Shown: positions 1 to 64,000 of the stretch, one piece after another
How the letters are laid out: each line of letters starts with the position of its first letter
Numbering within the stretch: the stretch's first letter is position 1
Assembly (NCBI GenBank): GCA_965217775.1
Contig: CBDCJH010000002.1
Coordinates: 4,640,001 to 4,704,000, forward strand
Direction of reading: 5' to 3'
From: Acidobacteriota bacterium
Lineage (GTDB): Bacteria; Acidobacteriota; UBA6911; RPQK01; JAJDTT01
Length of the DNA: 64,000 nt
The notes under the pieces: generated by a model
Database searches by the model: none
What the model was told of the DNA's origin: nothing
Seen by the model: only the letters and a program-made list of their open reading frames with translations
Translations under genes and position numbers: made by a program

Positions 1-221
1 TGGAGACAGTCACGGAAGAAACCAAAGAGGCGATCCCCAGCATAGACTTCGAGCGGATGGCGAGCACCTCCCAACCCAGCCTGGTCCAGGAGCTGCGGGA
101 CTTCCTGCGCTACAACAAGAAGTGGTGGCTCGCGCCCATTATTCCGGTTCTGCTGCTGGCGGGCTTGCTGGTGCTGCTGAGTCAGTCGGGCGCGGCGCCC
201 TTTGTCTACACGCTGTTTTAG
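1..221 (+). CDS. DUF5989/SxtK-like small membrane protein (5' partial)
   Basis: Frame 3 reads ...LRDFLRYNKKWWLAPIIPVLLLAGLLVLLSQSGAAPFVYTLF-TAG(219-221), the characteristic C-terminus of this family. Confidence 0.8.
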   Translation, partial: ETVTEETKEAIPSIDFERMASTSQPSLVQELRDFLRYNKKWWLAPIIPVLLLAGLLVLLSQSGAAPFVYTLF

Positions 222-372
222 GCCGGACAGTCGCGGATTCTGCCGGGAATTCCCCCACTGGCTTCGGTCCCGCATAGTCCCGGCAGAAAAGGGAGGCGTG
301 TGGGAGCGGGGGGTTGCAACTCTCGATTCGGGGACGGGGATGAGGAGGGGGGGAGGGACAGGAAAGTCCCCT

Positions 373-560
373 GTACCCTTTAGGGGACTTCACCCACGGT
401 GGGTGAAGAGGGCCATCCGGCCGGGAGCGACCCTAAAGTCCCCGCGCCTGAGAGCACCTGGAGGGGATTCGTGCCCCGGCCGGTAGCCGCGATGGAGAAC
501 CGGTGGAAAGTCAGCGTCCTAGAACAGCCAGTACAGGAACCGATCCGAATCGCGGCGGCC
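373..560 (+). ncRNA. Predicted bridge RNA of IS110 #1
   Basis: Hairpin 388-408. AAAGTCCCC (435-443) equals the left target; GGAGGGGA (460-467) is the reverse complement of core + right target; GTACAGG (531-537) is the reverse complement of the right donor. Confidence 0.65.
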
Positions 561-591
561 CAACATCCATTTAAGCACTCGGAGGGTCGGG

Positions 592-1839
592 ATGAAACAA
601 GATCAATGGTTTGTGGGGGTCGATTGGGCCTCCCGGTCGCACCAAGTCTGCGTGCTGGACGCGCAAGGCACTTGTCAGGGACAGCGCAGCTTCCCGCATA
701 GCGGTTCGGGCCTCGCCCAGATGGCCGACTGGATTCTCGAGCAGACGGGAACGAGTGCGGAGGCCGTCTCGGTGGCGATTGAAGTGATCAACGGTCCCGT
801 AGTGGAGTTCCTGATGGGTCGGCGTTTTGTCGTCTATACCATCAATCCGACACAGTTGGATCGGTTCCGCGACCGCTTCTCGCCGGCCGGAGCGAAGGAT
901 GACCGCCGCGATGCCCGGGTGCTGGCCGACGCCCTGAGAACCGACGGCAATCGCTTGCGACGGCTGGGTCCCGTCGACTCTGAGGTGATCGAGCTGCGCG
1001 AGTACTCACGACTGGCCGACCAGTTGATCCGCGAGCGGACCCGGCTGGTCAACCGTCTCCACGATCAACTCTGGCGCTACTATCCGCAGTTCCGGGACCT
1101 CAGCAAGAATCTCGCCGAGCCTTGGGTGATGGAAGTGTGGAAGCTGGCCCCGACGCCGGAGGATGCCCGGAAGCTGCGCCCGGTCCGCGTCGCCAAAGTG
1201 TTGAAACAACATCGGATCCGCCGAATCGACGCTCCCGAGGTCCTGCGTCTCTTGCGGGTGCCCTCCTTCCCCCTGGCCGCCGGCACCGTCCAGGCCGCCA
1301 AGGTTCACATCGCCAGCTTGGCGGAGCTCCTCGCTCTGGTCCAGCGCCAACTCCGTGACCTCTCTCGTGAGAGTGCGCGTCTGATCCGGGTTTTGGAGAA
1401 GCGGTTAGAGTCGGCGGCGGGGCCCCAGGGCCCGAGGCAGGACGTGGCGATCCTTGCCTCCCTGCCCGGGGTCGGCACCAGGGTTCTCGCCACACTACTC
1501 TCGGAAGCCTACGATGCGGTGCAACGAAGAGACTATGCCGCCTTGCGTTGTCTGTGCGGGGTCGCCCCCGTGACCCGGCGCTCCGGCAAACACACCCGCG
1601 TGGTGCGCCGCCAGGCGGTTCACCCTCGTCTGCGCGAGGCGGCCTATCATTGGGCCCGGGTATCCGCACAACACGACGCCACCAGCCGAGCCAAATACAA
1701 GGCCCTCAGGGAGCGCGGCCACGGCCATGCGCGGGCCCTGCGGTCCGTGGCTGACCGTCTGCTGGGGGTGGCCTGCACCATGTTGCGAAACCAGACGATG
1801 TTCGATGAGAATCATGCGAGACAGCGCCGTGCCGCTTGA
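592..1839 (+). CDS. IS110 family recombinase/transposase
   Basis: GVDWA, AIE and KDDRRD RuvC-like DEDD motifs; LPGVG; VTRRSG serine motif. Confidence 0.95.
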   Translation: MKQDQWFVGVDWASRSHQVCVLDAQGTCQGQRSFPHSGSGLAQMADWILEQTGTSAEAVSVAIEVINGPVVEFLMGRRFVVYTINPTQLDRFRDRFSPAGAKDDRRDARVLADALRTDGNRLRRLGPVDSEVIELREYSRLADQLIRERTRLVNRLHDQLWRYYPQFRDLSKNLAEPWVMEVWKLAPTPEDARKLRPVRVAKVLKQHRIRRIDAPEVLRLLRVPSFPLAAGTVQAAKVHIASLAELLALVQRQLRDLSRESARLIRVLEKRLESAAGPQGPRQDVAILASLPGVGTRVLATLLSEAYDAVQRRDYAALRCLCGVAPVTRRSGKHTRVVRRQAVHPRLREAAYHWARVSAQHDATSRAKYKALRERGHGHARALRSVADRLLGVACTMLRNQTMFDENHARQRRAA

Positions 1840-1957
1840 TGTAGATCCGGCCCGAGGTTCGCTCCAGGCTCCGCCGTGCGCGACCGCGCCTGGGGCTCGA
1901 GTGCGAGCCCGCCTTGGCGAGATCGGTCCGGATCCGGTTCCGTCCTGGGATCTAGCC

Positions 1958-4422
1958 CTGCCCTTTACCCACATATTGCACAGGGCACATTAGCCTGGGT
2001 CTGGTTTCATTCATGTTTCTTCTCGTAAAGCGAAGCCCAGACACATGCCGTAGAGCGTGACGTAGCCCTGCCACATCAGTTGATGCCCGGGTGGGGGGTC
2101 GTGTTTACGAGCCAGATATCCCCCCAGGCGGGCCAGCACGAGCACGGCCGCCCCCAGGTCTTCCGGCGGTGGGTATCGTCACGACGCGGCAAACGCCCCC
2201 AGGACCCGGATTTCCAGATCGGAAAACAGCAACTGCGCCGGCAGGTCCGGGTCCTCTCGCCCCAACAGCGTCATCAGCATGATCCGCCAAGCGATGACGG
2301 CGTGCATGGCGATGGCCCGTTTCAGACGTTCGGCGGTTTGGTGCTGGAGCTGTTGCACCCGGCATCCGGTCTTGAGCACCCGGAAATAATCCTCCACCCG
2401 CCAGCGCAGCGCATACCATCTCAGCAGTTGCTGCGCCGTCTCGACATCGGTCACGGGCATGGTGGTGAGCAGGAACCATTCCAGGCGCTTCCCGTCCGCC
2501 GGCGGCGCGACCTCCCGCGCGTGCACCACCGACAGTCTCAGCGAAGGGATGCCGGTTGGGTTCCCGCGCGGCGCCGGAATCGTCAGGGTCTCGTAGCGCA
2601 GTTCCATCCGTGCCACCCGCGCCAGCCGCCGCGGGCGGGCCGCCTGCTTGCTGGCCTTGATCCGCGCACTCTGACGCTTCACCTCCAGCAGCATCCGGGC
2701 CCGCACCGGCGCCGATCGCAGGCGCCCGAACAGCTTCCGCTTCTGCTCCGGGTCCGGATCCCCGCTTTTCCCGGCCGCCTTCGCCCGGGTCTTCCGCTTC
2801 AGCACCCGATCCTGCTTCGCACGCACCAGCAACTCCACCTCCGGAGACGCTCGTTGCTCGGCGAACAGTGCGAAAAAATCCGCCGCCCGGTCCACCACGC
2901 TGACCACCCGCACCCCCTCGAGGGACCGCGACACCTCGGCGCAGTCCCGAAGTCCCTCGATCCAGCGATACGTCTTCTTCTTTTTCCGCGTGGCCGCCGG
3001 TCCCGGCTTCGGCGCGTCCAGCTTCGCCCGCAACACCCCCAGCGGCAGCCCCGTCTCACTCACCACCAGCGTCGCGTGCAGATGCAGTCCCCGCGCCGTC
3101 GCTCCCGTCTGGTTGCGCCCGATCACCCCCAGTCCCTCACACCGGCCGTGCCGCGTGAAGTTCAGATCGCTCCCGTCCTGGATACACAGCACCGTCCGCT
3201 GCCCCTGCATCCGCTGTCGGGTCCGCTCCCGGTGCGGGGCCAGGATGTTGGACACCGTCACCGCCGAGGCTTCCGGCTGGTCGATCAGCCGGTAGTATCC
3301 CTTGACCGCCGCCGGATCGCCCCGCGCCACTCCCGTGAACGCCCGCCCCGGTTCCTGCGCCTGACGGTGCGCACTCTCCACCAGTCGCCGACTCAAGCGC
3401 CGGTCTCCCAGCGGCGCCCCGCCCAACTCCTGCTGCGCCCAGCCCTCTCCCTCCAGTCCCTCGCCCTCCGACATCGGTTCCACTCCCCGCCTCGGCGCCG
3501 GTCCCACCCCCAACCGCCGCCGCCAATCCCGGCACAACTCATACCCATAGATCGCCTTGCTCGTCTCCGCCGCCCGGTGCGCCCGATCTTGCCGGCCTCG
3601 ACCTTGCGTCTTCCCCAGAACCCTCCAGTTCGAGGCGCGCAAACTGGCCCCATCGTGGCGGGCCGTCTCCACGAAGGTCTCCACCAGCCAGGGCCGGTAG
3701 CCGTAGCGCGCCTGGAACTCCGGACCCAGCCGCCGCAACGCCTCCCCCAGCACCCGGGAGGCCAGATTACGACATCTCACCGACGGACGGATCAGAAACC
3801 GGCTCAGCCCCACCACCCGGTGCAGGTGCGCCCGGCGCTGTTCCTTATCCCATCCGATCCAGCGGTCCCGGTCCCGCAACCGCAACGCCGCCGCCCCGAA
3901 GCCCAAGCCCCCCAGCCAGCCGTGCGCCGAGTTCACCAGATAGCGTAACTGAGCACCCACCAACGGCCCCGCGCCCCGCGGATGCTCTCGCGCCATCAAC
4001 TCGTTCCAGAGCGCTCGCTGCGGACTCGTCTCCACCAGAATCAATTCCAGCTCCCGCACGCCGTCCACCGTCGCGGGCACTCCCACCGCCTCCGGCACCG
4101 CTCGGCCCAGTCCTCGGGGCCCGCAATGTTTCACCCGCCGTCGCGGCGTCGGCAGACGAATCCGTCCGCGCGCCTCCAACTCCCGCAGCGCCTTCAGGCA
4201 GCCGCTCCGTTGCGCCCGCCCTCGGGCATCGTGAAATCCAAACTCCGAGCAGACCCGGTCTGCCAGCGCCGTCCGGTGGGCGAACTTCTCCCGCCTCATC
4301 ACGGCGTGTAAACGATCCAACTCTCGGCTCAAGGTGCGCTTGATCTGGCTCTGAACTACCATGTCGTGGAGACTACGACAGGCAATCTTGTTTGTCCAGC
4401 ACTATTTGTGGGTATAGGGCAG
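1958..4422 (-). mobile_element. IS4-family insertion sequence
   Basis: TIRs CTGCCCTTTACCCACATAT (1958-1976) / ATTTGTGGGTATAGGGCAG (4404-4422), 17/19 match; TSD ATCTAGCC at 1950-1957 and 4423-4430. Confidence 0.9.
2011..4362 (-). pseudogene. IS4 (Tn5/IS50-like) transposase with N-terminal DUF4338 (DruA-like) domain; in-frame TGA at 2179-2181
   Basis: IQDGS, VDR and Y..RW.VE.YF..LK motifs. After the TGA the same frame continues ...LARLGGYLARKHDPPPGHQLMWQG (dimerisation domain) to a stop at 2011. N-terminus has RFLIRP..NLAS..LVETFV..ASNW of DUF4338. Confidence 0.85.
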
Positions 4423-4538
4423 ATCTAGCCGCCGCCGTCGAGCCGGTGGGAAAGTGGGAAACATTCCCATGTTTTCCACTTTCCCACCGGCTCCTGGCTC
4501 CTCCCGTGCCCCCTTGATAAAAGGTGGGAAGTCCCCTC

Positions 4539-5663
4539 CTATCCGGACTCGAGGATTCGCCGAACCGTCTCGGCCAGGCGGCGGGCTATCAGTTCATTGC
4601 CCCGATCCCCCGGGTGAACATTGTCCAGGAAGACATCCTCCTTCACCTCATCGAAAACCGTAGTCAGGTCGAGGAACGAAAGACCTTCCTCGCGCAGGCT
4701 CCCCACCCGGTCTCGAATCTCTTGCGAGGCGTGTTGGAAGTAGGCTTGACTCTGCCGGTTCAGACGAGCCGATTCCCGGGGACTCAACTCTTTTCCGGTG
4801 GTGTAGAGCGAGGGCTGAAGGACGAAGAGATAGGGAGAGTCCCTCATGCGGAGGGCCACCGTGGCCAGTTGAACATTCTTCGCCAGGCGTGCCGCCACCA
4901 GGGGAGGGTCCACGGGTCGATCTCCGATCTCCTGCACGTCGACGAGGCCCCCGCGGCCCAAGAGGCGAAGTGCGGAATCGTTCAGCGACCAGAACAAGTG
5001 ATCGTGGTAGGTCCTGAACCACATCACGTCTCGTCCCATCTGTCCCCAGTGCACGTCGTTGAGGCCGGAGAAAGAGATCACCAGGTCCGGCTGCCATTCG
5101 GAGAGACGGTTTTCGATGAGGATTCTCTCGTGGGTTGAAGCCCAGGCGGGATTGGCCAGGGTAAAGACCCGATACCGCGGCTCGGCCACACCGCGGTTGA
5201 GTTCCGCCTCGAGATATCCCCCGATGGTCCGATCTTGGGAAGGGGCTCCCGACCCGAAGGCCACGGAGCCTCCCGTGATAAAGATGCGCGCTACACCGGC
5301 TTGCTTCCGGGCAGGCAGCTCCCGGGTGGACCGAAACTGGCGGCGATTGATGGTGGCGTTGCCACTGGTTCCCGGTTGGGGACCGGTCCCCACGAAGGGA
5401 GTGGGGACGTTGGGGACGGCCCAGGTGAAGCCCTCCATTGCCTCCAGGGCAGCCTCCGGTTCATGGTAGGCTCGGGCCAGGTCCGGCCATTCCCCCGGGG
5501 GTATGAAACCACCCATGAGCTCCCTCCGCCAAGTCTCGCTCGCGGATCCCCGCAGGGACCGGATCTCCAGATAGGATCCGATCAGGATTCCTGTTCCCAG
5601 CAGGGCTGTTGTCAAGAGGGTCGCGGCCAGCGCCAGCACCAGTTTTATTCGGAGATCGCTCAC
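4539..5663 (-). CDS. SGNH/GDSL hydrolase family protein, membrane-anchored
   Basis: N-terminal TM, ITGGSVAFG block I, SGLND block III, DNVHP block V. Confidence 0.85.
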   Translation of the reverse strand: MSDLRIKLVLALAATLLTTALLGTGILIGSYLEIRSLRGSASETWRRELMGGFIPPGEWPDLARAYHEPEAALEAMEGFTWAVPNVPTPFVGTGPQPGTSGNATINRRQFRSTRELPARKQAGVARIFITGGSVAFGSGAPSQDRTIGGYLEAELNRGVAEPRYRVFTLANPAWASTHERILIENRLSEWQPDLVISFSGLNDVHWGQMGRDVMWFRTYHDHLFWSLNDSALRLLGRGGLVDVQEIGDRPVDPPLVAARLAKNVQLATVALRMRDSPYLFVLQPSLYTTGKELSPRESARLNRQSQAYFQHASQEIRDRVGSLREEGLSFLDLTTVFDEVKEDVFLDNVHPGDRGNELIARRLAETVRRILESG

Positions 5664-5824
5664 AGAGCAGGATTATGGAGCGAACCTGAGGCCGGTCACA
5701 AGGAGGGCGGGTTGGGTCGTTTCGTTATTACGTGAAGTGTCCGGGAGGAGTGAAAGCAGGTTTCCAGACAGCGAAACCGAACCTCCCCGAGTGATCTCGA
5801 AGGGGTGAATTCGGAAGATCTCAG

Positions 5825-6078
5825 TCTTGGCGGCAGGTCCGGCGGTCTTCCCCGTTGCTCGGGCGGGTCGGCTTCCGCATTACCCGTTTCGAGATCTGCT
5901 CAGCATTCACATGTTGCGGTCTGCGGACTCGCTGAGTCGCCCAAGTCGATCCTTTGACATCGGAGTGCCTCAATCCATATCGTTGCCTCCACGAACCGCT
6001 CCGACTGCTTCCGGCTGGAGCGACAGTTGCCGGGTGGGATTCGCACCCACTGAGAAACCGCGCCTTTGCACGGCGCTC
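5825..6078 (-). mobile_element. 5' fragment (domain I) of a group II intron, a different lineage from the full copies
   Basis: Minus strand begins GAGCGCCGTGCAAAGGCG..GGGTGCGAATCCCACCCGGCAACTGTCGCTCCAGCCGGAAGCA, a recognisable group II intron 5' end (GUGCG appears as GAGCG). No RT ORF follows; 3' limit approximate. Confidence 0.7.
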
Positions 6079-6107
6079 TGAGATATCCCGGCAAAGTCCG
6101 TAGTAGG

Positions 6108-6524
6108 ATGACACCCGTAACAGTGAAGGGCCTGAAACGATTGCTGGTCGGTATCGCTAGCGCCGGAACTATTTTCTGGGCCGTGATTCCCAGCCCCGAT
6201 TCGACGGAGGACCGGCAGAAAGAATGTTTTCGGCAGCGGATTGCTCGCCTTTCATATACCGCTGTTGAGCCGGACATGACGACGATTGAAGTCAGGCCGC
6301 CGGAATGGGTCGACATCACATTCAAGGGCGAGACGGCCCGCATTCTCGACCTCAACAAAGAGAGCGCCCGCCGCGCCGCCTCCGTCGGGCTTCGCATGTG
6401 GCGCGACTGTGCCTATCTGACGCGCTATAAGCCGATCATTCGCGGCATGAAGCTCTACAACGATCGCGGTGACATACTCACCAGCTTTCACACCGGCTCG
6501 CAGGGCCGGATCAACAGCCGGTGA
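6108..6524 (+). CDS. Hypothetical exported protein
   Basis: ATG 6108 after AGG, hydrophobic N-terminal segment, normal composition. Confidence 0.6.
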   Translation: MTPVTVKGLKRLLVGIASAGTIFWAVIPSPDSTEDRQKECFRQRIARLSYTAVEPDMTTIEVRPPEWVDITFKGETARILDLNKESARRAASVGLRMWRDCAYLTRYKPIIRGMKLYNDRGDILTSFHTGSQGRINSR

Positions 6525-6775
6525 CCCTCCGATGGAAGCAAGACCGCTCACACAGTAGAACGGGGTCCGGTTTCCCCTTCCGTTGACTATCCTGCCTCAT
6601 CCGGCCCCTGGCGCTTTCGCGCCGATTCCCTCCTCCAGGGCCGATTTCGTCTGGTCCTGAGAAAAAAGAAGGGGACTATATAGCGAGAGAGCGAATATCG
6701 GCCCTATGCGGGCCTGTTGGCGTTTGGGCCGGTGTGTTGGGAGGAGAGCGAGTCGCTTAGGGCAAGCCAACCTAG

Positions 6776-6933
6776 CAGCCCGTGGCAAAAGTCATCACGG
6801 CATTCGACCGTCCCTGCATCCCGGCGGACGGCGTTGCTATCGGCTCACATACTCCCGGTATGCACCCGAATCGCGCCTTGTCCGGCGGGCGCAGGAACGG
6901 TCTCGGTGCTCGCGGGACTTTCACCACGGACTG
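6776..6933 (+). mobile_element. MITE family A, copy 1 (158 bp)
   Basis: TIR CAGCCCGTGGCAAAAGTC / GACTTTCACCACGGACTG; TSD CTAG; four near-identical copies in the window. Confidence 0.9.
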
Positions 6934-6937
6934 CTAG

Positions 6938-7065
6938 CCCGCATTTCTCACCAGGTCGCTACGCGTATGATGAAAAATAATCTGTTTTTGAGCATTTACG
7001 CGGAATTTTCCAAGGTTTCTCCGGGACAGACTGCGCTGGGCGCGCGCGCTGATGAGAAATCCGGG
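6938..7065. mobile_element. MITE family B (128 bp)
   Basis: TIR CCCGCATTTCTCA / TGAGAAATCCGGG, flanked by CTAG at 6934-6937 and 7066-7069. Confidence 0.75.
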
Positions 7066-7321
7066 CTAGCTGTTGCGGGGACTGAGGATCAGGATTGCCT
7101 TCGACAACGAACATGCAGTTTCCATTATTCGTTTTCAGCCGCTCGTGACACGGGGCCTTGACGTCATCGCACGATGGATCCTGGATTATGCGGGGCCTGC
7201 GGCTGCCGATCGGTCGCTTTCCGAGATCGAAAGGACGATCACGAGCCGGGCACAAACCCCACACAGGGGATCGATCCGCAATGAAATGGCGACCGGGTTG
7301 CAAGCAATCGGGCTTATATAC

Positions 7322-8659
7322 CTAAGTGCCCTTGGCATACAGTTCTGGCACCACGCTTTCCCCAACGAGATACGTTCCGGTGCCCAGGGCAAGAACCCCA
7401 GCCCTGAGAATGTTCAGGGCGGCATTGTGGTCCCTGTCCATTCCAAGTCCGCAGGCCCTGCACCGGAAGGTTTCGCTCCGCCCTGGATCGTGGCGGGCGC
7501 CGCACCGGTGGCAGTCCTGCGATGTATATCAGCCCGTGGCAAAAGTCGTCACGGCATTCGACCGTCCCTGCATCCCGGCGGACTGCGTTGCGATTCGGGC
7601 ACATACTCCCGGTATGCACCCGAATCGCGCCTTGTCCGGCGGGCGCAGGAACGGTCTCGGTGCTCGCGCGACTTTCACCACGGACTGATATGCGGGATTC
7701 ACTTCTACGAACTTCCGACCGGCCCATTCTGCCTTGTACTGGATTTGATTCCGCAGAAGCCCCCAGGATTGCGTCAGTATTTCTCGATTCAGCCCCTTCT
7801 TCTTCGAGCCCTTCGTTACCATCCCTTGGATGTTCAGCTTCTCCACAGCGATCAGACCGTGCTCACGAATGATCCTGGTGGAGAGACGATGGCAGGCATT
7901 ACGGTTTCGGACCGATTCCCGGTGACGGAGCCGAGATAGCTGTACGATCCGCTTCCGTCTGGTCTTGGAAATCTTCTTGCACCTGGAGACCTTTCTCTGC
8001 TGCTTTCGGATCCCCGCCCAGTCCCGTCTATTCCGTTCGATCCTCTCACCCGTGGACAGCACCGCTCGCTGGCGGACTCCCAGGTCGATCCCCACCGAAG
8101 ACTCGCATTTCGGTAGCGGCGGCTTCTCCACCTCGTACGTCAGGTCCACATACACCCGGTTCGGCTTGCGGACAATCCGCAACGCCTTCAACGGGCATCC
8201 GTCCGGCAACGGCCGGGACGGAAATATCCGGATCGTCGGGAAGCCCTTGGGCCGGATGGCGTAGCCCCGAGCGCGCTTCTTCACCCGGGTCGCCTTGGGG
8301 TCGACGACGTCGATGGTCTCCATCCTCGCAATGGGCCGGAATCGAGGATACCCCGGCTTCTCCCCCGCCTTGCAGCGACGGAAGAACGCCTTGAAGGCCC
8401 GGTCCAACCACATCAACATCCCACGCTCCGCCTTGACCGCCACCGACCCGAGCCCCTCCGGATCGTCCTTCCTCTGGGAGGTCAACCCCTTCATCTGATC
8501 GTACAGGGTCACGCCGCGTTGCTCGGATTCCCAGGCCGTCCTGCGTTCCTCCAGTGCAGCGTTGTACAGCCGATTCAGGATGGACCTCACCCCGTCCAAC
8601 CGCCGGATTCCACCCTTGGACAGCTTGGCTCTGCACTGGATAGTTGCGTGGACTTTCAT
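7322..8659 (-). pseudogene. tnpB: RNA-guided endonuclease TnpB, interrupted by MITE A
   Basis: YNAALEER, GYPRF, GIDLG (RuvC-I), AVEKL (RuvC-II). Removing the MITE and one TSD restores PAYTSQDCHRCG...CRAC...DRDHNAALNI (Zn finger + RuvC-III), 391 aa. Confidence 0.93.
7530..7687 (+). mobile_element. MITE family A, copy 2 (inside tnpB)
   Basis: Same TIRs; TSD ATAT at 7526-7529 and 7688-7691. Confidence 0.92.
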
Positions 8660-8873
8660 GGTAGGAATCGTAACCCATCAGCCTGAATTCTCGGCACTTA
8701 CGTATATAATCCCCCAAGCAATCCCCGGCGGTCGAAAAGCCGTCGTCGCCTTTGCCGTCGACGACGACGCGGGCGAGTTTCTCAGTCATGCCGGGGCCGA
8801 TTGGGTGGCGCAGATGCCTGGAAGGCAAGATGTCGAGGGAGAGAGGGGGGCGGGGCATCTTTTGGGGATTAAG

Positions 8874-10804
8874 CCGAAGTTCCAGACATAGAGACGAGAT
8901 AACTCCTTGATTCTAAAGGGACAACTCACGAAGCGGACTAGTTGTCCACTGGGAACACCTTGACCAACTCCAGCGCCCGTCGCTGCAGCGTCGTCGGTTC
9001 CGTCAATCGTTGCAGCGTCGGACCGTCCGGGTCCGAAGCGGTTCGGCACTGGTGACGGGCACGCGTCGCCATCTCCGCCATCAGTGTCTTGAAGCTGTGA
9101 AGCGGCAGTCCGTCCTCGGTTTCCCGCTTCGTCTTCTTTCGTTTGGCCGAGGCCGACGGCTCGGCTTTCAGCACCGGGTCCCGTCGAGCGCGGTGCGCGT
9201 CCAGGTCCTCGTCATCGAACAACAACGGGGCCAGGGCTCGCCGCAGATGCCACTGGACATAGTAGGCCAGCAGGCACAGGAACAGGTGCGACCGCACCCG
9301 CATCTCTGCCCGGTGACGGATGGGACGGATCTGCAAGTCCACCGTCTTGAGTGAGCGGAAGGCCCGCTCCACGTTCGTCAGGTTCTTGTAGCTGCGCACC
9401 ACGTCGGGCGTCGCCAACCGGTCTTCGGGTTCGCTGGTGCGCAGGATGTAGAATCCGTCCAGTTGCGCCTCGCGGGCGATGGCTTCGGTGCGCCGAGCGT
9501 ATTCGAAGCGCCCGTCTTCGATCACCAGCTCGAAGTGCTTGGCCACCTTGTACCGGTTCTTGATCCGACCCACCTTCAGCGCGATCTGGGTCGCCAGCAA
9601 GGGCGTCTTGGTCCGTCGCGCCACCTCCCGGGCGATCCGGGCCAACTTCTTCTCCGTCTCCGCCACCAGGTCCTGGCGTTTGTTCCGCCGATACTCGGCC
9701 AGCATCGGGTTGTAACAGACGACGAGCCGTTCGCCCGGATAGGCCTCGGTCCGGATCTCCGCCAAGTGACGCTCGTCAAAGAGCGAGGGTTGAACCGCTT
9801 GGGCGTCCACCAGTTGGCGAATGGCCTCATGCCGCAGGGCCGAGATCCAGCCCAGCCCCGGATACCGCTTCAGATGCTTGATCTGAGTCTCGGTCAGCAG
9901 CCCCCGGTCCCCCACCAGCACCACCCGCTTCAAGCCGAAGCGCTGGCGTAACTTCTCGACTTGATCCGGCACCGTGACCGGATCCCCCGTGTTGCCGGGA
10001 TAGGCCTGGACCGCCACCGGACAACCCGCCGCATCGGCCATCACCCCGTAGACCACGATGGGACGGCCCCGCTTGCCGTCCCGGCTGTGGCCGTACTGCA
10101 TCAGGGAGCAGGTGTGGCCTTCATAGTAGCTGCTGCTGACGTCGTAGAGCACGTGATCCCCTTCAGCCAGATGCCGCCGGGCCAGCTTCTTCTCGATCCG
10201 ATTCTGACGTTCGAGCAACCAGTCCATGGCCCCGTACAGGTCGTCCTCGTCGGCGTCCTCCAGGGAGAGCTCGGAAGCCAGGGTGGTGGTGTGCCAGAGC
10301 CGGGTGGTGGCGAGCTTGGAGGCGGGATGCAACAAGCGCTGAATGATCAGGGCCAGCACCAGGTTGCGCTGGCGCGAGGGCTTGGGGTCGATCAGAGTCG
10401 GGAGCTTCAGGCGGCGGATGGCTTTGAGAACCATCTCGACATGGCCATGAGGAAGGGAGCGTTCGATGACGAAGAGCTCATCGGGGTGGACGAGAGGGAC
10501 GTTCTTGAGGACGAGACGGAGTCGCTGGATCTTGTCCGGGGGCCACTTGGAGAGGTTGGCGATGGTGCGTTTACGGACGCGCTTGCCTTCGCGCCAGCCT
10601 TCGCGCAGGAGGATGGCGGGGCGGGAGTTTCGGTTGGGGACGGTGTCGATGTACATGGCAACTAGTATATAGAATATACCTTTTATATTCAACAGGAAGA
10701 GTCATCACATACATGGGAACACAAATGAGCTGATTCAGAGCCGTATCCGTAATAAAATCAACGACTTAGCTCGATTTTAGGGGGATATTTTCCCGGAACT
10801 TCCG
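8874..10804 (-). mobile_element. IS1634-family insertion sequence
   Basis: Ends CCGAAGTTCC / GGAACTTCCG; TSD ATTAAG at 8868-8873 and 10805-10810. Confidence 0.85.
8938..10656 (-). CDS. IS1634 family DDE transposase
   Basis: MYIDTVPNRNSRPAILLRE N-terminus; YDVSSSYYEG, VGDRG, YKNLTNVERAFRSLK. Confidence 0.93.
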   Translation of the reverse strand: MYIDTVPNRNSRPAILLREGWREGKRVRKRTIANLSKWPPDKIQRLRLVLKNVPLVHPDELFVIERSLPHGHVEMVLKAIRRLKLPTLIDPKPSRQRNLVLALIIQRLLHPASKLATTRLWHTTTLASELSLEDADEDDLYGAMDWLLERQNRIEKKLARRHLAEGDHVLYDVSSSYYEGHTCSLMQYGHSRDGKRGRPIVVYGVMADAAGCPVAVQAYPGNTGDPVTVPDQVEKLRQRFGLKRVVLVGDRGLLTETQIKHLKRYPGLGWISALRHEAIRQLVDAQAVQPSLFDERHLAEIRTEAYPGERLVVCYNPMLAEYRRNKRQDLVAETEKKLARIAREVARRTKTPLLATQIALKVGRIKNRYKVAKHFELVIEDGRFEYARRTEAIAREAQLDGFYILRTSEPEDRLATPDVVRSYKNLTNVERAFRSLKTVDLQIRPIRHRAEMRVRSHLFLCLLAYYVQWHLRRALAPLLFDDEDLDAHRARRDPVLKAEPSASAKRKKTKRETEDGLPLHSFKTLMAEMATRARHQCRTASDPDGPTLQRLTEPTTLQRRALELVKVFPVDN

Positions 10805-10864
10805 ATTAAGAGTCGGCGGCAAGAAAACCGCCGCTCTCGCTCCCGCTCCTGCTAGGATTTCCCC

Positions 10865-11827
10865 ATGGCGACGCCCCCCGCCGTCAGTGTGATCATTCCC
10901 TGCTACCGGCACGCCGCGGTGCTGCCTCGGGTGTTGGAGGCACTGGAGGCTCAGGAGACTGCTCTGGATTTCGAGGTGCTGGTTGTGGAGTCGGGGGGGA
11001 ACGAGGCGGCAAGGTTGGTCGGGGGGCGGTTTCCTGAGGTCCAGGTGCTGTGTCATGAGGGGCGGTTGTTGCCCGGAGCGGCGCGGAACCGGGGGGCGGC
11101 GGTGGCAAGGGGAACCTGCCTGGCGTTTGTCGACGCGGATGCGGTGCCGGAGCGGCGGTGGCTGGAGACACTGTACCGCCGTTTGGCTTCTTCGCCCCGA
11201 ATAGTCATGGTGTCGGGGACGGTGGGGCGGCCGGCGGGGGCCGGCGCGGCGGCGCGGGTGCTCCACTGGATCGAGTTCTCCTCGTTCCTGCCCGGGCTGG
11301 CGTCCGGAGATCGGGACGCCCTCTGCAGTTGCAATCTCCTGGTCCGGAAGGAGGAGCTGCTGGAGTGCGGGGGTTTTGACGAGAGCCTGGAGATGGCCGA
11401 GGACCTGATGCTCTGCCGGAGGATCGGTGGGCAAGCGGGAACACTACTATATATAGAGGCGTCTGCCGGCGTCTGTCACTCGAATGATGTGACCTGGGAA
11501 AAGGCTCGGGTCCATCTGCGCCGTCTGGGCTACTGGAGCGGCCGGTTCCGAACTCTGGAGGAGGTCCCCGGGTCGTGGTTGCGCCAGCTCCCGGCGCTCA
11601 GTCTGGCGTTGCCGCTGTGGCGGCTCCCCCGGATCATTGGGCGGATATTTCGCAGTGATGCCAAGGAGGGGTTGAGGTCACTCATCCGGCTTCCCTGGTT
11701 GGTTTGGGGGCTGTTGGCCTGGGCGCTGGGTTTCCACCAAGGGTTGAAGGCGGGGAAAGAGGATGGGAGCGGCGGATTCCAGCCGCCGATTCGGGGGGAG
11801 GGGGGACGGAGTCCCCACTCCGCGTAG
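10865..11827 (+). CDS. Glycosyltransferase family 2
   Basis: VSVIIPCY, GAARNRG, FVDAD, GGFDE, AED motifs; C-terminal TMs; last residues encoded by a REP. Confidence 0.92.
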   Translation: MATPPAVSVIIPCYRHAAVLPRVLEALEAQETALDFEVLVVESGGNEAARLVGGRFPEVQVLCHEGRLLPGAARNRGAAVARGTCLAFVDADAVPERRWLETLYRRLASSPRIVMVSGTVGRPAGAGAAARVLHWIEFSSFLPGLASGDRDALCSCNLLVRKEELLECGGFDESLEMAEDLMLCRRIGGQAGTLLYIEASAGVCHSNDVTWEKARVHLRRLGYWSGRFRTLEEVPGSWLRQLPALSLALPLWRLPRIIGRIFRSDAKEGLRSLIRLPWLVWGLLAWALGFHQGLKAGKEDGSGGFQPPIRGEGGRSPHSA

Positions 11828-11910
11828 CGTCTTCCAACCGGGAGAAATGAAGAATGGGGGACAAGAATATCCCCCCTCCTCAAGAGCAGGCGGCAAGAAA
11901 GTCGTCACTC
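11765..11910. repeat. Composite REP-like cluster
   Basis: GGAGCGGCGGATTCCAGCCGCCGA, GGGGACGGAGTCCCC and GGCGGCAAGAAAGTCGTC hairpins between convergent genes. Confidence 0.8.
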
Positions 11911-11911
11911 C

Positions 11912-12766
11912 TTAGCGACAGGTCTCCGGCTCCGACTTGACGTAGTAGCTCTTGTAGTTTGACCCTTCGGGATCCATGCACCCGGCCAGGTTCAGCAGCT
12001 CGACCTTGCGGAACTCGATGGGGTGGCTCTCGCTCTGCAGCGAGATGTAGCCGTTCTCCAGCGGCTCGCCGTCCCGCTTGAACGCCGGATCATGCCCCTC
12101 CACGGCGCCGCCTCCGATCTGCGGCATTTCGTATTCCAGCACCACCTCTCCTTCGGCGATGTGCCGGACCACGGAACTGCCCAGCACCAGCACCTCCGCC
12201 CGGACCCACTGGTCTCCGTGATAGGTCTTCGACCTGGAGTCCGTGCAGTGGTCTGTCATGAGCGTTCCGTTGAACACCACATGGGTCCCGGGCGTGCACA
12301 GGTTCATGGTGGTGCGCTCCCGTTCGCCGTCGCCGCCGAGCAGTTGGGCTTCGATGGAGATGGGAAAGGTCTGATCGCGGCGCATGCTTTCGGGGGGCTG
12401 CGAGTGCAGCATGATGCCGCTGTTGCGGAAGGCCCAGCTCGGACCGCCCTGGACCTGGTCTCCGATGAATCGATATTCCACGACCAGCCTGTAGTGCGAG
12501 AAGGGTCGCTCGTAGAAGATGTGGCCGAACCGCGAGTTGAACGGGCCTTCATACGCCTCGTAGCCGACTTGCATGACTCCGTTGCTGACGCGGAACGTAT
12601 TCCCGAAGTTCTCTCCCGTCTCGTGGCCGCGAATCTTGGGAATCCAGCCGTCGAGGTTCTTGCCGTTGAACAGTTGGATCCAGTCCTCCTTCGCGTGCGA
12701 TTGTCCGCTGGCGGTCAGGGTCGCCAGGAGCAGGGAGAGGAAAGAAATGCAGAGTCGCCGGGACAT
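11912..12766 (-). CDS. DUF1080 (3-keto-disaccharide hydrolase family) protein
   Basis: Signal peptide, WIQLFNGKNLDGW, NSG, GYISLQSE, IEFR; the longer ORF call runs through MITE A. Confidence 0.9.
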   Translation of the reverse strand: MSRRLCISFLSLLLATLTASGQSHAKEDWIQLFNGKNLDGWIPKIRGHETGENFGNTFRVSNGVMQVGYEAYEGPFNSRFGHIFYERPFSHYRLVVEYRFIGDQVQGGPSWAFRNSGIMLHSQPPESMRRDQTFPISIEAQLLGGDGERERTTMNLCTPGTHVVFNGTLMTDHCTDSRSKTYHGDQWVRAEVLVLGSSVVRHIAEGEVVLEYEMPQIGGGAVEGHDPAFKRDGEPLENGYISLQSESHPIEFRKVELLNLAGCMDPEGSNYKSYYVKSEPETCR

Positions 12767-12783
12767 TCGAGTGGAGAGTATAG

Positions 12784-12942
12784 CAGCCCGTGGCGAAAGT
12801 CCCGCGAGCACCGAGACCGTTCCTGCGCCCGCCGGACAAGGCGCTTCGGAGGGAGCATACCGGGAGTATGTGAGCCGATAGCAACGCAGTCCGCCGGGAT
12901 GCAGGGACGGTCGAATGCCGTGACGACTTTTGCCACGGGCTG
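12784..12942 (-). mobile_element. MITE family A, copy 3 (inverted)
   Basis: Reverse complement of copy 1; TSD ATAG. Confidence 0.9.
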
Positions 12943-13623
12943 ATAGCTGGTGGGCCGTCCCTTCGTGGGGAGGTCGATGCGGGGAATGCGGGAGTCGGGG
13001 CAAGAGGGGGAGTGAGGAGGTTCCCGGACGACCGGTTATTGCTATAGATAGACAAATTTGGCGCTGTTTTTACCATCCATAGTCGAAATCCCGATTCCGC
13101 ATGGATTGAGCCAAGATATTTCACGGTCCAGCCACCTGCTCGCCCATGCTTTTGTGCCCCATTGTGAGCTTGGGAGTTCGGCGGTTATGAAACCGCCGCT
13201 CCTCGACCGAATATTCCGTTCGTCGTGTTCGACGCAGGTTTGGCGGTCGCCGCAAGTGAATCAGGCGCCACGGTCCACGGAGCGCGTCCTGGAAGCTGAG
13301 AGAAAAGGTAGCGGCGCCTGGAAGAGTGAAGAAAGGAGCGTAGATTACGCGTAGCGCGCACCACAACCGAAAAGGTCAATACTCATTCCGGTCGCCGGTA
13401 GACATCCCGGCGATGGGCGACGCGGACGACCAGCACGACGAGTACACCTTCGCGCACTTCGTAAATCACGCGGTAATCGCCCACGCGAAGCCGGCGCAGG
13501 CCCCGCATATCGCCCTTGAGCGCATCGCCGAGGAATGGATTCTCTGCATGAATAGCGGTATGGCGTCGGCGGAAAACGGGGGTGGAGGAGAAGAATGGGC
13601 AATTGGAAATCGCCCTTCCGGCG

Positions 13624-14508
13624 TCACTCCTTTTCGGGCTTGACTTCTTGCTCGACCGCGGCGGGCAGGCTGGGGAGGGGAGGCGGTGAAGCCGGGCTGG
13701 GGAGGACGGGCGTTACGGTTTCTCCGCGCTTGAGTTGGTCGAGCTTTTTCTGGGTGAGGCCCAGCAGGGCTTTGGCGCCGGGACTCACGTAGTTGTAGAG
13801 GACGCGCACGGAGAAGAGTTTCTCCTTGGCTTCGTCTGCGTCTCCGAGTTTCAGCAAGAGGCGGAACTCGCTGGTCAAGGGTTTCTTGGATTCGTTCCCG
13901 ATGTAACGGAAGACCAGGCGGAGATCCTGGCCCGGGGCGACGGAGTCGGCGCTCTCCAGCAGCTCGAAACGGGTCTTGTCGTAGTCGACGCGGGAAATGT
14001 GGACCGATTCAGGCAAGCCGTTGCGGATCCGGACCGTGCCCCGTTGGGTCCGGTCCAGGAAGTGGATCCGGACTTGCCTGGGAAGCACCTTCAGGGTGCC
14101 GGGTTTCGGCCCGCTCGGTCTTGGCGCCGTCCCGCCGGCAAGAGCCCTTTTGACCTTTTCCGGATTCGGGGGGCGAATCCGAAGCCGCCATCCGTCCTGT
14201 TGGCGGACCCAGACCTCGCGCATGGGCACGGGATAGTAAACCCCTGCCGGCAACAGCATCTGCTCCACCTTCACCGTTACCAGCGCTTCGTCCGGGGATC
14301 GGGACTCGATCTTGCCCAGCTCCCAGGAGCGAAAAGGGTTGGTGCGGCGGTCGAGGAACAGATTCTGACCCTCCGGCACGATGTATAGGAGGGCTCCCAC
14401 CTTGTCCCCCTTCTGCAGCAGGTCCCAGTAGGTCCGGACAGCTTTCTCCAGCTCCGGGTCCACGGCGGGGCTGGAGAAGAGGCTCAGATAGAGGGGCAGC
14501 CAAATCAT
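13624..14508 (-). CDS. Hypothetical exported protein
   Basis: 294 aa ORF, short hydrophobic leader, GGAG upstream. Confidence 0.75.
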
Positions 14509-14773
14509 GCCTGGGGTCTCCTGGGAAGATCCGAACCAAAAATGGCCGCTCCGGAGAGCGGCCGAGGCCAGAAAAAATCGTATCGAACGATCAGAGGAAT
14601 GGAAAAGATCGGGGGCTGCGCCATTGGTTCGCGGCAGCCCCCGACTTCAGCTCTCGTTGCTCCCACCCCGGAATTGCCCGATCCGGGAGCGGGAGTCCCT
14701 GCCGAAAAATTCTCTTGCAGGGAATGTCACCGTCACCCTTTGACGATGGCGGTGTCAGGTCTGAAGTGCCCCT

Positions 14774-15349
14774 CTATTCCATCATCATGTCCATCATCAT
14801 GGGCTTGATCCCTGCGCCCTGATGAGAGACGGGCGGCGTCATGTCGCCGTGCTGATTCAAAAACGCACCGATGATGGTGCGGGTTCCGGCGACGCCGTCG
14901 AAGTTGGCCACGACCCAGGCATAGCCCATGAACTCCATGTCACCCACAATCTCGCTCAAGAGCACGGTGTAGGTCATCCCCGGGCCAAGCATCCCGTCCA
15001 TCAGACCGTGGCCGGGGGAGTCCATCGAGGTCTCATGCATCATCATGGTGCCGTCCGAGTTGTAGAGGTAGATCTCCAGGGTGCCCATCATGTCGGAGCC
15101 CTCGTAAGCTCCACCCCCGGTGTCGATGCCGGCCGGAGCCATGAGGACGTTGCTCACCGAAATGGCGGTGTCGAAGGCATACATCGGATCTTCATTGGGG
15201 AGGCTGACCAGGTAGCTGGCGAAAACGGCAGATTGCTCTGACGTGTGCCCGGCCGCCATGAAAGAAACTGAGGTGCCGGCCATTGCCGTTCCGCCGAAGG
15301 CAACGGTTAGCAGGACTACCGAAAAAAGCATCGCTCTCGATTTGTTCAT
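14774..15349 (-). CDS. Secreted methionine-rich hypothetical protein
   Basis: RBS AGAGGAG, signal peptide ending AMA, about 24 Met in 191 aa. Confidence 0.8.
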   Translation of the reverse strand: MNKSRAMLFSVVLLTVAFGGTAMAGTSVSFMAAGHTSEQSAVFASYLVSLPNEDPMYAFDTAISVSNVLMAPAGIDTGGGAYEGSDMMGTLEIYLYNSDGTMMMHETSMDSPGHGLMDGMLGPGMTYTVLLSEIVGDMEFMGYAWVVANFDGVAGTRTIIGAFLNQHGDMTPPVSHQGAGIKPMMMDMMME

Positions 15350-15502
15350 TCCCTGTACTCCTCTACGAAATGACGGTTGGAAACAAAAACCCAGACCGCA
15401 ACGAAATGCGGCCGTTCGAACACACAAACTCCGTTACTCTTCCACGGAACTGACTGTCCAAGATGCCAGAGCCTTTTAAAAGTCGCAACTTTCGCAACCG
15501 GA

Positions 15503-17191
15503 TCACCACCAGATCACCATCTGGCGGGAATCAAGCCTAAAATAGTCTCCCACGATAATCAAGCCGGGATATTCCGGAGCCGGAAATGAAGTGTAGAGCA
15601 CATGGCCTTGCTCGGTCGTCTCGAAGACCGCGAAGCTGACGATGTCCTCGTAGACCAACACTTCCCGGCCATCCTCTCCGTCCGAGTTCTCCAGTTCCAG
15701 AGTGTGGAGGGAGTGTCCGGGAAACGACAGCCGTCGTGGCCGCCCGTCGTGATAGAGGGTGGAATAGAATATGGACTGCGTCATGTCCCGATCCAGAATG
15801 TAGAGGCGCTTGTCATAGCGCCTGATATTGGAGGTCATGACGATCCCGGGCGCGAAGCTCATGGCCAGTTCCTTGAAGAGGACCAGTTGCTCGCCGTCTC
15901 GAGTGTAGATGGTCAGGCCGGGTCCCAGGTCGGTCACCATGACAATCTCTTCCTCTCCGTCGCCGCTGAAATCGAAGAGGGCGAGATTCAGGACCTGCCG
16001 CCGCAAAACGTGACCTTGGGCCTGGAGCACGAACTGGCCGGAGCCGTCTCCTGTCTCAGTCTCCAGGAGGGCCCCCAGGGGACCGTTCAGGGCCCGGACC
16101 AGGTCCACGTGACCGTCCTGATTCAGGTCGGCGACCACGACCATCTCGTCCTCATCGAAGACCCGGTACCCTTCCGGATTGGGTCCGATGGTGAAGGTGC
16201 GGTCGTTTTCCAGGAAAAACTGATTCCGGGCGTCTCGGCGGCCCCGATAGACGCGCCGGGCACTCCCTCCCGTGCCGTAGTCGCCGACCACCACGAAGTC
16301 AAACGTGGGGTCCGGGGCGACGAGGCCGCCTCCGGGACGGAACGGCGGCGGACGGGGAGCCGGGGGCACGGGGTCAGGCCCACCCGGCGGAGCGGGCGGC
16401 GGCATGGGCGGCGGCATGGGCGGCGGATTCGGCGGCTCCGGCGGAGTCGTACCGGTGGACGGGTCGCCGGTGTCGCCGCCCCCGTCGGAGGGATCGTCGC
16501 CGGTCACGTCATTGGGGTCCGCCCGGTCCAGGAAGGCCCGCCGGAACGGATTGCGCGCGTTCATGTAAGGGTTGCCCAGGGAGCGGCCGCTGCCGAACTG
16601 GCTCCAGGCCGCCTGGTAGTCGCGCTCGAACTGCCGGAGCTCGGACGCCCGGGCCATCATGTCGGCCGTGGAACGGGCGCCTTCAGGGGTGATCGGATCG
16701 GCCCCCGGTCCCGGTTCCGCCGCATCTCCCGGGCCGGTCCTGGAGGTGGTGGCTCCCGCGGGGTTGCGGCCCGGAGTCCTTCTCGACTGGCTGGTCCGGC
16801 GGCTCGCGGACTGCGAGCGACGGCTGGACGAGGCGGAACGGGAGGTTTGAAACCTCCCCGCATCGCGGCTTCGAGGGGAGGTCCCGTAAGAGCGGGGAAA
16901 TGGAAACGAAGCCGGCGCCGCCGCATCCGATCGGACCCATCCGGCGGTACCCGGGTCCGGCCGATAGTGGGATTCATCGCCGGATCCCGGGATGAACTGC
17001 CAGATCAGCACCGAGAGCAACGACGCGGCCACCAGGGAGGCAAAGAAGCCGAAACTTCCCAGCCTTCTGCCGTACCCGCGCCTCCGGCCATTTCGACTCA
17101 CTGTTAGGATTAAACTCCGATTCGAATCACCGGGCCGCCGATGGGCGATCGAGCCGAGTCGTGAGACCGCCGTTGGGGACGAAGCCGGCAA
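15503..17191 (-). CDS. Membrane-anchored protein with Pro/Ser-rich linker and FG-GAP/VCBS-like repeats
   Basis: N-terminal TM; DLNQDGHVDLV and DFSGDGEEEIV Ca-binding-type motifs. Confidence 0.75.
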   Translation of the reverse strand: MPASSPTAVSRLGSIAHRRPGDSNRSLILTVSRNGRRRGYGRRLGSFGFFASLVAASLLSVLIWQFIPGSGDESHYRPDPGTAGWVRSDAAAPASFPFPRSYGTSPRSRDAGRFQTSRSASSSRRSQSASRRTSQSRRTPGRNPAGATTSRTGPGDAAEPGPGADPITPEGARSTADMMARASELRQFERDYQAAWSQFGSGRSLGNPYMNARNPFRRAFLDRADPNDVTGDDPSDGGGDTGDPSTGTTPPEPPNPPPMPPPMPPPAPPGGPDPVPPAPRPPPFRPGGGLVAPDPTFDFVVVGDYGTGGSARRVYRGRRDARNQFFLENDRTFTIGPNPEGYRVFDEDEMVVVADLNQDGHVDLVRALNGPLGALLETETGDGSGQFVLQAQGHVLRRQVLNLALFDFSGDGEEEIVMVTDLGPGLTIYTRDGEQLVLFKELAMSFAPGIVMTSNIRRYDKRLYILDRDMTQSIFYSTLYHDGRPRRLSFPGHSLHTLELENSDGEDGREVLVYEDIVSFAVFETTEQGHVLYTSFPAPEYPGLIIVGDYFRLDSRQMVIWW

Positions 17192-17367
17192 GACCCGTTC
17201 TCAAGCGTAATGGCCAATGATAGCACTTTCCTCGTCCTTCTCTCATCTTGCGACTTTTTCCTTTCAGGGTCATCTCCTAAATTGATTGGGAGAGAGGAGG
17301 GCTGGTAGTTTTGGCAAGGTCGGAGAGGCAGTTTGGGGCAACCTGAATTCCGTTTTAGTCCGTACAC

Positions 17368-17958
17368 ATGCCAGGCGAAATCAGTCCGGAAGAGTTGGCG
17401 GCCATCGTCAAGCGAGCCCAAGAGGGTTCCGCCGCCGACTTTCATGCGCTCTACGAGCTATTCGTCAAGCGCATTTACAATTTTATCTTACGGCTGATCG
17501 GCTCCAAGGAAGATGCCGAAGACCTCACACAAGAAACTTTCCTCAAGGTCCACCGGGAAATCAAGAAGCTCCGGGACCGGAAACAGTTTCGCTACTGGCT
17601 CTACCGCATCGCCAGGAACGAGGTCTACCAGAAGCTTCGCCGCACTAAGAAGGTCAGCGAGATCTCTCTGGATGGAGAGGAAGGGCCTCTGGACTGGCTC
17701 CTGGCCGATGAGGGCATGGAGTTGGATCCGGAGCGGACGTTTCTTTCTCAAGAGCTCAATCAGGTCATTCTCAGTGCCTTGCGGTCGCTCACGCCCAAAT
17801 ATCGCGACGTGTTCGTGCTGGCTGTTTTCCAGAAGATGAAGTACATAGAAATTTCAAGAATCGTGGGTCGGTCGCTGCTTTCGGTAAAGACCGACATCTA
17901 CCGAGCCAGGTTGGTGGTGAAGGACCACGTGAAGACCTACATGGGGAGGAGAAAATGA
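17368..17958 (+). CDS. ECF RNA polymerase sigma factor
   Basis: DAEDLTQETFLK, WLYRIARN, region 4 HTH. Confidence 0.95.
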   Translation: MPGEISPEELAAIVKRAQEGSAADFHALYELFVKRIYNFILRLIGSKEDAEDLTQETFLKVHREIKKLRDRKQFRYWLYRIARNEVYQKLRRTKKVSEISLDGEEGPLDWLLADEGMELDPERTFLSQELNQVILSALRSLTPKYRDVFVLAVFQKMKYIEISRIVGRSLLSVKTDIYRARLVVKDHVKTYMGRRK

Positions 17959-18455
17959 GCCGCTCCTGCCGGGGTTTTCTGCTTTCGATTTCGGCGCTGG
18001 CCGACGACAACCTGGAGGCGGCGTCCGTACCGGCGGTGAGGGCCCACCTCGCCGAGTGTCAAGCGTGCAACCGGCTCTACCAAGAGCAGCGGGAGTTGTC
18101 GGACTGGATCAGGGCCGGGTTTCCGGACGTGGAGCCGGCGCCTGAGATCTGGAGCCGTATCGAGTCGAGGTTGCCGGTTCCCCGGGGCTCCCTCTGGGAG
18201 CAGTTGGGATCGGGGCTGGCGGCGGCGGTTCGTTTTCCCGAGGTCCGGTACGTGGCGGCCAGCCTGGTTCTGCTGGCAATTCTCTCCGGCGGTTTCATGG
18301 GACGGATCCAGGAGGCGCAGCCGGTGCCTCCAGTCTACGCCAAGGCGGAGAACCCGTTCCTGTTGGCATTGAAACAGGAGACCTTCCCTTCTTCCCTCGC
18401 CCAACGAGCGGAGAAGGGGGAGAATCCCTTTGACTTGATCAGGGGTGTGCGATGA
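17955..18455 (+). CDS. Anti-sigma factor (zf-HC2)
   Basis: HLAECQAC motif, single TM, ATGA overlap with the sigma gene. Confidence 0.9.
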   Translation: MSRSCRGFLLSISALADDNLEAASVPAVRAHLAECQACNRLYQEQRELSDWIRAGFPDVEPAPEIWSRIESRLPVPRGSLWEQLGSGLAAAVRFPEVRYVAASLVLLAILSGGFMGRIQEAQPVPPVYAKAENPFLLALKQETFPSSLAQRAEKGENPFDLIRGVR

Positions 18456-18898
18456 GGACTCTGATCCGATTTTCCGTTTTTCTGCTGGTTTTCGGGTTGG
18501 CGCCGGTCTGGGGATTTTCCGCGGCGGCGTCGGACCCGGCAGAGAACGCCAAACTGGCGGCGGCCGCGACTCACTACGAGATCGCCCAGCTCAAGCTCGA
18601 GTCGGGCGAGTATGACGCGGTCCTGGCCGAGATCCAGAAGATCCTGGACCTGGACTTCAGCGCCGAGAATGAAGGCGTGCTGACGTTCTCGGTGCTGAAC
18701 TTGACCGAGGAACTGCTGAATGCGGACCAGCATGGTCTGGCTCGGCAGGCGGTGGACGCGAGCTTGAAAGTCGTCGGCCAGCAGGAAAACCGGTTCATGC
18801 TCCTCATGTTCAAGGCCCGGGTCTTTAGAGACGAGGGTGAGACCGACGCCGCCCTCGAAACCTACCGCTCCGCCCAGCAACTGATCCAGCAGTTCTAG
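18452..18898 (+). CDS. Exported TPR-like protein
   Basis: Signal peptide, helical TPR-like pattern, ATGA overlap. Confidence 0.75.
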   Translation: MRTLIRFSVFLLVFGLAPVWGFSAAASDPAENAKLAAAATHYEIAQLKLESGEYDAVLAEIQKILDLDFSAENEGVLTFSVLNLTEELLNADQHGLARQAVDASLKVVGQQENRFMLLMFKARVFRDEGETDAALETYRSAQQLIQQF

Positions 18899-19030
18899 GA
18901 GCCTGCGCCGCAGAAATTGATCTACTGCGAAAGCGGTAGAATAGGTTCATATTTCCCCGATTTCTCGGCGAATCGAACGACTATGCACCTCAAAATCGAG
19001 AAAATCCGGCCTCGATTCCCCGCTTTCTCG
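18899..19030. mobile_element. MITE family C, truncated copy
   Basis: CTAG + GAGCCTGCGCCGCAGAAATTGATC, identical to the left end at 42130; right TIR not seen. Confidence 0.55.
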
Positions 19031-19231
19031 AAATGAATGAGTTACCCGACTTCAGCTCTGGAACTTCAGTTTAGATTACGGGCCATTTTTCACGCTACGA
19101 TGTCACCTGCTTCGAGCCCGACCAGGAAACCGGAAAGACGTCTCAACACCTCCACTCTGATTCCTCGTTCCTCATCAGACCGAGGTGTTCGAGGTGAAAA
19201 GGGTCGAGCGGTTCGGTCTCTGCGGTATTGA

Positions 19232-20701
19232 CTAATCGTACTCTCCGAAGTCACGCTCTCCGAAAGAGTTCCGTCTGAAAACCACCAAACGCTTCGACCC
19301 GCCCTTCTTCAAACTGCCCAAGAGGAGCCAGAGCACCAAATACAGATAACGGGGAAAGAAGAGGAGCGCCTTGAGTATCTTTCTCAGAATCAGTCGCGGA
19401 AGATAATCCGTGGCTAAAGACGGCATTCTCCAAAGATTGAGCAGACCACGTGGGGTCCGTCTCAGATACCAACAGTCCCGATTCTCATTGAACACCAGGC
19501 GAGCCCGAGCCGGCAGCAGAAGAAACATCAGCTTGTGGAGCCGGAATACGGGGCGGCCCGAAAAGATCGCCGCCAAGACATCCACTCTCGTCCTGGCCAG
19601 TTTCAATATCGTCCGCAGGTTGGCCAGGGTCTGCCCGGATTCATAGGTGACTACTTCCGAGACTTCCGGCCAGGACTCATAGAGCGTCTTTTTCGTCTTC
19701 GGACCGAACACTCGAATCCGGCCGGGACCGATTATCTTCCGATCCTGGAGTCGTCCAAAAACCTCCGTAGCGTATGAGTCCGCCTCGGTGGGTAGGAACA
19801 GAATCGTCGACTCCCACCTGGAACGAATTAAAGGAGTCCGCCACAGATTGAACAGTCCCCGCGGAGTCCGTCTCAGATACCAACAGTCCCCATGCTCATT
19901 GAAGACCAAGCGAGATCGAGCCGGGAGCAGAAGAAACATCAGCTTCTGGAGCCGGAAAACGGGTCGACCGGAAAAGATCGCCGCTATGACATCCACTCTC
20001 GTCCTGGCCAGCCGTAAAATGGCCCGCAGATTGTCCAGGATCCGTTCGGAGTCATAGGCGAATACTTCCGAGACTTCCGGCTGAGACTCATAGAGTGTCT
20101 TTTTGGTTTTCGAGCAGAACACTCGGACTTGGCCGGGACCTACGATCTTCCGGTCCCGGAGTTTTCCAAAGACGTCTAGAGCACCAGCGTCCGCCTCGGT
20201 GGGCAGATACAGGATCGTCGACTCCTTGGCGGGAAGGTTTCCAACGTAGCGGCTTCTTCGAAGAATTGCCCGGATGTTCGCAAATTTCAAAAGGTAGGGC
20301 TGCATCCGTCCATCGAAGATCAAACGGCGCCTGACGGGAAGCAGAAAGAAGAGAAGCTTCTGTTTTCTGAAGACGGGGCGACGGCTGAAGACCGCACAAA
20401 TAAGATCCGGGTCGAATTTGGAAATTCTCCGCCAGAGGCCCGCGACCCGATAGTCCCCTCGCCGGGGTAAGAGTATCAACTCGACATCCGGCAGATCCTC
20501 GAAGGATCCAATATCCTCTTGCCGGCACACCATGGCCAGCTTACACGCCGGATGCAAGCCGGGTTTCCGCAGCTTTTCCACAGCGGCACGCACAAGTACC
20601 GGATGCTCGGTTTGAAGCATCAGGCACCGGGCGACGGCCCGGGGGGGTTGGACGCGGCGCTGCTTTCGCCCCTGCAGCCTATCCATTGGACGGTCAGCCA
20701 T
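19232..20701 (-). CDS. Hypothetical protein of three tandem ~137-aa domains
   Basis: Motif D(L/V)(I/L)xA(V/I)FSxRPVFRxxKL occurs three times; 411-bp period between repeats 2 and 3. Confidence 0.8.
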   Translation of the reverse strand: MADRPMDRLQGRKQRRVQPPRAVARCLMLQTEHPVLVRAAVEKLRKPGLHPACKLAMVCRQEDIGSFEDLPDVELILLPRRGDYRVAGLWRRISKFDPDLICAVFSRRPVFRKQKLLFFLLPVRRRLIFDGRMQPYLLKFANIRAILRRSRYVGNLPAKESTILYLPTEADAGALDVFGKLRDRKIVGPGQVRVFCSKTKKTLYESQPEVSEVFAYDSERILDNLRAILRLARTRVDVIAAIFSGRPVFRLQKLMFLLLPARSRLVFNEHGDCWYLRRTPRGLFNLWRTPLIRSRWESTILFLPTEADSYATEVFGRLQDRKIIGPGRIRVFGPKTKKTLYESWPEVSEVVTYESGQTLANLRTILKLARTRVDVLAAIFSGRPVFRLHKLMFLLLPARARLVFNENRDCWYLRRTPRGLLNLWRMPSLATDYLPRLILRKILKALLFFPRYLYLVLWLLLGSLKKGGSKRLVVFRRNSFGERDFGEYD

Positions 20702-20719
20702 GGTTCATACTGGGGAATC

Positions 20720-20978
20720 TCCTTTTTTGGCCTTCACCGATGACCGCCACATCTCCAGTCGGGTCGAGGTTGCTGAGCACCAACTGCACCGACCATCGCC
20801 TCCGTCCAAGTAGTCGGGGAAGACCAAGGTCGTCTCCCCTTCTGAATTCTCCGTCTGGTGTGAGAGGGAGTCGCTGGCGGACCGCCGGGCGTTCTCGGAC
20901 GGCTGAGCAGGCTCTTGCGTCTATGACGAGACCAGCAACAGCAACAATGCCGACGAAGATCCCCAGAATATCTTCATG
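20720..20978 (-). pseudogene. Remnant of an exported protein (TTLVFPDYLDGG..WSVQLVLSN domain)
   Basis: Signal-like MKIFWGSSSALLLLLVSS, then a TAG and a frameshift; motif resembles VVFPQVADG in the 51017 gene. Confidence 0.4.
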
Positions 20979-21199
20979 GCAAGAACTCTTTCGCTACGTT
21001 TGCAGTCGATCCCGTACGGTTCCTAACCACGACCCCGACGGAACCAGTCGATGCTCACATCGCTCGCTTCCCGGCCGCGGTCAGCCTTTGCCCTCAACGA
21101 TCTCCTTTCACAAGTTGGAGTGACGGCAAGTGAGATGCGAAGCATCGTGAAAATAGGAACTAGAGCAGTTTACACAAGTAAAGTGAGATTTCAACCTGG

Positions 21200-21308
21200 G
21201 AGGCTGTCCGAGAACTCGAAAAATCACGATCCAGAAAAAACTATCTCCTTATAAATCAATAACTTAAATCTGTCGATTTGGATGAAAATCGCATTCTCGG
21301 ACAGCCTC
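21200..21308. mobile_element. MITE family D (109 bp)
   Basis: Perfect 15-bp TIR GAGGCTGTCCGAGAA / TTCTCGGACAGCCTC; TSD CTGG. Confidence 0.8.
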
Positions 21309-21485
21309 CTGGAATGGTGATATTTGGGTGATTTCTTGCACCAATCCGGGATCCTTGCGACACAGAGGGCTCGGCTTCAGCTCCGGCTCGGGCAGGGACG
21401 AGATGAGCGCCCGGCTGGCCGCCGTAGGGGCCGTCCCTAACCCCAAGTCACCCGCAGAAGCTGGTTCGGGCGTTTTAGGGGCGTG

Positions 21486-22166
21486 GGCGATTTCCAATCG
21501 CTCACGCTCACTCCGGAGGTCGGCGGCTGGAAACCGCCGCTCCTTTTCGGCAGGAGAGGCGATTTCCAGTCGCCCACTCCCCGCATTCCCACACACCGCT
21601 TTCGCTCGCGCTCTCTCCGGAGGTCGGCGGCTGGAAACCGCCGCTCCTTTTCGGCAGGAGGGGCGATTTCCAGTCGCCCACTCCCCGCATTCCCACACAC
21701 CGCTATCGCTCACGCTCACTCCGGAAGTCGGCGGCTGGAAACCGCCGCTCCTTTTCGGCAGGAGGGGCGATTTCCAGTCGCCCACTCCCCGCATTCCCAC
21801 ACACCCGCTATCGCTCGCGCTCACTCCGGAGGTCGGCGGCTGGAAACCGCCGCTCCTTTTCGGCAGGAGGGGCGATTTCCAGTCGCCCACTCCCCGCATT
21901 CCCACACATCGCTATCGCTGGCGCTCTCTCCGGAAGTCGGCGGCTGGAAACCGCCGCTCCTTTTCGGCAGGAGGGGCGATTTCCAGTCGCCCACTCCCCG
22001 CATTCCCACACACTGCTATCGCTCGCGCTCATTCCGGAGGTCGGCGGCTGGAAACCGCCGCTCCTTTTCGGCAGGAGGGGCGATTTCCAGTCGCCCACTC
22101 CCCGCATTCCCACACATCGCTATCGCTGGCGCTCATTCCGGAGGTCGGCGGCTGGAAACCGCCGCT
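21486..22166. repeat. Tandem REP/BIME-like array, ~104-bp unit, about 6.5 copies
   Basis: Units start near 21557, 21661, 21765, 21870, 21974 and 22078. Each has the hairpins GGGCGATTTCCAGTCGCCC and GGCGGCTGGAAACCGCC; no unique spacers. Confidence 0.92.
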
Positions 22167-22179
22167 TGTCTGTTTAAAT

Positions 22180-22340
22180 AGGCCCGTCCGGGTCGCTCAT
22201 GAGCGACCCGGACGGCGGTGGCTGGACCGTACCGCCGCGGACCATTACGAACCGTTTGGGAGTGAGGTCGGCCACCGTCTTTCCCGATGTCCTGAATGGA
22301 TACAAGGGCATCAAGGCCCGAATGACAAGCACAGGAGACA
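22180..22340 (+). ncRNA. Predicted bridge RNA of IS110 #2
   Basis: 5' hairpin CCGTCCGGGTCGCTC-AT-GAGCGACCCGGACGG; LTG ACCGCCGC 22231-22238, RTG GGAG 22259-22262, LDG ATGGATAC 22296-22303, RDG GACAAG 22324-22329. Confidence 0.85.
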
Positions 22341-22346
22341 GGAAAG

Positions 22347-23294
22347 ATGAATCAGCATACCGTAGGCATCGACATCTCGAAAGCGCACCTGGACGCGCAC
22401 CGGCTGGCCGACGGCCATTCCGCCCAGTTCGACAATGACCCGGCCGGCTTCCGGGCGCTGATCGATTGGATCGGAACTCCGGTCGAGTGCGTCGTCTACG
22501 AGGCCACCGGCCCCTACCACCGGGACCTCGAGGAAGCGCTGTCCAAAGCGAAGCTGCCGCTGGCGAAGGTGAACCCCTGGCAGGCGCGGCGCTTCGCCGA
22601 GGCGACCGGGAGCCGTGCCAAGACCGACGCCGTAGACGCTCGGAAACTGGCCCAGTTGGCCGCCAGCCTGGATCCGCGCCGGACCCCGGCACCGTCGAAA
22701 ACGCAACGCCGGCTCCAGGAAATGCAGATGGTCCGGGACGGGCTGATGCGCCAGCGCACGGCCACGCTCAACCGCCGCCAACAGCTCCGCGAACCCGTGT
22801 TGAAACAGCAGCACCAGACCCAGATCAACATGTTCGAGCGCCACGTGCGCACCATCGACCGCAAAATGCAGACGCTGATCGCGGCCGACGAGGCGCGGGC
22901 CCGCAAGCTGGAGATCCTCACCTCCATCCCGGGGATCGCGGCCACCACCGCCGCCGGTCTGCTGGCCGAGATGCCCGAGCTGGGCGCCCTCAGCGGCAAG
23001 GCCGCCGCCAGTCTGGCCGGGTTGGCCGCCGTTCCGCGCGAGTCGGGGGCTTGGCAGGGCCGGGCGTTCATCCGGGGCGGACGGGCGCGGGCGCGACGGC
23101 TCCTGTACATGCCGGCGGTGTCCGCCCTGCGCTGGAACCCCGACTTGGCCGAGGTGTACCGGAGGCTGAGAGAGCGCGGCAAGCCCGGCAAGGTGGCCCT
23201 CGTCGCCGTCATGCGCAAGCTCATCGTCCTGGCCAACACCCTCGTCCGGCAGGACCGCACCTGGTTGCCCGTCGCACCCCGCGTGGTCTCCTGA
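22347..23294 (+). CDS. IS110 family recombinase
   Basis: GIDIS, YEATG, KTDAVD, IPGI and RESG motifs. Confidence 0.95.
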   Translation: MNQHTVGIDISKAHLDAHRLADGHSAQFDNDPAGFRALIDWIGTPVECVVYEATGPYHRDLEEALSKAKLPLAKVNPWQARRFAEATGSRAKTDAVDARKLAQLAASLDPRRTPAPSKTQRRLQEMQMVRDGLMRQRTATLNRRQQLREPVLKQQHQTQINMFERHVRTIDRKMQTLIAADEARARKLEILTSIPGIAATTAAGLLAEMPELGALSGKAAASLAGLAAVPRESGAWQGRAFIRGGRARARRLLYMPAVSALRWNPDLAEVYRRLRERGKPGKVALVAVMRKLIVLANTLVRQDRTWLPVAPRVVS

Positions 23295-23713
23295 GCCCAC
23301 GGAGCGACCCGAGGAGGAGAGGGGACGTGTCGGGTCCCCCAAGGAACGTCTGTAGAACTTCCGGTCAGGCCTGGCCGGAAGCTTGCTTACGGCCATGAAA
23401 GCTCTTCACGCCCTGGGGAGCGTCGGGTCACCCGAAGGGGCGCAGCGAAGCGGAGGAGCCGGAGGCTTGACCCGGCGCTCCCCAGGGCGTATCCGGACCT
23501 CCCGGAGGACTGACGTCGACGATCTCAGGCCCCTCGATCCAGTTGATCGGTCCACTCATCGCCCCCTCCACGGCACCCGGCGGATCCAGTCCGATCTCCG
23601 CCTCACCTCCGGCGGAAGAACCCTCCTCCTAACCCTGTGCCCTTTGGACCGGACAGATCACGTACTAACGACACGGGATGGAAAGGGTGCACGACAAAAA
23701 AGTGACGACCGGG

Positions 23714-25040
23714 TCAAGCTGCGGCTTTGGAATTGGCTCGCCATTCCCAGAAGTCCTCAAAACGTCCACTGAGTCGAACGCACCGAAGGGCCATGATCGA
23801 ATTAGCTCCCCGCACACTCCAATGCATCCCGGAACGTTTGAGTCGTGCCCCGATGGCGTTTTTGCATCCGGCTTCCACCACCCCGGTTGAGGTGCAGAGT
23901 CCCTGGGCCTCGAACTGCGCGTAACGCACGATGTCGATGCTCTTGGAAATAGGTGCAGGCCGCTTTTCCCTCCTCGTGGTGAGAGGCCTCGGTGGCGAGG
24001 ACCGACAGGAGGGTCTCGATCCGACCGGCATCGAGTTCCGCGCAACGTTGTTGGGCCCACTCCTGCCCGGACTGGCGGTCGGCATACAGACTCTTCGAGA
24101 GCGTATGGAGTCGCTCTTTGGCGTGAAAACGATCGACAATCTGCACCGCCTCCGGGAAGAGCTCGCCGGAGAGATTCCAGATCCACCTCGCTCCGTCTCC
24201 CAGGACGACTTGCCGTGGCGCTTGCCCAAAACGGCGTCGTTGGCTTTCGCGCTCGACTCGCTCTCGCGAACTCCGAAAGCTGGGGGTCCGTATCCAGGGT
24301 GGCGGCGCTCTCGATGGCCGCGGTGTAGGTGACCGAGTGCGGGTCGCGCTGGGGCCGACCCTGGGCGTCCCGTCGCTCGGCACTCCAGACCGTACAGAGC
24401 TTGGCTTCGCGGGTTCGGGCCGACCCATCAGGCTGTTTGCCCGCCCGCCCCTGCACCTCGGTCGATCGCATCGGCACCCCAGTGCCGTCCAGGCCCAGAT
24501 AGAGCGTCGAGGGCAAAGGGAGCCCCGAGTCGGGCTCCCGGGTCTGGCGTTCATAGCCCGCGACTTGCTCTCCCAGAGCCTGGGCCGACCGCTGCACCTG
24601 TTTGGTGCCCACGTCCACTCCGGCCAACTCCTCCAACAACTGACTGCTTTCCTGAAAGCTGACCATGGAGGCGACCGCCCCCACCATCCGCATCAGGGCG
24701 GGAGACAAGGAACTCCCCTCCAGTCCCAGCGCTCGATCTCGGGGACAGAAGCCATGGCTGCAATCCCCGCAGTGATAGTAGGCGCGCGCCAATCGCATCG
24801 GTCCCAGCACGGTGACGAACTCTTTGGTCCGCCGACCCGCGTAGCGCGCGCTCCCTCCACAGGAGCAGTTGTGGCGGGGAGTGGCGTCGGAATGATCCTG
24901 GTTCAGATGCGTTTCCACCGTCCGGGCCGCCAGCTCGAGGACTTGACGCCGGAGGGCTGTCTCCAGCGCTTCAAAGTCCAGGGCGGCGGCGGCCGCGGGT
25001 CCCATCAGGGTCCGGACTTCTCGCTGGATTTCTTGGGCCA
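23714..25040 (-). pseudogene. ISKra4 transposase with apparent frameshifts near 24265 and 23935
   Basis: LDGTGVP, LGDGARWIW..IVDRFHA and GVVEAGCK..RLKRSGMHW lie in three different ORFs. Confidence 0.8.
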
Positions 25041-25430
25041 GCGTTTTTTGGAGCCCTTTTTTTGGCCCTTCCGGGCCGGAGAGGCGTCCAGCTTAGCCTG
25101 GCAAATCTGCTCGCTGACCTCCACCAACTCCTTCACCAAGCTCCGCAATCGGCGATACTCGCCGATCTGCTCTCGAGTCCGTTGGACGGCCGGCCCCGGG
25201 GGAATGATCTTGGTCACGGTCTTGCCCGCCACGCGACGGGTCAAGGAGAAACTGGGCCCGTGGCCCCGGTCGCCGGGCTGGGCGCAGTGACAGTTGGGCT
25301 TGCCGCAACGGCGGTAACGGGCCACCAGGGACCCGGGCCGGAGATCACCGAGTTCGAGCAAGGCCTGCAGCAACTGCTGGCGACGTCGTTGAAGCTGGGG
25401 CTGAGGGGAAACGCCTGGAGACATGGGCAC
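25005..25430 (-). CDS. ISKra4 upstream ORF (DUF6788-like)
   Basis: RPGSL..RRCGKPNCHC..HGP motif; A7G3 slippery run near 25055. Confidence 0.8.
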   Translation of the reverse strand: MPMSPGVSPQPQLQRRRQQLLQALLELGDLRPGSLVARYRRCGKPNCHCAQPGDRGHGPSFSLTRRVAGKTVTKIIPPGPAVQRTREQIGEYRRLRSLVKELVEVSEQICQAKLDASPARKGQKKGSKKRWPKKSSEKSGP

Positions 25431-25596
25431 ACTCCTCTCTGACAGTTATAGCAACTGACAGACAATCTAAGCCCAATCTCTGACGTTGTCTGGCCTCCAC
25501 CACCAGCATCACTTTCGTGTCGTGCACCCGGATGGAAACACCGATTAGCACCCACCACTTGCAACATGGATACTCCTCTCCTTTCGTTGATTTTGC

Positions 25597-26268
25597 TTGG
25601 TGAACGTTTGGAACTTTGTGTCATGCGACTCAAAGAATCGGCGGCTGGGAAACCGCACCCGCTTCTATCTCGACCCTTATAGGGCCGTTGATGTTCACCA
25701 CAACCGCCTACCCCACTGGCAGCAAGGTGACAAATTCGTCTTCGTGACTTGGCGGCTGGGAGATTCGCTTCCCCAAGCCAAACTGGATCAGTGGCGGGAG
25801 GAGCAGAAGCTCTGGTTGAAACACCATCCTCGACCTTGGAATTCTCAGACAGCGCGACGCTACCGCAATCGTTTCTCCGGACGGATCAACGACTGGTTGG
25901 ATCAAGGCAACGGGTCGTGCGTCCTCAGGGATCCGGCGTTGGCAAAGATCGTGGCTGACTCCTTGCGGCATTTCGATGGCCGGCGTTACGAACTGGAATC
26001 CTTCATCGTGATGCCCAACCACGTCCATGTGCTGTTTCGCCCTCTTGGCTCTAATCGACTCGGGGATATCTTGAGGTCTTGGAAGCTATTTACGGCTCGC
26101 CAGATCAACCAGAAGACCGGAAGGTCGGCCAAGCTCTGGCAGAAAGATTATTGGGACCGGTTGATCAGGCACGAGACACACTTTTTGCAGTGTTTGGAAT
26201 ACATCCGCGAGAACCCGGCGAAAGCCGGGTTGAGAGAAGGGGAGTTTGTATTGTTCGAGAAGGTTTAG
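25597..26268 (+). CDS. REP-associated tyrosine transposase (RAYT, Y1 HUH)
   Basis: RLPHW, FVTWRL, VMPNHVHVL (HUH), WQKDYWDRLIR, YIRENP; flanked by REPs; start uncertain. Confidence 0.9.
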   Translation: MVNVWNFVSCDSKNRRLGNRTRFYLDPYRAVDVHHNRLPHWQQGDKFVFVTWRLGDSLPQAKLDQWREEQKLWLKHHPRPWNSQTARRYRNRFSGRINDWLDQGNGSCVLRDPALAKIVADSLRHFDGRRYELESFIVMPNHVHVLFRPLGSNRLGDILRSWKLFTARQINQKTGRSAKLWQKDYWDRLIRHETHFLQCLEYIRENPAKAGLREGEFVLFEKV

Positions 26269-26345
26269 GAGGGGCGATTTCCAGTCGCCCACTCCCCCCA
26301 TTCCCACACACCGCTATCGCTCGCGCTCACTCCGGAGGTCGAGCG
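26269..26345. repeat. Partial REP array unit downstream of RAYT
   Basis: Same sequence as the 104-bp unit. Confidence 0.85.
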
Positions 26346-27307
26346 TCCCTCCCAGTGTAGTTCGTGAAATGGTCCTTCATCTGGGAGCGGGTGAGATGAC
26401 CCGTGTGGATCAGAATGCGGTAGAGAAGGAGGGCCGACTGGCCGGGGTTCAGGGAGAAGTTCAGGGGCGGGGCGCCTTTTTCGAAGTCCGCCCGGCCGAA
26501 AGGGTTGGCGGCGAAGAGGCCGTAGGCGCGGGCGTGCCAGTAGGTGGGATAACGGACGCTGCGAGGATGGTTCATGATGGCCAGGGTCAGATCCTCGCCC
26601 TCGACCGATCCGCGTAAGGCCATCCACGGAGATGGTTTGCCCCAGACGTGCTCCGCCCGCTCGAGACCTTCGGCGTTGAGGTAGCGGCCGGTGCGGTCCT
26701 CGCGCAGATCGGAGGCGACGCGGATGGCCAGCAAACCCTCCTCGATGTCGCCGAAGGTGACCGGCTCCTCTTGGGCGGTGAGCGTGATCTTCAGGTCGAG
26801 GGTTCGCCATTCGGGTCCGGTTTGGATGGTCACCCGGGAGGTTTGCTTAAGCAGGACCTTGCCGGTGGGGGCGACCCAGTTGGCGGTGGCGCCCAGGATG
26901 CCTTGCTGCCCTCCTTCCATTCGTGTGAAGCCAGTGTGCCGGATCCTTCCGCTTCCCGGGTTGTCCCCCCGGGGAGGGAACTTGGACCAGAAGTCCACGC
27001 CGTTGACGTTGCGGTAGGTGAGGAAGACGCCTTCGTGTTGCCAATGGTCGGTCTGCTCCCCGGGGATGCCGAACTCCATGGGGAATCCGCGGGTGATCCG
27101 GTGCCCCCCAGGACTGAGCAGGGGATGGAAGATGGGTTTGTGCAGGCCGATACCGTAGTGGTAAGAGGCGAAGAGCGCCTCGCCGGCATAGATGTCCACC
27201 CGCGCCGCGTCGGTCTTGATGATGCGGATCCGGTGAGGAGATTCGGCTGAGGCGGCGGACGGAACGAGCCAGGCGAGCAGCAACGCGGCAGACGTTAAGC
27301 GCCTCAT
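26327..27307 (-). CDS. DUF6807/PmoA-family exported protein
   Basis: KPIFHPL, TRGFP, DHWQHEG, WHARAYGLFAANPF. Confidence 0.85.
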   Translation of the reverse strand: MRRLTSAALLLAWLVPSAASAESPHRIRIIKTDAARVDIYAGEALFASYHYGIGLHKPIFHPLLSPGGHRITRGFPMEFGIPGEQTDHWQHEGVFLTYRNVNGVDFWSKFPPRGDNPGSGRIRHTGFTRMEGGQQGILGATANWVAPTGKVLLKQTSRVTIQTGPEWRTLDLKITLTAQEEPVTFGDIEEGLLAIRVASDLREDRTGRYLNAEGLERAEHVWGKPSPWMALRGSVEGEDLTLAIMNHPRSVRYPTYWHARAYGLFAANPFGRADFEKGAPPLNFSLNPGQSALLLYRILIHTGHLTRSQMKDHFTNYTGRDARPPE

Positions 27308-27317
27308 TTCTAGATTT

Positions 27318-30122
27318 CTAGTGTCCTTCTTCGTTTCTACGCCTCCGGATCAAGTCGCGGTGTTCCTGATCCTTCCGGTTGATGGTGTGGTACGCGTTGC
27401 GGAGCGCCCGCTTGAAGTCCATCGTGAGCTCCACGGCCGTGGGCAGGCCGTGAATGACGTGCGGGGTGATGAAGACGACCAACTCGGAGCGGCGCTTGTT
27501 CTTGGTGGTCCGCCCGAAGAGAGCCCCTACTACGGGGATGTCTCCCAATACCGGGATCCGGCTGCGGCTGCTGTCGCTGCTGTCGCTGATGATGCCGGCG
27601 ATGGCCACCGTCTCGCCGTCCCGCACGATCAGGGAGGTTTCCACGTAGTTCTGGCTGATGGTGGGGGTGAGAGACGAGCCCGCGGCCTGGCTGACCTCGA
27701 TGGCCAGATCCATGGTCACGATGCCGCTGGCGCTGGTGCGGGGCATGATCAGGACGGAGGTCCCGGTGGGACGATAGTTGATGCTGTTGGCGAAGGCGCT
27801 GGCGACTCCCGACGTGATGGGGTCTCCGTAGGAGGCGGTCGTGACCGGCACCTCGGCGCCCACGTTGATTCGAGCCTGCATCCCGTCCACCGCCAGCAGC
27901 GTGGGAGCCTCCAGGATTTCCACGTTGGTCCGGGATCGAAGCGCCGTGATGGCGGCCTCCAACTCTCGTTGTGCCCCGATGAAGGCCTTGGTCACCATGG
28001 ACAGTGCGCCGCCTCCCCCGCCACCGTCAGAGCCGCCGCTGAGGCTGCCGGTAGTGGGCGGACCCGTGCTGTCGGCCTGCCGTCCCCGGAGGAAGGCGGC
28101 CACGCCAAAGCTGAGGTCGTCCCGCAGCTCCACCGAGTAGATCCTGGCTTCCATGAACACCTGACGCGGCAGCTTGTCCAGTTGACGGATGGTATCCAGC
28201 AGAAAACGGTAGTCCGCCTCTGTGGACTGGATGATCAGAGAGTTGCTGAAATCGTTGACGACGATGCGGATATCTCCCGCACTCACCACCCGGATGCCGG
28301 ACGGACGGCTGAGGGAACGCCCGAACAGGGAGGGCCCCATGCCCCTGCCGCCACCGCCACCGTAGCCGCCGCCATAGCCGCCGTAACCGCCGCCGCCGTA
28401 ACCGCCGCCGTAACCGCCGTAGCCACCCCCGCCGTAGCCACCCCCGCCATAGCCGCCACCGTAACCACCGTACCCGCCGCCGCCGTAACCGCCGCCGTAC
28501 CCGCCGTAGCCACCCCCCCCGTAGCCGCCATAGCCGCCGCCGTACCCGCCGTACCCGCCATAGCCTCGCTGCTGGCGGAGGAAGCGGGGGTCCTGGATCG
28601 GGGTTCGCTGCATTTGGTCGCCCGCCTGCGGGTCCGTGGGATCGGTCCCGCCCGTGGGCAGGCCCAATCCCTGGTAGTAGAGCTGGCCCAGGACGTCCGC
28701 GATGTAGGCGGCGGTGTTGTTCTCGACTTCGTAGACGTAGGTCTTGAGATTGGTGTTGGTGGAAGGAGTGTCCAGCTTGGCGACCCAGGTCTTGACCTCC
28801 TGCAGGACCGAAGGCGCGTGCGTGACCACGAGGATGCTGTTGAGCCGCTCGATGGCGACGATGCGCACACCGCCTCCCTTTTCATTGGGAGAAAAGACCG
28901 CGCTCAGGTCCGTGGCCACGTCCACGGCATGATTGTGCCGGACGGTGATCAGATCCACCGTGTTGATGGAGAAATACTCGGTGTCCAGCATCCGGATCAG
29001 GTTCAGGGCCTGTTGGATGTTCCGGCGGTAATCGGTGATCAGGAGAATGTTGACCGAGACCAGGTTGACCACGGTGGCTCCCTCGGAGACGAAGGGCTTC
29101 AGGATCTCGATCATGTCTTCGGAGGGGAGGTAGTGGAGGGGAATGACATAGGTGATGATGCCCTCTTCGTCCTCCAGCCGGCGGGCCTCCTCCGATTCCG
29201 ACGGCGTCAGGACCGTGGGACCGGGAGCAGACTCGGAAGCCGCCGCCTGCTCCGCCGCGGAAGCTTCTCCCTCTTGAGCAGGCCCGGCCGCGGCGGACGT
29301 TACCGTCTCTCCGGGGAGAGCCGCCCCTTGCGCGGGAGCAGTTCCCCCCGGAGACACCGCCGTCACGGCCCCTTCCGAGGGATCGGCTTCGGGGATTTCC
29401 CGCCCGGGAGGTACGGTCTCGGGTTCCTCCTCCCGGGCTTCCTGTTTCTCCGGGACCGGAGCGGGGACGGCCCGACTTCCGCCGGAGGAAGGCGGCCGGG
29501 CCAGAATCTTGTGCGGCACACGGGGACTCTTGCCGATGGGCAGGACCACGTAGATCCCCTCTTGCTTGACGATGGCCTGTCCCGCCAGCTTGAGCACCTG
29601 CTCCAGGACCCGGAAGAGGGTCTTCTTGGGGATGTCGTCCATGGTGAACAGGCTGACCGATCCGGAGACGGCGGGATCGATGACGTAGGAGTACCCCAGC
29701 TCGGTCATGACGGCGTTCACCACCCGGTCGACGGGCATGTCGGTGAAGGCCAGCTTGACTCCTCCGTTTCCCTTGCCGGAGCGCCCCGAGCCGCCGTTCG
29801 GAGACCTCGTTGCGGCCTGGAACTTGTCACGAGAGGAATCCGTTTCCGGGGAAGTCCCGGAGTCGCTTTGAGCGTCCTGAGCCTGCCTCCGGTACAGCTC
29901 CTGGAGAGCCTGACGGCGCTTCTGGAGTTGGTCTCCCGCCTTCTCCGAACCGGACTCCGGGGGAAGACCGCCGACGTTCACGGCGGGATCGGCCCCCACC
30001 AGCGGCTCCTGACCGGTCTGCCGGGTGGTCCCGGAACGTTGAGCGAAGCCGACTCGCTGCGCAACCACTGCGAGTTCGCTGCCGCCGAATAGAATCAATA
30101 CAACCACGATCCACCAACGCAT
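27318..30122 (-). CDS. gspD: Type II secretion secretin
   Basis: N domains, QVFMEARI, GETVAIAGII, IPVLGDIPVVGALF, ELVVFITP. Confidence 0.93.
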   Translation of the reverse strand: MRWWIVVVLILFGGSELAVVAQRVGFAQRSGTTRQTGQEPLVGADPAVNVGGLPPESGSEKAGDQLQKRRQALQELYRRQAQDAQSDSGTSPETDSSRDKFQAATRSPNGGSGRSGKGNGGVKLAFTDMPVDRVVNAVMTELGYSYVIDPAVSGSVSLFTMDDIPKKTLFRVLEQVLKLAGQAIVKQEGIYVVLPIGKSPRVPHKILARPPSSGGSRAVPAPVPEKQEAREEEPETVPPGREIPEADPSEGAVTAVSPGGTAPAQGAALPGETVTSAAAGPAQEGEASAAEQAAASESAPGPTVLTPSESEEARRLEDEEGIITYVIPLHYLPSEDMIEILKPFVSEGATVVNLVSVNILLITDYRRNIQQALNLIRMLDTEYFSINTVDLITVRHNHAVDVATDLSAVFSPNEKGGGVRIVAIERLNSILVVTHAPSVLQEVKTWVAKLDTPSTNTNLKTYVYEVENNTAAYIADVLGQLYYQGLGLPTGGTDPTDPQAGDQMQRTPIQDPRFLRQQRGYGGYGGYGGGYGGYGGGGYGGYGGGYGGGGYGGYGGGYGGGGYGGGGYGGYGGGYGGGGYGGYGGGYGGGGGRGMGPSLFGRSLSRPSGIRVVSAGDIRIVVNDFSNSLIIQSTEADYRFLLDTIRQLDKLPRQVFMEARIYSVELRDDLSFGVAAFLRGRQADSTGPPTTGSLSGGSDGGGGGGALSMVTKAFIGAQRELEAAITALRSRTNVEILEAPTLLAVDGMQARINVGAEVPVTTASYGDPITSGVASAFANSINYRPTGTSVLIMPRTSASGIVTMDLAIEVSQAAGSSLTPTISQNYVETSLIVRDGETVAIAGIISDSSDSSRSRIPVLGDIPVVGALFGRTTKNKRRSELVVFITPHVIHGLPTAVELTMDFKRALRNAYHTINRKDQEHRDLIRRRRNEEGH
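28345..28563 (-). repeat. Gly/Tyr low-complexity tract within the secretin
   Basis: About 70 aa of (GGY)n/(GGGY)n. Confidence 0.9.
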
Positions 30123-30214
30123 TAGCTAAACCTCTTGCGAGAAATCATAAGTCGCGAATACATTTCGAAAATTCAAATCGTTGGACCTCGGCGGCTGGAA
30201 ACCGCCGCTCCTCC

Positions 30215-31012
30215 TCATCTCCGGGTCGCGGCGCTGCCGTAGACGGGCCGTCTGGCGGTGGCGGTGCGGCCGCGGGCGGTGCCCTGGCGGCCCGTTAGGG
30301 TCGTGCGGCCGCGGGCGGCGGCTCCTCCGGCCCGGATTCTTTGTTGGCCGGCGGTGGGACTCACGGCCGCACGCGCCGCCTCCTCGGCGGGCGGGACCGA
30401 TGCGGCCACCGTCTCCACCGCGGCCCGGGTGGAACCGACGGTCACGATGTTGACCGCGCCGGCTCCGGCCTGCTTGGAGGCCGACTTCTTGGACTGCTTG
30501 CCCTTCTTGGAGTCCATGATGTCGATCAACTCGGTGTGATGGTTCCATACCAGGGTGACCGTGGTCGAGGTGATCTCCCCCACCCGGTACCCCTGAACCA
30601 TGTCGCCCAGCATCACCGTCCGGGACTCGCCCTGATTCTTCTTCCCCGCGAAAACGGTCAGGAACGCCCTCTGCTCCCCCCGGATGGTGGACACGCCGTG
30701 CAGAGTCGGCTTTATGGGCAGTGGAGGGGGCTTCTGGGAGGCGACCGGCGCCGCCCCGGTCACCTCCTCTTCCGGCCGGCGTTCCGGGTTGAAGAGGTTT
30801 CGCTCATGGATCTCCAGGTAGTCATTGAAAGACCGCGGCGATTCCTGTCGGAAGGACGCCTCCTCGGGCGGCGCGGGACTGCGGTTGATGCGCTGGTAGA
30901 CATCCTGCCGCGTGGACTCCTGGAAATGTCGCCAGTTCGAGATCAAGCGCTGGCCCAGAAGGCCGACGCCCGCCACCAGCAACAGATTGAGAAATACGAC
31001 TCCTTGCCTCAT
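30215..31012 (-). CDS. GspC-like T2SS protein
   Basis: N-terminal TM, RNLFNPER, LHGV..AFL..LGDMVQGYRVGEI HR-like domain; position upstream of gspD. Confidence 0.65.
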   Translation of the reverse strand: MRQGVVFLNLLLVAGVGLLGQRLISNWRHFQESTRQDVYQRINRSPAPPEEASFRQESPRSFNDYLEIHERNLFNPERRPEEEVTGAAPVASQKPPPLPIKPTLHGVSTIRGEQRAFLTVFAGKKNQGESRTVMLGDMVQGYRVGEITSTTVTLVWNHHTELIDIMDSKKGKQSKKSASKQAGAGAVNIVTVGSTRAAVETVAASVPPAEEAARAAVSPTAGQQRIRAGGAAARGRTTLTGRQGTARGRTATARRPVYGSAATRR

Positions 31013-31599
31013 GTTCCGCCCCTGGTAGAGATGCCCGACTCGGGAGAAAGTTGAATCAGGCCCGAAACGTGAATGCTGGGGTTGAGGCGTCGCTTGCCCT
31101 TGGCCCTTCCGACCCGGAGCTCCAGGTTTTCGACCTTCAGGAACTTGGGGTAGGTCGAAAGCGCGTGCACGAACTCCAACACCTGCCGCAGATCGGCCCT
31201 AAGATTCACCCTCAGGGTGATCTTCGCGTACCGATCGTCCAGGACCCGCTCCTGGACCCGGCTGCTCCGGGAGATGGTGATGCCCAGGCGGGACGCCAGA
31301 TCCCGCACCGCCAGTTCCACCTGGGTGGTGGCGTCGCTCGAATTCTCGGCCTCGATGAAGCGGCTCTCGTACTGCTGGACCCGCCGCTCGATCTCCTCGC
31401 TCCGCGACCGGTAGTAGTCCCGCTGAGAGAGGAGCTGCTTCGAACGCTCCAGCAACTTGGCCTTGGTCTCCAATTCGGCCGGGATCGAGGCCCGGGCCTC
31501 ATTGAAGGGCTCCACCGCGAAGAAGTAGACCAGCACGACGGCTGCCGTCAGGCCTCCTCCCTGCAGGATGCGCCGTTCTCGATGCGTCAGCTTCCTCAT
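31009..31599 (-). CDS. gspM: T2SS GspM/PilO-like protein
   Basis: LTHRERRIL + TM + coiled coil; operon position. Confidence 0.8.
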   Translation of the reverse strand: MRKLTHRERRILQGGGLTAAVVLVYFFAVEPFNEARASIPAELETKAKLLERSKQLLSQRDYYRSRSEEIERRVQQYESRFIEAENSSDATTQVELAVRDLASRLGITISRSSRVQERVLDDRYAKITLRVNLRADLRQVLEFVHALSTYPKFLKVENLELRVGRAKGKRRLNPSIHVSGLIQLSPESGISTRGGT

Positions 31600-31608
31600 G
31601 GCTCCCTT

Positions 31609-33009
31609 TCACTTGGACGTGGCGTCGAAGGTGAACTTCTCCCGATTCCCCATCCCCCTGGCGGGCGCGATGTTCCGGGGTTCGACGGTATCCAGCGACT
31701 CGGAGGTGGTGAGGTTGGACAGGAGCCCCGACGCCGACGACGCGTAGCCCACCATGTTGACCTGTTCCCCTCGAATCGACAACCGGTCCAGGAACGCGTC
31801 GTCCGGGGTCTTCTCCGTCATCTCCCGCAGGATTCCCAGGACCTTCTGCCGGCCCTGCATCAACTCCTGCAGTTCCGCCAGCCGGGCTTCGGCCCGGCGG
31901 GTCCGTTCCCGCAGCTCCATGACCTCCTGGACCCTGGGCTGCAGGGCGTCGAGCTCCGTCCGGATCTGGCCGGTCAGATCGGACTGCTGGAAATAATCCC
32001 TGCTCAGCAGGGCCACGGCCATCACGGCCACCAGTCCCGCCAGCAGAGCCGTCGGCGCCAGGCTGGACCGTTCCAGCACCAGCCGCTTCTCCTCCGGAAT
32101 CAGGTTGTACTTGGCGGGTCCCGACCGGGTCAGACCTGAAATGGCCAACCCGGCGGCCGGCAGGAACGGCTCCACCGCCTCTGCCCGGAGGTTCCGAGGG
32201 GCCAGTTGAAGCTGCGTGCGGAGCAGTTCGCAATCCTCGAAGCGGGCCCGGAACTCGCCCAGGAGGGAGCCGGCCAGAGCGCCGCTCAGGTAGATCTTGC
32301 GAAGCTCGGCCCCCACCGGGCCGACCTGGGAGAGAAAGGCGTCCACATGGTGCAGGATCGACGCCAGCGTCAGCGCCTCGTCTTCCCGCAGCCCCACCTT
32401 CTGGGAGAAGTACTTGCTGGAGCCGGAGATCAGCACCATCTCGATGGCACCGGGGTCCAGAGCCAGGGCCAGACAAGGCTGCTCCGCGGGTAGTCCGTCG
32501 GCGTGAGCCAGCAGAACCTGGTGATAGGCGATGCTCGAGAGGCGGATGGCCACCGGATACAGGTCGGCGGGTTCGAGGATCTCCAGGTACCGGTCCAGCG
32601 TGGCGCGGGGCAGCATGGTGATCTGGATCAGCAGCTTGCCATTGGCTTCGTCCTTTTCCAGGACCTGATATTCGAAGTAGGACCCGTTCTCCTCGGTGGG
32701 TTCCAGGCGCTCCACCTGGAACTGGACCATCTGATCCAGGTTCTCTTCCACCTCCAGTGGTAGCTCCAGCCACCGGACCACCGCTTCGTCGCGGGGAATT
32801 CCCAGGATGATCCGGTCCTTGAGGGCCCCGTAGGACCGGACCGACTGGCGGATACGGTCCCGGAGCCGCGCCGGCGGCAGGTTCCGGAAATCTTCGATGA
32901 CGGCGTGATCCTGGAGCTCGAACTGGCGGAAACCCTTGCGGACAACGGCCAGGATCAAGTCCGGGCCGTGGACTTCAACGCCGAGTGCGGTTCCTAAGCT
33001 GAGTCGCAT
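31609..33009 (-). CDS. gspL: T2SS GspL (PilM-like + PilN domain)
   Basis: Actin-like cytoplasmic domain, NLIP, TM, PilN-like C-terminus. Confidence 0.8.
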   Translation of the reverse strand: MRLSLGTALGVEVHGPDLILAVVRKGFRQFELQDHAVIEDFRNLPPARLRDRIRQSVRSYGALKDRIILGIPRDEAVVRWLELPLEVEENLDQMVQFQVERLEPTEENGSYFEYQVLEKDEANGKLLIQITMLPRATLDRYLEILEPADLYPVAIRLSSIAYHQVLLAHADGLPAEQPCLALALDPGAIEMVLISGSSKYFSQKVGLREDEALTLASILHHVDAFLSQVGPVGAELRKIYLSGALAGSLLGEFRARFEDCELLRTQLQLAPRNLRAEAVEPFLPAAGLAISGLTRSGPAKYNLIPEEKRLVLERSSLAPTALLAGLVAVMAVALLSRDYFQQSDLTGQIRTELDALQPRVQEVMELRERTRRAEARLAELQELMQGRQKVLGILREMTEKTPDDAFLDRLSIRGEQVNMVGYASSASGLLSNLTTSESLDTVEPRNIAPARGMGNREKFTFDATSK

Positions 33010-33162
33010 GGTTGAAAGTCACCTCGTGGGAGGGGGGGACAGGAGGGGGCATTCTTGTGCCCCGTTCTTGTGGCCCGTTCCCAATTCGTACACTTCGCGG
33101 TGTGGATGTTGGTGGTTGGGGTATTGTTGCATTGGAGTTCGGCGGTTGGAAACCGCCGCTCC

Positions 33163-34167
33163 CTATAGTTCCGTGTTCGCTTCATTCCAGTACAGGACAG
33201 CATACTGCTTGATTCCGACTCCGATCCGGATCACGGCGTTGATGCGGCCGATCACCTCCGATCCGGACAGCCGTCCGGTGCTGATCAGGTTGTAGACGTT
33301 GGATCGCAGGGTCGAAAGATAGGAGGCCGTGTCCGTGGGCAGGCCGGGGATCTGGGTCAATGCGGTGTTCACGTCGCCCAGGGGGAACTGGCGGCGCATT
33401 TCGTCGATGACCAGCGCCGTCTCGTAGGTCAGCCCCGGGATGGCGGCCAGGACCGGGACCGGCGCCGAGTTGACGTTGATCCGGTTCACGCTGCTGAAGA
33501 CGGTGAGGTACTTTCCCAGCCCGAAGTACTCGACCCGTTCGCCGTCGGGCGTGAGGCCCTTTTGGCCGTAGTAGATCTCGGGCGTCACCCCCCGCACCAG
33601 AAGCAGCTCTTCGGGGACGTCGAAGGGGCCGTTCTTGGCGAAGTAGGGCTGCGGGAGGGAGAGATAGTAGTCGCTCTCGGCCCCGTTGGGCCGGAAGAAT
33701 TCGTCGGGGTCCCTCCAGTCCTCGATGGAATCGGTGAGCATGTCGGCGTCGCCGGGCTCCATTCCCACCGTGATCAGAAGATTGTAGATCAGGTGCGAAG
33801 GGGCCGTGTTCAGGTTGATCTTCCCGGTCTCGTCCACCACCTCCACGTCGGCGAAATCGGCTCCCAACTGCAAGGTGACGGCTCCGGTCATGACTTCGGG
33901 GACCGAACCCGGACCCATTTCCATGCGCTGTTGGCTCTTGGCGAAGGCCATCTGGGATTCGATGATCCGATAGACGGCGTAGTCGATTCCGGCCCGGGCC
34001 AGGTAGTGCGCCCGCTTCTGGTCCACCAGGTTGCGGGTGGCGTCGATTTCGGTGCGGATGGCCGCGCCGAAGCTCAGCGCCAAGAGTCCCAGGGCCAGCA
34101 TCACCCAGAGGACGATGATGAGGACCGCGCCCCGGTCGCCGTCACCAGTGCTCGATCGGTTCCTCAT
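33163..34167 (-). CDS. gspK: Minor pseudopilin GspK
   Basis: RGAVLIIVLW, DETGKINLN, DWRDPD, RINVNSAP. Confidence 0.93.
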   Translation of the reverse strand: MRNRSSTGDGDRGAVLIIVLWVMLALGLLALSFGAAIRTEIDATRNLVDQKRAHYLARAGIDYAVYRIIESQMAFAKSQQRMEMGPGSVPEVMTGAVTLQLGADFADVEVVDETGKINLNTAPSHLIYNLLITVGMEPGDADMLTDSIEDWRDPDEFFRPNGAESDYYLSLPQPYFAKNGPFDVPEELLLVRGVTPEIYYGQKGLTPDGERVEYFGLGKYLTVFSSVNRINVNSAPVPVLAAIPGLTYETALVIDEMRRQFPLGDVNTALTQIPGLPTDTASYLSTLRSNVYNLISTGRLSGSEVIGRINAVIRIGVGIKQYAVLYWNEANTEL

Positions 34168-34892
34168 TTGCGATCCCCCGCGGTTCCATATACCCGGCTC
34201 GACCTTCCCCGCCGTCCGATGAAGCTGGCGTTGACGGAGGCGAAGACCTCCCCTCTGTTATGAACGATGCGGATGGCCCGAGGCACGGACTGCATTTCCT
34301 CTCCCAGCCATTCCGGGAACCAGGCGAACACCTTCTGACGGGGGTCGTACCCGTAGTACTGGAACTCCAGCGCGGTGATGTCCCGGATCAGGGGCAGCGG
34401 CTTTCCGTCCGGGATCCGGACCATGGTATTGAAGCTGTCCAGGCCCACGAACTGGGCCTCCATGGAGCCCATGTAGGGATCTCCGTACTCGTCCTCGGCC
34501 AGACCATAGCGGACCACGGTCAATCCGGGCGTCCGATGCATGACCAACGGCGCCACGGTGATAAAGGTGACCGAATCGGGGGTGCCGAAGAAGAGGGGCG
34601 TCTGAAAGCGGGTGGGAGGCTCCACCGGGCCCAACCCGGTCCGGTCCGGCGGGGCCACCGGGCGCAGGGGGTAGAGGGACGCGACCTGGCGCTTGACCTG
34701 ATCTCCGAGGATTCTCTCGGCCGCCTCCTCCTCCAGCCGGGTCTGGCTCTTCTGGTAGCTGTTGAGGGCCAGGCGAAAGGAGGAGAAGACGATGCCGGCC
34801 ACCAGTCCCAGGATGGTGAAGGCGACGACCAGTTCAATCAGGGTGAAGCCGGAGTCGGGCCTCACTTTGTTCGACGAAATTCCAAATTCCAA
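34164..34892 (-). CDS. gspJ: Pseudopilin GspJ-like (start may be near 34862)
   Basis: GFTLIEL prepilin motif; order in operon. Confidence 0.8.
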   Translation of the reverse strand: MEFGISSNKVRPDSGFTLIELVVAFTILGLVAGIVFSSFRLALNSYQKSQTRLEEEAAERILGDQVKRQVASLYPLRPVAPPDRTGLGPVEPPTRFQTPLFFGTPDSVTFITVAPLVMHRTPGLTVVRYGLAEDEYGDPYMGSMEAQFVGLDSFNTMVRIPDGKPLPLIRDITALEFQYYGYDPRQKVFAWFPEWLGEEMQSVPRAIRIVHNRGEVFASVNASFIGRRGRSSRVYGTAGDRK

Positions 34893-34935
34893 AACTCAAT
34901 TCCCAAACGCATTCCAGATTCCAACTGCGAGATTT

Positions 34936-35457
34936 CTATCTCCCGCCTCCGCGCAGGATCCTTTCCATCTCGCTCTGACGCCCTCCCCGGTTCGCCGGGG
35001 CGGCGTGGGGATCGGCGACCAGCTTGAGGCACCGGGTGGTGTAGAACTTGCCGTGGGGATCGTTCTTGTAGCGCACCCGGACCTCCAGCAGAAGCAGGTT
35101 CACCGGCGGGACGGCGATCTCCAGGGAGAGGCCCTGCCGGGGCGGTTCCCAGAAATCCACCGTGGCCGCGTAGTCGAACTCGTCGTCCAGATTCCCGTCC
35201 AATTGGATTGGGCCCACCAAGTCCTCGTCGCTGAGAAGCCGGTTCATGACATTCTCGGCATGTCCCATGGCGCGATGGGCCAGGTCGATCCGCCTGACGT
35301 TCTTCAGGCCTCCCGAGAAGGTCTGCATGGTGACGGCGACGCCCAAGCCCAGGATGGAGACCGCGACCAGGACCTCGAGGAGGGTGAAGCCCGCATGGGA
35401 GCGGCGGCGTGGAGCGGCGGCTTTCTTGCCGCCGAACGCGGAGCGTCCTTCCTTCAC
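34936..35457 (-). CDS. gspI: Pseudopilin GspI-like
   Basis: GFTLLEVLVA; GTGA overlap with the gspH stop. Confidence 0.8.
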   Translation of the reverse strand: MKEGRSAFGGKKAAAPRRRSHAGFTLLEVLVAVSILGLGVAVTMQTFSGGLKNVRRIDLAHRAMGHAENVMNRLLSDEDLVGPIQLDGNLDDEFDYAATVDFWEPPRQGLSLEIAVPPVNLLLLEVRVRYKNDPHGKFYTTRCLKLVADPHAAPANRGGRQSEMERILRGGGR

Positions 35458-35963
35458 TTCGGTCTCCCTTGGGATTCGAGGATGGGCGACACCTTGGCCA
35501 GGCCGGTGACGGCGTCGGCCTTGACGTAGAGGCGTTTCTCCTGGCGGTTGACCAGTCCGATGGCGCCGCCGGAGCTGCGGCCATTGGAGTAGAAGTTGAC
35601 CCTCCACGGAAGCGGTGTGTCGTCGATGGTCTGGGGCACGATTCCGTCCGGCAGGTCCACGCTGCCGATCTCCTCTCCGAACTCGTTGGCCAGGACGTAG
35701 TAGCCCGCCCCCGTGTCGTCGCGGGTCACGATGATGCGGCGGACGGTGTGGCGTCCGATGGCTTCGAAACGGGCCCGCTTCATGCGCGTCGCCAGATCCC
35801 GGCAGGCGGCCTCGAGCTCCAGGCCCTGGAGGCCGGAGGTGAAGGAGGGCAGGATCAGCATGGTGGCCAGGCCCATGATGATCAGGAGGACCATGAGCTC
35901 GACCAGGGTGAAGCCGGTTTGGTTGTTCGATTTGACTCGCGTCATGTCAGGTTTCACGAGCAT
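35454..35963 (-). CDS. gspH: Pseudopilin GspH/FimT-like
   Basis: GFTLVEL, FYSNGRSSGG. Confidence 0.85.
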   Translation of the reverse strand: MLVKPDMTRVKSNNQTGFTLVELMVLLIIMGLATMLILPSFTSGLQGLELEAACRDLATRMKRARFEAIGRHTVRRIIVTRDDTGAGYYVLANEFGEEIGSVDLPDGIVPQTIDDTPLPWRVNFYSNGRSSGGAIGLVNRQEKRLYVKADAVTGLAKVSPILESQGRPK

Positions 35964-35989
35964 GGTGGCGGGGAGGTCGGCGGCAAGAA

Positions 35990-37906
35990 GTCACGGTAGG
36001 AACGGCAGTTTCCTGCCGCCCCCCGCACAGATCCGGACGTGCCCGTTAAGGCATCCGGCTCCTACCTTGGGTGTGGACGGCCAGCGGAACCGCTGCCCCG
36101 GCCACGGGTGACGGATCTTCACGGATGGCCAGAGCAATTCCGTCATCCGTCGCAACCGTCCCCAGCTGAAGCGGTCGCGTTGGGACCGGCGGCGCAAGGC
36201 TCGCAGCCACCGCCGTTGCAGCAGATAGCAGAAACCTCGCAGCCAGCGCGTACTCCCCGGAACCGCAAAATAGTTCAGCCAGCCGTTCAGGACCCGGCTC
36301 AACCATTTCCCGACCTCCCAGTGATCCGCGTGCCGTTGTCTCCACAGCCTCTCCCCCAACCGTTGCAGGGTCCGGTTCATCCGTTTCGCGCTTGGCTTCC
36401 GCCCCAGCCGGAAGCGTCCCTTCCGGGTCTTCGCACAGTAGTGCGTGAACCCCAGAAAGTCGAACGTCTCCGGTTTCCGCTCCCCGCGTCGTCGCCGATC
36501 CGCTGCCGCAAATCGTCCGAACTCCACCAGTCGCGTCTTTTCCGGGTGCAGTTCCAGCCCGAACTCGGCGCACCGTTCCCCCAGGTCTCGGAGAAACCGT
36601 TTCGCGTCCGCCCGTCTCTGGAATCCGGCCACGAAGTCGTCCGCATATCGCACCAGGATCGCTTCGCCTTTCGGGACTCGTGGGCGCCACGTCCGATGGA
36701 ACCATTGGTCCAGCACGTAGTGCAGGTACACGTTGGCCATGACCGGCGAGACGTTGGCGCCCTGAGGCGTCCCTCTCCCCGTGTCCGACCAGGTCCCTTC
36801 TTCCATCACGCCGGCGTTCAGCCACTTGCGCAGCAGCCGCAGCACCCGCCGGTCTCCGATCCGCCGTTCCACGAACTGCATCAGGCAGTCCCGGTCGATC
36901 GCATCAAAGAACGTCCGAATGTCCGCGTCCACGATCCAGTTGACTTTCCGCCGTTCGATCCCGTAGGCCAGTGCATCCAGCGCGTCATGCGCCTTCCGTC
37001 CGGGCCGGAACCCGTAGCTGAGCCCGAGAAACTCCGCCTCGTAAATCGGCGTCAGGAGCTCGTCCACGACTGCCTTCTGGAGGATCTTGTCCTCCAGCGC
37101 GGCCACGCCGAGCGGTCGTGTCCTTCCATCCGGCTTGGGGATGTTCACCCGCCGGACGGGAGGCGCTCGGTACGCGCCCCGGTGCACGCGGCGATGCAGG
37201 TCCAGCAGTCGCTCTTCCAGCTTCGCCCCGTACTCCTCCCACCGGACCCCGTCGATTCCCGGCGCAGCATCCTTCCTCAGTCCGAGGTAGGCGCGGCGCA
37301 GGGCCTCCACAGTGATATGGTGCAGCAGCGCGGTCAGTCGCTCCTTGGGGTTTCTCGCGATCGCTCGCCGTATCCGGTCCACCGCTTGGGACACGCTCCC
37401 CCGACTCTGCGTCCGGCGCGTGCTTTGGCTCACCGAATTCCCCTTGGTTCCATCCCTTCGCTCCACCGGCTCCGCCGAGGGTCGCCCCTCTTTGTTCGCC
37501 CGCTTCATCGCTACTATGGATGAATCCGATTGCTTCGTTCCGTCCATCATGAGTTTCGGGTTACTCCTTTCTCATGCGACCCCGGGGCGACCCCCCGGCG
37601 TGAAATGAAGCCCTCCCAGGTCCCGGAACAAGATTTGCGTACGTGCCTGGGTTCTTTGACACCGCGGAGCCCGGCCGTCCCTCACCTGGGCGGTCCAGCC
37701 GGTGTTGCCTTCGACCGCGACTACAGTCTCGGCACTTCCGATCATGGAGCTTTCGATGCTCAATAGCCTGCCCATACGCACCGCTACCGACGCTTCGCCG
37801 ACACCCTCACGGGTGCCAACGCACGGCTCGCGGAGAAACGTGGATGGTTAGTCCTTCGTTTCGGCGGACTTCCACCGCCTATCTTGTGCCAGTTAGCCTG
37901 GCGCAC
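35990..37906 (-). mobile_element. Group II intron, copy 1 (1917 bp), between gspG and gspH
   Basis: 5' GTGCG; DV GAGCCGGATGC..GCACGTCCGGATCTG; 3' CTACCGTGAC; boundaries confirmed by the identical second copy. Confidence 0.95.
35991..37550 (-). CDS. ltrA: Group II intron reverse transcriptase/maturase, no En domain (bacterial class E-like by recall)
   Basis: APGIDG, IPKPDG, SYGFRPGR, GTPQG, RYADD, FDFLGF, GWLNYF. Confidence 0.95.
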   Translation of the reverse strand: MMDGTKQSDSSIVAMKRANKEGRPSAEPVERRDGTKGNSVSQSTRRTQSRGSVSQAVDRIRRAIARNPKERLTALLHHITVEALRRAYLGLRKDAAPGIDGVRWEEYGAKLEERLLDLHRRVHRGAYRAPPVRRVNIPKPDGRTRPLGVAALEDKILQKAVVDELLTPIYEAEFLGLSYGFRPGRKAHDALDALAYGIERRKVNWIVDADIRTFFDAIDRDCLMQFVERRIGDRRVLRLLRKWLNAGVMEEGTWSDTGRGTPQGANVSPVMANVYLHYVLDQWFHRTWRPRVPKGEAILVRYADDFVAGFQRRADAKRFLRDLGERCAEFGLELHPEKTRLVEFGRFAAADRRRRGERKPETFDFLGFTHYCAKTRKGRFRLGRKPSAKRMNRTLQRLGERLWRQRHADHWEVGKWLSRVLNGWLNYFAVPGSTRWLRGFCYLLQRRWLRALRRRSQRDRFSWGRLRRMTELLWPSVKIRHPWPGQRFRWPSTPKVGAGCLNGHVRICAGGGRKLPFLP

Positions 37907-37920
37907 AGCCGCCGCTCCCC

Positions 37921-38376
37921 CTACCAGGAGGCCACGTCGGCGCTGTCGGATTCGCCTCCTTCCACGCCGTCGGCGCCCCAGCTCCAGAGGTCGTAGTCGC
38001 CGTACTGTCCCGGGGCGCGGTACTGGTACTCACGGCCCCAGGGGTCGTTGGGCAGGGTCCGCTTGTCCAGGTAGGGACCGCTCCAGTTGTGGAGCCCGGC
38101 GTTTTCCAACAAGCTGGTGAGCCCCTCCGCCGTGTTGGGGTAGCGGCCCACGTCGAAACGAAAAAGACCCAGGGCTCCTTCGAACTGGTCGATCTGGAGC
38201 TTGGCGATCTCGCTCTTTCCCCGGCCCAGGCGTTCCATCACCTTGGGACCCACCACCGTGGCCAGAAGTCCCAGGATCACCAGCACCACGATGAGCTCGA
38301 TCAGGGAAAACCCTCGATCGCGTTTCCTTTCCTCCGTTTCCACGGCCTTGGCGGCCTTGTCGACTGTCCTGCTCAC
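37921..38376 (-). CDS. gspG: Major pseudopilin GspG
   Basis: GFSLIEL, GRYPNTAEGL, WSGPYL, DPWG, GADG. Confidence 0.96.
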   Translation of the reverse strand: MSRTVDKAAKAVETEERKRDRGFSLIELIVVLVILGLLATVVGPKVMERLGRGKSEIAKLQIDQFEGALGLFRFDVGRYPNTAEGLTSLLENAGLHNWSGPYLDKRTLPNDPWGREYQYRAPGQYGDYDLWSWGADGVEGGESDSADVASW

Positions 38377-38399
38377 GTCTACCTCCCTTTGATAAGTGC

Positions 38400-39629
38400 C
38401 TACAACGGCACATCGTTGATGCTGAATATGGAATAGAGCATGGAGACCACCATGGTGCCGATGATCAAGCCCATGACCAGGATGAGCAAGGGCTCGAACA
38501 GGGCCACGAACCGCTTGAGCGCCGTCCTCAGGTCGCGGTCGTAGGCGTCGGCGACCTGGAGCAGCATGTCGTCCAGGCGTCCCGTCTCCTCGCCGACCGC
38601 CAGCAGGTGCAGGGCGAAGGGGGGAAAGATATCGGCGTCGCGGATGGGCTTGGACAGCCCGTCTCCCTTCTTGACGCCCGACTTGATGGACTCCATGGTG
38701 GAGGCGATGGCCTGGTTCCCAACCACCTCCTTGACGATGTTCAGGGCCTGAATCAGGGGCACCGTGCTGCGCAGCAGGGTGCCCAGGGTCCGGCTGAAAC
38801 GGGCGACCTCCAGCTTTTGGAAGATGGATCCCAGGAGGGGGAGCTTCAGCATCCGCGAATCCCAGTTGAGCCTTCCCTTCTCAGTCCGGAGGTAGCGCTT
38901 GAAGAACTGCACGATCGCGATCCCCAGCAGCAGGATCAGCCACCAATATCCGGTCAGGACATCCCCGGCGGCCAACATGATCTTCATGGGCAGGGGAATG
39001 GGGGCTCCGGCGTTCTCGAAAATGTCCGCGAACTTGGGGATGATGAAGCCGACCATGACGATGATGGAGGCTCCTCCCACCAGCGCCAGGACCAGAGGGT
39101 AGATGAGGGACGAGACGAAGTAGTTGCGCAGTTCTTCGGAGCGCTCCAGGTACTCCTGCAGGCGCTCCAGGATCTTGTCCAGGGCGCCGCCGATCTCACC
39201 CGCCCGAACCATGTTCACGTAGATCTTGGGGAAGATGTGGGGGTGCATGGCCATGCCTTCGGAAAGGGACTTGCCCCCTTTGATCTCCCGCAGCAGTTCC
39301 TTGACCACGTCGCGCAGATGGCGGTTCTCGGTCAACTCGCCCAGCACGCTCAGGCTCCGGTCCAGGGGCAGACCCGCCTTCACCAGAGTGGAGAGCTCCT
39401 GGGTGAAGACCAGGAGGTCGGCCCGGGCGACTCGATTGCGGCGCCAGGGGAGCTTGATCTCGCGGCTCAGCAGGCCGCCGGACTCGGTGGTGCCGGCGGA
39501 CGAGATGGTCACCGGGAACTGGCCCTGATCCCGGAGGCGCGAGGTGACGCCGCGGACGTTCGCCGCCTCCAACGTGCCCTCGACTACTCGTCCGTCGGCC
39601 GTGACCGCCTTGTACTGGAAGAAAGCCAT
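38400..39629 (-). CDS. gspF: T2SS inner membrane platform protein
   Basis: AGLPL, AGEIGGAL, LIYP, VGEETGRL. Confidence 0.95.
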   Translation of the reverse strand: MAFFQYKAVTADGRVVEGTLEAANVRGVTSRLRDQGQFPVTISSAGTTESGGLLSREIKLPWRRNRVARADLLVFTQELSTLVKAGLPLDRSLSVLGELTENRHLRDVVKELLREIKGGKSLSEGMAMHPHIFPKIYVNMVRAGEIGGALDKILERLQEYLERSEELRNYFVSSLIYPLVLALVGGASIIVMVGFIIPKFADIFENAGAPIPLPMKIMLAAGDVLTGYWWLILLLGIAIVQFFKRYLRTEKGRLNWDSRMLKLPLLGSIFQKLEVARFSRTLGTLLRSTVPLIQALNIVKEVVGNQAIASTMESIKSGVKKGDGLSKPIRDADIFPPFALHLLAVGEETGRLDDMLLQVADAYDRDLRTALKRFVALFEPLLILVMGLIIGTMVVSMLYSIFSINDVPL

Positions 39630-39696
39630 TGGAAGTCCTTCGGACTAAATTCCCGATCCTGCCGGGGATCGAAGAGGGCGCCCACGAAGGGCGCGC

Positions 39697-41409
39697 TTAT
39701 TGATCCTGGGTCACCCTCAATACCTCCGCGACGGAGGTCAGTCCGGTCTTGACCTTGCCGAAGCCGTCCTGGCGCAGTGCCTTCATCCCGCCTTCCAGGG
39801 CCGCCTTTCGCAACCGGGTGGAGTCGGCGTTGGTGATGGTGAGGCGCCGGATCGGCTCGCGCATCAGCATCAGCTCGAAGATCCCGACCCGGCCCTGATA
39901 TCCGGTGTGGTCGCACTCCTTGCAACCCATTCCCTGGGAGGCCGCGACCGCGGACTGCAGAGGGAAGCCGATCTCCCTCAGAAATTCCGGCTCCAGAAAC
40001 TGCTCCTGGCGGCAGTGGGGGCAGACGACCCGGACCAGCCGCTGGGCCAGCACGCCCAGGACCGAGGAGGCCAGCAGATAGTCCTGGGCCCCCATGTCCA
40101 CCAGCCGGGCGATGGCGCTGGGGGCGTCGTTGGTGTGCAGGGTGCTGAAGACCAGGTGACCGGTCAGGGCGGCGCGGATGGCGATCTCCGCCGTCTCCAG
40201 ATCCCGGATCTCTCCGACCATGATGACATCCGGGTCCTGGCGGACGATGGAACGGAGCCCGGCGGCGAAGGTCAACCCGATCTGGGGATTGACGTGGATC
40301 TGGTTGATGCCGTTGATCTGATACTCCACCGGATCCTCGATGGTGATGATCTTCTTGTCGGGGAGATTGATCTTGCTGAGGGCGCCGTAAAGGGTGGTGG
40401 TCTTGCCGCTGCCGGTGGGGCCCGTCACCAGGATGATGCCGTGGGGCCGCAGGATCAGCTTCTGGAACGCCTGGTAGGTTTCGGGTGCGAATCCCAGCTT
40501 TTCCAAGTCGTAGATCTGGGTGTTGCTCTTGTCCAGGATCCGCATGACCACGCTCTCCCCGTACATGGTCGGCAACGTGGACACGCGGAGGTCCACGTCC
40601 TTCCCCAGGACCCTCATCTTGATCCGGCCGTCCTGGGGGATCCGGCGCTCGGCGATGTTGAGCTTGGACATGATCTTGATTCGGGAGATGGTCGCGGCCT
40701 TCAGCCGCTTGGGGGGAGACTCGACGTCGTAGAGGACGCCGTCGATCCGGTAGCGGACCTTGAGTTCCCGTTCGAAGGGCTCGATGTGGATGTCGGAGGC
40801 CCGGGATTGGACGGCTCGGGACAGGATCAGGTTGACCAGACGGATGACGGGAGCTTCGGAAGCCAGATCCTTGAGATGCTCCACGTCGTCGCTGTCTTCG
40901 CCCAAGCCCTCCACGTCGGTGTCGATCCCCTCCACGATGCGCCCCAGACTCGAGGCCTGGTTGCCGTAGAAGCGTTCGATCAGATCCAGGATCTCGTTCT
41001 CGGGGGCCAGGACCACGCTGACCCGGTCGTAACGGGTGTAGAGACGGATGGCGTCCAGGGTGGAGCGGTCCAGGGGGTCCACCATGGCGATGGTCAGCTC
41101 CCCGCCGCCGGTGCCGATGGGAACGAACTTGCATTCCCTCATGAACTGCACCGAGAAGGTGTTCTCCACCACCGGAACCGTCGGGAAGTTTTCGGCCAGG
41201 ACGTAGGGGATTTCCAGATACTCGCTCAGATGCCTGACCAGGTCGGTCTCCGAGAGAGCACCCAGGTCGATGAGCAGCTTGCCCATCTTCTCCCGGGACT
41301 GCTTCCGGAGATTCCGAGCCGTGCTCAACTCCTCCGAAGAGATGACCCCGCGCTCGACGAGGACCTCTCCAAAGAGTGCCTTTTCCTTCAAATCAGCCAG
41401 TTTGACCAT
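39697..41409 (-). CDS. gspE: T2SS ATPase
   Basis: ASDIHIEP, GPTGSGKT, TIEDPVEY, RQDPDVIMVGEIRD, CxxC pairs. Confidence 0.96.
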   Translation of the reverse strand: MVKLADLKEKALFGEVLVERGVISSEELSTARNLRKQSREKMGKLLIDLGALSETDLVRHLSEYLEIPYVLAENFPTVPVVENTFSVQFMRECKFVPIGTGGGELTIAMVDPLDRSTLDAIRLYTRYDRVSVVLAPENEILDLIERFYGNQASSLGRIVEGIDTDVEGLGEDSDDVEHLKDLASEAPVIRLVNLILSRAVQSRASDIHIEPFERELKVRYRIDGVLYDVESPPKRLKAATISRIKIMSKLNIAERRIPQDGRIKMRVLGKDVDLRVSTLPTMYGESVVMRILDKSNTQIYDLEKLGFAPETYQAFQKLILRPHGIILVTGPTGSGKTTTLYGALSKINLPDKKIITIEDPVEYQINGINQIHVNPQIGLTFAAGLRSIVRQDPDVIMVGEIRDLETAEIAIRAALTGHLVFSTLHTNDAPSAIARLVDMGAQDYLLASSVLGVLAQRLVRVVCPHCRQEQFLEPEFLREIGFPLQSAVAASQGMGCKECDHTGYQGRVGIFELMLMREPIRRLTITNADSTRLRKAALEGGMKALRQDGFGKVKTGLTSVAEVLRVTQDQ

Positions 41410-41423
41410 GGGAATTCTCGAAA

Positions 41424-41972
41424 TCAGTACTCCTTGACGTCGACCCGGTCCCTGAAGTTCTCGGTCGAGATCTTCTTCATGGCCACCAGATCGACATCGT
41501 CCTTGGAGGCGGTCAGGACCAGTGTCTTCCGGCTCTTCCGGGCATCCAGCTCGTTCCGGTCGTCCACGTAGGCGGCGATGGAGATGCGGTCGTGGCCCCC
41601 CAACTGCTTGATGCTGTCGCCATACTCGATCAAGGCATCGATGAGGGTCGTCCGGATCACGCGCATGTGCTCCTCGGTGGTGCGTTTCGAAGCCGGCCGC
41701 GGGTCCCGCACCTCGCCGAACGGAGTCCGAATGGTCCTGCGATTCACGTTGATCTGGAAGGAGAAGAGCATCCCGTAGCCCTGCAGATAGGCTCCCCGGG
41801 GCTCACTCGTGATGGCGAACGGATCGGAGAAGTTCTGCTTGAGCACTTCGTGGACGATGCGTTCGAAGATCTCGGTGTCCTGTTTCAACCGCTCCAGGTT
41901 GAGATGCTGCTGGGCGAGTCCGTTCACGCTGGACAACCAGCCTGCAAGCACGACCAGTCCAATGTACCACAT
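41424..41972 (-). CDS. Hypothetical exported protein
   Basis: RBS GAGGAGG, signal peptide; lies between the anti-sigma gene and gspE. Confidence 0.75.
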   Translation of the reverse strand: MWYIGLVVLAGWLSSVNGLAQQHLNLERLKQDTEIFERIVHEVLKQNFSDPFAITSEPRGAYLQGYGMLFSFQINVNRRTIRTPFGEVRDPRPASKRTTEEHMRVIRTTLIDALIEYGDSIKQLGGHDRISIAAYVDDRNELDARKSRKTLVLTASKDDVDLVAMKKISTENFRDRVDVKEY

Positions 41973-42129
41973 CACCTTCAACCCTCCTCTTGGCGACTTG
42001 CGGCCGACTCCGGGGAGTCGACCGGTCGTCGCAAATTCCAAGTTCCAAGCACCAAAACGGGTAGTTCGTTTCGTTTTTTCGGGAAAAGTGTCCGAATTCG
42101 GACACTTTGTACCATTTTCGGACACCTAG

Positions 42130-42182
42130 GAGCCTGCGCCGCAGAAATTGATCCGCTACGATCATTCCTACGGCGCAGACTC
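42130..42182. mobile_element. MITE family C, minimal 53-bp copy
   Basis: GAGCCTGCGCCGCAGAAATTGATC..GATCATTCCTACGGCGCAGACTC inverted ends, flanked by CTAG / CTGG. Confidence 0.6.
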
Positions 42183-42190
42183 CTGGCCCA

Positions 42191-42751
42191 TCAGCGCAGG
42201 ATCAGGGCGCGCATGGTCCGGTACTCCTCCTGAGCATCTCTCTGCTGCAAGTCCAGGGCCTGCAGATACTGATGGATCTGGCCCAGGTCCCGCTCCAGGT
42301 CGTCGCGCACCTGGATCACATACTGCCCGATGAGACGCCGCTCCTCCTCCTGCCGGGCGACCACCACGTCATTGATCGTGGTCTCCAATTCCTGGCGGGT
42401 CACCTCCAGGGTGGCCCGCTCCCCCCAGCCCAGATCCCGGGCGATGACCGTCATCCCCAAGAGCATCAGGATGCAGGCCGCCGCCTTGTAGACGACTTTC
42501 CAGGCCGGACTCCGGTCGACCCCGCGGAGAAATCCGAGGACCTTGGCGCCGGAACCGGCGCCGGCCTCGGGAACCGCCTGGCCCAGGTCCCACTGGCCCA
42601 ACAGGGAACGGGTCTCCACCAACTCCAGGTATTCGGCCTTGCAATCCGGGCAACTCTCCAGGTGGCGGAAGAACTCCAGGCAGCGATCGGGGTTCAGCTC
42701 CTCGCCGTAGAGGACGTCCATCATCCGCTCGTGCATGGTCGTGCAGTTCAT
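42191..42751 (-). CDS. Anti-sigma factor (zf-HC2-like)
   Basis: HLESCPDC, one TM, coupled to the sigma gene. Confidence 0.85.
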   Translation of the reverse strand: MNCTTMHERMMDVLYGEELNPDRCLEFFRHLESCPDCKAEYLELVETRSLLGQWDLGQAVPEAGAGSGAKVLGFLRGVDRSPAWKVVYKAAACILMLLGMTVIARDLGWGERATLEVTRQELETTINDVVVARQEEERRLIGQYVIQVRDDLERDLGQIHQYLQALDLQQRDAQEEYRTMRALILR

Positions 42752-43296
42752 AGTTTCTTCTCCATCAATCTTCTCAACGTCTTCAATCCCAGATACATGC
42801 GCGATTTCGCCGTGGAAAGGGGCAGATCCAGGATCTGAGCGATCTCACGGAACTTCAGGCCCTGATATTCCTTCATCAAGATGACCGTCTTCTGTTCCTC
42901 GGGGAGCTTCAACAGGGCCTCGCGAAGCAGCCGGACCCTCTCCTTGGTGACCAGAGCCTGCTCGGGCGACGGCTCGCCGGCCTTGGCCAACGGCGCCTCG
43001 ATCGACTCCAGCAGAGGCACCGTGTCGAAGCGGCGGCGGCGAAAACGCATCCGGCACTCGTTGAGGGCGATCTTGTAGAGCCAGGAAGAGAAGCGCCTGG
43101 GATCGGTCAGGCGGCCCAGGTTCTTGTACGCCTTGACGAAGGTCTCCTGGGTCAGATCCCGGGCTTCCTCACGATCGCCGACGTAGCGGTAGATGAAGCC
43201 GTAGATCCTCCGCTCCCACCGGGTCACCAGCTCGCCGAAGCAGCCGCCGTCTCCGGCCAACGCCAACTGGAGTAGATTCTCGTCGCTGAAACTCAT
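42748..43296 (-). CDS. ECF RNA polymerase sigma factor
   Basis: DLTQETF, FSSWLYKIA, REIAQIL..STAKSR. Confidence 0.95.
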   Translation of the reverse strand: MSFSDENLLQLALAGDGGCFGELVTRWERRIYGFIYRYVGDREEARDLTQETFVKAYKNLGRLTDPRRFSSWLYKIALNECRMRFRRRRFDTVPLLESIEAPLAKAGEPSPEQALVTKERVRLLREALLKLPEEQKTVILMKEYQGLKFREIAQILDLPLSTAKSRMYLGLKTLRRLMEKKL

Positions 43297-43423
43297 CCTC
43301 TTGCCTGTGTGATGAGGATGCGCCATGGCGTCTGAAAGTCTAAAGAAAAAGCGTTTTCGGTCTGAATTCCCAAGGGCCGGTCAACGTCGCCAACGCAGAA
43401 AGACTTTTCTTTGACCGAGCCGC

Positions 43424-43592
43424 CGACCCAGCTCCGGGTCCAGGGCCGGAGCCAGGTTCCGGCCCCGGCAACTGCCTGCCAGTTTACCAGTTACGCCCGA
43501 GTCTGACGGATCGGCCGGGTCCCTCGAACCGGGTTTGGCCTCGAAGTTGCTTAGCGACGTACCCCCGAGACTCCGGCTACGGACTGGATCGG
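43424..43592 (-). ncRNA. Candidate 6S RNA-like long irregular hairpin
   Basis: Minus strand CCGATCCAG pairs with CTGGGTCGG and GCCGGAGTC with GGCTCCGGC; about 170 nt; internal AAACCCGGTTCGAGGG. Confidence 0.45.
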
Positions 43593-43594
43593 GT

Positions 43595-43650
43595 GGGGCC
43601 GCCGGTAGTACATGTGCTTCGCAGAAACAGGGTGGGAACCCGGCGGCCCC
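43595..43650 (-). ncRNA. Acido-Lenti-1-like RNA motif
   Basis: Perfect stem GGGGCCGCCGG / CCGGCGGCCCC enclosing CCCACCCTGTTTCTGCGAAGCACA; family call from recall. Confidence 0.55.
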
Positions 43651-43789
43651 ATCCGTCCTTGCGGAAGAAGGAAAGGAGCGGCGGTTTCCAACCGCCGAAC
43701 TCCCGTGGAGCATGGCGGAACGGGCGACTGGAACTCGCCCTTCCTTGTTTCTATGAAGAGTGAAGAAAGACCGGTTGACTTCGGCCTAG

Positions 43790-43947
43790 CAGCCCGTGGC
43801 AAAAGTCATCACGGCATTCGACCGTCCCTGCATCCCGGCGGACGGCGTTGCGATTCGGGCACATACTCCCGGTATGCACCCGAATCGCGCCTTGTCCGGC
43901 GGGCGCAGGAACGGTCTCGGTGCTCGCGGGACTTTCACCACGGACTG
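43790..43947 (+). mobile_element. MITE family A, copy 4
   Basis: Same TIRs; TSD CTAG overlapping the M23 gene stop codon. Confidence 0.92.
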
Positions 43948-44829
43948 CTAGTAACGGAAGAAGCGGACCGGGTTCAGGGGACGGCTGCCCAACTGAATTT
44001 CGTAGTGGAGATGAACTCCGGTGGTGCGGCCCGTGGAACCGACGTATCCGACGATGTCGCCGCGCTGGACCTTCTGCCCCACCTTGACGTTGACCTCGGC
44101 CAGATGCCCATAGCGGGTCACGATGCCGAAACGGTGGCGGAGGTTGACCAACCGGCCGTAGCCGTGGTGCCAACCGGCGTGGGTCACCTCCCCGTCACTG
44201 GTGGCCACGACCTTGGCGCCGCGTGGGGCCGAAATGTCGACTCCGGGATGGAATTCCCTGTTTCCGGTGAAGGGGTCGCTCCGGTAGCCGTATCCGCCCG
44301 ACGGATACCCCCGCACCGGCATCACGGTGGGCAGGGCGGACTGAAGGATGCTGCGAGTCGTGTAGTAGTCCTGAAGCCGTCGCAACTCACTCTCCAAAGT
44401 CATCCGCCGGCCGTCCAGGGTCCGGAAACGCTTCAGGAGGTCTCTGTGATCCAGGGTCAGGAGTGGGCGAGCCACTCGCGCGGGGCCGCCGGCGCCGCCG
44501 AAGCCGTCGTCATCGTTCTCGGAGAGGAACTTGAGGCGGGTGGCGGTCACCTCCAGCGAGGAGATCTTGTCGGTCAACTTGCCGGAGACGGCCCTCAGAC
44601 CCGCATTTTCCTGCCGCATGCGGGCGACCTCCGTCTCGAGCCGGACCACGTGGACGGTCCGTTCCGCCATCCACCAGTAATGGAGCATGGAGAACAGGAA
44701 GGAGAGAAACAGGACACCGCCGAGCAGACCGATAACGGTCGTCAGGACCACGGGCAGGGAATACTTCCTGGCGCCCTCCCTCCCGGAACGAGCGATGATC
44801 AGGGTGTAGGTGTCACCAGTTTTGAGCAC
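43948..44829 (-). CDS. M23 family metallopeptidase
   Basis: TM + coiled coil, HPGVD, YGHL, TGVHLHYE. Confidence 0.93.
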   Translation of the reverse strand: MLKTGDTYTLIIARSGREGARKYSLPVVLTTVIGLLGGVLFLSFLFSMLHYWWMAERTVHVVRLETEVARMRQENAGLRAVSGKLTDKISSLEVTATRLKFLSENDDDGFGGAGGPARVARPLLTLDHRDLLKRFRTLDGRRMTLESELRRLQDYYTTRSILQSALPTVMPVRGYPSGGYGYRSDPFTGNREFHPGVDISAPRGAKVVATSDGEVTHAGWHHGYGRLVNLRHRFGIVTRYGHLAEVNVKVGQKVQRGDIVGYVGSTGRTTGVHLHYEIQLGSRPLNPVRFFRY

Positions 44830-44956
44830 TGTCGCGTACTTTGAGAGATGGGAACGAGTCCGACCGCGGTTTCCCGCCCAAGCGCCCCATCAGCCATAAG
44901 GCGCCGGTCAGGACATCGAGGGTCGGATTCTAGTTTGGGGTGTTCCGGGAAGTCAA

Positions 44957-45126
44957 GGAGCGGCGACTTTCTTGTCGCCGAGCAGGGGGGCAGGGGGGAC
45001 GGAGTCCCCACTTCACACTTTCCCCCCTCTACACGTTCCGGCCACCGAATCGCTTAGCGGCATGGAAGAGCAGGCGGCAAGAAAGCCGCCTGTCCCAGTG
45101 GGCGACAAGAAAGTCGCCCCTCCGGG
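44957..45126. repeat. Composite REP cluster (empty homologue of the intron copy 2 site)
   Basis: Aligns by eye to 53193-53318 + 55236-55277; three GGCG(A/G)CAAGAAAG(T/C)CGCC hairpins. Confidence 0.85.
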
Positions 45127-45133
45127 TCGACCC

Positions 45134-48100
45134 TCATTGAATCGTGTTGCTCGAATACCTCCCGAGTTCGCCGTCGATTCGGATCTCGGCGGCCAGCCGG
45201 TACTCTCCTGCCGACGACGGCGCGTAGGCACAAAGCTGTCCGGTGGTCCGGGTTCCTTCCACGTCCGACCATTCGCCGTCCGAGGACGCACGGGTCTGCC
45301 ATCCGGAATTGACGACGGCGTAGTGGATGCCGTCGATGACGGCGTCCTCCAATCCGATGCAGCCTGCCGTGGAAACGGGGCCGAACGTCACCCTGCCGGG
45401 CGACACCGAGAGCGACTCCAGCCGGATGTAGGCGCTGTCTCCCAGTCCGGTCTCGGCGGCTCCGGCGCCGATGCGCTCGAAGACCAGAATGCCTTCGTTT
45501 TCCGTGTCGACGTAGGCGTGCCTGCCGTCGGGACTGGTGGCAAGACTCCGAGTCTCGCCGAATTCCGGCACAGGATTGTTGAACCGGTCCGGCTGCCGGT
45601 TCGACACGTAGTCGGTCAACGCGAATTCGCCGGGAGGTGCGTCATCGGGTTCGACATCGCCGTTGTCGGCGTCATCGGGTCCGGGTCGCCACTCGACGTC
45701 ATATGCCAGATCCGTACAGAAAACGTCCACTGCGGGAGTCCCCCGCCGGATTCCCGCCAGCGCGCACGATCCGCTCGATCCGAAGGAGGGGAAACCCGGG
45801 ATCGGAATCGGGAAGTCGGGGAGTCGAGGCCAGGCTGGCGTCACCTCAAGAGTTCCGAGCGGACTCGGATCGGTGGGGTCCGCTTCCAAATCGAACACCG
45901 TCGCGCTCCAGCCGTTGCCGTGGAAGACGAACAGGTGCCGGTCGTCGCCGGTGATGGCCAGCGCTTCCAGGCCGAAGAGCGGATTCACACCCTTCGTTGC
46001 ATCCGTGAGCGTCCCCGTTTCGGCGTCGCGTTCGAAGACGTGCAACGAGCGGAACGTCCCCGCGTAGACGTGGCCGCCGGCATTGGAGATCAGGGCTCGT
46101 GTGAGTCCCGGGACCTCCAGGGTCTGGACATGCGGCAACTCGCCGGGGGTATCCAAGGCCAGGATCTGCAATTGGCCGGCGCCGGGAAGGACCGCGTTCA
46201 GGAACGAGCCTTCGCCGTCCATGAACAGGTCGCCGAATTCGCCGGGGCTGCACTCGGCAGTGGCCGGCGGATCCCCGGTGACCGGAATCGCCCCCTCGTC
46301 GTCCAGTTCCCGTTGGGTCTCGTCGATCGGTGCGAAACCGCGCCAGGTCCCGCAGCGATGGGCGTAGAGCCGGTCTCGATGCGGGTCCCAGATCAGAGAG
46401 CTGTCCTCCAGGCCGTCGTCTTCCAACAATTGAGTGAGGGCCAGACCCCCGGTCTTCGAGTTGCGTTCGAAGACTTGCAGGCCCAGCCTGGACGCCGCGT
46501 ATAGAGCCGTGCCGCGGCCGTTGAAGGCCAGGCTGGCGGGCCCTCGGAGCCGTACCGAGGCGCCGTTGGCGTCCCGGTCGCCGTCCGCCAGCCGTCCCGC
46601 GTACTTGAGCCAGACGGGAGGATCGGTCTCCTCCCAGTTCAGGGTGAAATCGCTGCCCGGATGGTCGCCGCGGGCTCCCAATCGAACCGTGTAGCGGCTT
46701 CCCTCCTCGCCACGGAAGACGACCTCGATGGCGTCCGCCTCGATTCCCTCGGGCTGATGGCTGCTCCTCACGAACTCGATCGATCCGGAACCGTCGCGGC
46801 TGTCCTCGTAGATGGAGAGCACCCAGGGAGAGTAGGGGTCGTCCAGCCAGAATCGATACCACCCGGCTGCGGCCGCTTCGTAGGTCCACCAGAGAGAAGA
46901 GTGCCCCAGGAGTGAGGTCCGCTCCCCCCGTTCGGTGGAGGCAAAACGATTCGAATCGGAGACCGACCCGGACGCCTCGTCCAACGCCGCAGCAGCGGCC
47001 AGATTGTCGTTGTCAGGGGTCGGTCCCCAGGTCACAAAGGCGGTCGCGGCGGGCAGAAGATAGGCCTCGAAGCTTCGCGCCGGAAATCCGACCGCGATCC
47101 AATACCTTTGGCCGGCGTTGGCCTGAAAAACGAAATCGGCCGGCGCCACGTGGGGACGTGTCTGCGCCACCAGGTCCAGGTCCTCTATCGACGTCGGACC
47201 TTGCATGGATGGGCCAGAGAATACGGTCACCCTCAAGTACGAATAAGTGACGGGTTCCTGGAGCCGCCAGGTGTAGCGGCCGTCCTCCGGGGCTTCCCAG
47301 ACCCACCACCGGGTTCGGACCCCGGTCTCGAGGGGCTCACCGGGCTCCACCGTTGCCACAGGGTCGATGCCAATGATGAATTGGGACGAGGGGACACTCT
47401 CGAGCGGCATCGCCCCGATATGCTGATCGTTGTCGAGGACGGCTGCTATCAGCAATCCCTCCCAGCTCAACTCGTAGGGACCACTGGGCGCATCGGCACT
47501 GGGAGCGGCGACCGCGATGCGGTATTCGTTGCCGGCGGCGGCGGGGAAATCAGCGGCGCCAGCGGGCAGTTGGGAGACCAGTCGAAGGGCCGGAATACCG
47601 TCTCCCTCGAATGCGAACACGCGCTTCGTGGGGTCACTCGAGAATCGCCACCAACCGTCGCCGGGCGCCGTCCACCGGTACCACGTGGTGCCCGCATCAA
47701 TGCCGAACCACTCGCCCGGTTCCAGGGTGGCGCCCTGGCTGCTGCCCCGAACGGCGCCGCTTGCGCCCTCCAGCACGGCGGCCCGGTCGAAGTCGTCGTT
47801 GACCGGGCGGTCCCCCTGGGACCAACGAAGGTCGAGGGCGATTCCCCGGAGCATGTGGCTCACCCGGATCCGGTAGATTTCTCCCTCCTCGGCGAAGAAG
47901 ATGGCTCCCCACTGATCCGAGGCGACTCCCTCCAACGCCGCGATGGCGTCACCGCGGAAGACGTCGACGCGATCGTTGCGCGCGCCTCCGAGCTCCCCCG
48001 GCGGGTGGAGGTTGAAACGGACCGCACCGTCCGCGGGCGCCGTCCACCGATACCAGACCGAGCCGGCCGGCCGGCCCGAACGGGGACCGAACAGCGGTTC

Positions 48101-50974
48101 TCCCGGCTCGGGTGTGGCCAGCAGCAGGTCCACCGAATGAAAGCCCTGATCACCGTCGATGACGGCCGCCGCAGCGAAGTCGTCGTTGGCGGGGCGTTGG
48201 GCCACTCCGGAGCCCCCGCTTCCGCCGGGTGCAACTTCCACCGAGGCGGACGCTCCCTTGGCGTTCCAGGCGCTCGCCGTAAAGTAGAGGCGGACCGGAT
48301 CTCCGTCCCCGACGGAAGAGACGACGAACCGGACTTCCTGGGTCTCCCCGGCGGCGATCTCGCCGAGCGGGATCGACGAACCCAGCGGGATAGGAGAACC
48401 CTCGGAGATCGGCGAAACCGGAGGATCCGAAGGCGCCGGTGGTTCCGATCCCGGGGGACGGACGGGGGTTCCAAGTTCATCCGACAGGTCGACCGAAATC
48501 CCGTCTTCGCGAGAAACGGCCATGGAGTGGATCCGGATCTGCTCGCAACCGGAAGCCTCGGCGGTGTCCCGGCAGTCGAGGTGCAACCGGCTGCCGGCCG
48601 CCACATACTCGTCCGCGGTCACCGTCACAAGCAGTTCCTGTTCCTCCTGGCCCATAAGCAGGTTTTGGTCGGTGCCGATCATCAGATTCGGCGTGGACGC
48701 GCCCCGGATCACCGTCCATGCCAGCGCGGCCCTGGGCGGCGCCGTGTAGACCCGGCGGGCCACCACCTTCGCCCGATACGTGCCCGGTCGGGGATTCTTC
48801 AGGATGATCCACTCCACGTTGTCCACTCGGGACGTCGAGAAATGCTCCCCGCAAGCTCCTTCCCCGCAGTCGCCGTCACGGTCCAACCACAGGTCCAGGT
48901 CGTTCAGCACCGTGCTGGCGATGGTGTCCGCCGGCGGTTCGTCCCAGGTCATCACCAGGTCGAGACGGCTGGCTCCCGCCGGCACATCGATGTCGTGGTG
49001 GGCGTACTCCCCGTCCCGGAGTTCCGAAACCGCGCCGCCACCGATCCAGCCGCCGGCCCCGTCCCGGTTGAGGATGCCGGTGCGAGCCGAGACCTTGCCC
49101 AGACCGTATTGCGCCTGCATCGACCCGGGGCCTCCGGTGTTGGTGGAGGGGAAGGCGTCCGGGGCGTCCAGCCAGGGGTCCGGGCGGATGGCTCCGGCCA
49201 GCAGTCTGGCCCGGGCCAACGCCGGGTGTTCCTGGTGTTCCGGGGCGGCGTCCATCAACAGGGCGGCCACCCCCGCCACCGTGGGGGAGGACATGCTGGT
49301 GCCGCTGATCGCCCGATATTCGCCACGGCTCCCGCCGCCGACGGCCGAGTGGACGCGGACACCGGTGGCGACGACCTGAGGCGCCAGGCGTCCGTCCGCC
49401 GTGGGTCCGTGGCTGCTGAACAGTGCGAGGGCTCCGCTGTCCAGGGCGGCACCTACGGAGAGGGAGTTCTTGGCGGCTCCGAAATCGGAGAAGCCATCGA
49501 TGTTCTCGTTGGACTGCGCGACGACGTACAGTTGGCGATGCCCCCAGACGATGGAATCCAGCTTGCGTTCGGCGAATCCCCTGCCGTCGAACGTCCTGGA
49601 GGAAGAGCTCAGACTCATGTTGACGATCAGGGGCCTGACGGGATCGGAGAATCGGCCCGGTTCGGCACACTCCGTCGCCTCGGCCAGGAAGTCCATCCCG
49701 CGAAGAATCGAGTCGACCGAACCGAAGCCAAAGCTGTTGAGCACTCGCCCGAAACGGATGTGCTTCACCGAAGGCGCCATGCCGGCGAAACGGCGCTGGA
49801 CAGACCCGTTTCCGATCATGGTCCCGGTCACGTGGGTTCCGTGGCCTCCTTCGTCGATCCAGAGATCCTCCGCCTCATTCGCGGGAGAGGAAAAGAAGGA
49901 AAACCAAGCGAGGTTGGCGCCGCAGATGCTCTCCCGGTTCGACCCGATGTCCAAGTGGTTGACGTTGAGCCCGGTGTCCATGACCCCGATGGGGACGGAA
50001 GCGCCGCCCATGCCGGAGAAGATCCCGGGGGAACCGTCGTACGCTCGCAGGGCGTCCGCCCCCATGGCGGGAACGGAGGTGTCGTGCGCCGGCCGGACGA
50101 CGCCGACCGGTTCCACGGCCAATACGTAATCGGCCGCGGCGATGGCTTCCACTTGACCGTGGGAAACGTTGGCCGTGTAGGCCCGCAGATCCGGATCCCA
50201 CCGGCCCACTACGGCGCCCTGGTCCTCCAACGCCCGCCGCCACCGGCCGTCGGGATCGTCCGTCATCAGGGTGATGAAGACGGGCGCCTGATCTTGAGGG
50301 GGCGCTTCCATCAGCTCGCGGGCGAACGCCTCCGGAAGTTTCCGCTCCGGGGGGACGGCACCCAGCCCGTCGACTTCCGGCAGGGCTACGATCTCGTGCA
50401 ACAGGGCCGGGTCACCGGGCAGTCGGGCGCGGACGAGGTTGCCCGAGGAACCGAGAGCCGTTGCGCCGAACTCGGCGAGAGACCCCGTCACGTCGCTCGG
50501 CATGGCGTCGCCGGCCAGCCGGACCCAGCCGAAGGACCAGTCGCGTGCGGCGGCGGTCGCCTGGTCGACGAGTGCCTCGATGGACAGGCTTGCGTCCATC
50601 CAGTCCGGACCGGCACTCGGCCGCTCGTCGCCGGCATCGGCGTCGCCTGCGATTCGCGCGCGGGGCATCTCCCCGTGGTAGGAGATGAAGGAATAACCGT
50701 CGGGCGGCGAGGGAACCGTGTCCTCCGCGGATTTATCGACGGCGGGCGGTGTTTCAGCCGTTCGGGGCGCCGCCTGAATCTCAAGTTCCGGGACAGTTCC
50801 CCCACTTTCGGCTTCGATCCGGGCCATGGCGGCACGGGTCGCCATCGCCTCTCCCGTCAGCTCCGGCTCCGGCTCTTCGCCAGGCGTCATGTAGTAGGCG
50901 ATCAGCCCCGCCAGGCCAGCGGCCACGGCCAACGACATCAGGACAAGGATGGTTCGCTTATTTGCTGTCCGCAT
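45134..50974 (-). CDS. Large multidomain S8 (subtilisin-like) serine peptidase
   Basis: VMDTG, GHGTH and GTSMS triad; repeated (N)DDF/ND..A Ig-like modules; C-terminal beta-propeller-like region. Confidence 0.92.
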   Translation of the reverse strand: MRTANKRTILVLMSLAVAAGLAGLIAYYMTPGEEPEPELTGEAMATRAAMARIEAESGGTVPELEIQAAPRTAETPPAVDKSAEDTVPSPPDGYSFISYHGEMPRARIAGDADAGDERPSAGPDWMDASLSIEALVDQATAAARDWSFGWVRLAGDAMPSDVTGSLAEFGATALGSSGNLVRARLPGDPALLHEIVALPEVDGLGAVPPERKLPEAFARELMEAPPQDQAPVFITLMTDDPDGRWRRALEDQGAVVGRWDPDLRAYTANVSHGQVEAIAAADYVLAVEPVGVVRPAHDTSVPAMGADALRAYDGSPGIFSGMGGASVPIGVMDTGLNVNHLDIGSNRESICGANLAWFSFFSSPANEAEDLWIDEGGHGTHVTGTMIGNGSVQRRFAGMAPSVKHIRFGRVLNSFGFGSVDSILRGMDFLAEATECAEPGRFSDPVRPLIVNMSLSSSSRTFDGRGFAERKLDSIVWGHRQLYVVAQSNENIDGFSDFGAAKNSLSVGAALDSGALALFSSHGPTADGRLAPQVVATGVRVHSAVGGGSRGEYRAISGTSMSSPTVAGVAALLMDAAPEHQEHPALARARLLAGAIRPDPWLDAPDAFPSTNTGGPGSMQAQYGLGKVSARTGILNRDGAGGWIGGGAVSELRDGEYAHHDIDVPAGASRLDLVMTWDEPPADTIASTVLNDLDLWLDRDGDCGEGACGEHFSTSRVDNVEWIILKNPRPGTYRAKVVARRVYTAPPRAALAWTVIRGASTPNLMIGTDQNLLMGQEEQELLVTVTADEYVAAGSRLHLDCRDTAEASGCEQIRIHSMAVSREDGISVDLSDELGTPVRPPGSEPPAPSDPPVSPISEGSPIPLGSSIPLGEIAAGETQEVRFVVSSVGDGDPVRLYFTASAWNAKGASASVEVAPGGSGGSGVAQRPANDDFAAAAVIDGDQGFHSVDLLLATPEPGEPLFGPRSGRPAGSVWYRWTAPADGAVRFNLHPPGELGGARNDRVDVFRGDAIAALEGVASDQWGAIFFAEEGEIYRIRVSHMLRGIALDLRWSQGDRPVNDDFDRAAVLEGASGAVRGSSQGATLEPGEWFGIDAGTTWYRWTAPGDGWWRFSSDPTKRVFAFEGDGIPALRLVSQLPAGAADFPAAAGNEYRIAVAAPSADAPSGPYELSWEGLLIAAVLDNDQHIGAMPLESVPSSQFIIGIDPVATVEPGEPLETGVRTRWWVWEAPEDGRYTWRLQEPVTYSYLRVTVFSGPSMQGPTSIEDLDLVAQTRPHVAPADFVFQANAGQRYWIAVGFPARSFEAYLLPAATAFVTWGPTPDNDNLAAAAALDEASGSVSDSNRFASTERGERTSLLGHSSLWWTYEAAAAGWYRFWLDDPYSPWVLSIYEDSRDGSGSIEFVRSSHQPEGIEADAIEVVFRGEEGSRYTVRLGARGDHPGSDFTLNWEETDPPVWLKYAGRLADGDRDANGASVRLRGPASLAFNGRGTALYAASRLGLQVFERNSKTGGLALTQLLEDDGLEDSSLIWDPHRDRLYAHRCGTWRGFAPIDETQRELDDEGAIPVTGDPPATAECSPGEFGDLFMDGEGSFLNAVLPGAGQLQILALDTPGELPHVQTLEVPGLTRALISNAGGHVYAGTFRSLHVFERDAETGTLTDATKGVNPLFGLEALAITGDDRHLFVFHGNGWSATVFDLEADPTDPSPLGTLEVTPAWPRLPDFPIPIPGFPSFGSSGSCALAGIRRGTPAVDVFCTDLAYDVEWRPGPDDADNGDVEPDDAPPGEFALTDYVSNRQPDRFNNPVPEFGETRSLATSPDGRHAYVDTENEGILVFERIGAGAAETGLGDSAYIRLESLSVSPGRVTFGPVSTAGCIGLEDAVIDGIHYAVVNSGWQTRASSDGEWSDVEGTRTTGQLCAYAPSSAGEYRLAAEIRIDGELGRYSSNTIQ

Positions 50975-51016
50975 AATCCACCTGCTTCTCCGACCCGGAT
51001 TTCTCACCCGGGGCCT

Positions 51017-52438
51017 TCAATTCGACGAAATGGAGACCTTGGAAATCGTCCAGTCCCCGTCCTCATCCCGGCTTGCGATGAGGGTGACCTGATACTCATT
51101 GAGAGTCGCGTCTTCGATGTTGTGGCTCTGAGCGTGACAGAGAATGACCTGTTCCATCCGCAGACAGGCCGTGCCGCTGGCGGCCACGGCAAAGGTGCCG
51201 ACGGTGTTGCCTCCGGCATCCTTCAGGTCGCATTGGCCGCCCGGTGGAATGACGCTCCCGGCGGCGCAGGCCTGGGCAGAGGGTTCGGTGACGGTGAGCG
51301 TCGCCGTGGCCGTCGCCGTTTGTCCGTCCCCGTCTTGAACCGTGATGCGATAGGTCGTGGTGGCTGTGGGCGACACGGTCCGCGATCCGGACGTCGGGAC
51401 GGCGCCGATATCAGGGATGATCTCCGCGCTCTCGGCGTTTGTCGACGTCCAACTCAAGGTCGCTTCCCGGCCCCGTTCGATGGAGGTGGGAGAAACCGAG
51501 ATCCTCGCCGCCGGCCGTGTCGTGGGCTCACCATCGGGGAAGTGAATCGGGGTCGTGATGGGGACGCTGGTGACCGGGATCGAGCTGAAGAGATGCCCCG
51601 ATTGCAGGAGCACGATCGGATGGACGTCGAAAATCTCCTCCGGCTCATCGTCCTCATTCACCCGGCGAAGATGGAGGGTGCCATAGAATTGCGGACCGAC
51701 CTCGGGGAAGAACTCGTCAACGTACAGCGCCTGATGCCCGCCCGGTCCGAGTGTCAGTGGCTTGCTGGAGTTGTGTTCTCCCTCGGAATCGAGAAGATAG
51801 GCCCTCAGGCGAGCCGCACCGCCCGAACTGTTCGCCAACGCCAGCGCCGTTCTGGTGCGGGCCGCGGTGTCCCGGACCACCGGTAGAGAAAACGCGGGCG
51901 TTCCCAGACTAGCCCCGACACCGACGATGGCGCTGATTCGCCGGTTATCGGGATCGAAGAGACTGTAGGCGGCGACTCCTCCGATCCGCTTGCCGGAGGG
52001 AGCCGACGCGCTCGCCCAACCCACCGAGAGGTTTCCGGAACCGCCGGTCTCCAGAAAGACCGATTGAGAGGCGGGTATGGTGACCGAAATCGAGTCGCCC
52101 GACCCAGCCAATTCGTCCGTTCCCAATCGGTAGAGGTCGACGACCATGCCCAACCCGTCGGAACGCCGGAACCGGAGGGTCGCCACGAGTTCGTCCTCTT
52201 CGGCATTGGTGAGAAATATGGCGGTGGTGATTCCGATGCCTTCGTCGACCCCGTCCGCCACTTGCGGGAATACGACTTCGTTGCCCGCACCGGTGACGAA
52301 CTGCACTTGTCCTGCCAGCTCGGTGAGCGCGCCGATCTTCTGTTGATGCGGTGCGGACGGCTCACCTTCGGCCAAGGTGAGCGCAACCCCCAGGGACAAG
52401 ACCCACGGCATGGCTGCCGGGACCGATCTTCGTGTCAT
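51017..52438 (-). CDS. Exported protein with PKD/Ig-like domain
   Basis: RBS GGAGG, signal peptide, ATLSWTSTNA..VSPTATTTYRIT. Confidence 0.8.
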   Translation of the reverse strand: MTRRSVPAAMPWVLSLGVALTLAEGEPSAPHQQKIGALTELAGQVQFVTGAGNEVVFPQVADGVDEGIGITTAIFLTNAEEDELVATLRFRRSDGLGMVVDLYRLGTDELAGSGDSISVTIPASQSVFLETGGSGNLSVGWASASAPSGKRIGGVAAYSLFDPDNRRISAIVGVGASLGTPAFSLPVVRDTAARTRTALALANSSGGAARLRAYLLDSEGEHNSSKPLTLGPGGHQALYVDEFFPEVGPQFYGTLHLRRVNEDDEPEEIFDVHPIVLLQSGHLFSSIPVTSVPITTPIHFPDGEPTTRPAARISVSPTSIERGREATLSWTSTNAESAEIIPDIGAVPTSGSRTVSPTATTTYRITVQDGDGQTATATATLTVTEPSAQACAAGSVIPPGGQCDLKDAGGNTVGTFAVAASGTACLRMEQVILCHAQSHNIEDATLNEYQVTLIASRDEDGDWTISKVSISSN

Positions 52439-52691
52439 GTTTTTTCCTCCACCGGCGTTAGGTGCTTTATATGGTAGCAACTAAGGCGTGGTTGGTGAGG
52501 ACCAGGGGGTGGATTAGAGGGTGGCCCAGGGGCGATGTCCGGACGCCCCGCCTGTCGCCTGCCACGAGGGTTTGTCAATCGTATCGCCAGGCGACTTTTG
52601 CCACGAGGGGCGGACTGCTAAGCTGGAATATGTTGCGCGTCGTTGAAACGGAGGTGTCCGTCACGGGACGCCCGTGCGGGAGACGATACGG

Positions 52692-53144
52692 ATGAACGCC
52701 TCGTTCGACACTCTCGCGGCCGCCCGCGAGCTGGAATCCGGTGGCTTCGACGACAAGCAAGCTGCAGTCTTGCTGAAGGTCATGCGCATGAGTGGAGAGT
52801 CCACCGTCACGAAATCCGATCTCGCCCTCGTGAAATCGGATCTCTCCCGCATGGATGAGTCGTTGCGGCGAGAGATCGTCGCAACCAGAGTTGAACTCCG
52901 GTCCTCGATTGCCGAGTTGCGCACGGAAATTGCATCCACTGCGGGCGAGGTGCGTGCAGAAATTGCATCTATTACGGTCGAGTTGCGTGCAGAAATTGCA
53001 TCTACTACGGTCGAGTTGCGCGGAGAAATCGCCACGGCCAAGGCGGAGCTCCGAGCGGACATGAATGCCATGGCCAACAAGATGCTCCTCTCTCAGTTGG
53101 CCGTTGCCGGACTCCTCTTTGCCGCGATCAAGACCTTCACGTGA
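52692..53144 (+). CDS. DUF1640/CCDC90-like coiled-coil protein
   Basis: FDTLAAARELESGGF, VTKSDL, ELRAEIA 11-mer repeats, C-terminal TM. Confidence 0.85.
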   Translation: MNASFDTLAAARELESGGFDDKQAAVLLKVMRMSGESTVTKSDLALVKSDLSRMDESLRREIVATRVELRSSIAELRTEIASTAGEVRAEIASITVELRAEIASTTVELRGEIATAKAELRADMNAMANKMLLSQLAVAGLLFAAIKTFT

Positions 53145-53167
53145 AGCCGACCCTTTCCTGTCGCCGA

Positions 53168-53318
53168 GGGAGCGGCGGTTTCCAGCCGCCGAAGGAGCGG
53201 CGGTTTCTAGCCGCCGATCAGGGGGGCAGGGGGGACGGAGTCCCCACTGTACACTTTCCCCCTCAATACTTTCCGGTCACCGAATCGCGTAGCAAGATAG
53301 AAGAGCAGGCGACAAGAA
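53168..53318. repeat. Composite REP cluster, left of intron copy 2 (continues at 55236-55295)
   Basis: GGAGCGGCGGTTTC(C/T)AGCCGCCGA twice, GGGGACGGAGTCCCC, and a half-hairpin GGCGACAAGAA. Confidence 0.85.
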
Positions 53319-55235
53319 GTCACGGTAGGAACGGCAGTTTCCTGCCGCCCCCCGCACAGATCCGGACGTGCCCGTTAAGGCATCCGGCTCCTACCTTGGG
53401 TGTGGACGGCCAGCGGAACCGCTGCCCCGGCCACGGGTGACGGATCTTCACGGATGGCCAGAGCAATTCCGTCATCCGTCGCAACCGTCCCCAGCTGAAG
53501 CGGTCGCGTTGGGACCGGCGGCGCAAGGCTCGCAGCCACCGCCGTTGCAGCAGATAGCAGAAACCTCGCAGCCAGCGCGTACTCCCCGGAACCGCAAAAT
53601 AGTTCAGCCAGCCGTTCAGGACCCGGCTCAACCATTTCCCGACCTCCCAGTGATCCGCGTGCCGTTGTCTCCACAGCCTCTCCCCCAACCGTTGCAGGGT
53701 CCGGTTCATCCGTTTCGCGCTTGGCTTCCGCCCCAGCCGGAAGCGTCCCTTCCGGGTCTTCGCACAGTAGTGCGTGAACCCCAGAAAGTCGAACGTCTCC
53801 GGTTTCCGCTCCCCGCGTCGTCGCCGATCCGCTGCCGCAAATCGTCCGAACTCCACCAGTCGCGTCTTTTCCGGGTGCAGTTCCAGCCCGAACTCGGCGC
53901 ACCGTTCCCCCAGGTCTCGGAGAAACCGTTTCGCGTCCGCCCGTCTCTGGAATCCGGCCACGAAGTCGTCCGCATATCGCACCAGGATCGCTTCGCCTTT
54001 CGGGACTCGTGGGCGCCACGTCCGATGGAACCATTGGTCCAGCACGTAGTGCAGGTACACGTTGGCCATGACCGGCGAGACGTTGGCGCCCTGAGGCGTC
54101 CCTCTCCCCGTGTCCGACCAGGTCCCTTCTTCCATCACGCCGGCGTTCAGCCACTTGCGCAGCAGCCGCAGCACCCGCCGGTCTCCGATCCGCCGTTCCA
54201 CGAACTGCATCAGGCAGTCCCGGTCGATCGCATCAAAGAACGTCCGAATGTCCGCGTCCACGATCCAGTTGACTTTCCGCCGTTCGATCCCGTAGGCCAG
54301 TGCATCCAGCGCGTCATGCGCCTTCCGTCCGGGCCGGAACCCGTAGCTGAGCCCGAGAAACTCCGCCTCGTAAATCGGCGTCAGGAGCTCGTCCACGACT
54401 GCCTTCTGGAGGATCTTGTCCTCCAGCGCGGCCACGCCGAGCGGTCGTGTCCTTCCATCCGGCTTGGGGATGTTCACCCGCCGGACGGGAGGCGCTCGGT
54501 ACGCGCCCCGGTGCACGCGGCGATGCAGGTCCAGCAGTCGCTCTTCCAGCTTCGCCCCGTACTCCTCCCACCGGACCCCGTCGATTCCCGGCGCAGCATC
54601 CTTCCTCAGTCCGAGGTAGGCGCGGCGCAGGGCCTCCACAGTGATATGGTGCAGCAGCGCGGTCAGTCGCTCCTTGGGGTTTCTCGCGATCGCTCGCCGT
54701 ATCCGGTCCACCGCTTGGGACACGCTCCCCCGACTCTGCGTCCGGCGCGTGCTTTGGCTCACCGAATTCCCCTTGGTTCCATCCCTTCGCTCCACCGGCT
54801 CCGCCGAGGGTCGCCCCTCTTTGTTCGCCCGCTTCATCGCTACTATGGATGAATCCGATTGCTTCGTTCCGTCCATCATGAGTTTCGGGTTACTCCTTTC
54901 TCATGCGACCCCGGGGCGACCCCCCGGCGTGAAATGAAGCCCTCCCAGGTCCCGGAACAAGATTTGCGTACGTGCCTGGGTTCTTTGACACCGCGGAGCC
55001 CGGCCGTCCCTCACCTGGGCGGTCCAGCCGGTGTTGCCTTCGACCGCGACTACAGTCTCGGCACTTCCGATCATGGAGCTTTCGATGCTCAATAGCCTGC
55101 CCATACGCACCGCTACCGACGCTTCGCCGACACCCTCACGGGTGCCAACGCACGGCTCGCGGAGAAACGTGGATGGTTAGTCCTTCGTTTCGGCGGACTT
55201 CCACCGCCTATCTTGTGCCAGTTAGCCTGGCGCAC
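53319..55235 (-). mobile_element. Group II intron, copy 2
   Basis: Apparently identical to 35990-37906 (offset 17329; all ORF translations identical). Confidence 0.95.
53320..54879 (-). CDS. ltrA: Group II intron reverse transcriptase/maturase
   Basis: Identical 519-aa protein to copy 1. Confidence 0.95.
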   Translation of the reverse strand: MMDGTKQSDSSIVAMKRANKEGRPSAEPVERRDGTKGNSVSQSTRRTQSRGSVSQAVDRIRRAIARNPKERLTALLHHITVEALRRAYLGLRKDAAPGIDGVRWEEYGAKLEERLLDLHRRVHRGAYRAPPVRRVNIPKPDGRTRPLGVAALEDKILQKAVVDELLTPIYEAEFLGLSYGFRPGRKAHDALDALAYGIERRKVNWIVDADIRTFFDAIDRDCLMQFVERRIGDRRVLRLLRKWLNAGVMEEGTWSDTGRGTPQGANVSPVMANVYLHYVLDQWFHRTWRPRVPKGEAILVRYADDFVAGFQRRADAKRFLRDLGERCAEFGLELHPEKTRLVEFGRFAAADRRRRGERKPETFDFLGFTHYCAKTRKGRFRLGRKPSAKRMNRTLQRLGERLWRQRHADHWEVGKWLSRVLNGWLNYFAVPGSTRWLRGFCYLLQRRWLRALRRRSQRDRFSWGRLRRMTELLWPSVKIRHPWPGQRFRWPSTPKVGAGCLNGHVRICAGGGRKLPFLP

Positions 55236-56411
55236 AGTCGCCTCTCCCAGTGGGCGACTGGAAATCGCCCCTCCGGGCGATTGGAAATTGCCCGTCCCGC
55301 AGACTTCCCGGATCATGCGGCGATAGATCTCCACCGCTGCTTCGAGTTGCTCGATGGAGATCCACTCTCCCACCGTGTGGGCCTGGGCGATGTTGCCGGG
55401 ACCCAGGACCACCAATTCGTCGACCTGGTCCTTGATCCAGATGGAGTCGGTACCGTAGGGGACGGTCTTGGGCTTCCGTCCGCCGCCGGCCCGGGATGCC
55501 AGTTGCACCAGGTCGGCATCGGGAGGAACGTAGAAAGGACCCTTGTACGCGGTCTCCACCTCCAGGCCGTGGGCTCTGGCCCTGCCGGCGACGATCTCCA
55601 TCAGTTCCCGGCTCTGGTCGCCGGGCATGGGCCGGAAGCCGACTTGGCAGGTGCACCTGGCCGCGCTCACGTTGGGGCGGGTGCCGCCGTCCTCGAAGAC
55701 CATGTTGAAACCGTTGGTGGGCGGATCGAAGTCCGGGTTCCGGTAGCGGGGATCCTTTTTCACATCCTTGGCCAGCTCAGCCATCTCGGCCAGGAAAGGA
55801 GCGATCAGAAAATTGGCCGAGGTGCCGAGATCGGTGCTGGTGTGGGCCGCTCTGCCCCGGGCCGTGGCCATGACCAGGACTCCGCCCTTGTGGGCATAGA
55901 CCGGCCACAACTCGGTAGGCTCGGCCACTACAGCGTAGGTCGGCCGTGCTTCGTTGAAGAACCGGGACTCCCGGACCACCTGCTTGGCCCCGCCCCCGCC
56001 CACTTCCTCGTCGGCGGTGGCCATGACCAGGACCGGATGCTTCAGGTCCCCTGAGTCCACCGTCGCGGCCGCAGCCATGGTGGCCGCCAGAGGTCCCTTC
56101 ATGTCGCAGGATCCCCTTCCGGAAATCTTTCCGTCCCCGGCCACCGGGTCGTAGGGGTCCCAGTCCTCTTCCTGTCCCGGCACCGTGTCGGTGTGGGAGA
56201 AGAAGGCCAACCCCCCCGTTCCCGATCCCTTCCGGCCGACGATGCTGACCTTGGTCTCCCCGTTTTCGTCCACGTAGTCGAGGCGCTCGGTTTCGAAGCC
56301 GTGCTCTCGAAACCGCTCCTCCACCAGGTCGGAGATCAGAGCGTTGCTCCAGCGGCTGACGGATTTGATGGCGACGAGATCCCGGGTCAGGGAAACAGGG
56401 TCGAGTTGCAT
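55113..56411 (-). CDS. argE: M20 family metallopeptidase / acetylornithine deacetylase
   Basis: SHTDTVP, GRGSCDMKG, DEE, VAEPT, GPG..AHT; no stop before the intron, so the ORF runs into it. Confidence 0.85.
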   Translation of the reverse strand: MQLDPVSLTRDLVAIKSVSRWSNALISDLVEERFREHGFETERLDYVDENGETKVSIVGRKGSGTGGLAFFSHTDTVPGQEEDWDPYDPVAGDGKISGRGSCDMKGPLAATMAAAATVDSGDLKHPVLVMATADEEVGGGGAKQVVRESRFFNEARPTYAVVAEPTELWPVYAHKGGVLVMATARGRAAHTSTDLGTSANFLIAPFLAEMAELAKDVKKDPRYRNPDFDPPTNGFNMVFEDGGTRPNVSAARCTCQVGFRPMPGDQSRELMEIVAGRARAHGLEVETAYKGPFYVPPDADLVQLASRAGGGRKPKTVPYGTDSIWIKDQVDELVVLGPGNIAQAHTVGEWISIEQLEAAVEIYRRMIREVCGTGNFQSPGGAISSRPLGEATVRQANWHKIGGGSPPKRRTNHPRFSASRALAPVRVSAKRR

Positions 56412-56497
56412 GCGAATTTCTCCTGCTCAACAGGCGGGCGCCAAAGTCCGCTCGGCGCCCACTCTTTTCCTCTTTACTCTTTCCTCTTTGCTTTCCG

Positions 56498-57967
56498 TCA
56501 GGCGAGGATCTCGTGGACCAGCCGGGCCGGATACTGATCGGTGAGGCGCTCCTCCAAGCCGTGGCGCCGGTAAACCAGGTCTCGATGGTTCAGGCCCAGC
56601 AGGTGCAGGAAGGTGGCGTGAAAATCGTGGACGCTGACCCGGTCCACGGCGGCCTTGTGGCCGATGTCGTCGGTGGCGCCGTGGACGTAGCCGGCCTTGA
56701 CTCCCCCTCCGGCCATCCAGAGGCTGAAGCCGTCGGGACCGTGATCCCGGCCGGCGGAGCCGCCGTCTCGAAGCTGGGAGATGGGCATGCGGCCGAACTC
56801 GCCTCCCCAGATGACCAGCGTGTCGTCCAGCAGCCCCCGCTGCTTCAGATCGCGAACCAGGGCGGCGGACGGCTGGTCCGTCTTCCGGCAGCAGTTCTCC
56901 AGGTTCTTCTTCAAGTCGGAGTGATTGTCCCAGATCTGGTACTCGATGAAGATCTGGACGAAGCGCACTCCCCGTTCCACCAGGCGCCGGGCCAGCAGGC
57001 AGCGTCGCCCGTAGGAGGCGGTGGCCTCGTTGTTGAGACCGTACATCTCCTTGGTGGCCTCGCTCTCCCGGGAGAGGTCCAGGGCGTCGCTGGCGGCCAA
57101 CTGCATGCGGGCGGCCAGTTCGTAGGAGGAGATCCGGGCGTCCAGATCCGGCTGCCAGGGACGTTCCAGGCGATGAGAATGGTCGAGGCTGCGCAGCAGC
57201 GACCGTTCGGCTTCGATCAGGGGGTTGGGCAGCCGCTCCCTGGGATTCAGGTTGAGCACGGCCGGGTCCTTCTCCCGGAACCGCGTGCCCTGATACATCG
57301 GGGGAAGCCAGCCCGACTGCCAGTTCTGAATCCCGTTGACCGGCAGCTTCTTGTCTTCCAGAACCACATAGCCGGGCAGGTTCCGGTTCTCGGTGCCCAG
57401 AGCGTAGGTGACCCATGCCCCCAGGGTGGGGCGGCCCGTAATCGTCCGGCCCGTGTGAAAGAGGTTGATGGAGGGCTCGTGATTGAAGTGCTCTCCGTAC
57501 ATGGACCGGACCAGGGTGATGTCGTCCACGATCCCGGCGGTATGCGGCAGGAGCTCCGACAGCTCCATCCCGCACTTGCCGTGCCGGGAGAACTCCCACG
57601 GCGACGGCATCAGGGTCCCCACCTGATCCATGTTCTCGATCTGGTTGAGCAGGTCCCGGGGGGCGGCGCCACCCGCCATTCGAGCCAGGGTCGGCTTGGG
57701 GTCGAAGAGGTCGACCTGGCTGGGGCCGCCGTTCATGAACAAGTGTATGACCGATTTGGCCTTGGGATCATGATGGGGAGCCAGCGGAGTCAAGTCGACC
57801 CGGGGCCGGCTCCCGTCGGGGCTCGGCGAACCGAGAAGATCCTTTTGCAGCAGCCAGGCCAGTGCGGCGCCGTGGACTCCGTCGCCGAGACGGGAGAAGA
57901 AGTCCCGCCGGGTGCCGCGGAGGTTCGATCCGAAATTGGCCATGAGGTGCCTCGCTCGGTCAGTCAA
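56498..57967 (-). CDS. DUF1501 domain protein
   Basis: Tat-like RRDFF, GGPSQVDLFDPKP, GEFGRMP, GRDH. Confidence 0.93.
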   Translation of the reverse strand: MTDRARHLMANFGSNLRGTRRDFFSRLGDGVHGAALAWLLQKDLLGSPSPDGSRPRVDLTPLAPHHDPKAKSVIHLFMNGGPSQVDLFDPKPTLARMAGGAAPRDLLNQIENMDQVGTLMPSPWEFSRHGKCGMELSELLPHTAGIVDDITLVRSMYGEHFNHEPSINLFHTGRTITGRPTLGAWVTYALGTENRNLPGYVVLEDKKLPVNGIQNWQSGWLPPMYQGTRFREKDPAVLNLNPRERLPNPLIEAERSLLRSLDHSHRLERPWQPDLDARISSYELAARMQLAASDALDLSRESEATKEMYGLNNEATASYGRRCLLARRLVERGVRFVQIFIEYQIWDNHSDLKKNLENCCRKTDQPSAALVRDLKQRGLLDDTLVIWGGEFGRMPISQLRDGGSAGRDHGPDGFSLWMAGGGVKAGYVHGATDDIGHKAAVDRVSVHDFHATFLHLLGLNHRDLVYRRHGLEERLTDQYPARLVHEILA

Positions 57968-60875
57968 TATACAGAAACTCCCCCGAATTGAGGAGCGTGA
58001 GGACCACCGAACTCAGCGCCGACCAGCGGGCCCCGGGACCCCGGGGCGCCGGATCGTTCTTCTGATTCAGGTGGCCGCGCCACTCCCGCTGCAGGCGTTG
58101 CAGCGACTCCTCGATGCGCCGGCTCTCCCCGGGGGTGGGATAGCGGCTCAGGACTTCCAAATAGAGTTTCTCGATCTGCCCCGGCGTGTCTCCCGGAGCC
58201 TGATCCATGAGCCGGCCCGCCAGATAGCGGGCGTGGCCGCGCATCAGCTCTCCGTTGATGAGCTGCAGCGCCTGCAAGGGGACGGTGGACTGCCGGCGTT
58301 GGCCGCAGTTCGGAATCATCACCGGATAGTCGAAGGCCTCCAGGGAGGAGACGGGCATGCGGCGCCGCTTGAGCAGATAGACGGCCCGGCGCCACCCGCC
58401 CGAGGTCGATTCGGGCACCACCTCGCCGCTGGATTCCTCCTTCAGGGGGACGGGAATTCCGAAGGGAGTCGCGTCCAGGCGGCCCGTGACGCGCAACACC
58501 GAATCGTGCAGGGCCTCGGCTTCCAGACGTCTCATGCGCATTCGGGAAAGGAGCAGGTTGTCGGGGTCCCGCTGCCGGACCCGGGGGCCGACCCGGGACG
58601 TCTGCCGGTAGGCCGCCGAGGTCATGATCAGCCGGTGCACGGCCTTCATGCTCCACCCCCGGTCCACGAACTCGGCCGCCAGCCAATCCAAAAGCTGCGG
58701 ATGGGTCGGCTGGGACCCGGTCTTGCCGAAGTCGCCCGGGGTGGTGACGAGTTCGCGGCCGAAGTGATGCCCCCAGATCCGATTGACCTGGACCCGAGAA
58801 GTCAGAGGGTGCCCCTCCTGGGTCAGCCAGCGGGCCAGGCCCAGACGGTTGCCGCTGGTGTCCCGTCCCGGGGGCGGCAGCGGCCGGTAGGGTTCCAGGC
58901 CGGTGCCGGACAGTACTCGGGGCACCTCCGGGACCACCCGTTCCGCCACTGACTGGGCTTCTCCCCGGTTCAGACGATAAACGGGAGACGGGTCCCCTCC
59001 CATGTCGTAGAGGGCCCGGATGCCGGGCAGGGTCCGGTACTTGGTCTTGTCCCGGAAATTGGTCTCGGACCCGTACTTGGAGTTCTTGATGTGGGCGATG
59101 TCCTTTTCCAACTGGCCGGCGGACTTCTTGAACTCGGGGAAACGGTCCCCCAGGGTGGCATAGGCGGGATCCACCACCTCCTTGAACTTCCGGCCCAGGA
59201 AACGCTGGAGACTGGTGCGTTTCGCTTCGGACGTCCTGGCGATAGCCCTGAGGTCCGCTTGAAGGTCGGAAGGCAGGGCGTCCAGCGCCTCCTTCTGGAA
59301 TTTCTCCTTGTAGGGTCGAGCCTTTTCCTTCAGCTCCGATTCCAGGTTTCGGAGCTTGACCTGGAGAGGGGCGTTGTGGGCCTCGACCTCCTTGAGATCC
59401 GCCTCCAGAGCGACACGCAGCACCCGTTTGGTGGGCGGACGCCAGTCGTAGGGGTCGAGGGCGGTCTGGAAGATGGCGGCCAGGCTGTAGTACTCGCGCT
59501 GGCTCAGGGGATCGTACTTGTGGTCGTGGCAGCGGGCACAACCGATGGTCAGGCCCAGAACCGAAGAGCCCAGGACCTGGAGCTCGTCGGCGATGACGTC
59601 CATCCTTTCCTGGAGCGACCCATTGGGCTGGCCATAGGTGCCGTCGGGGGCCAGCCGCAGGAAGCCGGTGGCGGCGACAACGTCCACCAGTTCCTGGGTG
59701 ACCTCCTTCTGTTTCTTGTAGTCCACCAGCTCGTCGCCCGCCAACTGCTCGGTCAGGAAACGGTCGTAAGGAGTGTCCCGGTTCAGCGCCCGGATCACGT
59801 AGTCGCGATAGCGCCAGGCATGAGGGCGGACCTTGTCCTCGTCGATGATCCCCTCCGAATCGCTGTACCCGGCCAGGTCGAACCAGTACTGGGCCCAGCG
59901 CTCCCCGTAGGCGGGAGAGTCCAGGAGCCGGTCCAGGAGCCGCTCGTAGGCCCCCGGCTCCCGGTCCTCCAGGTAGTCCAGGACCTCCTGGGAGGTGGGG
60001 GGCATTCCGGTCAGGTCCAGATAGGCCCGGCGCAGCAGGACCAGGGGCTCGGCCTCGGGAGAGAAGCCGAGGTCCTTGGCTTCCAGCCGTGCCAGCAGAA
60101 AGAGGTCGATGGGATTGCGGGCCTGCCCGGGATGACGGACTCGCGGCTGATCCGGCCTGCGCGGAGAGCGGAAGGACCAGAACTCCGTGTCTTCCGGAGA
60201 CAGGGGGGGATCCGCGACGGCATCCACCTGGGGCGGGTCGGCCGGGGCCCCGGCCAGAACCCACTGTCTCAGGACCTCCACCTCGGCCGTGGTGGGCGGC
60301 CGGATCTTGTCCAGGGGGGGCATCTCCTGGGAGATGATGCGGGAAAAGAGCAGACTCCGGCCCGGGTCGCCGGGGACGAGAGCCGGCCCCGATTCGCCTC
60401 CCCGCAGCCGGCTGGCCCGGGTCCGCAGGTCCAGTCCCGCCTCCTGCCTGGCCTTGCCGTGACAGTTGACGCAGTGCATCTGAAAGATGGGCAGCACGTC
60501 CTTCTCGGTATGGAGCCGGCCGCCCGTGTAAGCGGCCTGGGCGTCGATCCAGAGCCGGATGGCCCGGGTCTCCTCCGGGGACAGATTGACGTCCCCCGGG
60601 GGCATGGCGCCCGAGATCAACTTGGAGACCAGCAGGCTCCGGTCCGAGTCCCCGAGCATCAGTGCGGGTCCCGACTTCCCTCCGGCCAACATGGCCTCGA
60701 GGGTGCCCAGGTGGAGCTGGCCCTGGGGATCGGCGCCACTGTGGCATTGGAGACAGTTCTTCTCGAAGATGGGGAGGACGTCTTTTTGGAAATCGGAGTC
60801 AGCGGCCCCGGTGGCCTGAAGGCTGGAGCCGAGGATCAGGCCAGCCAGGGACGTCACACAGAACTTGCGCAACAT
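57960..60875 (-). CDS. PSD1/planctomycete cytochrome c protein (DUF1549 + DUF1553)
   Basis: CLQCH, CVNCH and CARCHDHKYDP; YGERWA; PTHPQLLDWLA. Confidence 0.93.
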   Translation of the reverse strand: MLRKFCVTSLAGLILGSSLQATGAADSDFQKDVLPIFEKNCLQCHSGADPQGQLHLGTLEAMLAGGKSGPALMLGDSDRSLLVSKLISGAMPPGDVNLSPEETRAIRLWIDAQAAYTGGRLHTEKDVLPIFQMHCVNCHGKARQEAGLDLRTRASRLRGGESGPALVPGDPGRSLLFSRIISQEMPPLDKIRPPTTAEVEVLRQWVLAGAPADPPQVDAVADPPLSPEDTEFWSFRSPRRPDQPRVRHPGQARNPIDLFLLARLEAKDLGFSPEAEPLVLLRRAYLDLTGMPPTSQEVLDYLEDREPGAYERLLDRLLDSPAYGERWAQYWFDLAGYSDSEGIIDEDKVRPHAWRYRDYVIRALNRDTPYDRFLTEQLAGDELVDYKKQKEVTQELVDVVAATGFLRLAPDGTYGQPNGSLQERMDVIADELQVLGSSVLGLTIGCARCHDHKYDPLSQREYYSLAAIFQTALDPYDWRPPTKRVLRVALEADLKEVEAHNAPLQVKLRNLESELKEKARPYKEKFQKEALDALPSDLQADLRAIARTSEAKRTSLQRFLGRKFKEVVDPAYATLGDRFPEFKKSAGQLEKDIAHIKNSKYGSETNFRDKTKYRTLPGIRALYDMGGDPSPVYRLNRGEAQSVAERVVPEVPRVLSGTGLEPYRPLPPPGRDTSGNRLGLARWLTQEGHPLTSRVQVNRIWGHHFGRELVTTPGDFGKTGSQPTHPQLLDWLAAEFVDRGWSMKAVHRLIMTSAAYRQTSRVGPRVRQRDPDNLLLSRMRMRRLEAEALHDSVLRVTGRLDATPFGIPVPLKEESSGEVVPESTSGGWRRAVYLLKRRRMPVSSLEAFDYPVMIPNCGQRRQSTVPLQALQLINGELMRGHARYLAGRLMDQAPGDTPGQIEKLYLEVLSRYPTPGESRRIEESLQRLQREWRGHLNQKNDPAPRGPGARWSALSSVVLTLLNSGEFLYID

Positions 60876-61171
60876 GATCTTTTCTCGTGTCTTCAAAATT
60901 ACAACGGAAGACGGTGTCGGGGCAACCGAAGCGGAGGAACGGGGCAAAAGAGAAGAGAGAGGCTTGCCGGCTGGTCGGACCCGGTCGCCATCGCTGTCGT
61001 GCTTATCCCTTGTCCTTTGAAGTCTTCGATGAAGGTGAAGACTCGCGGACGCGCGGTGGGGTCGATACCTCCTGCTGCGGGACGAGCGGCTGGTAGGGCC
61101 TGATTTTGATCCGATGACGGAATATGATTCCCCAGTTGCCCGAAATCGAGAGGCTCCAGAACGCCTTCATA

Positions 61172-61435
61172 TTACCTTTCAGACGGTGGAGCCGAACGCC
61201 GGTGGGAAACGCTCACGACCAGTACAAGGAGTAAATCTTCGCGCACTTCGTAAAGCACGCGGTAGTCTCCGACGCGAAGCCGACGCAGACCCCGCCTACC
61301 TCCCTTCAGCGCATTGCCGAGGAAGGGGTTCTCTGCCAGACGGTCGATGGCCGCGACAATTCGCGTTCGATCCTTCCTGGCAACTCGCTTCAGTTCCTTG
61401 GCTGCGCTGCCCTTAATCCGTATCGAGAAGTTCAC
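61172..61435 (-). CDS. RelE/ParE family toxin
   Basis: [19 protein letters not shown]. Confidence 0.9.
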   Translation of the reverse strand: MNFSIRIKGSAAKELKRVARKDRTRIVAAIDRLAENPFLGNALKGGRRGLRRLRVGDYRVLYEVREDLLLVLVVSVSHRRSAPPSER

Positions 61436-61670
61436 GCCTGACCTGATCCCAATCCAGCACCGGATCGCTCGGATCACGGAGCCGTTCGACGGCTATGGAA
61501 AGATCGTCGAAGTCTTCAAGGTAACGTTCGACCGCCCGGCGAACGATCTCCGCCCGGCTGCGATGGAATCGGCGGGCGACCGCGTCCAGTGCATTGACAA
61601 CCGTATCCGGCAGGCGCGCGGTGATTTGGGTCTTGGACTCTGTAATGTTCGATGCTTGCATTTGCATCAC
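61413..61670 (-). CDS. Ribbon-helix-helix antitoxin
   Basis: ITARLP..LD..A....SRAEIVRRAVERYL; overlaps the toxin start. Confidence 0.88.
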   Translation of the reverse strand: MMQMQASNITESKTQITARLPDTVVNALDAVARRFHRSRAEIVRRAVERYLEDFDDLSIAVERLRDPSDPVLDWDQVRRELLDTD

Positions 61671-61805
61671 ATTACTTCAGATCGATGGCAATCTCAATCT
61701 TGTCATCGCCGCCTGAACCGCACTTCTGAAACCGCGGAATTCGGCGGCCGGTGAGCTGCCGCTCCTGGTTTCGGTGGATGGTTACAATCACCATGGGATG
61801 CTACG

Positions 61806-63170
61806 GTGTGTCTGCAGATGAAAGGAGTCATGCGGGCGATCCGGTTGGTGGTGGTCATGGCGCTGGTAGCGGGCGCCGCTTGCGGGCCGGCGCGGATTCC
61901 GCTGATTTCGACCGGGCCTCTCGACGACCTGGACCGGATTCCTCAGGACGCCACGGCCTTTACCGGGAGCGGGGACCGGCCCATTCTCCAGGTCGACAAG
62001 GACTGGCTCGAGAAATTCGAAGCCTACTGGTACGGGCCCTGGGAGCGAACCGAGCCCGCGGTCTGCAGGGAGGCGGCGTTCGGTTGGGCCGCCGAATCGT
62101 TCTCCAGGAAGCCGGTCTTCGGTCCCAGTCTGCTGAAACTTTCCACCTCCCAGGTGGAAGCCGTCGTGGCCAATGCGCAACTGGATGAATTTCCCAGTCG
62201 AGCCGAATACGGGATCGCCATCCGCAACACGGCCCTGCGGGCGCTTCCTTCGGCGGAACCCTTCTATTTCGACTTCCGGAAGGCGGGAGAGGGATACCCG
62301 TTCGACTACAACCAGAATTCGGCGGTCTGGGCGGGGACGCCCCTTTTCCTGACCCACGTCTCCCGGGACGGTCGGTTTCTGGGCGCCGAATCGCCTTATA
62401 CCTGCGGTTGGATCGATGCGCGGGACGTGGCGTTCGTCGACGAGGAGTTCATGGCTGCGTACCGGCGTCCCCGCTTGGCCGCGCTGCGGCGGGACCGGTT
62501 CCCAGTCTCCGGGGATCCCGGCGGATTCCTCTTCGAGGGGCGGATCGGAATGCTGTTGCCGATGGAGGGCAGAGGCGAACCCGGAGGCGTCCGGCTGCTG
62601 GCTCCCGTGGCTGACGCGAGCCGCCGGGCGTCCCTGTCACAGGTCCGGCTGGCGGAACCGGATGCCGCGCCGATTCCTTTTCCGTTCTCCCAGGATCGTC
62701 TGGCCGAGCTGATCAACCAGATCGTGGGGCAACCCTACGGTTGGGGTGGACTGGGCGGTCATCGCGACTGTTCCTCCACCATCCTGGATATCTTCCTGCC
62801 CTTCGGACTTCGCCTGCCGCGCAACTCGAGAAGTCAGGCGAGTGCGGGGAAAAACGTGGACCTCACCGAACTCTCCGCGGACGAAAAACGAAAGCGAATT
62901 CTGGAAGCGGCGGTCCCCTTCCGCACGCTTTTGAACATCAGGGGCCACGTCATGCTCTATCTCGGAGCCTTCCGGGGCTCCCCGGTGGCGTTTCACACCA
63001 TCTGGGGACTTCGGACGGCTTCCCGGGACGAATCAAGCTCGGGGCGGTTTCTGATCGGGAAATCGGTCATCACCAGTCTGTCGCCGGGACTCGAGATCAG
63101 CGAGTTGTCACCGAGCAGGGGCGACCTGCTGGACCGCATCGACTCTTTCACGCTGCTGGGAGAGGAGTAG
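61806..63170 (+). CDS. NlpC/P60 family lipoprotein with SH3 domains
   Basis: Lipobox-like GAAC, PYGWGG, RDCS, LPRNS, GHVMLY. Confidence 0.9.
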   Translation: MCLQMKGVMRAIRLVVVMALVAGAACGPARIPLISTGPLDDLDRIPQDATAFTGSGDRPILQVDKDWLEKFEAYWYGPWERTEPAVCREAAFGWAAESFSRKPVFGPSLLKLSTSQVEAVVANAQLDEFPSRAEYGIAIRNTALRALPSAEPFYFDFRKAGEGYPFDYNQNSAVWAGTPLFLTHVSRDGRFLGAESPYTCGWIDARDVAFVDEEFMAAYRRPRLAALRRDRFPVSGDPGGFLFEGRIGMLLPMEGRGEPGGVRLLAPVADASRRASLSQVRLAEPDAAPIPFPFSQDRLAELINQIVGQPYGWGGLGGHRDCSSTILDIFLPFGLRLPRNSRSQASAGKNVDLTELSADEKRKRILEAAVPFRTLLNIRGHVMLYLGAFRGSPVAFHTIWGLRTASRDESSSGRFLIGKSVITSLSPGLEISELSPSRGDLLDRIDSFTLLGEE

Positions 63171-63269
63171 GGGCTCCGTTGTCCGGCGTGCGGTCAGGGC
63201 TGACGATCCGATTCCGCGGCCATCATCACCAGGTACCGGCTTTCAATCTCCCTGTGCCCGGGGATGAGT

Positions 63270-63590
63270 TCAAGCGGCGTTTCCGCGTCCATTGCGGACC
63301 AAGAAATCCCGCAGCACATCGAGAGTTCCCTCGATCCGACCCAGACGGTCGCGGAGATTTCCAAACTGGCGGTCCACATGGTCGCGGAGAGTTCCGTTCT
63401 GGTGATCCGCATGGTCGCGGAGAGCTCCGACCTGGTGATCCGTATGGTTGCGGAGATCTCCGATCTGCTGATCCACACTGTCGCGGAAATCCCGTAACTC
63501 GCCGCGCACGGAACGGATGGATCGGTCCAGGTAGAGGAATCCCAAAATGAGAACCGCCGAAGTGATCCACTGGGCGAGTTCAGATGGCAT
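63270..63590 (-). CDS. Small TM + coiled-coil protein with 11-aa repeats
   Basis: GAGG RBS; LRDHxDxQxG repeats; RLGRIEG end. Confidence 0.75.
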   Translation of the reverse strand: MPSELAQWITSAVLILGFLYLDRSIRSVRGELRDFRDSVDQQIGDLRNHTDHQVGALRDHADHQNGTLRDHVDRQFGNLRDRLGRIEGTLDVLRDFLVRNGRGNAA

Positions 63591-63859
63591 CAGTTCCTCG
63601 TAGAAACAAGAATAACATTCCGGACGCGCTCCGGTAGCTGCCGCATCCACTGCCCTGCCCGCGCCGCATACTCCCCCAATTGGCCTCATATGCGATTGGA
63701 CGGGACATGGAGGAAGGGGCGACTGGAAATCGCCCCTCCACCCGGCCCTCGAGCTTCTGATATCTAATAACGTTGCGTTTGAGAAAAACGCGAAAGTCGG
63801 TGCAGATTCCTCCGAGAGGAAGCTGCGAGGCTTCTCCTTCCAGCTCCCGGGGATATAGA

Positions 63860-64000
63860 ATGACCTCAATCAAAAGGAGTGGAGCCTTGAGACCGTCCTC
63901 GATTCCGTCCTGGCGTTTCGCCGCCACACTGTGCGGCGCTGCCGCGGTGCTGACCTTGCCGCCGGGATCGGGGGCAGCAGGGACCGAGCCGAAGGCGCCG
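63860..64000 (+). CDS. 5' part of an exported protein (runs off the window)
   Basis: Open frame with a signal-peptide-like segment; AAGGAG before TTG near 63887. Confidence 0.45.
   Translation, partial: MTSIKRSGALRPSSIPSWRFAATLCGAAAVLTLPPGSGAAGTEPKAP

Follow-up and report, generated by a model that had tools for sequence, protein, structure and literature searches.

Two IS110 elements and a group II intron at one REP family in an Acidobacteriota genome: probable RNA-guided homing

Why do three unrelated mobile elements lie in copies of one short palindromic repeat? The question is raised by a 64-kb window (the whole stretch of 64,000 nucleotides analysed here), in which two IS110 elements (IS110#1 and IS110#2) and a group II intron, itself present twice, occur together with a RAYT gene and its REP array of 6.4 units. 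A sequence-only reading of the window had proposed REPs as the common target of three independent RNA-guided elements, and all five of the sequence observations behind it are present at or near the places it gave. Across the whole genome, palindromic repeats hold 22 of the 23 junctions of these elements (14/15 intron 5' junctions, 5/5 left ends of IS110#2 and 3/3 of IS110#1), and each of the three meets the REP hairpin at one constant nucleotide. By comparison, a REP is found no more than 30 bp away from only 3 of 365 left ends in eight control families genome-wide, namely two IS110 lineages, TnpB, IS4-like and ISKra4-like elements and three MITE families. The 475 catalogued REPs amount to 11,936 bp of 6,434,117 bp, or 0.19% of the genome. 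Insertions in REPs are thus far commoner than coverage predicts, and the proposed convergence stands. The difference from the controls is large (Fisher p = 1e-31), with the proviso that copies are not all independent; those within the genome and across sister species share ancestry, and the counts therefore overstate independent events.

It is very probable, judging from these sequence comparisons, that two IS110 elements and one group II intron home into a single REP family, each by base pairing of its own RNA. The case is a fresh example of known targeting mechanisms, neither a new type of system nor a new mechanism. The REP sequence would serve as a homing site for three unrelated elements, a role it is proposed to have acquired because REPs are abundant and mostly intergenic; the individual sites inspected are intergenic. 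All three elements would use the same REPs, each entering at a different nucleotide, and the observed entry points do differ, lying in the loop, the 3' arm or the tail.

The repeat family and its RAYT

The REPs share the consensus TCGGCGRC-loop-GYCGCCGCTCC and form a short, GC-rich palindromic family of about 475 copies, well over 100 loci. The exact pattern of the K-type, with an AAGAAAG loop, occurs 109 times in the genome, and a reversed control pattern never. In the window, a tandem array at 21497-22166 consists of 6.4 copies of a 104-bp unit (95% matches, TRF score 1226) and contains 14 catalogued REPs. Each unit is a doublet of two inverted hairpins, GGCGGC-TGGAAA-CCGCC and GGGCGA-TTTCCAG-TCGCCC.

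Beside this array, as the sequence-only reading had it, lies a plus-strand gene for a RAYT-like Y1 (HUH) transposase at 25597-26268, identified by profile matches and with an uncertain start codon. Its score for Pfam Y1_Tnp is 29.9 bits, above the cut-off of 23; for NCBIfam REP_Tyr_transpos it reaches 78.3 bits, just below the cut-off of 80. The motifs HVH and Y..ENP can be read from the DNA. The distance between array and open reading frame would be about 25 bp without the insertion of IS110#2. A single array unit (26267-26345; 92-96% match to the array units) follows directly on the stop codon, and a degenerate REP precedes the gene at 25639-25665. The gene is thereby flanked by inverted REPs, 25639-25665 and 26267-26293 being in opposite orientation. 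Orthologues in the same genus are 73-79% identical, each with its own REP variant beside it. By analogy, the RAYT is a plausible generator of REP targets.

Guides and targets of the two IS110 elements

Guide segments were read with the pairing rules of PMC11208160. According to that paper, the 5' side of the first bridge-RNA loop has the top-strand sequence of the left target together with the core, and its 3' side is complementary to the core plus the right target. The left ends of both elements hold four segments in bridge-RNA order that match target and element ends; no Rfam family matched these left ends. From sequence and the IS621 rules, the left end of each element would give rise to a bridge RNA. 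Its left target guide (LTG) would be identical to the final loop bases followed by the 3' arm of the REP, and its right target guide (RTG) would pair with the constant tail, which is (CT)CC or CCCCTCC. The second loop would match the element's own two ends, and the DEDD/Ser recombinase would exchange strands at a two-base core, CT for IS110#2 and CC for IS110#1. These core dinucleotides and the exact ends are deduced from sequence, and the bridge-RNA structures of both elements are predictions from modelling and analogy.

IS110#2 (22167-25572, plus strand; four full copies and one fragment in the genome) starts directly after ...GGAAACCGCCGCT, confirming its reported placement at a REP arm. 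Its non-coding left end with the predicted bridge RNA (22167-22346) carries LTG ACCGCCGC at 22231-22238, RTG GGAG at 22259-22262, and the donor guides LDG AUGGAUAC at 22296-22303 and RDG GACAAG at 22324-22329. LDG equals the right end CATGGATA plus the putative core CT, and RDG is the reverse complement of CT+TGTC. The minimum-free-energy fold has z = -5.8 and places LDG and RDG on opposite sides of one internal loop. The recombinase gene (22347-23294, plus strand) scores 79.9 and 67.6 bits with Pfam (DEDD PF01548 and PF02371) and 205.5 bits with NCBIfam NF033542 (cut-off 140). An ISKra4-like element occupies the right end at 23685-25529, with the duplication GGATGGAAA.

IS110#1, with three copies in the genome, begins at 372, directly after a REP-like hairpin GGGAC-AGGAAA-GTCCCC at 355-371, read directly, in agreement with its earlier assignment to this palindrome. 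The last nine bases of the hairpin, AAAGTCCCC (363-371), are the same as the left target guide. The non-coding left end with the predicted bridge RNA (372-591, plus strand) holds LTG AAAGUCCCC at 435-443, RTG GGAGGGG at 460-466, LDG GGAAAGUC at 505-512 and RDG GUACAGG at 531-537. The recombinase gene (592-1839, plus strand) has an N-terminal DEDD domain (PF01548; DEDD_Tnp_IS110, 126.1 bits) and a C-terminal PF02371 domain (Transposase_20, 58.7 bits), and reaches 181.5 bits against NF033542 (the IS110 RNA-guided transposase family; cut-off 140). Its 5' part (372-1957, plus strand) is separated from its 3' part (4422-4539, plus strand), which continues as in the uninterrupted copy C2:2467230-2467347, by an IS4-family element in the right end. 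That element (1958-4421, minus strand; NF033590 254.8 bits; four copies) has a transposase with a DruA-like N-terminal domain (PF14236, 113.7 bits) and duplicates about 9 bp at its ends; serving as a control, it has 0/4 ends near a REP. IS110#1 ends in ...GGGAAGT at 4532, followed by the presumed core CC and the right target CCTCC (4533-4539). The resulting CCCCTCC is the reverse complement of RTG and is common to all ten right flanks among copies whose right end was found. In the donor loop, which carries RDG GUACAGG, LDG matches the right end at 7-8 of 10 bases. The minimum-free-energy fold of this left end reaches only z = -1.1.

In both predicted bridge RNAs, then, the first loop matches the target and the second the two ends of the element itself. 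The first of these matches has the backing of covariation in sets of 22 and 12 copies, and a comparison between species bears out the suggestion that guides track REP variants: guide variants sit by matching repeat variants. In 18 of the 22 IS110#2-family copies, which come from four species, the LTG 8-mer is identical to the flank; the other four agree at 7/8 bases, while comparisons across variants give 0/282 perfect matches. Besides the variant in the window, GUCGCCGCU occurs as an alternative LTG, three copies with LTG ACCGACGC lie at ...ACCGACGCT, and one copy at a non-REP site still has a perfect LTG match. The 12 copies of the IS110#1 family, also in four species, have six LTG variants, each by a REP arm that matches at 6-8/8 bases. 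One or two guide mismatches are found at several occupied sites. Guide mutations would give rise to sub-lineages that suit different REP arms or, now and then, some other repeat.

The group II intron within the hairpin

Both intron copies in the window split the hairpin GGCGRC-TTTCTTG-YCGCC in its loop. Copy 1 (35990-37906, minus strand; RF02005 166.7 bits) has a reverse transcriptase (RT) ORF at 35991-37550 (minus strand; TIGR04416 355.4 bits), with EBS2 at 37750-37746 and EBS1 (AGUCGC) at 37722-37717 on the minus strand, between REP halves GGGAGCGGCGGCT (37919-37907) and TTCTTGCCGCC (35989-35979). Copy 2 (53319-55235, minus strand; RF02005; EBS1 55051-55046) has its 5' exon half REP at 55248-55236, followed by two further REPs at 55249-55297. 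On its other side, at 53169-53318, lies a composite unit of two REPs, a spacer and the half REP that ends at the intron. The same unit is unoccupied at 44956-45123, where it comprises a reverse REP, a 90-bp spacer with GGGGACGGAGTCCCC and two forward AAGAAAG-loop REPs; a homologue at C2:6088415-6088587 carries an intron. Its ribozyme domains, the GUGCG at its 5' end and the RT/maturase ORF carried by domain IV mark a mobile intron, with domains V-VI scoring 37.5 bits against RF00029, below the cut-off of 40. Many copies lack the ORF and are about 643 nt long.

As the sequence-only reading held, EBS1 reads the hairpin: EBS1 AGUCGC pairs with GCGRCU, the REP 5' arm plus the first loop base, not with the loop itself; EBS2 GCUCC pairs with GGAGC of the REP 5' arm. 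Together the two targets would make up the opposite strand of the same REP, and the intron would reverse-splice after the first loop base. Across 46 copies in six species, with seven EBS1 variants, EBS1-IBS1 pairs at 6/6 positions in 43 and 5/6 in three; EBS2-IBS2 pairs at 5/5 in 25, 4/5 in 20 and 3/5 in one, whereas cross-lineage comparisons give 0/570 perfect EBS2 matches. The genome offers 103 unoccupied perfect sites, 94 of them in REPs. Contigs of run X1 join the flanks of copy 1 through an intact, intron-free hairpin (the shorter side being only 28 bases), as does RNA run X9; an intron-free form of the site therefore exists. Profile searches found no En domain in the RT. The intron sense strand is the leading-strand sequence at 15/16 loci, vs 51/102 free sites (p = 5e-4), an orientation which indicates that the intron may, like RmInt1, enter replication forks through the lagging-strand template while this is single-stranded.

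Hairpin structure, recognised by a protein or the ribozyme as with class IIC introns and Y1 transposases, might instead be the main determinant, with base pairing secondary. This is unlikely, yet has points in its favour. The intron lineage lies at the boundary of 5' arm and loop in five different palindromes, the solved structures that best match its RT are those of IIC RTs (7uim, 1e-47; 6ar1, 1.6e-46), and its orientation agrees with entry into single-stranded DNA. However, IBS1 is the hairpin arm itself, so EBS1 pairing and the hairpin are mutually exclusive. Moreover, non-palindromic sites with matching IBS are occupied, namely the non-REP site C2:3931636, where IBS1 and IBS2 still match, and those of three copies in a related genome (G004) with both EBS changed. 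The perfect guide match of IS110#2 at its non-REP site likewise speaks for homing by guide pairing. Hairpin structure could nonetheless matter too, as base pairing alone does not explain the boundary position in five palindromes.

REP subtypes, shared use and known systems

It had also been suggested that REP subtypes are shared out, one to each RNA-guided element, and that the targets all come from the RAYT. Some distributions look that way: in this genome AAGAAAG-loop REPs form 11 of 15 intron 3' exons, in the window IS110#2 lies on a TGGAAA loop and IS110#1 on a GGGAC-type hairpin, and IS110#2 copies with LTG ACCGCCGC are on W-loop REPs (2/2), those with GUCGCCGCU on K-loop REPs (3/3). Yet the IS110#2 family uses both loop types (two copies in TGGAAA-loop, three in AAGAAAG-loop REPs), and two of the three IS110#1 copies are on GGCGAC-AAGAAAG-TCGCC, the intron's REP type. 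The intron is also in W-loop REPs (2/15), and a near-identical intron of a sister species (G002) is in K-loop, W-loop and GGGGAC-type hairpins. Guides read arm and tail, not the loop, and in this genome no RAYT is adjacent to K-loop REPs. Such ownership is improbable, and partition at the level of element families is contradicted; a weaker version does hold, in which tuning to REP arms or subtypes occurs only among sub-lineages of one element.

An IS1634-family element (8870-10804, minus strand; NF033559 321.7 bits; inverted repeat CCGAAGTTCC) does lie beside a REP, as had been noticed: after its end near 10804 come the target duplication ATTAAG and, directly adjoining, a catalogued plus-strand REP at 10811-10836. 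This is a single case, and the sole other copy, truncated, has no REP at its preserved end. Passive survival of any mobile DNA in recombination-prone or neutral REP clusters, without targeting, would accommodate this neighbour, the richness of the window in mobile DNA and the 736 kb of genome repeats of at least 500 bp, but is very hard to credit beside the scarcity of control ends at REPs and the identical junction nucleotide of the three associated elements.

Homing by guide pairing can be extended, tentatively, to the whole genus. The REP/RAYT population may be a shared, evolving resource on which two IS110 lineages and an intron with ORF-less derivatives co-diversify, single-base guide changes splitting off sub-lineages that follow REP arm variants; the arm/loop position of the intron may reflect a requirement for single-stranded REP DNA on the lagging-strand template, the RAYT's own substrate. 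The genus provides a compact natural data set on the retargeting of two mechanistically different kinds of guide, bridge RNAs and intron EBS loops, side by side among variants of one repeat family. Its guide/target pairs could be used to study mismatch tolerance in bridge recombinases and endonuclease-less introns. REPs, which are mostly considered in relation to host functions or RAYT mobility, also determine where other mobile DNA can settle.

IS110 insertion into REPs is already known. PMC11208160, PMC1525189 and PMC12288879 describe IS621 of E. coli, ISPpu9 and ISPpu10 of P. putida and ISPa11 of P. aeruginosa, with REP insertion in 7/7, 7/7 and 6/6 cases for ISPpu9, ISPpu10 and ISPa11 (PMC1525189). 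Both elements here resemble that group in their DEDD and Ser recombinase, one fixed REP position and a non-coding left end with target and donor guides around a two-base core. They differ in their host, an uncultured Acidobacteriota genus; in being two lineages on one REP family, at different positions and with cores CT and CC; in the several natural guide variants that co-occur with matching REP arm variants; and in the right end of IS110#2, which is longer than the left although the guides are in the left.

RmInt1 of Sinorhizobium meliloti, a group II intron that lacks an endonuclease, has the repeated element ISRm2011-2 as its homing target (PMC8914252, PMC6698660 and PMC1802570). The present intron shares the En-less RT, EBS/IBS homing to a multi-copy target and, apparently, the lagging-strand template preference; unlike RmInt1, it enters a ~25-nt REP hairpin in the loop instead of an insertion sequence, has many ORF-less copies, and has diversified EBS1 and EBS2 onto several palindromes within one genus. 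A group II intron of P. putida KT2440 was counted as REP-associated in 2/9 copies (Tobes & Pareja 2006, PMC1525189). Here, 13/15 junctions are in the REP family, with guide complementarity. The small ribozyme, small En-less RT, best structure matches and association with DNA hairpins also recall class IIC. Class IIC introns, such as B.h.I1, home to terminator or attC hairpins, have no EBS2 and insert just downstream of the stem-loop; in contrast, the present intron has a covarying EBS2-IBS2 and lies inside the hairpin loop, and an upstream REP hairpin occurs at only 6/15 of its sites.

REP/REPIN-RAYT systems are reportedly the subject of Nunvar 2010 and Bertels & Rainey 2011. Features in common with them are GC-rich palindromes in high copy number, a lone Y1 transposase gene with inverted REPs on either side, and orthologous RAYTs beside species-specific REP variants; the tandem array of 104-bp doublets beside the RAYT sets this genome apart, and Acidobacteriota is, as far as this analysis shows, a new phylum for the arrangement.

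Mobile elements and REPs of the genome

The source genome (G000) spans 6.43 Mb in two contigs at about 63% G+C, the window being positions 4640001-4704000 of contig C2, and its named relatives in public databases are MAGs of uncultured Acidobacteriota. When the window is compared by megablast with the rest of G000, much of it proves to be mobile DNA. Genome-wide, 736 kb (about 11%) falls in 291 intervals of repeats of at least 500 bp and at least 85% identity, an unusually rich load of mobile elements for a free-standing bacterial chromosome. Of the two IS110-family elements in the window, IS110#1 (372-1957 and 4422-4532) is split by a 2.46-kb IS4-family element, whose 727-aa transposase (1958-4421; four genomic copies) has an N-terminal part matching the DruA domain of Druantia (PF14236, 113.7 bits). 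IS110#2 (22167-25572) contains a nested ISKra4-like element and sits between an array of REP doublets (21497-22166) and a RAYT-like gene (25597-26268) with a further REP unit behind it. A 1917-bp group II intron is present twice on the minus strand (35990-37906 and 53319-55235). A third match (5909-6052, minus strand; RF02003, 73 bits) comes from a distinct group II intron and was set aside: it is an isolated fragment that lacks an ORF and a domain V-VI match, and neither end has a REP. MITE families occupy 6771-6936, 6934-7047, 12769-12959, 18895-19030 and 43785-43950; one of them, MITE-A (166 bp with terminal inverted repeats; over 200 copies, with 238 left ends counted), lies at 6771-6936, 7530-7687, 12769-12959 and 43785-43950. 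The second of these copies is inserted in a TnpB-only element of the IS200/IS605 type (7305-8725; NF040570, 160 bits; 11-13 copies in the genome), the flanks overlapping by 4 bp. There is also a 411-bp tandem duplication (19430-20225, 1.9 copies) and two arrays of a 33-bp tandem repeat (52913-53029 and 63347-63487; 3.5 and 4.3 copies).

REPs are short GC-rich palindromes tied to RAYT, a Y1 HUH transposase. The genome carries several hundred perfect GGCG[AG]-loop-[CT]CGCC hairpins, with the loops CAAGAAAG (107), CTGGAAA (100), TTGGAAA (83) and CTAGAAA (27). Their flanks are conserved, giving the consensus TCGGCGRC-loop-GYCGCCGCTCC. A catalogue combining an nhmmer profile with the exact pattern holds 475 loci (11,936 bp, 0.19% of the genome), 31 of them within the window. 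The pattern with the AAGAAAG loop (K-loop) recurs in seven of eight other species of the genus at 15-202 copies each and is absent from all 22 genomes outside it; its reversed control matched nothing in any genome scanned. REPs in opposite orientation border the RAYT-like gene on both sides, and removal of IS110#2 would bring the array to about 25 bp from the RAYT ORF. A second RAYT paralogue (C2:5635317-5635884, 74% nucleotide identity to the window gene) lies between hairpins of another family, GGGGAC...GTCCCC and GGGGGT...ACCCCC, and the orthologues in sister species each adjoin their own REP variant. By analogy with the RAYT literature, we infer that RAYT may spread the REPs of this genome.

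Insertion into REPs

Insertion into REPs is real and strongly non-random. Every copy end of eleven element families in the genome was collected and its distance to the nearest catalogued REP measured. In eight control families together, only 3/365 left ends fell within 30 bp of a REP: MITE-A 2/238, MITE-B 1/37, and none among MITE-C (0/58), IS4-like (0/4) and ISKra4-like (0/5) elements or among the other RNA-guided elements of the genome, namely the TnpB element (0/13) and IS110 types C (0/6) and D (0/4). Type C, a third IS110 lineage of four copies (C2:1656568-1658154 and three more), occupies one fixed internal position of MITE-A in 4/4 copies and therefore appears to target MITE-A rather than REPs. 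Because catalogue distance under-counts the intron, whose insertion splits the REP, and IS110#1, whose GGGAC hairpin lies outside a GGCGRC-based catalogue, junctions of these elements were read directly. All five left ends of IS110#2 lie directly on a REP, and all three of IS110#1 immediately follow the 3' arm of a hairpin. The 5' junctions of the intron, 15 in all, end in GGCG[AG][CT]T in 13 cases and in the arm of a further palindrome (GGGGCACCC) in one; the last is a non-REP site at which the guide match is kept. The 3' junctions mirror this, with 11/15 starting TTC[TC]TG[CT]CGCC, two T(T)CCAG[CT]CGCC, one in the other palindrome and one non-REP. Counted together, 22/23 junctions against 3/365 in controls (Fisher's test p = 1e-31, indicative only, as copies are not all independent) place these insertions well beyond chance, as the sequence-only reading had supposed.

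An IS1634-family element (~8870-10804) had been added to that picture. Beyond its right inverted repeat, which ends at about 10804, come the duplication ATTAAG and then, at 10811, a REP; the sole other copy is truncated and has no REP at its preserved end, and one complete copy allows no inference about targeting.

Probable recognition of REP arms by intron and IS110 guides

The intron starts with GUGCG at its 5' end, domains I-IV align with RF02005 along the whole model, and the ORF scores 355 bits with the group II RT/maturase model; domain-model searches detected no endonuclease domain in that ORF. The exon binding site EBS1 (AGUCGC), in a loop unpaired in the Rfam alignment, complements the exon from -6 to -1 (GCGRCU, G-U pairs allowed). 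EBS2 (GCUCC), in another unpaired stretch upstream, complements positions -12 to -8 (GGAGC). Jointly the two targets read GGAGCGGCGRCU, the opposite strand of the REP consensus, and the insertion point of the intron comes just after the first loop base. The sequence-only reading had EBS1 reading the looped hairpin; in detail, it reads the arm of that hairpin and not its loop. The intron of the sister species G002, 97% identical and with EBS1 unchanged, resides in K-loop, W-loop (TGGAAA) and GGGGAC-type hairpins, so loop type is not recognised.

Perfect sites (GGAGNGGCGRCTT) remain unoccupied at 103 positions, 94 of them in catalogued REPs. With the origin at about 4.98 Mb and the terminus at about 1.68 Mb on C2 by cumulative GC skew, the sense strand of the intron is the leading-strand sequence (lagging-strand template) at 15/16 loci, compared with 51/102 free perfect sites (p = 5e-4). 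This bias agrees with the pathway described, in the abstracts of the relevant papers, for the endonuclease-less intron RmInt1 (PMC8914252, PMC6698660, PMC1802570). Contigs of four public runs were compared with window positions 34500-39500. In run X1, a 650-nt contig aligns to the unique flank 37919-38530 (14 differences); ten letters then complete an intact hairpin and the other flank follows without the intron, the shorter side of the joint being only 28 bases. Run X9, an RNA library, has a similar intron-skipping joint and also covers the intron, although contigs cannot show transcription or splicing. The X1 joint most likely comes from a close relative whose allele lacks the intron.

The intron family is found in all nine genomes of the genus, many copies being ORF-less and about 643 nt long. 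Across 46 copies from six species there are seven EBS1 variants, each beside its own complement IBS1: AGUCGC with GCGRCU; AGUCCC with GGGACU, in GGGGAC-type hairpins; AAUCGC with GCGAUU; AACCCC with GGGGUU; GGGUGC and GGUCGC with GCACCC and GCGACC, in another palindrome; and GGAUGC with GCAUCU, at a non-palindromic site three times in G004. EBS1 and IBS1 pair at 6/6 positions in 43 copies and at 5/6 in three, while only 119/1254 cross-lineage pairings reach 6/6. The EBS2 variants (GCUCC, CCUAC and CAUGC) pair with IBS2 at 5/5 positions in 25 copies, 4/5 in 20 and 3/5 in one, and none of 570 cross-lineage pairings is perfect. The expectation that EBS sequences track changes of the repeat between species is thereby borne out. 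The ORF-less derivatives comprise domains I-III and V-VI, carry EBS variants of their own and presumably rely on RT supplied in trans. They are few in G000 (C2:4405417-4406059, 4406623-4407265 and 3223516-3224157) and number about ten each in G005 and G006 (regions L045-L063 from sister genomes). At G006:C1:6114886-6117080 (L045, L148), an ORF-less intron and an IS110#2 copy lie 38 bp apart in neighbouring hairpins of one REP cluster.

For the IS110 elements, candidate guides were assigned in the predicted bridge RNA of the left end by the rules given in the excerpted text of Durrant et al. 2024 (PMC11208160), according to which the 3' side complements the core together with either the right target or the right donor. 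The 180-nt left end of IS110#2 (fold z = -5.8) contains, in order, ACCGCCGC (the putative left target guide, LTG), GGAG, AUGGAUAC and GACAAG. Its left flank reads ...ACCGCCG-CT, the REP continuing CT-CC, and the element starts TGTCTG and ends ...CATGGATA; with these flanks and termini all four guides would fit a core CT. In IS110#1 the corresponding segments are AAAGUCCCC, GGAGGGG, GGAAAGUC and GUACAGG. Here AAAGTC[C/G]CC flanks the element on the left and, wherever the right end was found, CC-CCTCC on the right, and the termini (TGTACC and ...GGGAAGT) would fit a core CC; the left-end fold (z = -1.1) is not better than shuffled sequence. No Rfam family matched, the scan of IS110#2 returning sub-threshold microRNA-like noise and no bridge-RNA family.

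Relatives of IS110#2 occur in several species, and the LTG 8-mer equals the flank in 18/22 copies with a readable junction and differs by one mismatch in the other four; none of 282 cross-variant pairings is perfect. There are three LTG variants: ACCGCCGC, on ...AACCGCCGCT arms; GUCGCCGC, on ...AAAG[T/C]CGCCGCT arms; and ACCGACGC, in three G006 copies, all at ...GTCACCGACGCT in a different repeat. A further G006 copy occupies a non-REP site with a perfect LTG match. Copies in G001 and G003, with LTGs CACGCCGCU and GACGCCGCU, have left junctions that are not resolvable and were excluded from these counts; the REP variant GAAASACGCCGCTCC numbers 111 copies in G001 and 28 in G003, against one in G006 and three in G004. 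The 12 relatives of IS110#1 in four species keep the right target guide and right flank constant and show six LTG variants (AAAGUCCCC, ACAGUCCCC, AAUGUCCCU, AAAGCCGCA, AAAGUCGCA and AAAACCGCA), each next to a REP arm with which it agrees at 6-8 of 8 bases. Like the intron, both IS110 lineages carry guides that follow REP variants between species, as predicted.

Shared REPs and known systems

The proposal that REP subtypes are partitioned among the elements finds no support in the form intended, because the three families overlap on the same REPs and differ by entry point. In G000 the K-loop GGCGAC hairpin hosts the intron, IS110#1 (2/3 copies) and IS110#2, the intron entering in the loop, IS110#2 after ...CGCCG-CT and IS110#1 after ...GTCGCC. 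What is supported is a finer division, in which sub-lineages of one element are tuned to variants of the REP arm.

A literature search returned no account of a lineage of group II introns that homes into the loops of REPs, although subscription journals and supplementary files may hold cases. In the excerpted text of Tobes & Pareja 2006 (PMC1525189), REPs are targets of insertion sequences, chiefly of the IS110 family, and a group II intron of P. putida is REP-associated in only 2/9 copies. Excerpts of later papers describe bridge RNAs and REPs as natural targets of IS621 (PMC11208160), and ISPpu9 in REPs (PMC12288879). Each element uses the mechanism already known for its kind, and the elements described here form a useful, well-documented natural collection of guide/target pairs.

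Follow-up and report, generated by a model that had tools for sequence, protein, structure and literature searches.

Introduction

The benefit that a TnpB nuclease brings to its transposon has been worked out only for IS605 and IS607 elements, in which excision is scarless and the TAM is fixed by the transposase. ISDra2, of the IS200/IS605 family, relies on a Y1 transposase that mobilises it as single-stranded DNA; it has neither inverted ends nor target-site duplications, and uses a 5-nt TAM (TTGAT) that is the transposase's own target. The IS1595 family, reportedly treated by Siguier et al. in 2009 and in ISfinder, is said to contain, in its ISNwi1-like group, members with passenger genes.

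TnpB has also been connected with DDE transposases. Altae-Tran et al. (2023, PNAS, PMC10691335) described six DDE-transposase-associated branches, DDE-1 to DDE-6, with inverted terminal repeats, together with solo TnpBs that have the same ends and were inferred to be mobilised in trans; the DDE partner named in the description of these branches is IS630, and IS1595 appears in the supplementary PDF only within a list of CDD profiles for mobility statistics. A 2026 review (PMC13565253) calls the rare DDE-linked prokaryotic TnpB systems uncharacterised, lists ISL2, IS630 and IS1031 as partners, IS1595 not being among those listed, and raises the question of what reason a cut-and-paste element would have to retain a nuclease of this sort. 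In eukaryotes, Fanzor nucleases ride DDE transposons (Bao and Jurka 2013, PMC3627910); in Fanzor elements the 5′ duplication contributes to the TAM, and the Fanzor1 scaffold is described as having no 3′ pseudoknot (PMC13565253). Judged by titles and abstracts, no paper pairing TnpB with IS1595, ISNwi1 or related groups was found in the literature.

Here, we describe a TnpB element from the genome of an Acidobacteriota bacterium, found in a stretch of 64,000 nucleotides (the window). Positions 7309–8714 very probably hold a decayed, non-autonomous IS1595-family element whose sole cargo is a TnpB nuclease with its predicted guide-RNA scaffold. The preliminary description of the locus overstated the novelty of a TnpB between DDE-type inverted ends, as the general architecture, in both DDE-associated and solo TnpBs, was already published in 2023 (PMC10691335); what is fresh are the mechanistic leads. 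New here are a covarying scaffold in which the six terminal bases of the transposon pair with the loop of a hairpin, a G at position −1 that marks tnpB insertions and stands near chance in control elements, and RNA-library contigs that reveal an unoccupied site as well as insertions at places where the host genome has none.

Results

Structure of the element and of the disrupted gene

The preliminary description had placed tnpB, as the single gene of a cassette, between 22-nt inverted repeats flanked by an 8-bp duplication, with its stop codon inside one of the repeats, and all of this is borne out (Table 1): the two ends are identical at 19 of 22 bases, the same octamer lies on both sides, and there is no other sizeable gene between the ends. 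The 17-nt core of the inverted end occurs twice in the window, against an expectation of 0.01, and the duplications of the element sit at AT-rich octamers. In its intact form, the element measures 1244 bp. With its insert removed, the window copy and an intact genomic copy disagree at 21 of these 1244 positions (1.7% substitutions), the outermost base of its right end is mutated (AGCCCG instead of AGCCCC in the RNA sense), and a MITE splits its tnpB; this copy is dead. The frame of tnpB is nevertheless preserved across the insert, because 162 nt is a multiple of three. Used as a blastn query, the MITE insert gave 267 matches in the genome, in which nested mobile elements, such as this one in the window copy, are common.

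Table 1. Coordinates of the features in the window
Feature	Position	Strand	Remarks
ParE-like gene, N-terminal part	7073..7308	+	ParE_toxin below Pfam cut-off: E 3.9e-4, 21.4 bits vs 23
8-bp target-site duplication, 3′ of tnpB	7301..7308		CAAGCAAT on +, ATTGCTTG in tnpB orientation; predicted guide start
Right (tnpB-distal) terminal inverted repeat	7309..7330	-	CGGGCTTATATACCTAAGTGCC; holds tnpB stop codon
Predicted guide-RNA (omega RNA) scaffold	7309..7406	-	Overlaps tnpB 3′ end; coordinates transferred from copy L005 and checked against window sequence
Predicted pseudoknot partner of hairpin i loop	7309-7314	-	Last 6 nt of transposon end
tnpB 3′ fragment	7322..7529	-	Residues ~322-391: zinc finger, RuvC-III, stop (7322-7324)
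Predicted scaffold stem ii	7379-7384 with 7347-7352	-	GGCACC/GGTGCC; encloses small hairpin
Predicted scaffold hairpin i	7401-7406 with 7385-7390	-	Loop GGGGTT at 7394-7399
Insert splitting tnpB	7530..7691		162 nt = 158-nt MITE + 4-nt ATAT duplication
tnpB 5′ fragment	7692..8659	-	ATG at 8659; residues 1 to ~322, RuvC-I and RuvC-II
Left (tnpB-proximal) terminal inverted repeat	8693..8714	+	Reverse complement = GGGGATTATATACGTAAGTGCC
8-bp target-site duplication, 5′ of tnpB	8715..8722		CAAGCAAT
Candidate TAM base, G (C on +)	8723..8723	-	Adjoins left duplication on its 5′ side, in tnpB orientation
Disrupted ParE-like frame, C-terminal remainder	8723..8891	+	Same reading frame

The TnpB of an intact copy (L001) matches NF040570 with 213 bits (cut-off 100), PF07282 with 91 bits and PF01385 with 65 bits. 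Its closest solved relative is ISDra2 TnpB (PDB 8BF8, 8EXA, 8H1J; E 1e-31 over residues 31–375), with which it has in common the D-E-D RuvC triad and the zinc finger. The three RuvC acidic residues and the zinc finger noted at the outset were confirmed in intact relatives: D192, E273 and D356, called catalytic by motif position, are invariant among eight subfamily representatives, as are C329, C332, C346 and C349.

Removal of the element together with one copy of the duplication rejoins a single reading frame (GLQAI–PGGRK across the junction), as had been proposed; the identification of that frame as ParE is less firm, the ParE_toxin match being sub-threshold and confined to the N-terminal part, and the C-terminal remainder matching no family by itself.

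Copies, subfamilies and distribution

The search for further copies bounded by the same repeats was productive. The host genome holds 12 copies of the 1244-bp element (subfamily 1) with identical boundaries, 10 of which have an uninterrupted 391-codon tnpB, and 11 are flanked by 8-bp duplications (10 perfect, one with a single mismatch) that all differ from one another. Six subfamilies, all with these ends, are found in the host's genus of Acidobacteriota, where 24 of the 27 elements with both ends have an 8-bp duplication with at most one mismatch (21 perfect), every site being different. The same end type accompanies TnpB relatives at 42–54% identity in Binatia, Bryobacterales and Chloroflexota: 26 elements of other phyla have GGGAATTATATAC-type ends, with a duplication of at most one mismatch in 16. 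Relatives at about 30% identity have no such ends.

The clade is present in 6 of 41 relatives, all of one genus, and in 3 of 401 genomes (1 of 227 genera) in a phylum-wide search. Among 11 loci from a metagenome scan, two belong to the clade (45% identity); in these two, as in a SAR202 locus (L089), there is an inverted repeat of 17 nt, but a GGGAATTATA terminus cannot be recognised, and all three were counted as misses. Two further loci, one running off its contig (L082) and one with no recognisable left end (L083), stood outside the assessment of ends.

A resident IS1595 transposase with matching ends

A search for an IS1595 transposase with the same ends, suggested together with the search for copies, found one in the host genome itself. 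Five 1762-bp elements, with 8-bp duplications of their own, encode an IS1595-family transposase (PF12762 E 1.8e-38; NF033547 177 bits), and their ends, GGGGATTATATACGAAAGTGCC, are identical to those of the tnpB element at 21 of 22 bases on the left and 19 of 22 on the right. The transposase is thus located on separate elements, of 1762 bp and 1531 bp. Perfect 8-bp duplications flank 17 of the 23 elements that bear a transposase, and matching transposase-bearing ends are also present in the Bryobacterales, Dehalococcoidia and Binatia genomes that hold distant TnpB elements; comparable pairings of ends are seen in three other phyla. Closely matching inner repeats in a transposase partner are found for subfamily 1 only; the other subfamilies have just the outer 10–13 nt in common with any transposase element found.

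No composite of transposase and tnpB was seen when the IS1595 transposase was searched by tblastn against 79 loci with 2.5-kb flanks (0/79), so a survey of gene neighbours would miss the link between TnpB and IS1595. The tnpB element has the matching ends and the 8-bp duplication of the family and no DDE transposase of its own; it is not an autonomous IS1595 member, tnpB being its only gene, and judging from the ends it would be moved in trans by the IS1595 transposase. The proposal that a non-autonomous DDE element recruited an OMEGA nuclease is therefore supported by a multi-copy element and a resident IS1595 transposase with near-identical ends.

With the ISNwi1-like group, as it is reportedly defined, the system has in common the 8-bp duplications, GGnnATTAT-type termini and a PF12762/NF033547 zinc-ribbon transposase on the partner element; it differs in that the tnpB element is without transposase, carries an RNA-guided nuclease, and has a right end that doubles as predicted scaffold. 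Elements of IS200/IS605 and IS607 have, in place of inverted ends and duplications, subterminal hairpin ends or GG termini, with a fixed target of 4–5 nt beside the left end. The nuclease is of one protein family with those of IS200/IS605 and IS607, but by transposition machinery the element is not filed with them, because it has inverted ends and duplications and little sequence on either side of tnpB. The inverted repeats and the proximity of the tnpB 3′ end to the transposon end recall DDE-1 to DDE-6 and the solo TnpBs as these are described (PMC10691335); the present copies differ in never adjoining a transposase.

A scaffold that reaches the last base of the transposon

The GGCACC/GGTGCC stem flagged earlier as omegaRNA-like is real and covaries among relatives, and it is part of a larger putative structure: the predicted RNA fold, conserved and covarying, takes in the final ~100 nt of tnpB and extends as far as the terminal base of the right end. 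The alignment supports 25 pairs, with 98.9% of their cells paired and with changes on both sides in 12 of the pairs; none of 500 shuffles reached this value, and slid controls gave 35–47%. A hairpin with a GGG loop is present in 44 of 46 distinct 3′ ends, where 3 of the 44 rows (loops GGGCCG or GGGCCT) are regular-expression mis-registrations in the L010-type hairpin. The loop covaries with the terminus, GGGGTT occurring with AGCCCC, GGGAAT with ATTCCC, and GGGACT with AGTCCC. Such a pseudoknot, built from the last six bases of the end, fits the earlier proposal that the scaffold finishes with the inverted end and the guide begins at the duplication. An Rfam scan of an intact copy returned no family, with one sub-threshold chance match (COG3860, 16 bits against 42.5).

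Some of the compensatory changes alter the protein (AGVL or AGNI in the loop codons); together with the invariant catalytic residues, the compensatory RNA changes argue for selection on a working nuclease-RNA pair. ISDra2 TnpB, as described, likewise has a scaffold that overlaps the 3′ end of the gene and a pseudoknot next to the guide, whereas the present element has inverted ends and 8-bp duplications. Fanzor elements, in published descriptions, also combine a TnpB-type nuclease with inverted ends and duplications; they are eukaryotic or viral and longer, and the present family, unlike them, keeps a 3′ pseudoknot, which would be built from the transposon end. One DNA end would thereby serve two machines, the transposase and the guide RNA, and such a dual-use end may explain how the nuclease is able to switch transposon partners.

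A G beside the insertion site

In the orientation of tnpB, the base at −1 of the left duplication is G in 39 of 40 duplication-flanked insertions (23 of 24 in the host genus, all 16 of those in other phyla), and likewise in two of two further Bryobacterales copies. By contrast, 17 transposase-bearing elements with ends of this type, taken as controls, have G at −1 in 6 cases and C at +1 in 5. The difference is significant (Fisher p = 3.8e-5; background G 22–29%), with the proviso that such p-values overstate it, because insertions within a lineage, though separate events, stem from related elements.

This position is where a TAM should lie. The motifs of studied IS605 elements comprise 4–5 nt (as given in PMC13565253), far more than the one strongly conserved base seen here, so that part of the TAM may lie within the duplication, or else the G may have arisen from some other cause. 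Two further accounts of the G were rejected: a nine-base duplication that includes it, as what precedes the right duplication is the end's own C, and a hybrid promoter formed by G and duplication, as the spacing to a −10-like hexamer is unfit and the inner repeats differ between subfamilies.

Discussion

A nuclease that may select insertions

We propose that transcription would read through the right end, so that each copy could make a guide from its own 3′ duplication and flank. The TnpB-RNA complex would then recognise the empty allele, that is, the G followed by the 8-bp target and the 3′ flank, with the G as all or part of the TAM. The occupied allele would escape, since the last base of the right end is C. 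Once empty alleles were cut, recombination would copy in the occupied one, and insertions that happened to land next to a G would preferentially persist. It is thus quite conceivable, although in our judgement slightly short of probable, that the nuclease rather than the transposase decides which insertions of a DDE transposon survive, and that the G at −1 is a footprint of homing or retention.

If so, the guide RNA would be welded to a transposon end, three partners would co-evolve (the RNA loop, the transposon end and the mirror copy of that end), and the TAM would be satisfied only by landing beside a G. The near-universal G would then be the mark left in natural populations where a cut-and-paste element that makes duplications is subject to RNA-guided homing or retention. 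Such a drive would aid spread across phyla; the RNA libraries that hold the element share one habitat label. The family offers a testable case, being compact at 1244 bp, with intact copies and a matching transposase in the same genome, clear scaffold boundaries and a TAM base predicted from 40 natural insertions.

Alternative explanations

TnpB could instead be an inert passenger on a cassette moved in trans by IS1595, the G reflecting an asymmetric target preference of a transposase acting on unequal ends. DDE elements would gain little from an OMEGA nuclease, according to the review's argument that their excision already leaves a break (PMC13565253), the ends of subfamily 1 do differ at positions 5 and 14, and many copies are decaying, among them the window copy, C2:2358592 and several fragments. 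We nonetheless consider this account unlikely, since the G bias is also seen where both ends have the same outer 10 nt (L013 and L021 types) and holds across four phyla, G is no commoner than chance in transposase-bearing elements that share the outer ends, and the catalytic residues are invariant beside a scaffold kept by compensatory changes, protein-altering ones included.

Less probable still than a passive cargo is a mover outside IS1595, or a spread mainly by TnpB-driven homing after horizontal transfer, with the IS1595-like ends being ancestral only. In its favour are a Caldilineaceae genome that has about 25 copies and no match to NF033547, and another genome (G005) whose five copies are accompanied by a transposase only as a broken fragment with a stop codon. 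A transposase can, however, be lost or reside on unassembled plasmids or phages; in 4 of the 5 distant hosts, the genome does contain IS1595 transposase genes with related ends, and a different 8-bp duplication at each site is the staggered-cut footprint of a DDE-type enzyme.

That an ordinary IS605/IS607-type tnpB element landed inside a pre-existing IS1595-derived MITE, a possibility raised at the outset and in keeping with the frequent nesting in this genome and the MITE in the window copy, is already contradicted and hardly credible: only 55 nt before tnpB and 13 nt after its stop lie within the ends, which leaves no room for IS605/IS607 ends, the stop is inside an inverted end whose terminal bases are used by the predicted pseudoknot, boundaries agree in 12 of 12 copies, and the ends abut tnpB in every subfamily and in relatives down to 42% identity.

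Traces in RNA libraries

Within the element, the terminator scan found no terminator-like site, and the promoter scan found no sigma-70-like promoter before tnpB. The RNA data are assembled contigs that give neither strand, start nor level and may include carried-over DNA; differences in contig depth were left unused, as contig depth cannot rank regions. Among these contigs, some extend beyond the right end, where three different flanking sequences follow; two of these are absent among the copies of the host genome. The element is multi-copy and polymorphic, and public RNA libraries show empty sites as well as newly occupied ones: one contig, found in four libraries of one study, joins position 1440 of L005 to position 2693, and the 1252 nt that it skips are exactly the element plus one duplication, as at an empty site.

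Organization of the window copy

Our analysis supports the interpretation of the element in the preliminary description, namely a TnpB nuclease recruited by a non-autonomous DDE element of IS1595 type. Sequence reading confirmed every part of that description at the window locus (the ends, the 8-bp repeat, tnpB and the stop codon falling within an inverted end). The two ends are identical at 19 of 22 bases, and the 64-kb window holds their 17-nt core at exactly two places, where 0.01 would be expected. Taking out the element with one repeat copy restores a single open frame (GLQAI/PGGRK), whose N-terminal piece has a sub-threshold likeness to ParE in Pfam (E 3.9e-4, 21.4 bits vs a cut-off of 23). 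The insert that splits tnpB leaves its frame intact because its length is a multiple of three, and its MITE gives 267 blastn matches across the source genome, G000, in which the window spans C2:4640001-4704000. The window copy is dead.

Features of the window copy and its surroundings
Feature	Position	Strand	Remark
8-bp direct repeat CAAGCAAT	7301-7308 and 8715-8722		sequence reading
Inverted end	7309-7330		sequence reading
Inverted end	8693-8714		sequence reading
tnpB, sole sizeable gene between ends	ATG at 8659, stop 7322-7324	minus	
162-nt insert splitting tnpB	7530-7691		158-nt hairpin MITE and 4-nt ATAT duplication
Further copy of the same MITE	about 6773-6945		
30-nt inverted repeat	6930-6959 and 7044-7073		83% complementary, 84 nt between arms
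DDE_Tnp_1 transposase gene, 584 aa	8938-10692	minus	PF01609 E 5e-11

The 30-nt inverted repeat sits immediately upstream of the ParE-like start and the DDE_Tnp_1 gene directly adjoins the ParE-like remnant, with three kinds of mobile element gathered within 4 kb at this locus.

The tnpB product matches the guided_TnpB profile at 213 bits, as well as PF07282 and PF01385, and its closest relative of solved structure is ISDra2 TnpB (E 1e-31). Residues D192, E273 and D356, together with four cysteines, are invariant across eight subfamily representatives.

Intact copies and an IS1595-family partner

A whole-genome search of G000 with the end core gave 37 matches, which pair into 11 additional copies of the 1244-bp tnpB element, one with a 1-nt deletion in the right end and one disrupted (1265 bp). 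Thus, other copies bounded by terminal inverted repeats with different 8-bp duplications do exist: the insertion sites are all distinct, and the duplication is perfect in 10 of the 12 copies, carries a single mismatch in one and is missing in one. An uninterrupted 391-codon tnpB is present in 10 copies. In the intact element, tnpB begins at position 56 and only 13 nt separate its stop codon from the element end, which rules out nested IS605/IS607 ends, since too little DNA flanks the gene to hold them. Three otherwise complete elements (L009, L018 and L011, the last at G000 C2:1186780-1188023) have 8-bp flanks that do not match, the pattern that would be expected from inter-copy recombination (a rearrangement breakpoint).

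The same search also yielded five 1762-bp elements and one 1531-bp element, whose ORFs of 334-347 aa encode IS1595-family transposases (PF12762 E 1.8e-38; NF033547 177-188 bits, cut-off 75). The 1762-bp element has GGGGATTATATACGAAAGTGCC ends, which are identical to the left end of the tnpB element at 21/22 bases and to the right end at 19/22, and the transposase-bearing elements likewise generate 8-bp duplications; an IS1595 transposase with near-identical ends, as sought by the proposed check, is found in G000 itself. No IS1595 transposase lies within 2.5 kb of tnpB at any of 79 loci, all of which are solo cassettes. IS1595 transposases are also encoded in four of five distant host genomes, where the ends of the transposase-bearing elements resemble those of the same genome's tnpB element, the best match being Bryobacterales, in which the two are alike over about 34 nt. 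A Caldilineaceae genome (G041, loci L086-L111) gave no match to NF033547 despite many tnpB copies bounded by inverted repeats, and another genome with many such copies, G005, held no intact IS1595 transposase, only one broken fragment with a stop codon.

In the 1762-bp element (region L004 1148-1862), the transposase is followed by about 600 bp of additional DNA, holding a 110-aa ORF that is barely at the Pfam cut-off for NA-iREase1 (27.6 bits, cut-off 27) and weakly resembles Mrr_cat; this region may be a passenger nuclease remnant.

A covarying scaffold that reaches the transposon end

The final 125 nt were aligned for 16 elements, and a predicted structure was scored against the alignment. 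It starts with a hairpin, followed by an outer stem that surrounds a second, small hairpin; in addition, the loop of the first hairpin forms a pseudoknot with the element's six terminal bases. The outer stem is the GGCACC/GGTGCC pairing already noted in the preliminary description. Pairing is maintained in 98.9% of 375 cells, with changes on both sides in 12 of 25 pairs, while none of 500 shuffles scored as high and sliding partners reached 35-47%. Among 46 distinct 3' ends, other phyla included, a hairpin with a GGG loop is present in 44, and in nearly all of them the sequence that best complements the terminal 7-mer lies in the hairpin loop. Loop and terminus change together, as GGGGTT with AGCCCC (16), GGGAAT with ATTCCC (15) and GGGACT with AGTCCC (1), in a tally where three rows were mis-registered by the search pattern; at pseudoknot pair 4, 24 have G-C and 16 have A-T, and at pair 5, 19 have U-G, 16 have A-U and 2 have C-G.

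The hairpin loop overlaps codons, and the loop change alters the protein (AGVL vs AGNI), which points to selection acting on the RNA. As the pseudoknot uses the terminal six bases, the guide-RNA scaffold reaches the element's final base, and the 3' duplication should supply the guide from its first base onward; this fits the earlier proposal that the inverted repeat forms the last part of the scaffold and the guide starts at the duplication. The outer end is doubly constrained, by the transposase and by the RNA. Most lineages also have a terminal hairpin formed by the right end's inner portion. No Rfam family matches the scaffold.

A G preceding the insertion site

Elements were oriented by tnpB before scoring the base immediately 5' of the left duplication (-1), which is G in 39 of 40 duplication-flanked insertions from the genus and other phyla, far above chance. 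All 24 genus insertions have a duplication that starts with A.

Base composition at the flanks of the duplications
Set	G at -1	Background G	C at +1
tnpB elements, this genus	23/24	29%	
tnpB elements, other phyla	16/16	22%	2/16
tnpB elements, other phyla, all delimited	25/26		
Two Bryobacterales copies	2/2		
Transposase-bearing elements, same end type, perfect duplications	6/17		5/17 (about chance)

Compared with the genus tnpB set, the transposase-bearing elements differ at -1 with a Fisher p of 3.8e-5, which overstates the significance given the non-independence of related elements. The bias tracks cargo orientation rather than end asymmetry, because it persists in subfamilies with identical outer bases at both ends. 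The left-flank G and the right-flank guide adjoin only in the empty site, which is a TAM-target arrangement, and the occupied site is without the G because the right end terminates in C. Our inference is that this G makes up the TAM or the 3'-most part of it. A motif of one base is shorter than usual, and the motif may extend into the duplication, by analogy with Fanzor, for which the text of a review (PMC13565253) gives a TAM reaching into the duplication.

Distribution and relation to known systems

With membership among relatives set at E at most 1e-20, the clade is present in 6 of 41 related genomes, all of one genus, and in 3 of 401 sampled genomes of the phylum. All 27 elements delimited in the genus, representing at least six subfamilies (60-100% amino-acid identity), have GGGGMTTATA-type inverted ends at both termini, with inner parts that vary by subfamily, and 24 have duplications with at most one mismatch. 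A cross-phylum scan of one genome per species recovered relatives at 42-54% identity in Binatia, Bryobacterales, Caldilineaceae, Dehalococcoidia and SAR202, including about 25 copies in a single Caldilineaceae genome. Ends of the GGGAATTATATAC type were found on 26 of these relatives, 16 of them with duplications of at most one mismatch. Counted as misses were L082, which extends past the contig edge, L083, which has no recognisable left end, and L089 with its metagenomic twins L163 and L166, which show the inner 17-nt repeat only. Convincing inverted ends were not found in more distant TnpBs (about 30% identity; Endozoicomonas, Paenibacillus, Clostridiales and others). Horizontal transfer is suggested by the patchy spread across phyla, and the lineages involved may live in a common habitat.

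The text of Altae-Tran et al. (2023; PMC10691335) describes six DDE-associated TnpB branches, all with inverted terminal repeats, naming IS630 and inferring mobilisation in trans for solo TnpBs that share those ends, and that of the 2026 review (PMC13565253) names ISL2, IS630 and IS1031 and terms such systems rare and uncharacterised. Neither text names IS1595 as a TnpB partner, although the tree, Fig. 4 and the Additional Files of the 2023 paper may bear on this point, and literature searches combining TnpB with IS1595-group names returned no paper on the pairing. The architecture belongs to a kind published in 2023, which lessens the novelty of the preliminary interpretation; within that kind, the present clade has an IS1595 partner and is purely non-autonomous. 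The analysis adds four things: a matched transposase encoded by the genome that holds the element, a pseudoknot linking the RNA with the end of the transposon, the G found at -1 in 39/40 duplication-flanked insertions, and the empty and new insertion sites in RNA libraries.

An empty allele and candidate further insertion sites in metatranscriptomes

A single study with the label sponge metagenome supplied four metatranscriptome libraries in which the tnpB element is present, and their contigs were aligned to L005, a locus with an intact copy; such contigs do not give strand, ends or levels, and the libraries may contain carried-over DNA. The element has no terminator-like site, and at L005 no contig from the four libraries crosses the left end besides one that joins positions 1440 and 2693. 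The 1252 nt missing from this contig correspond exactly to the element together with one duplication, so that it represents an empty allele. Over the right end, contigs run into three different flanks, one belonging to a known G000 copy and two absent from G000. The flanks matching none of the G000 copies, seen as loose ends at L005 2690-2693 in runs X2 and X4, would be insertion sites in the sampled population that are absent from the G000 genome.

Follow-up and report, generated by a model that had tools for sequence, protein, structure and literature searches.

An IS110-group insertion sequence with a predicted REP-directed bridge RNA and a nested insertion sequence in a sponge-associated Acidobacteriota genome

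IS621 of Escherichia coli is an insertion sequence of the IS110 group whose recombinase is guided by a bridge RNA. In this RNA the left guides read like the top strand, and the right guides correspond to the core and the right flank in reverse complement; full pairing of the core is strongly preferred. In the account of Durrant et al. 2024, IS621 targets REPs, as an original prediction made for the locus described here had stated, and a left end longer than the right end is typical of the IS110 group. Two elements of Pseudomonas putida, ISPpu9 and ISPpu10, likewise belong to the IS110 family; their described insertion sites are REPs or a conserved intergenic stem-loop. In this study, we describe an IS110-family element in a stretch of 64,000 nucleotides of an Acidobacteriota genome (GCA_965217775.1, contig CBDCJH010000002.1, positions 4,640,001 to 4,704,000), referred to as the window; coordinates are window positions and features lie on the plus strand unless stated otherwise. 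We are confident that positions 22167-25574 are an IS110-group insertion sequence which moves by the IS621-type bridge-RNA mechanism. The element adds a clear case to the known bridge-recombinase elements of the IS110 family; the mechanism is not new.

The whole composite element (22167-25574) measures 3,408 bp, with boundaries derived from four copies in its own genome, and is inserted at a CT directly 3' of a REP-like hairpin. At the left junction ACCGCCG (22158-22164) is followed by the core CT (22165-22166) and TGTC (22167-22170), and at the right junction ATGGATA (25566-25572) is followed by the core CT (25573-25574) and the right target CC (25575-25576). The CT core is identical at both junctions in all four own-genome copies and in relatives, and CC follows it on the right side in 4/4 own-genome copies. 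Terminal inverted repeats and a long target duplication are absent, as in the IS110 group. In a congener the corresponding site, located upstream of the RAYT-like orthologue, is empty; it contains a single CT in the context GGAAACCGCCG-CT-CCTTTCGTTGATTTTGCTT and reads ACCGCCG-CT-CC across the core. Once a nested IS of 1,845 bp and a single copy of the target site duplicated by it are subtracted, an ancestral element of about 1,554 bp remains, composed of a left end of 180 bp, a gene of 948 bp and a right end of about 426 bp. The latter is made up of an inner part (23295-23684) and a terminal part (25539-25574), which holds TTGCAA (25559-25564), the left donor ATGGATA and the core CT. A right end of this length is unusual for the IS110 group, and the left end is the shorter one, a deviation from a feature that is typical of the group and not defining. 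For relatives in Ca. Foliamicus, which measure 1,279 bp, the right end can be calculated from the total length as about 160 bp.

The nested IS lies in the right end on the minus strand (23685-25529), has terminal inverted repeats GGGTGCACGACA, is flanked by the 9-bp target duplication GGATGGAAA (23676-23684 and 25530-25538) and carries a DUF6788 ORF (25005-25430). The element span given in the original prediction held this IS without mention of it. Its transposase frame is broken in the window and intact, with 427 aa, in two further copies, L002 and L003. Concerning its classification, no Pfam domain was found in the transposase, and NF033572 scored 101 bits against a cut-off of 205; therefore, the nested IS is named ISKra4-like only. 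Contigs joining 23675 to 25530 are present in three runs. In the window copy and in L002, the position of the nested IS and its 9-bp duplication are identical, and the outer flanks differ; L003, a solo copy of the nested IS, has a different target duplication. According to these junctions, the ISKra4-like IS entered the right end once, after which the composite transposed again and gave rise to two composite copies at different REPs.

The recombinase gene (22347-23294) encodes a DEDD/Ser recombinase of 315 aa in an intact ORF, as had been predicted, and was assigned by Pfam, NCBIfam and alignment to solved structures. The protein matches PF01548 with 79.9 bits (cut-off 29), the C-terminal Tnp domain PF02371 with 67.6 bits (cut-off 21.3) and NF033542, "IS110 family RNA-guided transposase", with 205.5 bits (cut-off 140). 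Residues D9, E52, D94 and D97 align with D11, E60, D102 and D105 of IS621, and S233 in RESG aligns with S241 in YESG. Comparison to the IS621 structure 8wt6 gave an E-value of 8.8e-31; the best match among solved structures was ISCro4 (9t56; residues 3-299, E 1.4e-34, 123 bits). We take ISCro4 to be the IS622 used for human-genome editing.

The 180-nt left end contains ACCGCCGC (22231-22238), GGAG (22259-22262), ATGGATAC (22296-22303) and GACAAG (22324-22329), whose order and strand sense are those of the guides in the IS621 bridge RNA. ACCGCCGC, the left target guide, comprises 7 nt of the left target and the first core base (ACCGCCG-C), and ATGGATAC, the left donor guide, comprises 7 nt of the right end and the first core base (ATGGATA-C). 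GGAG, the right target guide, is the reverse complement of CT plus CC, and GACAAG, the right donor guide, that of CT plus TGTC. These orientations are the ones that the published rules for IS621 require. The predicted match of the four guides, in order, to the target ACCGCCG-CT-CC and the donor ATGGATA-CT-TGTC was confirmed base for base, with correct coordinates. The claim of a complete set holds in so far as all four are present, but the left target and left donor guides match at 8 of 9 positions only, since a G or an A, instead of U, faces the second core letter; after the left target guide it is the G at 22239 which mismatches the core T. The right target guide of the window copy has 4 matching bases only. 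Following GGAG and GACAAG, U-G (22263-22264) and C-A (22330-22331) occupy the handshake position, for which the rule is given in Hiraizumi et al. 2024; the U can pair with donor A7 and the C with target G7.

When the 180-nt left end was shuffled 200,000 times with its dinucleotides preserved, none of the shuffles contained all four guides. Singly, ACCGCCGC occurred in 1,233, ATGGATAC in 404, GACAAG in 13,307 and GGAG in 159,826 of them, so that GGAG by itself, present in 80% of the shuffles, is uninformative, whereas the other three guides are informative. The predicted RNA fold begins with a 5' stem-loop, a perfect palindrome (22184-22215) in which helix 1 shows compensatory changes in 6/8 pairs. 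It continues with a target-binding loop and its outer stem (22214-22279, with 22214-22228 pairing to 22266-22279), found by RNAalifold and pair counts, and with a donor-binding loop (22290-22336), found by the fold, RNAalifold and pair counts. The latter has an outer stem UCCUG/CAGGA and an inner hairpin GGGC (22306-22309)/GCCC (22316-22319) that is 100% paired and compensatory in 2/4 pairs. As in a bridge RNA, the guides are located in the two internal loops. In the fold as a whole 94% of cells are paired, compared to 32-53% with the partners slid, and 12/30 pairs show compensatory changes, compared to 1-3 when slid; none of 500 shuffles reached 12. A search of Rfam gave no matching family.

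Sequence identity alone cannot separate RNA pairing from repeated protein-binding sites, and the left-end matches to flanks and ends might be DNA-level subterminal repeats bound by the transposase rather than RNA guides. We regard this as scarcely credible. The left guides are direct copies and the right guides reverse complements, which is the exact arrangement of the RNA-DNA structures of IS621, and the guides sit in internal loops of a fold backed by compensatory changes. Moreover, the recombinase is about 99% identical among the own-genome copies while the target-side guide varies with the target, and the protein family has been shown to use a bridge RNA.

Guidance by RNA is further supported by copies at other sites. 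Both own-genome copies with the guide ACCGCCGC, the window copy included, sit at ACCGCCGCT, and the two copies with the guide GTCGCCGC sit at GTCGCCGCT and GCCGCCGCT, which represent a second REP subfamily. The inspection of other copies, suggested with the original prediction, hence revealed no unrelated sites. A search for relatives gave 65 loci; 73 elements were examined, 65 of which had a readable guide and left flank. In these the left target guide agreed with the flank at 7/7 positions in 49, at 6/7 in 6, at 5/7 in 8 and at 4/7 or fewer in 2 elements. Seven guide alleles each track their own flank, with a mean of 6.4/7 to the own modal flank versus 3.07/7 to the flanks of other alleles; the match is imperfect in two of the seven (ATGTATG vs CGGTATG, and GTCCTCG vs GCCC(T/C)CG). 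Many relatives have a right target guide with 5-8 contiguous matching bases (e.g. 8 in L045 and 7 in L008-L011), and the right donor guide follows changes of the left end in three variants, e.g. TACAAG with CTTGTA and GATAAG with CTTATC. A G at the second core position is common to 15 copies in one related genome and therefore does not prevent spread. The IS621-type mechanism that had been proposed is supported by family membership, the published guide rules and this co-variation of guide and flank in relatives.

Most alleles have a hairpin 3' arm as their left target; the hairpin is a REP in this genome and in Ca. Foliamicus and CATAC-loop-GTATG in the second family. It might be that the shape of the REP hairpin mainly sets the choice of site and that the guide match is secondary, and a preprint on ISPpu10 reports added specificity from the target stem-loop. 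Such a reading is improbable, since guide and flank co-vary base by base, even at non-REP ACCGACG sites, and since alphaproteobacterial relatives have the core inside the loop of a nearby inverted repeat and not after a 3' arm. A contribution of the hairpin would supplement guide pairing, not replace it; that it plays a role at the target of the window element, by analogy with ISPpu10, is only a guess.

Within the target-binding loop the own-genome copies differ at 13/34 positions, compared to 1.1% of positions overall. The GTCGCCG cassette, including its non-guide spacer, shows 2/34 differences in an element which is 18% divergent and belongs to another species. We see an even chance that the loop is an exchangeable cassette and that IS110 elements retarget by swaps of the whole loop between lineages, or by homogenisation of the backbone around old loops, and not by point mutation. 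The invariant stems on either side would then act as recombination arms. If loop swapping is true, one lineage can hold several REP subfamilies as landing sites.

The target REP hairpin CGGCGG-CTGGAAA-CCGCCG (22146-22164) supplies with its 3' arm and the preceding A the left target ACCGCCG. The insertion point coincides exactly with the end of a tandem array of 104-bp units (21497-22166; 6.4 copies, two REP-like hairpins per unit; TRF and motif positions), six units of which have an unoccupied ACCGCCGCTCC. The element is therefore positioned at the CT after the 3' arm, at the end of the REP array and immediately upstream of a RAYT-like gene. Open targets had been predicted near 13190, 30200 and 33150 and in the array units; ACCGCCGCTCC is indeed found at 13192, 30201 and 33152 and in the six units at 21533, 21637, 21741, 21846, 21950 and 22054, and four more sites are on the minus strand of the window. 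The genome has 152 perfect ACCGCCGCTCC sites versus an estimated 12 or so expected from base composition, as well as 60 GTCGCCGCTCC sites. The REP-like palindrome GGCGxy-loop-y'x'CGCC gave 503 strand-wise matches (about 250 loci) with two main loop types, and 136 of the 503 carry a GCTCC tail; as a short imperfect palindrome in many copies it corresponds to a REP. The RAYT-like gene (REP-associated tyrosine transposase, 25597-26268) is outside the IS and has REP-like hairpins on both sides. It was assigned by Pfam (Y1_Tnp, 29.9 bits, cut-off 23) and NCBIfam (REP_Tyr_transpos, 78.3 bits, slightly below the cut-off of 80), and a search of the whole genome with REP_Tyr_transpos found no match above 80. 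The predicted targeting of REPs is upheld: the hairpin whose 3' arm forms the left target occurs a few hundred times, and a RAYT-like gene is the direct neighbour.

By homology, the element would excise as a circle, and its joined ends would bring the -35-like box of the right end beside the -10-like box of the left end. Pairing of the circle junction to a free REP by the bridge RNA and four recombinase subunits, with strand exchange at CT, would follow. The predicted junction promoter consists of TTGCAA (25559-25564), a 17-nt spacer (10 nt of the right end and 7 nt of the left end) and TTAAAT (22174-22179, preceded by TGT), a promoter half completed only on circularisation. Both boxes match at 4/6 positions, and their positions are kept in relatives, with TTGCAA or TTGACA in the right end and TTAAAT, TTGAAT or TGTAAT in the left end. 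TTAAAT lacks the usual A at position 2 and for this reason would fail the second-hexamer criterion of the tool; a sigma-70 scan of the integrated left end only found no promoter-like site. Boxes and spacer are as originally predicted; the junction promoter is plausible and keeps its position in relatives, but it would be weaker than had been claimed.

A circle junction was sought in the contigs of four runs, and no contig crosses one. RNA-library contigs of sponge metagenomes cover the left end, the ORF and the right end at 90-99% likeness; they may derive from DNA and from relatives and are a weak hint only. Activity of the window copy is inferred; with only two copies per allele compared to 152 perfect ACCGCCGCTCC and 60 GTCGCCGCTCC sites in the genome, activity is low or past. 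The window copy might even be an immobile relic of a genuine IS110 element with a bridge RNA, disabled by the 1.85-kb insert, by the unpaired second core base or by the weak junction promoter. The scarcity of copies at 152 perfect sites, the atypical -10 box, the missing promoter in the integrated state and the missing circle junction would fit such a relic, as would changes gathered by the window copy, among them N2 and M126 of the recombinase, where the other three own-genome copies have K and L. Nevertheless, we think it unlikely, as the ORF, the residues aligned with the catalytic residues of IS621 and all four guides are intact, and so are both ends, the final 36 bp on the right with the -35 box included. 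Furthermore, at least one movement of the composite postdates the nested insertion, and the G at the core position is shared by the 15 copies of the related genome.

As an element of the IS621 type, the window locus leaves the known bridge-RNA mechanism unchanged. It adds a bridge recombinase of compact size (315 aa) whose phylum has no representative among the characterised systems compared; the recombinase could be tried as an editing orthologue. The seven natural target-guide alleles with matched sites are ready evidence for which positions are read, and a single genome shows how IS110 elements may switch REP subfamilies and can carry a second IS along.

Compared to IS621 as described by Durrant et al. 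2024 and Hiraizumi et al. 2024, the window element has the same two-domain recombinase with conserved aligned catalytic residues, a left-end bridge RNA made up of a 5' hairpin, a target loop and a donor loop, the 7+2+2 target geometry, a CT core, a 4-base right target guide, insertion at REPs and a promoter split between the two ends, the latter being a prediction here. It differs from IS621 in its only distantly related sequence (110.5 bits), a protein of 315 aa vs 326 aa, left guides that do not pair with the second core base, a right end of about 426 bp that exceeds the left end, the nested IS and a sponge-associated Acidobacteriota genome as host. ISCro4 (9t56) is the solved structure closest to its recombinase, but guide sequences and host differ. 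ISPpu10, by its description, has a target hairpin just 5' of the paired bases, to which the hairpin 3' arm in the left target of the window element can be likened. Finally, the expanded cargo-bearing IS110 loci described in a preprint (bioRxiv 10.64898/2026.08.14.744561) resemble the composite as IS110 elements of more than about 1.5 kb which move as a unit; unlike in these, the cargo in the window is only an IS with a broken transposase in the right end, with no adaptive genes.

The composite IS110 element at 22167-25574 (+), inserted at CT directly after a REP-like hairpin, carries in its left end the four guides of a bridge RNA. The original prediction had read it in this way, and comparison with the sequence confirmed both the finding and all its coordinates. 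The left junction is ACCGCCG-CT/TGTC and the right junction ATGGATA-CT/CC. In the left end we find a left target guide, ACCGCCGC, at 22231, a right target guide, GGAG, at 22259, a left donor guide, ATGGATAC, at 22296 and a right donor guide, GACAAG, at 22324. In bridge RNAs as defined in the literature, the bottom strand is the pairing partner of left guides, which thus have the top-strand sequence; right guides, annealing to the top strand, are reverse complements, and guides of both kinds include the core (PMC11208160). The guides of the window copy agree with these definitions in strand sense and core inclusion. When the left end was shuffled 200,000 times with dinucleotides preserved, ACCGCCGC was found 1,233 times, ATGGATAC 404 times and GACAAG 13,307 times, and all four guides never occurred jointly. 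GGAG, present in 159,826 of these shuffles, is therefore worthless as evidence when taken alone. The remaining guide matches are not chance. Left target and left donor guides end at the first core base and are followed by G (22239) and A (22304), respectively, where U would pair. The handshake positions as defined by Hiraizumi et al. (PMC11208158) fit as well: donor A7 has a possible partner in U at 22263, and target G7 in C at 22330.

Guides and insertion sites vary together in other copies of the element. One genome per species was scanned for relatives, yielding 65 loci and, together with eight elements of the own genome, 73. Relatives reside in other Acidobacteriota MAGs (85-94% protein identity), in Candidatus Foliamicus (64-67%) and in an alphaproteobacterial MAG (41-44%). 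A guide and a left junction were recognisable in 65 of the 73 elements, and in these the 7-nt guide is identical to the flank in 49, one base off in 6, two off in 8 and more in 2. The seven guide alleles match their own modal flank on average at 6.4/7 positions versus 3.07/7 for the flanks of other alleles. ACCGACG and GCCCTCG lie at identical flanks in all copies (3/3 and 5/5) and TTCGTGT in 27 of 35. The fit is poorer for two alleles, ATGTATG at CGGTATG (4 copies) and GTCCTCG at GCCC(T/C)CG (2 copies). In the own genome, the copies L005 and L006 share the guide GTCGCCGC and are inserted at GCCGCCGCT and GTCGCCGCT, sites of a second REP subfamily with the loop CAAGAAA. The contiguous match of the right target guide comprises 4 bases in the window copy versus 5-8 in many relatives. 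The right donor guide tracks the left-end sequence (GACAAG/CTTGTC, TACAAG/CTTGTA, GATAAG/CTTATC).

Further IS110 lineages were encountered. Outside the window, the own genome holds a second lineage (L008-L011) of 66-67% DNA identity with the same donor ends, whose target, CGGTATG-CT-CCCTCAT, is matched over 7 bases by the right target guide. Each of the four copies is embedded in a repeat with inverted repeats at its borders, and in L009 and L011 the start of the left end shows a 72-bp tandem duplication which creates two CT-TGTC sites. In the alphaproteobacterial MAG, a 1.19-kb relative (L055-L093) occurs about 35 times, a very high copy number for the family, each time in the same repeated sequence at TTCGTGT-CT-CACGGCAG; here the left target guide matches in full (9/9) and the right target guide over 6 bases. 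An IS110-family gene of a different lineage at 613-1086 of the window (PF01548, 125.6 bits; open frame of 438 aa), presumably the 'IS110 #1' of the original prediction, has identical-scoring copies elsewhere in the genome.

In the target loop (22231-22264), the window copy departs from L005 at 13 of 34 positions versus 17 of 1,520 elsewhere (Fisher p = 1.9e-15), whereas L005 and L040, a copy from another species, differ at 2 of 34 loop positions versus 18% elsewhere. Like contrasts were found in one related genome between L032 and L037 and between L031 and L042. In a backbone tree with the loop removed, copies cluster by genome, and the GTCGCCG loop stands on both sides of the single 100/100 split. 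A root on the GTCGCCG side could by itself account for this tree, but it would not account for a loop difference of 38% on a backbone difference of 1.1%. The comparison thus suggests that the target loop is mosaic, either because loops were exchanged between lineages or because backbones were homogenised around old loops. That closely related IS choose different sites was already noted in the seekRNA paper. Neither loop swapping nor this host turned up in broad literature searches, a weak argument for absence; close relatives may figure in supplementary tables of Durrant et al. 2024 and the 2026 preprints.

A search of the own genome gave four copies of the element, two of approximately 3.41 kb (the window copy and L002) and two of approximately 1.55 kb (L005 and L006). 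The length gap corresponds to a separate 1,845-bp ISKra4-like IS at 23685-25529 (-), which rules out reading the 3.4-kb span as a single long IS110 right end. The nested IS encodes an ISKra4-like transposase (101 bits, under the cut-off of 205) and, upstream of it, a DUF6788 protein. It is also found alone in the genome (L003, L004, L007), has terminal inverted repeats of 12 bp and is flanked by a 9-bp target duplication, GGATGGAAA in the window and AGTTCAGGA in L003. The copy in the window is 2 bp shorter than those in L002 and L003; its transposase frame is broken, the frame of the other two being intact (427 aa). In both composites the nested IS occupies the identical place with an identical duplication, and the outer flanks are unlike. 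The simplest history would therefore be a single nested insertion, after which the composite transposed. Segmental duplication was ruled out, as the flanks diverge immediately beyond the element, and so were two independent hits of the nested IS at the identical site, as a solo copy carries a different duplication. Contigs of three public runs join 23675 to 25530, hence a form without the nested IS is present elsewhere, too. Within the long right end, parts of 23358-23674 resemble other places of the genome with 71-84% identity (query 1259-1331 and 1406-1575), and the extra right-end length itself may derive from a small repeat.

The 3' arm of the hairpin CGGCGG-CTGGAAA-CCGCCG constitutes the left target. 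Hairpins of this kind occur about 250 times in the genome (503 strand-wise matches), with two main loop types, and 136 have a GCTCC tail; perfect sites number 152 for ACCGCCGCTCC and 60 for GTCGCCGCTCC. Open targets in the window are present where they had been predicted, amounting to nine perfect sites on the plus strand and four on the minus strand. REPs are also the insertion sites of IS621 (Durrant et al. 2024). The element adjoins the end of an array of 104-bp repeats (6.4 units) and lies directly upstream of a RAYT-like gene at 25597-26268 (+) (78.3 bits, cut-off 80). In a congener, the orthologous RAYT-like gene is accompanied by an unoccupied ...ACCGCCG-CT-CCTTTCGTTGATTTTGCTT, compared with which the window right flank has five extra letters. 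This flank (25575-25590) reads CCTCTCCTTTCG versus CCTTTCG at the empty site of the congener (L097); core and right flank in the window contain CTCCT twice, and CCTCTCC follows the IS in a copy from another genome (L035), too. Comparison of L099 (G006) with L100 (G007) places another copy, in a related genome, directly in front of a RAYT-like paralogue; such genes have thus acquired a neighbouring insertion at least twice. At 22146-22176, REP hairpin and T-rich IS start together score as an intrinsic-terminator-like site. Each such insertion would place a terminator-like site immediately before the bridge RNA, and the element might thereby be protected against read-through.

The single-sequence fold of the left end has a z-score of -6.5. 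For 14 representative left ends (A1), RNAalifold predicts a hairpin at the 5' end, a target loop closed by a long outer stem, and a donor loop with an outer stem and an inner hairpin. In the counted structure 94% of cells are paired versus 32-53% with partners slid, and both-side changes occur in 12 of 30 pairs versus 1-3 when slid; none of 500 shuffles reached the observed values. All four guides lie within unpaired parts of the predicted structure. An inner stem of the target loop, sought by eye, varies among alleles, is not predicted by RNAalifold and was left out of the structure. The basal stem of the donor loop was not counted, as it shares bases with three pairs of the target-loop stem and its 3' strand is misplaced by alignment gaps. 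GUCUUUCC (22277-22284) can pair with GGAAAGAU (22341-22348), an interaction that would cover the ribosome-binding region and the start codon up to its second base; Ca. Foliamicus, with GUCUUUUC and GAAAAGAU, has one compensatory change in this pairing. Since its 5' strand overlaps three stem pairs, this pairing and the target-loop stem would be alternatives. Searching Rfam with 21000-26500 (E up to 1) gave only chance-level microRNA matches; Rfam may lack a bridge-RNA family.

A junction promoter had also been proposed, and its geometry is as described. The -35-like box keeps its position in relatives, with the consensus TTGACA and a spacer one base longer in Ca. Foliamicus. The -10-like box reads TTAAAT, TTGAAT or TGTAAT across copies and relatives, never with A at the second position, and would therefore fail the second-hexamer criterion of the promoter-scanning tool. 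The scan with this tool covered the integrated left end and gave no sigma-70-like site there. By position and by analogy with IS621 (PMC11208160, PMC13626964), a junction promoter is plausible. The stretch occurs in sequencing runs from 8 studies of sponge metagenomes and metatranscriptomes. Contigs from RNA libraries cover left end, ORF and right end with 90-99% likeness and may represent DNA carry-over or relatives; 23865-24781 is without cover in the three RNA runs. In run X18, contig depth is 1,798.7 over 22162-22292 versus 293 in the next bin; such depths do not allow parts to be ranked, and DNA may be present in the run, thus no conclusion on RNA level is drawn. The circle junction 25574 -> 22167 was not found among Logan contigs of four runs. 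Two backward joints, 25576 -> 21937/21938 with 3-4 letters between, were rejected as circles, representing other copies followed by another REP. Activity of the window copy is thus only inferred.

The recombinase ORF (315 aa, 22347-23294) follows 180 nt of non-coding DNA. Its product contains both PF01548 and PF02371 and scores 205.5 bits (cut-off 140) with NCBIfam NF033542, 'IS110 family RNA-guided transposase'. Residues 3-299 align with two recombinases of solved structure, ISCro4 (E 1.4e-34) and IS621 (E 8.8e-31). Its D9, E52, D94, D97 and S233 are aligned to D11, E60, D102, D105 and S241, the catalytic residues of IS621 (PMC11208158). Expanded IS110 elements have already been described (bioRxiv 10.64898/2026.08.14.744561), and the window element adds one more, well-supported member to the IS110 bridge-recombinase family rather than representing a new kind.

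Follow-up and report, generated by a model that had tools for sequence, protein, structure and literature searches.

A putative endonuclease-less group II intron family with exon-binding sites complementary to host REP palindromes

Two identical introns interrupt the same kind of short palindrome at the same base in a 64,000-nt stretch of acidobacterial DNA (hereafter the window). This arrangement raises the question of what brings a mobile intron repeatedly to REP-like sequences: the bases of the palindrome, its hairpin shape, or the loss of insertions elsewhere. The anatomy of the introns, their copies in this genome (G000) and in sister genomes (G001 to G003 and others), and the orientation of these copies relative to replication are described below.

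Anatomy and exon-binding sites of the introns

The two introns, which the original prediction described as identical 1917-bp elements about 17 kb apart, are indeed 100% identical across window positions 35984-37908 at an offset of 17329 nt. Their minus-strand flanks read GGCGGCT^TTCTTGCCGCC (copy A) and GGCGACT^TTCTTGTCGCC (copy B), where ^ is the intron site, so that the same palindrome is split at the same base, as was also claimed. The REP arms at the two sites differ by compensatory changes (GGCGGC versus GGCGAC stems). The features are as follows.

35990-37906, minus strand: intron copy A, 1917 nt, ends GTGCGCC...CCGTGAC; flanked by gspG-like and gspH-like pseudopilin genes
53319-55235, minus strand: intron copy B, 100% identical to copy A; RF02005, 166.7 bits
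35990-36063, minus strand: domains V-VI; the Rfam alignment shows the AGC triad and, 8 nt from the intron 3' end, a bulged A
35991-37550, minus strand: RT/maturase ORF of copy A, 519 aa (copy B counterpart 53320-54879)
37717-37722, minus strand: EBS1 AGUCGC, intron nt 185-190, in a terminal loop unpaired in the Rfam consensus (copy B, 55046-55051)
37746-37750, minus strand: EBS2 GCUCC, intron nt 157-161, in an unpaired stretch of the Rfam alignment
37657, minus strand: EBS3 A, intron nt 250, within GGUGUC[A]AAGAACC
37907-37918, minus strand: 5' exon REP half of copy A (IBS2 GGAGC, spacer G, IBS1 GCGGCT)
35979-35989, minus strand: 3' exon REP half of copy A (loop TTCTT and 3' arm GCCGCC; IBS3 is the first T)
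55236-55247, minus strand: 5' exon REP half of copy B (GGAGA-G-GCGACT)
53308-53318, minus strand: 3' exon REP half of copy B (TTCTT-GTCGCC)

The best Rfam model for both copies is RF02005 (group-II-D1D4-6; 166.7 bits, cut-off 49). The domain V-VI region scores slightly below the cut-off of 40 against RF00029 (37.5 bits, E-value: 2.8e-5). On the minus strand the intron begins with GTGCG and ends with GAC, in agreement with the GUGYG/AY boundary rule. Ribozyme domains, boundaries, an RT/maturase in D4 and covarying EBS1-IBS1 pairs are all recognizable, and the element can be classified from its sequence as a putative mobile group II intron.

The encoded protein matches TIGR04416 (355 bits, cut-off 300) and the Pfam domain RVT_1 (121.5 bits) and has a YADD motif. 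Its reading frame runs through D5-D6 and stops one base short of the intron 3' end. No HNH endonuclease domain was found in it, RVT_1 and a weak GIIM match being the sole Pfam results at E<=10. A predicted RT/maturase of this type, without a D/En region, fits the En-less lineages (classes C, D, E and F). Class F is described as IIB and En-less, with an acidobacterial intron among its members (Toro 2013, PMC3552965). This description and the D1D4-6 model make class F, for which So.us.I2 is a reference intron, a tentative candidate alongside D and E. The ORF is intact in 9 of the 10 full-length copies of the genome.

All three exon-binding sites are fixed by covariation in related introns. The sequence proposed as EBS1 in the original prediction, AGUCGC at 37717-37722, is found where it was placed. 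Seven EBS1 variants occur among the relatives, each complementary to its own 5' exon, with six of six pairs in 34 of 37 copies and five of six in the other 3. The three EBS2 variants (GCUCC, CCUAC and CAUGC) are complementary to 5' exons GGAGC, GUAGG and GCAUG, respectively. For EBS3, one alignment column alone shows complementarity to the opening base of the 3' exon throughout the 11 introns (A/T, T/A and G/C), its three states each matching their own exon. Because EBS2 and a IIB-type EBS3 are present and covary with the exons, the intron can be classified as IIB-like and not IIC, in keeping with the earlier assignment to a non-IIC type. The IIC class was rejected on the covarying EBS2 and on a cut within the hairpin, 0-2 nt past its 5' arm.

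Copies, target sites and the REP family

The genome as a whole contains 10 full-length copies, whose identity is 98.9-100%, as well as one internally deleted copy, four ORF-less derivatives and one 67-nt fragment. Nine of the full-length copies lie inside a REP (eight with perfect arms, one with a single arm mismatch), and in all nine the cut is at the 5' edge of the REP loop. The tenth (C2:3931636), which is 100% identical to the window copies, has IBS2 and IBS1 and no palindrome, and interrupts an ORF in frame. All 10 full-length copies in G001 are in REP-like palindromes. Specialization on REPs, proposed from two copies, thus holds well beyond the window once copies and flanks are collected, as does insertion within the loop; copies outside REPs, which would have spoken against it, amount to one in 10.

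Three copies are 100% identical, and the element is probably still mobile. In a strain of about 98% identity, contigs read through the position of copy A as an uninterrupted REP; the match is weak (29 nt on one side, at a 90% likeness threshold), and its joint falls at or near the predicted intron boundary bases. These exon-joined contigs are also present in runs without an RNA record and therefore mark a putative intron-less allele rather than splicing; the intron presumably splices nonetheless.

The REP-like palindrome has the consensus GGAGn-GGCGRC-T^TTCTT-GYCGCC, with about 106 empty copies in the genome. The 18-mer pattern has 106 exact copies in 6.3 Mb, and related families have 26-58 copies each. 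The hairpins fold stably as DNA and are short, GC-rich and high in copy number. A crude, approximate coding mask over 55.7% of the genome includes only 12 of the 106 (p=1e-21), which places the REPs largely outside genes. The window has six empty-site matches, against 0.01 expected from shuffles. These include all four sites that had been pointed out (near 44960, 45073, 45101 and 11889, the last with one mismatch) and two more.

10815-10832, minus strand: empty REP
11889-11906, minus strand: empty REP with one mismatch
35416-35433, plus strand: empty REP in the unused orientation, 560 nt from copy A
44962-44979, plus strand: empty REP in the orientation unused by the intron here; hairpin of -8.6 kcal/mol, 7-bp stem and 6-nt loop
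45073-45118, minus strand: two tandem empty REPs (45073-45090 and 45101-45118) in the orientation used by the intron in this replichore; two DNA hairpins, -19 kcal/mol, z = -7.3
25597-26268, plus strand: RAYT-like Y1 transposase gene, 223 aa (PF01797, 30.6 bits)
26268-26292, plus strand: variant REP GGAGG-GGCGAT-TTCCA-GTCGCC, abutting the stop codon of the RAYT-like gene; hairpin of -10.3 kcal/mol

The REPs had been called RAYT-type, a label that stands in part. A RAYT-like gene (NCBIfam REP_Tyr_transpos, 78.3 bits, below the cut-off of 80) lies directly 5' of a variant REP, but this association is one-sided, with no REP seen on the 5' side of the gene. The same type of variant REP also hosts an intron copy at C2:3106433. 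The genome has three Y1_Tnp genes; the two outside the window abut other repeat families.

The full target, IBS2-IBS1-IBS3 (GGAGNNGCGRCT then T), occurs 122 times in G000. Because 113 of these sites are REP hairpins, base pairing alone would explain the REP preference, the sequence being sufficient. In the usable orientation, occupancy of REP sites (9 of 66) and non-REP sites (1 of 34) does not differ (p=0.16).

It is also possible, if on the whole unlikely, that IBS-like sites are hit anywhere and that genic insertions are then purged, such that the REP pattern reflects survivorship. The extragenic position of the REPs suits this explanation, as do the 9420 GCGRCT hexamers outside hairpins and the one non-REP copy, which is genic and among the youngest (100% identity). 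However, EBS2 and EBS3 also match the REP, making the full 12-nt target nearly REP-specific, and in each genome the EBS1 variants track the REP that dominates there, a pattern not expected from purging alone. Selection of this kind complements the base-pairing explanation rather than competing with it.

In the sister genomes of the genus, EBS1 differs and is complementary to other REP stems, such as AGUCCC to GGGGAC; GGGGAC-type REPs number 313 in G002 and 17 in G001, and six G002 mini-introns carry AGUCCC. These ORF-less mini-introns also sit in REPs. EBS1 appears to have diversified within the genus along with the REP families, as do EBS2 and EBS3 in some cases. Across all EBS variants and REP families the cut falls 0-2 nt beyond the 5' arm, and a structural constraint, instead of homology of the REP families, could account for this constancy.

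A constant cut position is likewise what would be seen if the RNP recognized by its shape a REP hairpin extruded on the single-stranded lagging-strand template, in the manner of IIC introns at terminators and attC sites, with pairing only fine-tuning the cut at the loop edge. Full-length copies in G000 and G001 are in hairpins in 19 of 20 cases, against 66% expected from IBS2 and IBS1 alone (p=0.003), and two of the G001 copies are in GGGGGAC hairpins, one of them despite an EBS1 mismatch (a 5/6 match, EBS1 being readable in this copy only). The strand rule described below implies single-stranded targets, in which hairpins can form, and the nearest solved structures to the RT are IIC enzymes (7uim and 6ar1, E-value: about 1e-47). 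Recognition of the hairpin itself is nevertheless improbable and is not supported. The excess disappears once the +1 T is required (p=0.56, with eligible sites counted in G000 only). The 5' arm doubles as IBS1 and can bind EBS1 only when single-stranded; hairpin and EBS1-IBS1 duplex are therefore mutually exclusive, and it is not the hairpin that is read. An identical copy occupies the palindrome-free site at C2:3931636, and neither the sister lineage in G003 (3 copies) nor any of five more distant relatives is in hairpins. Among TTTCTT-loop REPs, an arm is mismatched in 3 of 10 occupied and 2 of 106 empty sites, which argues against the need for a stable stem.

There is a small chance that the REP is needed as a structure in addition to its sequence. 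A lagging-strand hairpin would then stall or mark the fork and offer its loop edge, after which the RNP would invade the 5' arm.

Orientation relative to replication

The G000 origin is at 5.01 Mb, as indicated by the GC-skew minimum and dnaA. The suspected strand bias proves to be strict: the sense strand is on the lagging-strand template in 10 of 10 full-length copies, whereas 56 of the 106 empty REPs are so oriented (p=0.0017). All 10 copies in G001 (dnaA at 3.50 Mb) have the same orientation, and 19 of 19 distinct loci in the two genomes combined obey the rule (p=3.8e-6). Elsewhere it is followed by 3 of 3 copies in G003 and 11 of 12 in G002; the replichores of G001 to G003 were taken as symmetric from the dnaA position. 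The exceptions are one G002 copy (5.33 Mb) and one ORF-less derivative in G000 (OL4).

An orientation bias could also arise if introns were kept only where they run in the direction of host genes and can be transcribed and spliced, genes being enriched on the leading strand. Copy A is inside a gsp operon, 5 of the 10 in G000 point the same way as the upstream gene and a sixth is in sense inside a gene, as judged by a crude GC3 ORF finder. This origin is quite improbable given three copies that gene orientation does not explain and that obey the replication rule: C2:2157334 is antisense to both neighbouring genes, 5305087 abuts an opposite-strand gene with no co-oriented gene upstream, and 6086483 is between divergent genes. 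In addition, 19 of 19 loci exceeds the usual gene-strand bias, taken here as a general expectation. An assembly artefact, named beforehand as a possible undoing of the duplicate, or a segmental duplication carrying intron and flanks is extremely improbable: although contamination of this MAG is 7.5% and two ORF-less derivatives (OL1 and OL2), which have a common 3' flank, may have arisen by tandem duplication, flanks beyond the REP differ in all 10 full-length copies, contigs from independent runs contain intron and flanks, and no fewer than 7 of 8 sister genomes have the same element at different loci.

Proposed retrohoming model and relation to known systems

The element is very probably an En-less, IIB-like mobile group II intron with three exon-binding sites complementary to the host REP consensus. 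Its proposed route is as follows. EBS2 (GCUCC) would pair with the REP 5' tag GGAG(C), EBS1 (AGUCGC) with GCGRCU, made up of the five final 5'-arm bases and the T that opens the loop, and EBS3 (A) with the T after it, at which the 3' exon starts. The suggestion that one EBS1 suits both REP variants is correct, a G-U wobble serving the GGCGGC type. The excised intron RNA, with the RT/maturase, would reverse-splice between loop bases 1 and 2. Because the protein has no endonuclease, cDNA synthesis is presumably primed at replication forks, which agrees with the lagging-strand rule of the full-length copies. Retrohoming would then be of the ordinary base-pairing kind, the difference lying in the homing site, an extragenic repeat of roughly 100 copies as opposed to a single gene or IS. 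The lineage probably diversified EBS1, and sometimes EBS2 and EBS3, in following different REP families, and the ORF-less mini-introns presumably use the RT/maturase in trans.

In two sequence features, an RT/maturase without endonuclease and a target read by EBS1, EBS2 and EBS3, the element resembles RmInt1 of Sinorhizobium meliloti (class D, IIB-like). The RmInt1 homing site reportedly lies in an insertion sequence, ISRm2011-2, whereas here a 25-nt REP hairpin, present about 100-300 times, takes that role. The RmInt1 protein is said to have about 419 aa, compared to 519 aa here. RmInt1 favours the lagging-strand template for insertion (PMC8914252); its homing site is described as multicopy and its specificity is said to diverge, avoiding saturation (PMC4181065).

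IIC introns at intrinsic terminators and attC sites are described as En-less and located beside intergenic DNA hairpins, with many sites per genome (PMC4424553; PMC12584367). They lack EBS2, have a short IBS1 and insert downstream of the complete hairpin (PMC3522654). In contrast, the intron described here has EBS2, cuts inside the hairpin at the loop edge with the 5' arm as IBS1, and has D1D4-6 as its best model. The earlier comparison with IIC hairpin targeting therefore applies to location but not to mechanism, as the 5' arm is IBS1 and one copy has no palindrome.

For the insertion sequences ISPpu9, ISPpu10, ISPa11, ISPsy8 and IS1397, REPs are favoured targets that exist in many copies and can be hit without harm (Tobes and Pareja 2006, PMC1525189); these are transposase-guided DNA transposons, whereas the present element would reach REPs by RNA base pairing. 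A group II intron of Pseudomonas putida KT2440 is listed as REP-associated in 2 of 9 copies, and the REP-association table gives no EBS-REP complementarity for it (PMC1525189). Here, by comparison, 9 of 10 and 10 of 10 copies are in REPs, with EBS covariation. The introns of Thermosynechococcus elongatus reportedly form a family with diverged EBS and ORF-less derivatives. Nested Methanosarcina introns are also described as having diverged EBS and ORF-less derivatives (PMC4424553). Both resemble the present family in within-genome spread by specificity change, protein acting in trans for ORF-less copies and a perpetual homing site, but they insert into other introns or assorted sites, not into a host REP family. 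Reviews name three bacterial group II target strategies, namely specific homing sites, terminators and attC sites (PMC4424553). What appears to be new here is the use of REPs as multicopy homing sites and the diversification of EBS with REP families; the underlying kind of mobility is already known.

In each genome the REPs would offer some hundred or more neutral sites for insertion, compared to the single site or few tens usual for homing introns. The EBS changes, in step with the dominant REP stem of each sister genome, form a natural retargeting series that can be read base by base. The strand rule, perfect for full-length copies of G000 and G001 with single exceptions elsewhere, is unusually clean genomic evidence for use of the lagging-strand template by En-less introns. 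The perfect, wobble and mismatched stems are matched natural targets for asking how a hairpin affects reverse splicing into DNA. If structure were also needed, this would be a second, independently evolved case of DNA-hairpin targeting among group II introns, in a IIB-like lineage, and intron spread would depend on the host RAYT/REP system. The RAYT-like gene, its REPs, the autonomous intron and the ORF-less mini-introns together appear to form a layered system of parasitism.

The two intron copies and a putative intron-less allele

The source metagenome-assembled genome (G000) comprises two contigs (6.43 Mb, completeness 97.9%, contamination 7.5%), and the window is positions 4640001-4704000 of its contig C2. 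Window positions 35984-37908 are repeated in direct orientation, with 100% identity, at an offset of 17329 nt. Each repeat contains a complete intron, and the main features are as follows.

35990-37906, minus strand: intron copy A, 1917 nt, from GTGCGCC to CCGTGAC
53319-55235, minus strand: intron copy B, 1917 nt, from GTGCGCC to CCGTGAC
35991-37550, minus strand: RT/maturase ORF of copy A, 519 aa (TIGR04416, 355 bits; Pfam RVT_1)

Both copies match the Rfam model group-II-D1D4-6 (166.7 bits), and their D5-D6 region scores 37.5 bits against RF00029, slightly below the cut-off of 40. No HNH or other endonuclease domain in the 519-aa protein is matched by Pfam, even at E<=10. The RT/maturase frame stays open across domains V and VI (35991-36063, minus strand) and ends in a TGA one base before the intron 3' end. 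This overlap is conserved, as relatives 50-58% identical align up to residue 519. A third Rfam match in the window (5909-6052, minus strand; RF02003, D1D4-4, 73.1 bits) is a domain I fragment, and the first minus-strand ORF to follow it does not encode a reverse transcriptase.

The flanks given in the original prediction, GGAGC-G-GCGGCT^TTCTT-GCCGCC and GGAGA-G-GCGACT^TTCTT-GTCGCC, are confirmed. The empty REP sites that it named are also present, together with two more (six matches against 0.01 expected).

Four read runs, consisting of contigs, were compared with window 34500-39400. Contigs from X1, X5 (kind not on record) and X7 (RNA) connect position 35989 with 37919 or 37922 through 10-12 intervening letters, at the same depth as the flanks. 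Taken jointly, they give an intact REP without the intron from a strain about 98% identical, the exon joint being supported on one side by 29 nt, at a likeness threshold of 90%. These sequences hint at an intron presence/absence polymorphism that fits the inferred boundaries. The joined X7 contigs are not taken as a sign of splicing: the same form occurs in X5, whose kind is not on record, and it is read as a DNA allele. Intron depth is high relative to the flanks in all four runs, although with contigs depth carries no inference. In RNA runs labelled as sponge metagenome, pieces of the flanks occur almost unchanged (3 differences in 276 nt).

Exon-binding sites and their REP target

The exon-binding sites were located in an alignment of intron nt 1-330 with the same region of its relatives, namely introns of three sister genomes (97%, 91% and 89% identical), ORF-less copies and introns encoding proteins of 50-57% identity. 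The predicted EBS1, AGUCGC, proves well placed: it occupies nt 185-190, in a terminal loop unpaired in the Rfam consensus, and this loop varies, each version being complementary to its own 5' exon. The EBS1/IBS1 pairs are AGUCGC/GCGRCU, AGUCCC/GGGACU, AAUCGC/GCGAUU, AACCCC/GGGGUU, GGUCGC/GCGACC, GGGUGC/GCACCC and GGAUGC/GCAUCU. Counting G-U pairs, pairing is 6/6 in 34 of the 37 copies with a readable loop and 5/6 in three, and EBS1 likewise matches the exons of more distant introns. EBS2 is a second unpaired stretch, GCUCC (nt 157-161); its versions GCUCC, CCUAC and CAUGC are matched in the exon, from -12 to -8, by GGAGC, GUAGG and GCAUG. Of all alignment columns, only nt 250 (GGUGUC[A]AAGAACC) complements the base that opens the 3' exon in 11/11 introns compared; it is an EBS3 of the IIB type.

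Twelve nucleotides of the REP are therefore read, with the tag as IBS2, the 5' arm and first loop T as IBS1, and the next T as IBS3. Whereas class IIC introns are described as having EBS1 and EBS3 only (PMC3522654), this intron has EBS2; class IIC is thus ruled out, as had been proposed.

The target GGCGRC-TTTCTT-GYCGCC occurs 106 times in contig C2, with a GGAG tag directly upstream in about 90% of the copies, and related families of hairpins, which differ from it in stem and loop, are each present in 26-58 copies. As DNA, the REP unit has a 7-bp stem and a 6-nt loop (-8.6 kcal/mol). Of the 106 REPs, 12 fall within a crude coding mask, based on GC3, whose coverage of the genome is 55.7% (p=1e-21). 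G000 encodes three Y1-transposase genes, and a link of the REP family to a RAYT is plausible.

25597-26268: RAYT-like gene (NCBIfam REP-associated tyrosine transposase model, 78.3 bits; cut-off 80)

A variant REP, GGAGG-GGCGAT-TTCCA-GTCGCC, lies directly 3' of the stop codon of this gene; none is seen on its 5' side. Beside it, a 446-aa ORF (23665-25005, minus strand) has CxxC motifs and transposase-like features.

Other repeats are also present. A second family in G000, far commoner than the REPs, is composed of 18-mers such as GCGCCTTGTCCGGCGGGC (~100 times per strand) that chain into a longer unit. A unit of ~104 nt is tandemly repeated seven times at window positions 21393-22317, and a separate pair of 300-nt repeats, 84% identical and 411 nt apart, lies at 19430-20140.

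Copies in the source genome and its relatives

BLAST of the intron against G000 identifies 10 full-length copies, with identities of 98.9-100% and three of them at 100%. The remaining matches are a copy with an internal deletion, four ORF-less derivatives (640-755 nt, about 83-87% identity) and a 67-nt 5' fragment. The 519-aa frame is kept in nine of the ten full-length copies. A REP-like palindrome is split by nine of the ten, eight having perfect 6-7 bp arms and one having a single arm mismatch; one of these nine sits in the variant GGGCGA-TTTCCAG-TCGCCC. The tenth (C2:3931636), 100% identical to the window copies, has GGAGAT-GCGGCT 5' of the insertion and is inserted in frame, in the sense direction, into an open reading frame; a palindrome is absent from this site. 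The REP half that precedes the other full-length copies is also found before the deleted copy, the 67-nt fragment and three ORF-less copies; two of the ORF-less copies, OL1 and OL2, have a common 3' flank and so may represent a single event. The fourth ORF-less copy, OL3, is placed in a different, GTAG-tagged palindrome. OL4 (C2:1903834-1904588) owes its length of 755 nt to an AT-rich palindromic insert of ~112 nt in domain I; its insertion is old, since G011 has both the insertion and its flanks.

Hybrid arms (GGCGAC with GCCGCC, one mismatch) are found in 3/10 occupied TTTCTT-loop REPs (C2:5165874, 4407265 and 4406059) versus 2/106 empty ones, a comparison of small numbers in which OL1 and OL2 may be one event. 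The intron-less allele of copy A in other strains (window 35979-35989 with 37907-37918) is likewise hybrid-armed. Better targeting of weakened hairpins could account for this, as could drift of the arms after their separation.

A search at the DNA level with intron nt 1-300 (reach ~80% identity or better) finds the lineage in 7/8 other genomes of the genus and in 0/52 genomes from other genera of the family and order. G002 carries a single cognate RT gene (91% identical) along with about 11 further copies, of which eight are ORF-less (640-648 nt); some have flanks in common and not all are independent events. Six of the further copies (five of them ORF-less) combine EBS1 AGUCCC with GGGGGAC-type REPs, a family with 313 copies in G002 and 17 in G001 (control pattern 0). 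Other G002 copies have AAUCGC in GGCGAU-type REPs, and one has GGUCGC, CCUAC and G in a GTAG-tagged REP. For three G002 copies (L036, L044 and L050) no 3' end was found within 1.8 kb. G010 contains 642-nt mini-introns in REPs (L068, L076, L084 and L090) and no cognate RT (best match 32-36% identical); these are either relics or served by a foreign protein.

The sister intron of G003 (L013-L015, locus positions ~2130-4060) is 89% identical, with EBS1 GGAUGC, EBS2 CAUGC and EBS3 U. Its insertion site is codon 3/4 of a tyrosine-recombinase gene, of which there are three copies sharing identical flanks, and this is a case of classic homing into a mobile element, not a REP. In G001 (C1:1404251-1406597; L007, L059 and L062), ~2 kb of foreign sequence is inserted into one intron copy after nt 61.

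The cumulative GC skew of G000 is lowest at 5.0 Mb, at dnaA (5,011,059), and levels off at its maximum between 1.44 and 1.68 Mb. Minus-strand copies all lie within 2.16-4.69 Mb and plus-strand copies within 5.17-6.09 Mb, so that every full-length copy, and likewise the single deleted one, has its sense strand on the lagging-strand template. Among empty REPs, 56/106 are in the intron's orientation (p=0.0017 versus full-length copies). Exact-motif REPs hold full-length copies at 7/64 sites in this usable orientation versus 0/53 in the other (p=0.016). In G001 (dnaA at 3.50 Mb), where minus copies span 0.87-3.12 Mb and plus copies are found at 4.30-5.42 Mb and at 0.013 Mb, all ten obey the same rule. 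G000 and G001 have one locus in common, giving 19/19 distinct loci (p=3.8e-6). The rule holds for 3/3 copies in G003 and, if the replichores are symmetric, for 11/12 in G002; OL4 is the sole exception among the 16 G000 elements. By a crude gene finder, the copy at 2157334 is antisense to both neighbouring genes and that at 5305087 lies beside an opposite-strand gene. Because both obey the rule despite gene orientation, replication explains the pattern better than transcription does. This preference agrees with published accounts of endonuclease-less introns such as RmInt1 (PMC8914252; PMC4424553).

Sequence, hairpin shape and relation to known introns

EBS1 can bind only when the hairpin is open, since its partner IBS1 is the 5' arm. 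The exact motif GGAGNNGCGRCT occurs at 179 sites in C2 (occupied sites counted by their flanks). REP hairpins are occupied at 9/66 of these sites in the usable orientation and 1/54 in the other, and non-hairpin sites at 1/34 and 0/25. The usable-orientation occupancies (9/66 versus 1/34) do not differ significantly in a test of low power (p=0.16). When the +1 T is also required, 113 of 122 sites are REPs, leaving nine non-REP sites with the full motif; nearly all full targets are thus held by REPs. In G000 and G001 together, 19/20 full-length copies are in hairpins, which exceeds the expectation from IBS2 and IBS1 (p=0.003) and fits that with the +1 T added (p=0.56), the eligible-site census being of G000.

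Some structural constraint would agree with a cut that always falls 0-2 nt past the 5' arm, but REP families with a common architecture would also give this constant position. Against a need for the hairpin stand the palindrome-free copy at C2:3931636, the three G003 copies in the recombinase gene and 5/5 distant relatives, which lie outside hairpins.

The nearest solved RTs are IIC enzymes, and the nearest plasmid-borne relatives, from tblastn of plasmids, are all unnamed ltrA genes (52-58% identity). Of the candidate ORF classes D, E and F, class F is a lead, drawn from Toro 2013 (PMC3552965) and the Rfam model number. Papers mentioning the Rfam D1D4 models give no correspondence between model number and ORF class, and no class for Kl.pn.I5 was found in passages of Leclercq and Cordaux 2012.

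A review names homing sites, terminators and attC sites as target types of group II introns (PMC4424553), and the hairpin-associated introns in a 2025 introduction are IIC only (PMC12584367). REPs are described as targets of insertion sequences (PMC1525189), and a table entry in the same paper gives a P. putida intron as REP-associated in 2/9 copies; beyond that entry, no REP-specialised group II intron was found in the literature outside subscription journals. In its parts, and probably in its mechanism, the element is an ordinary mobile group II intron, with RmInt1 as the closest system in behaviour. The unusual feature is the homing site, which is a family of REPs.
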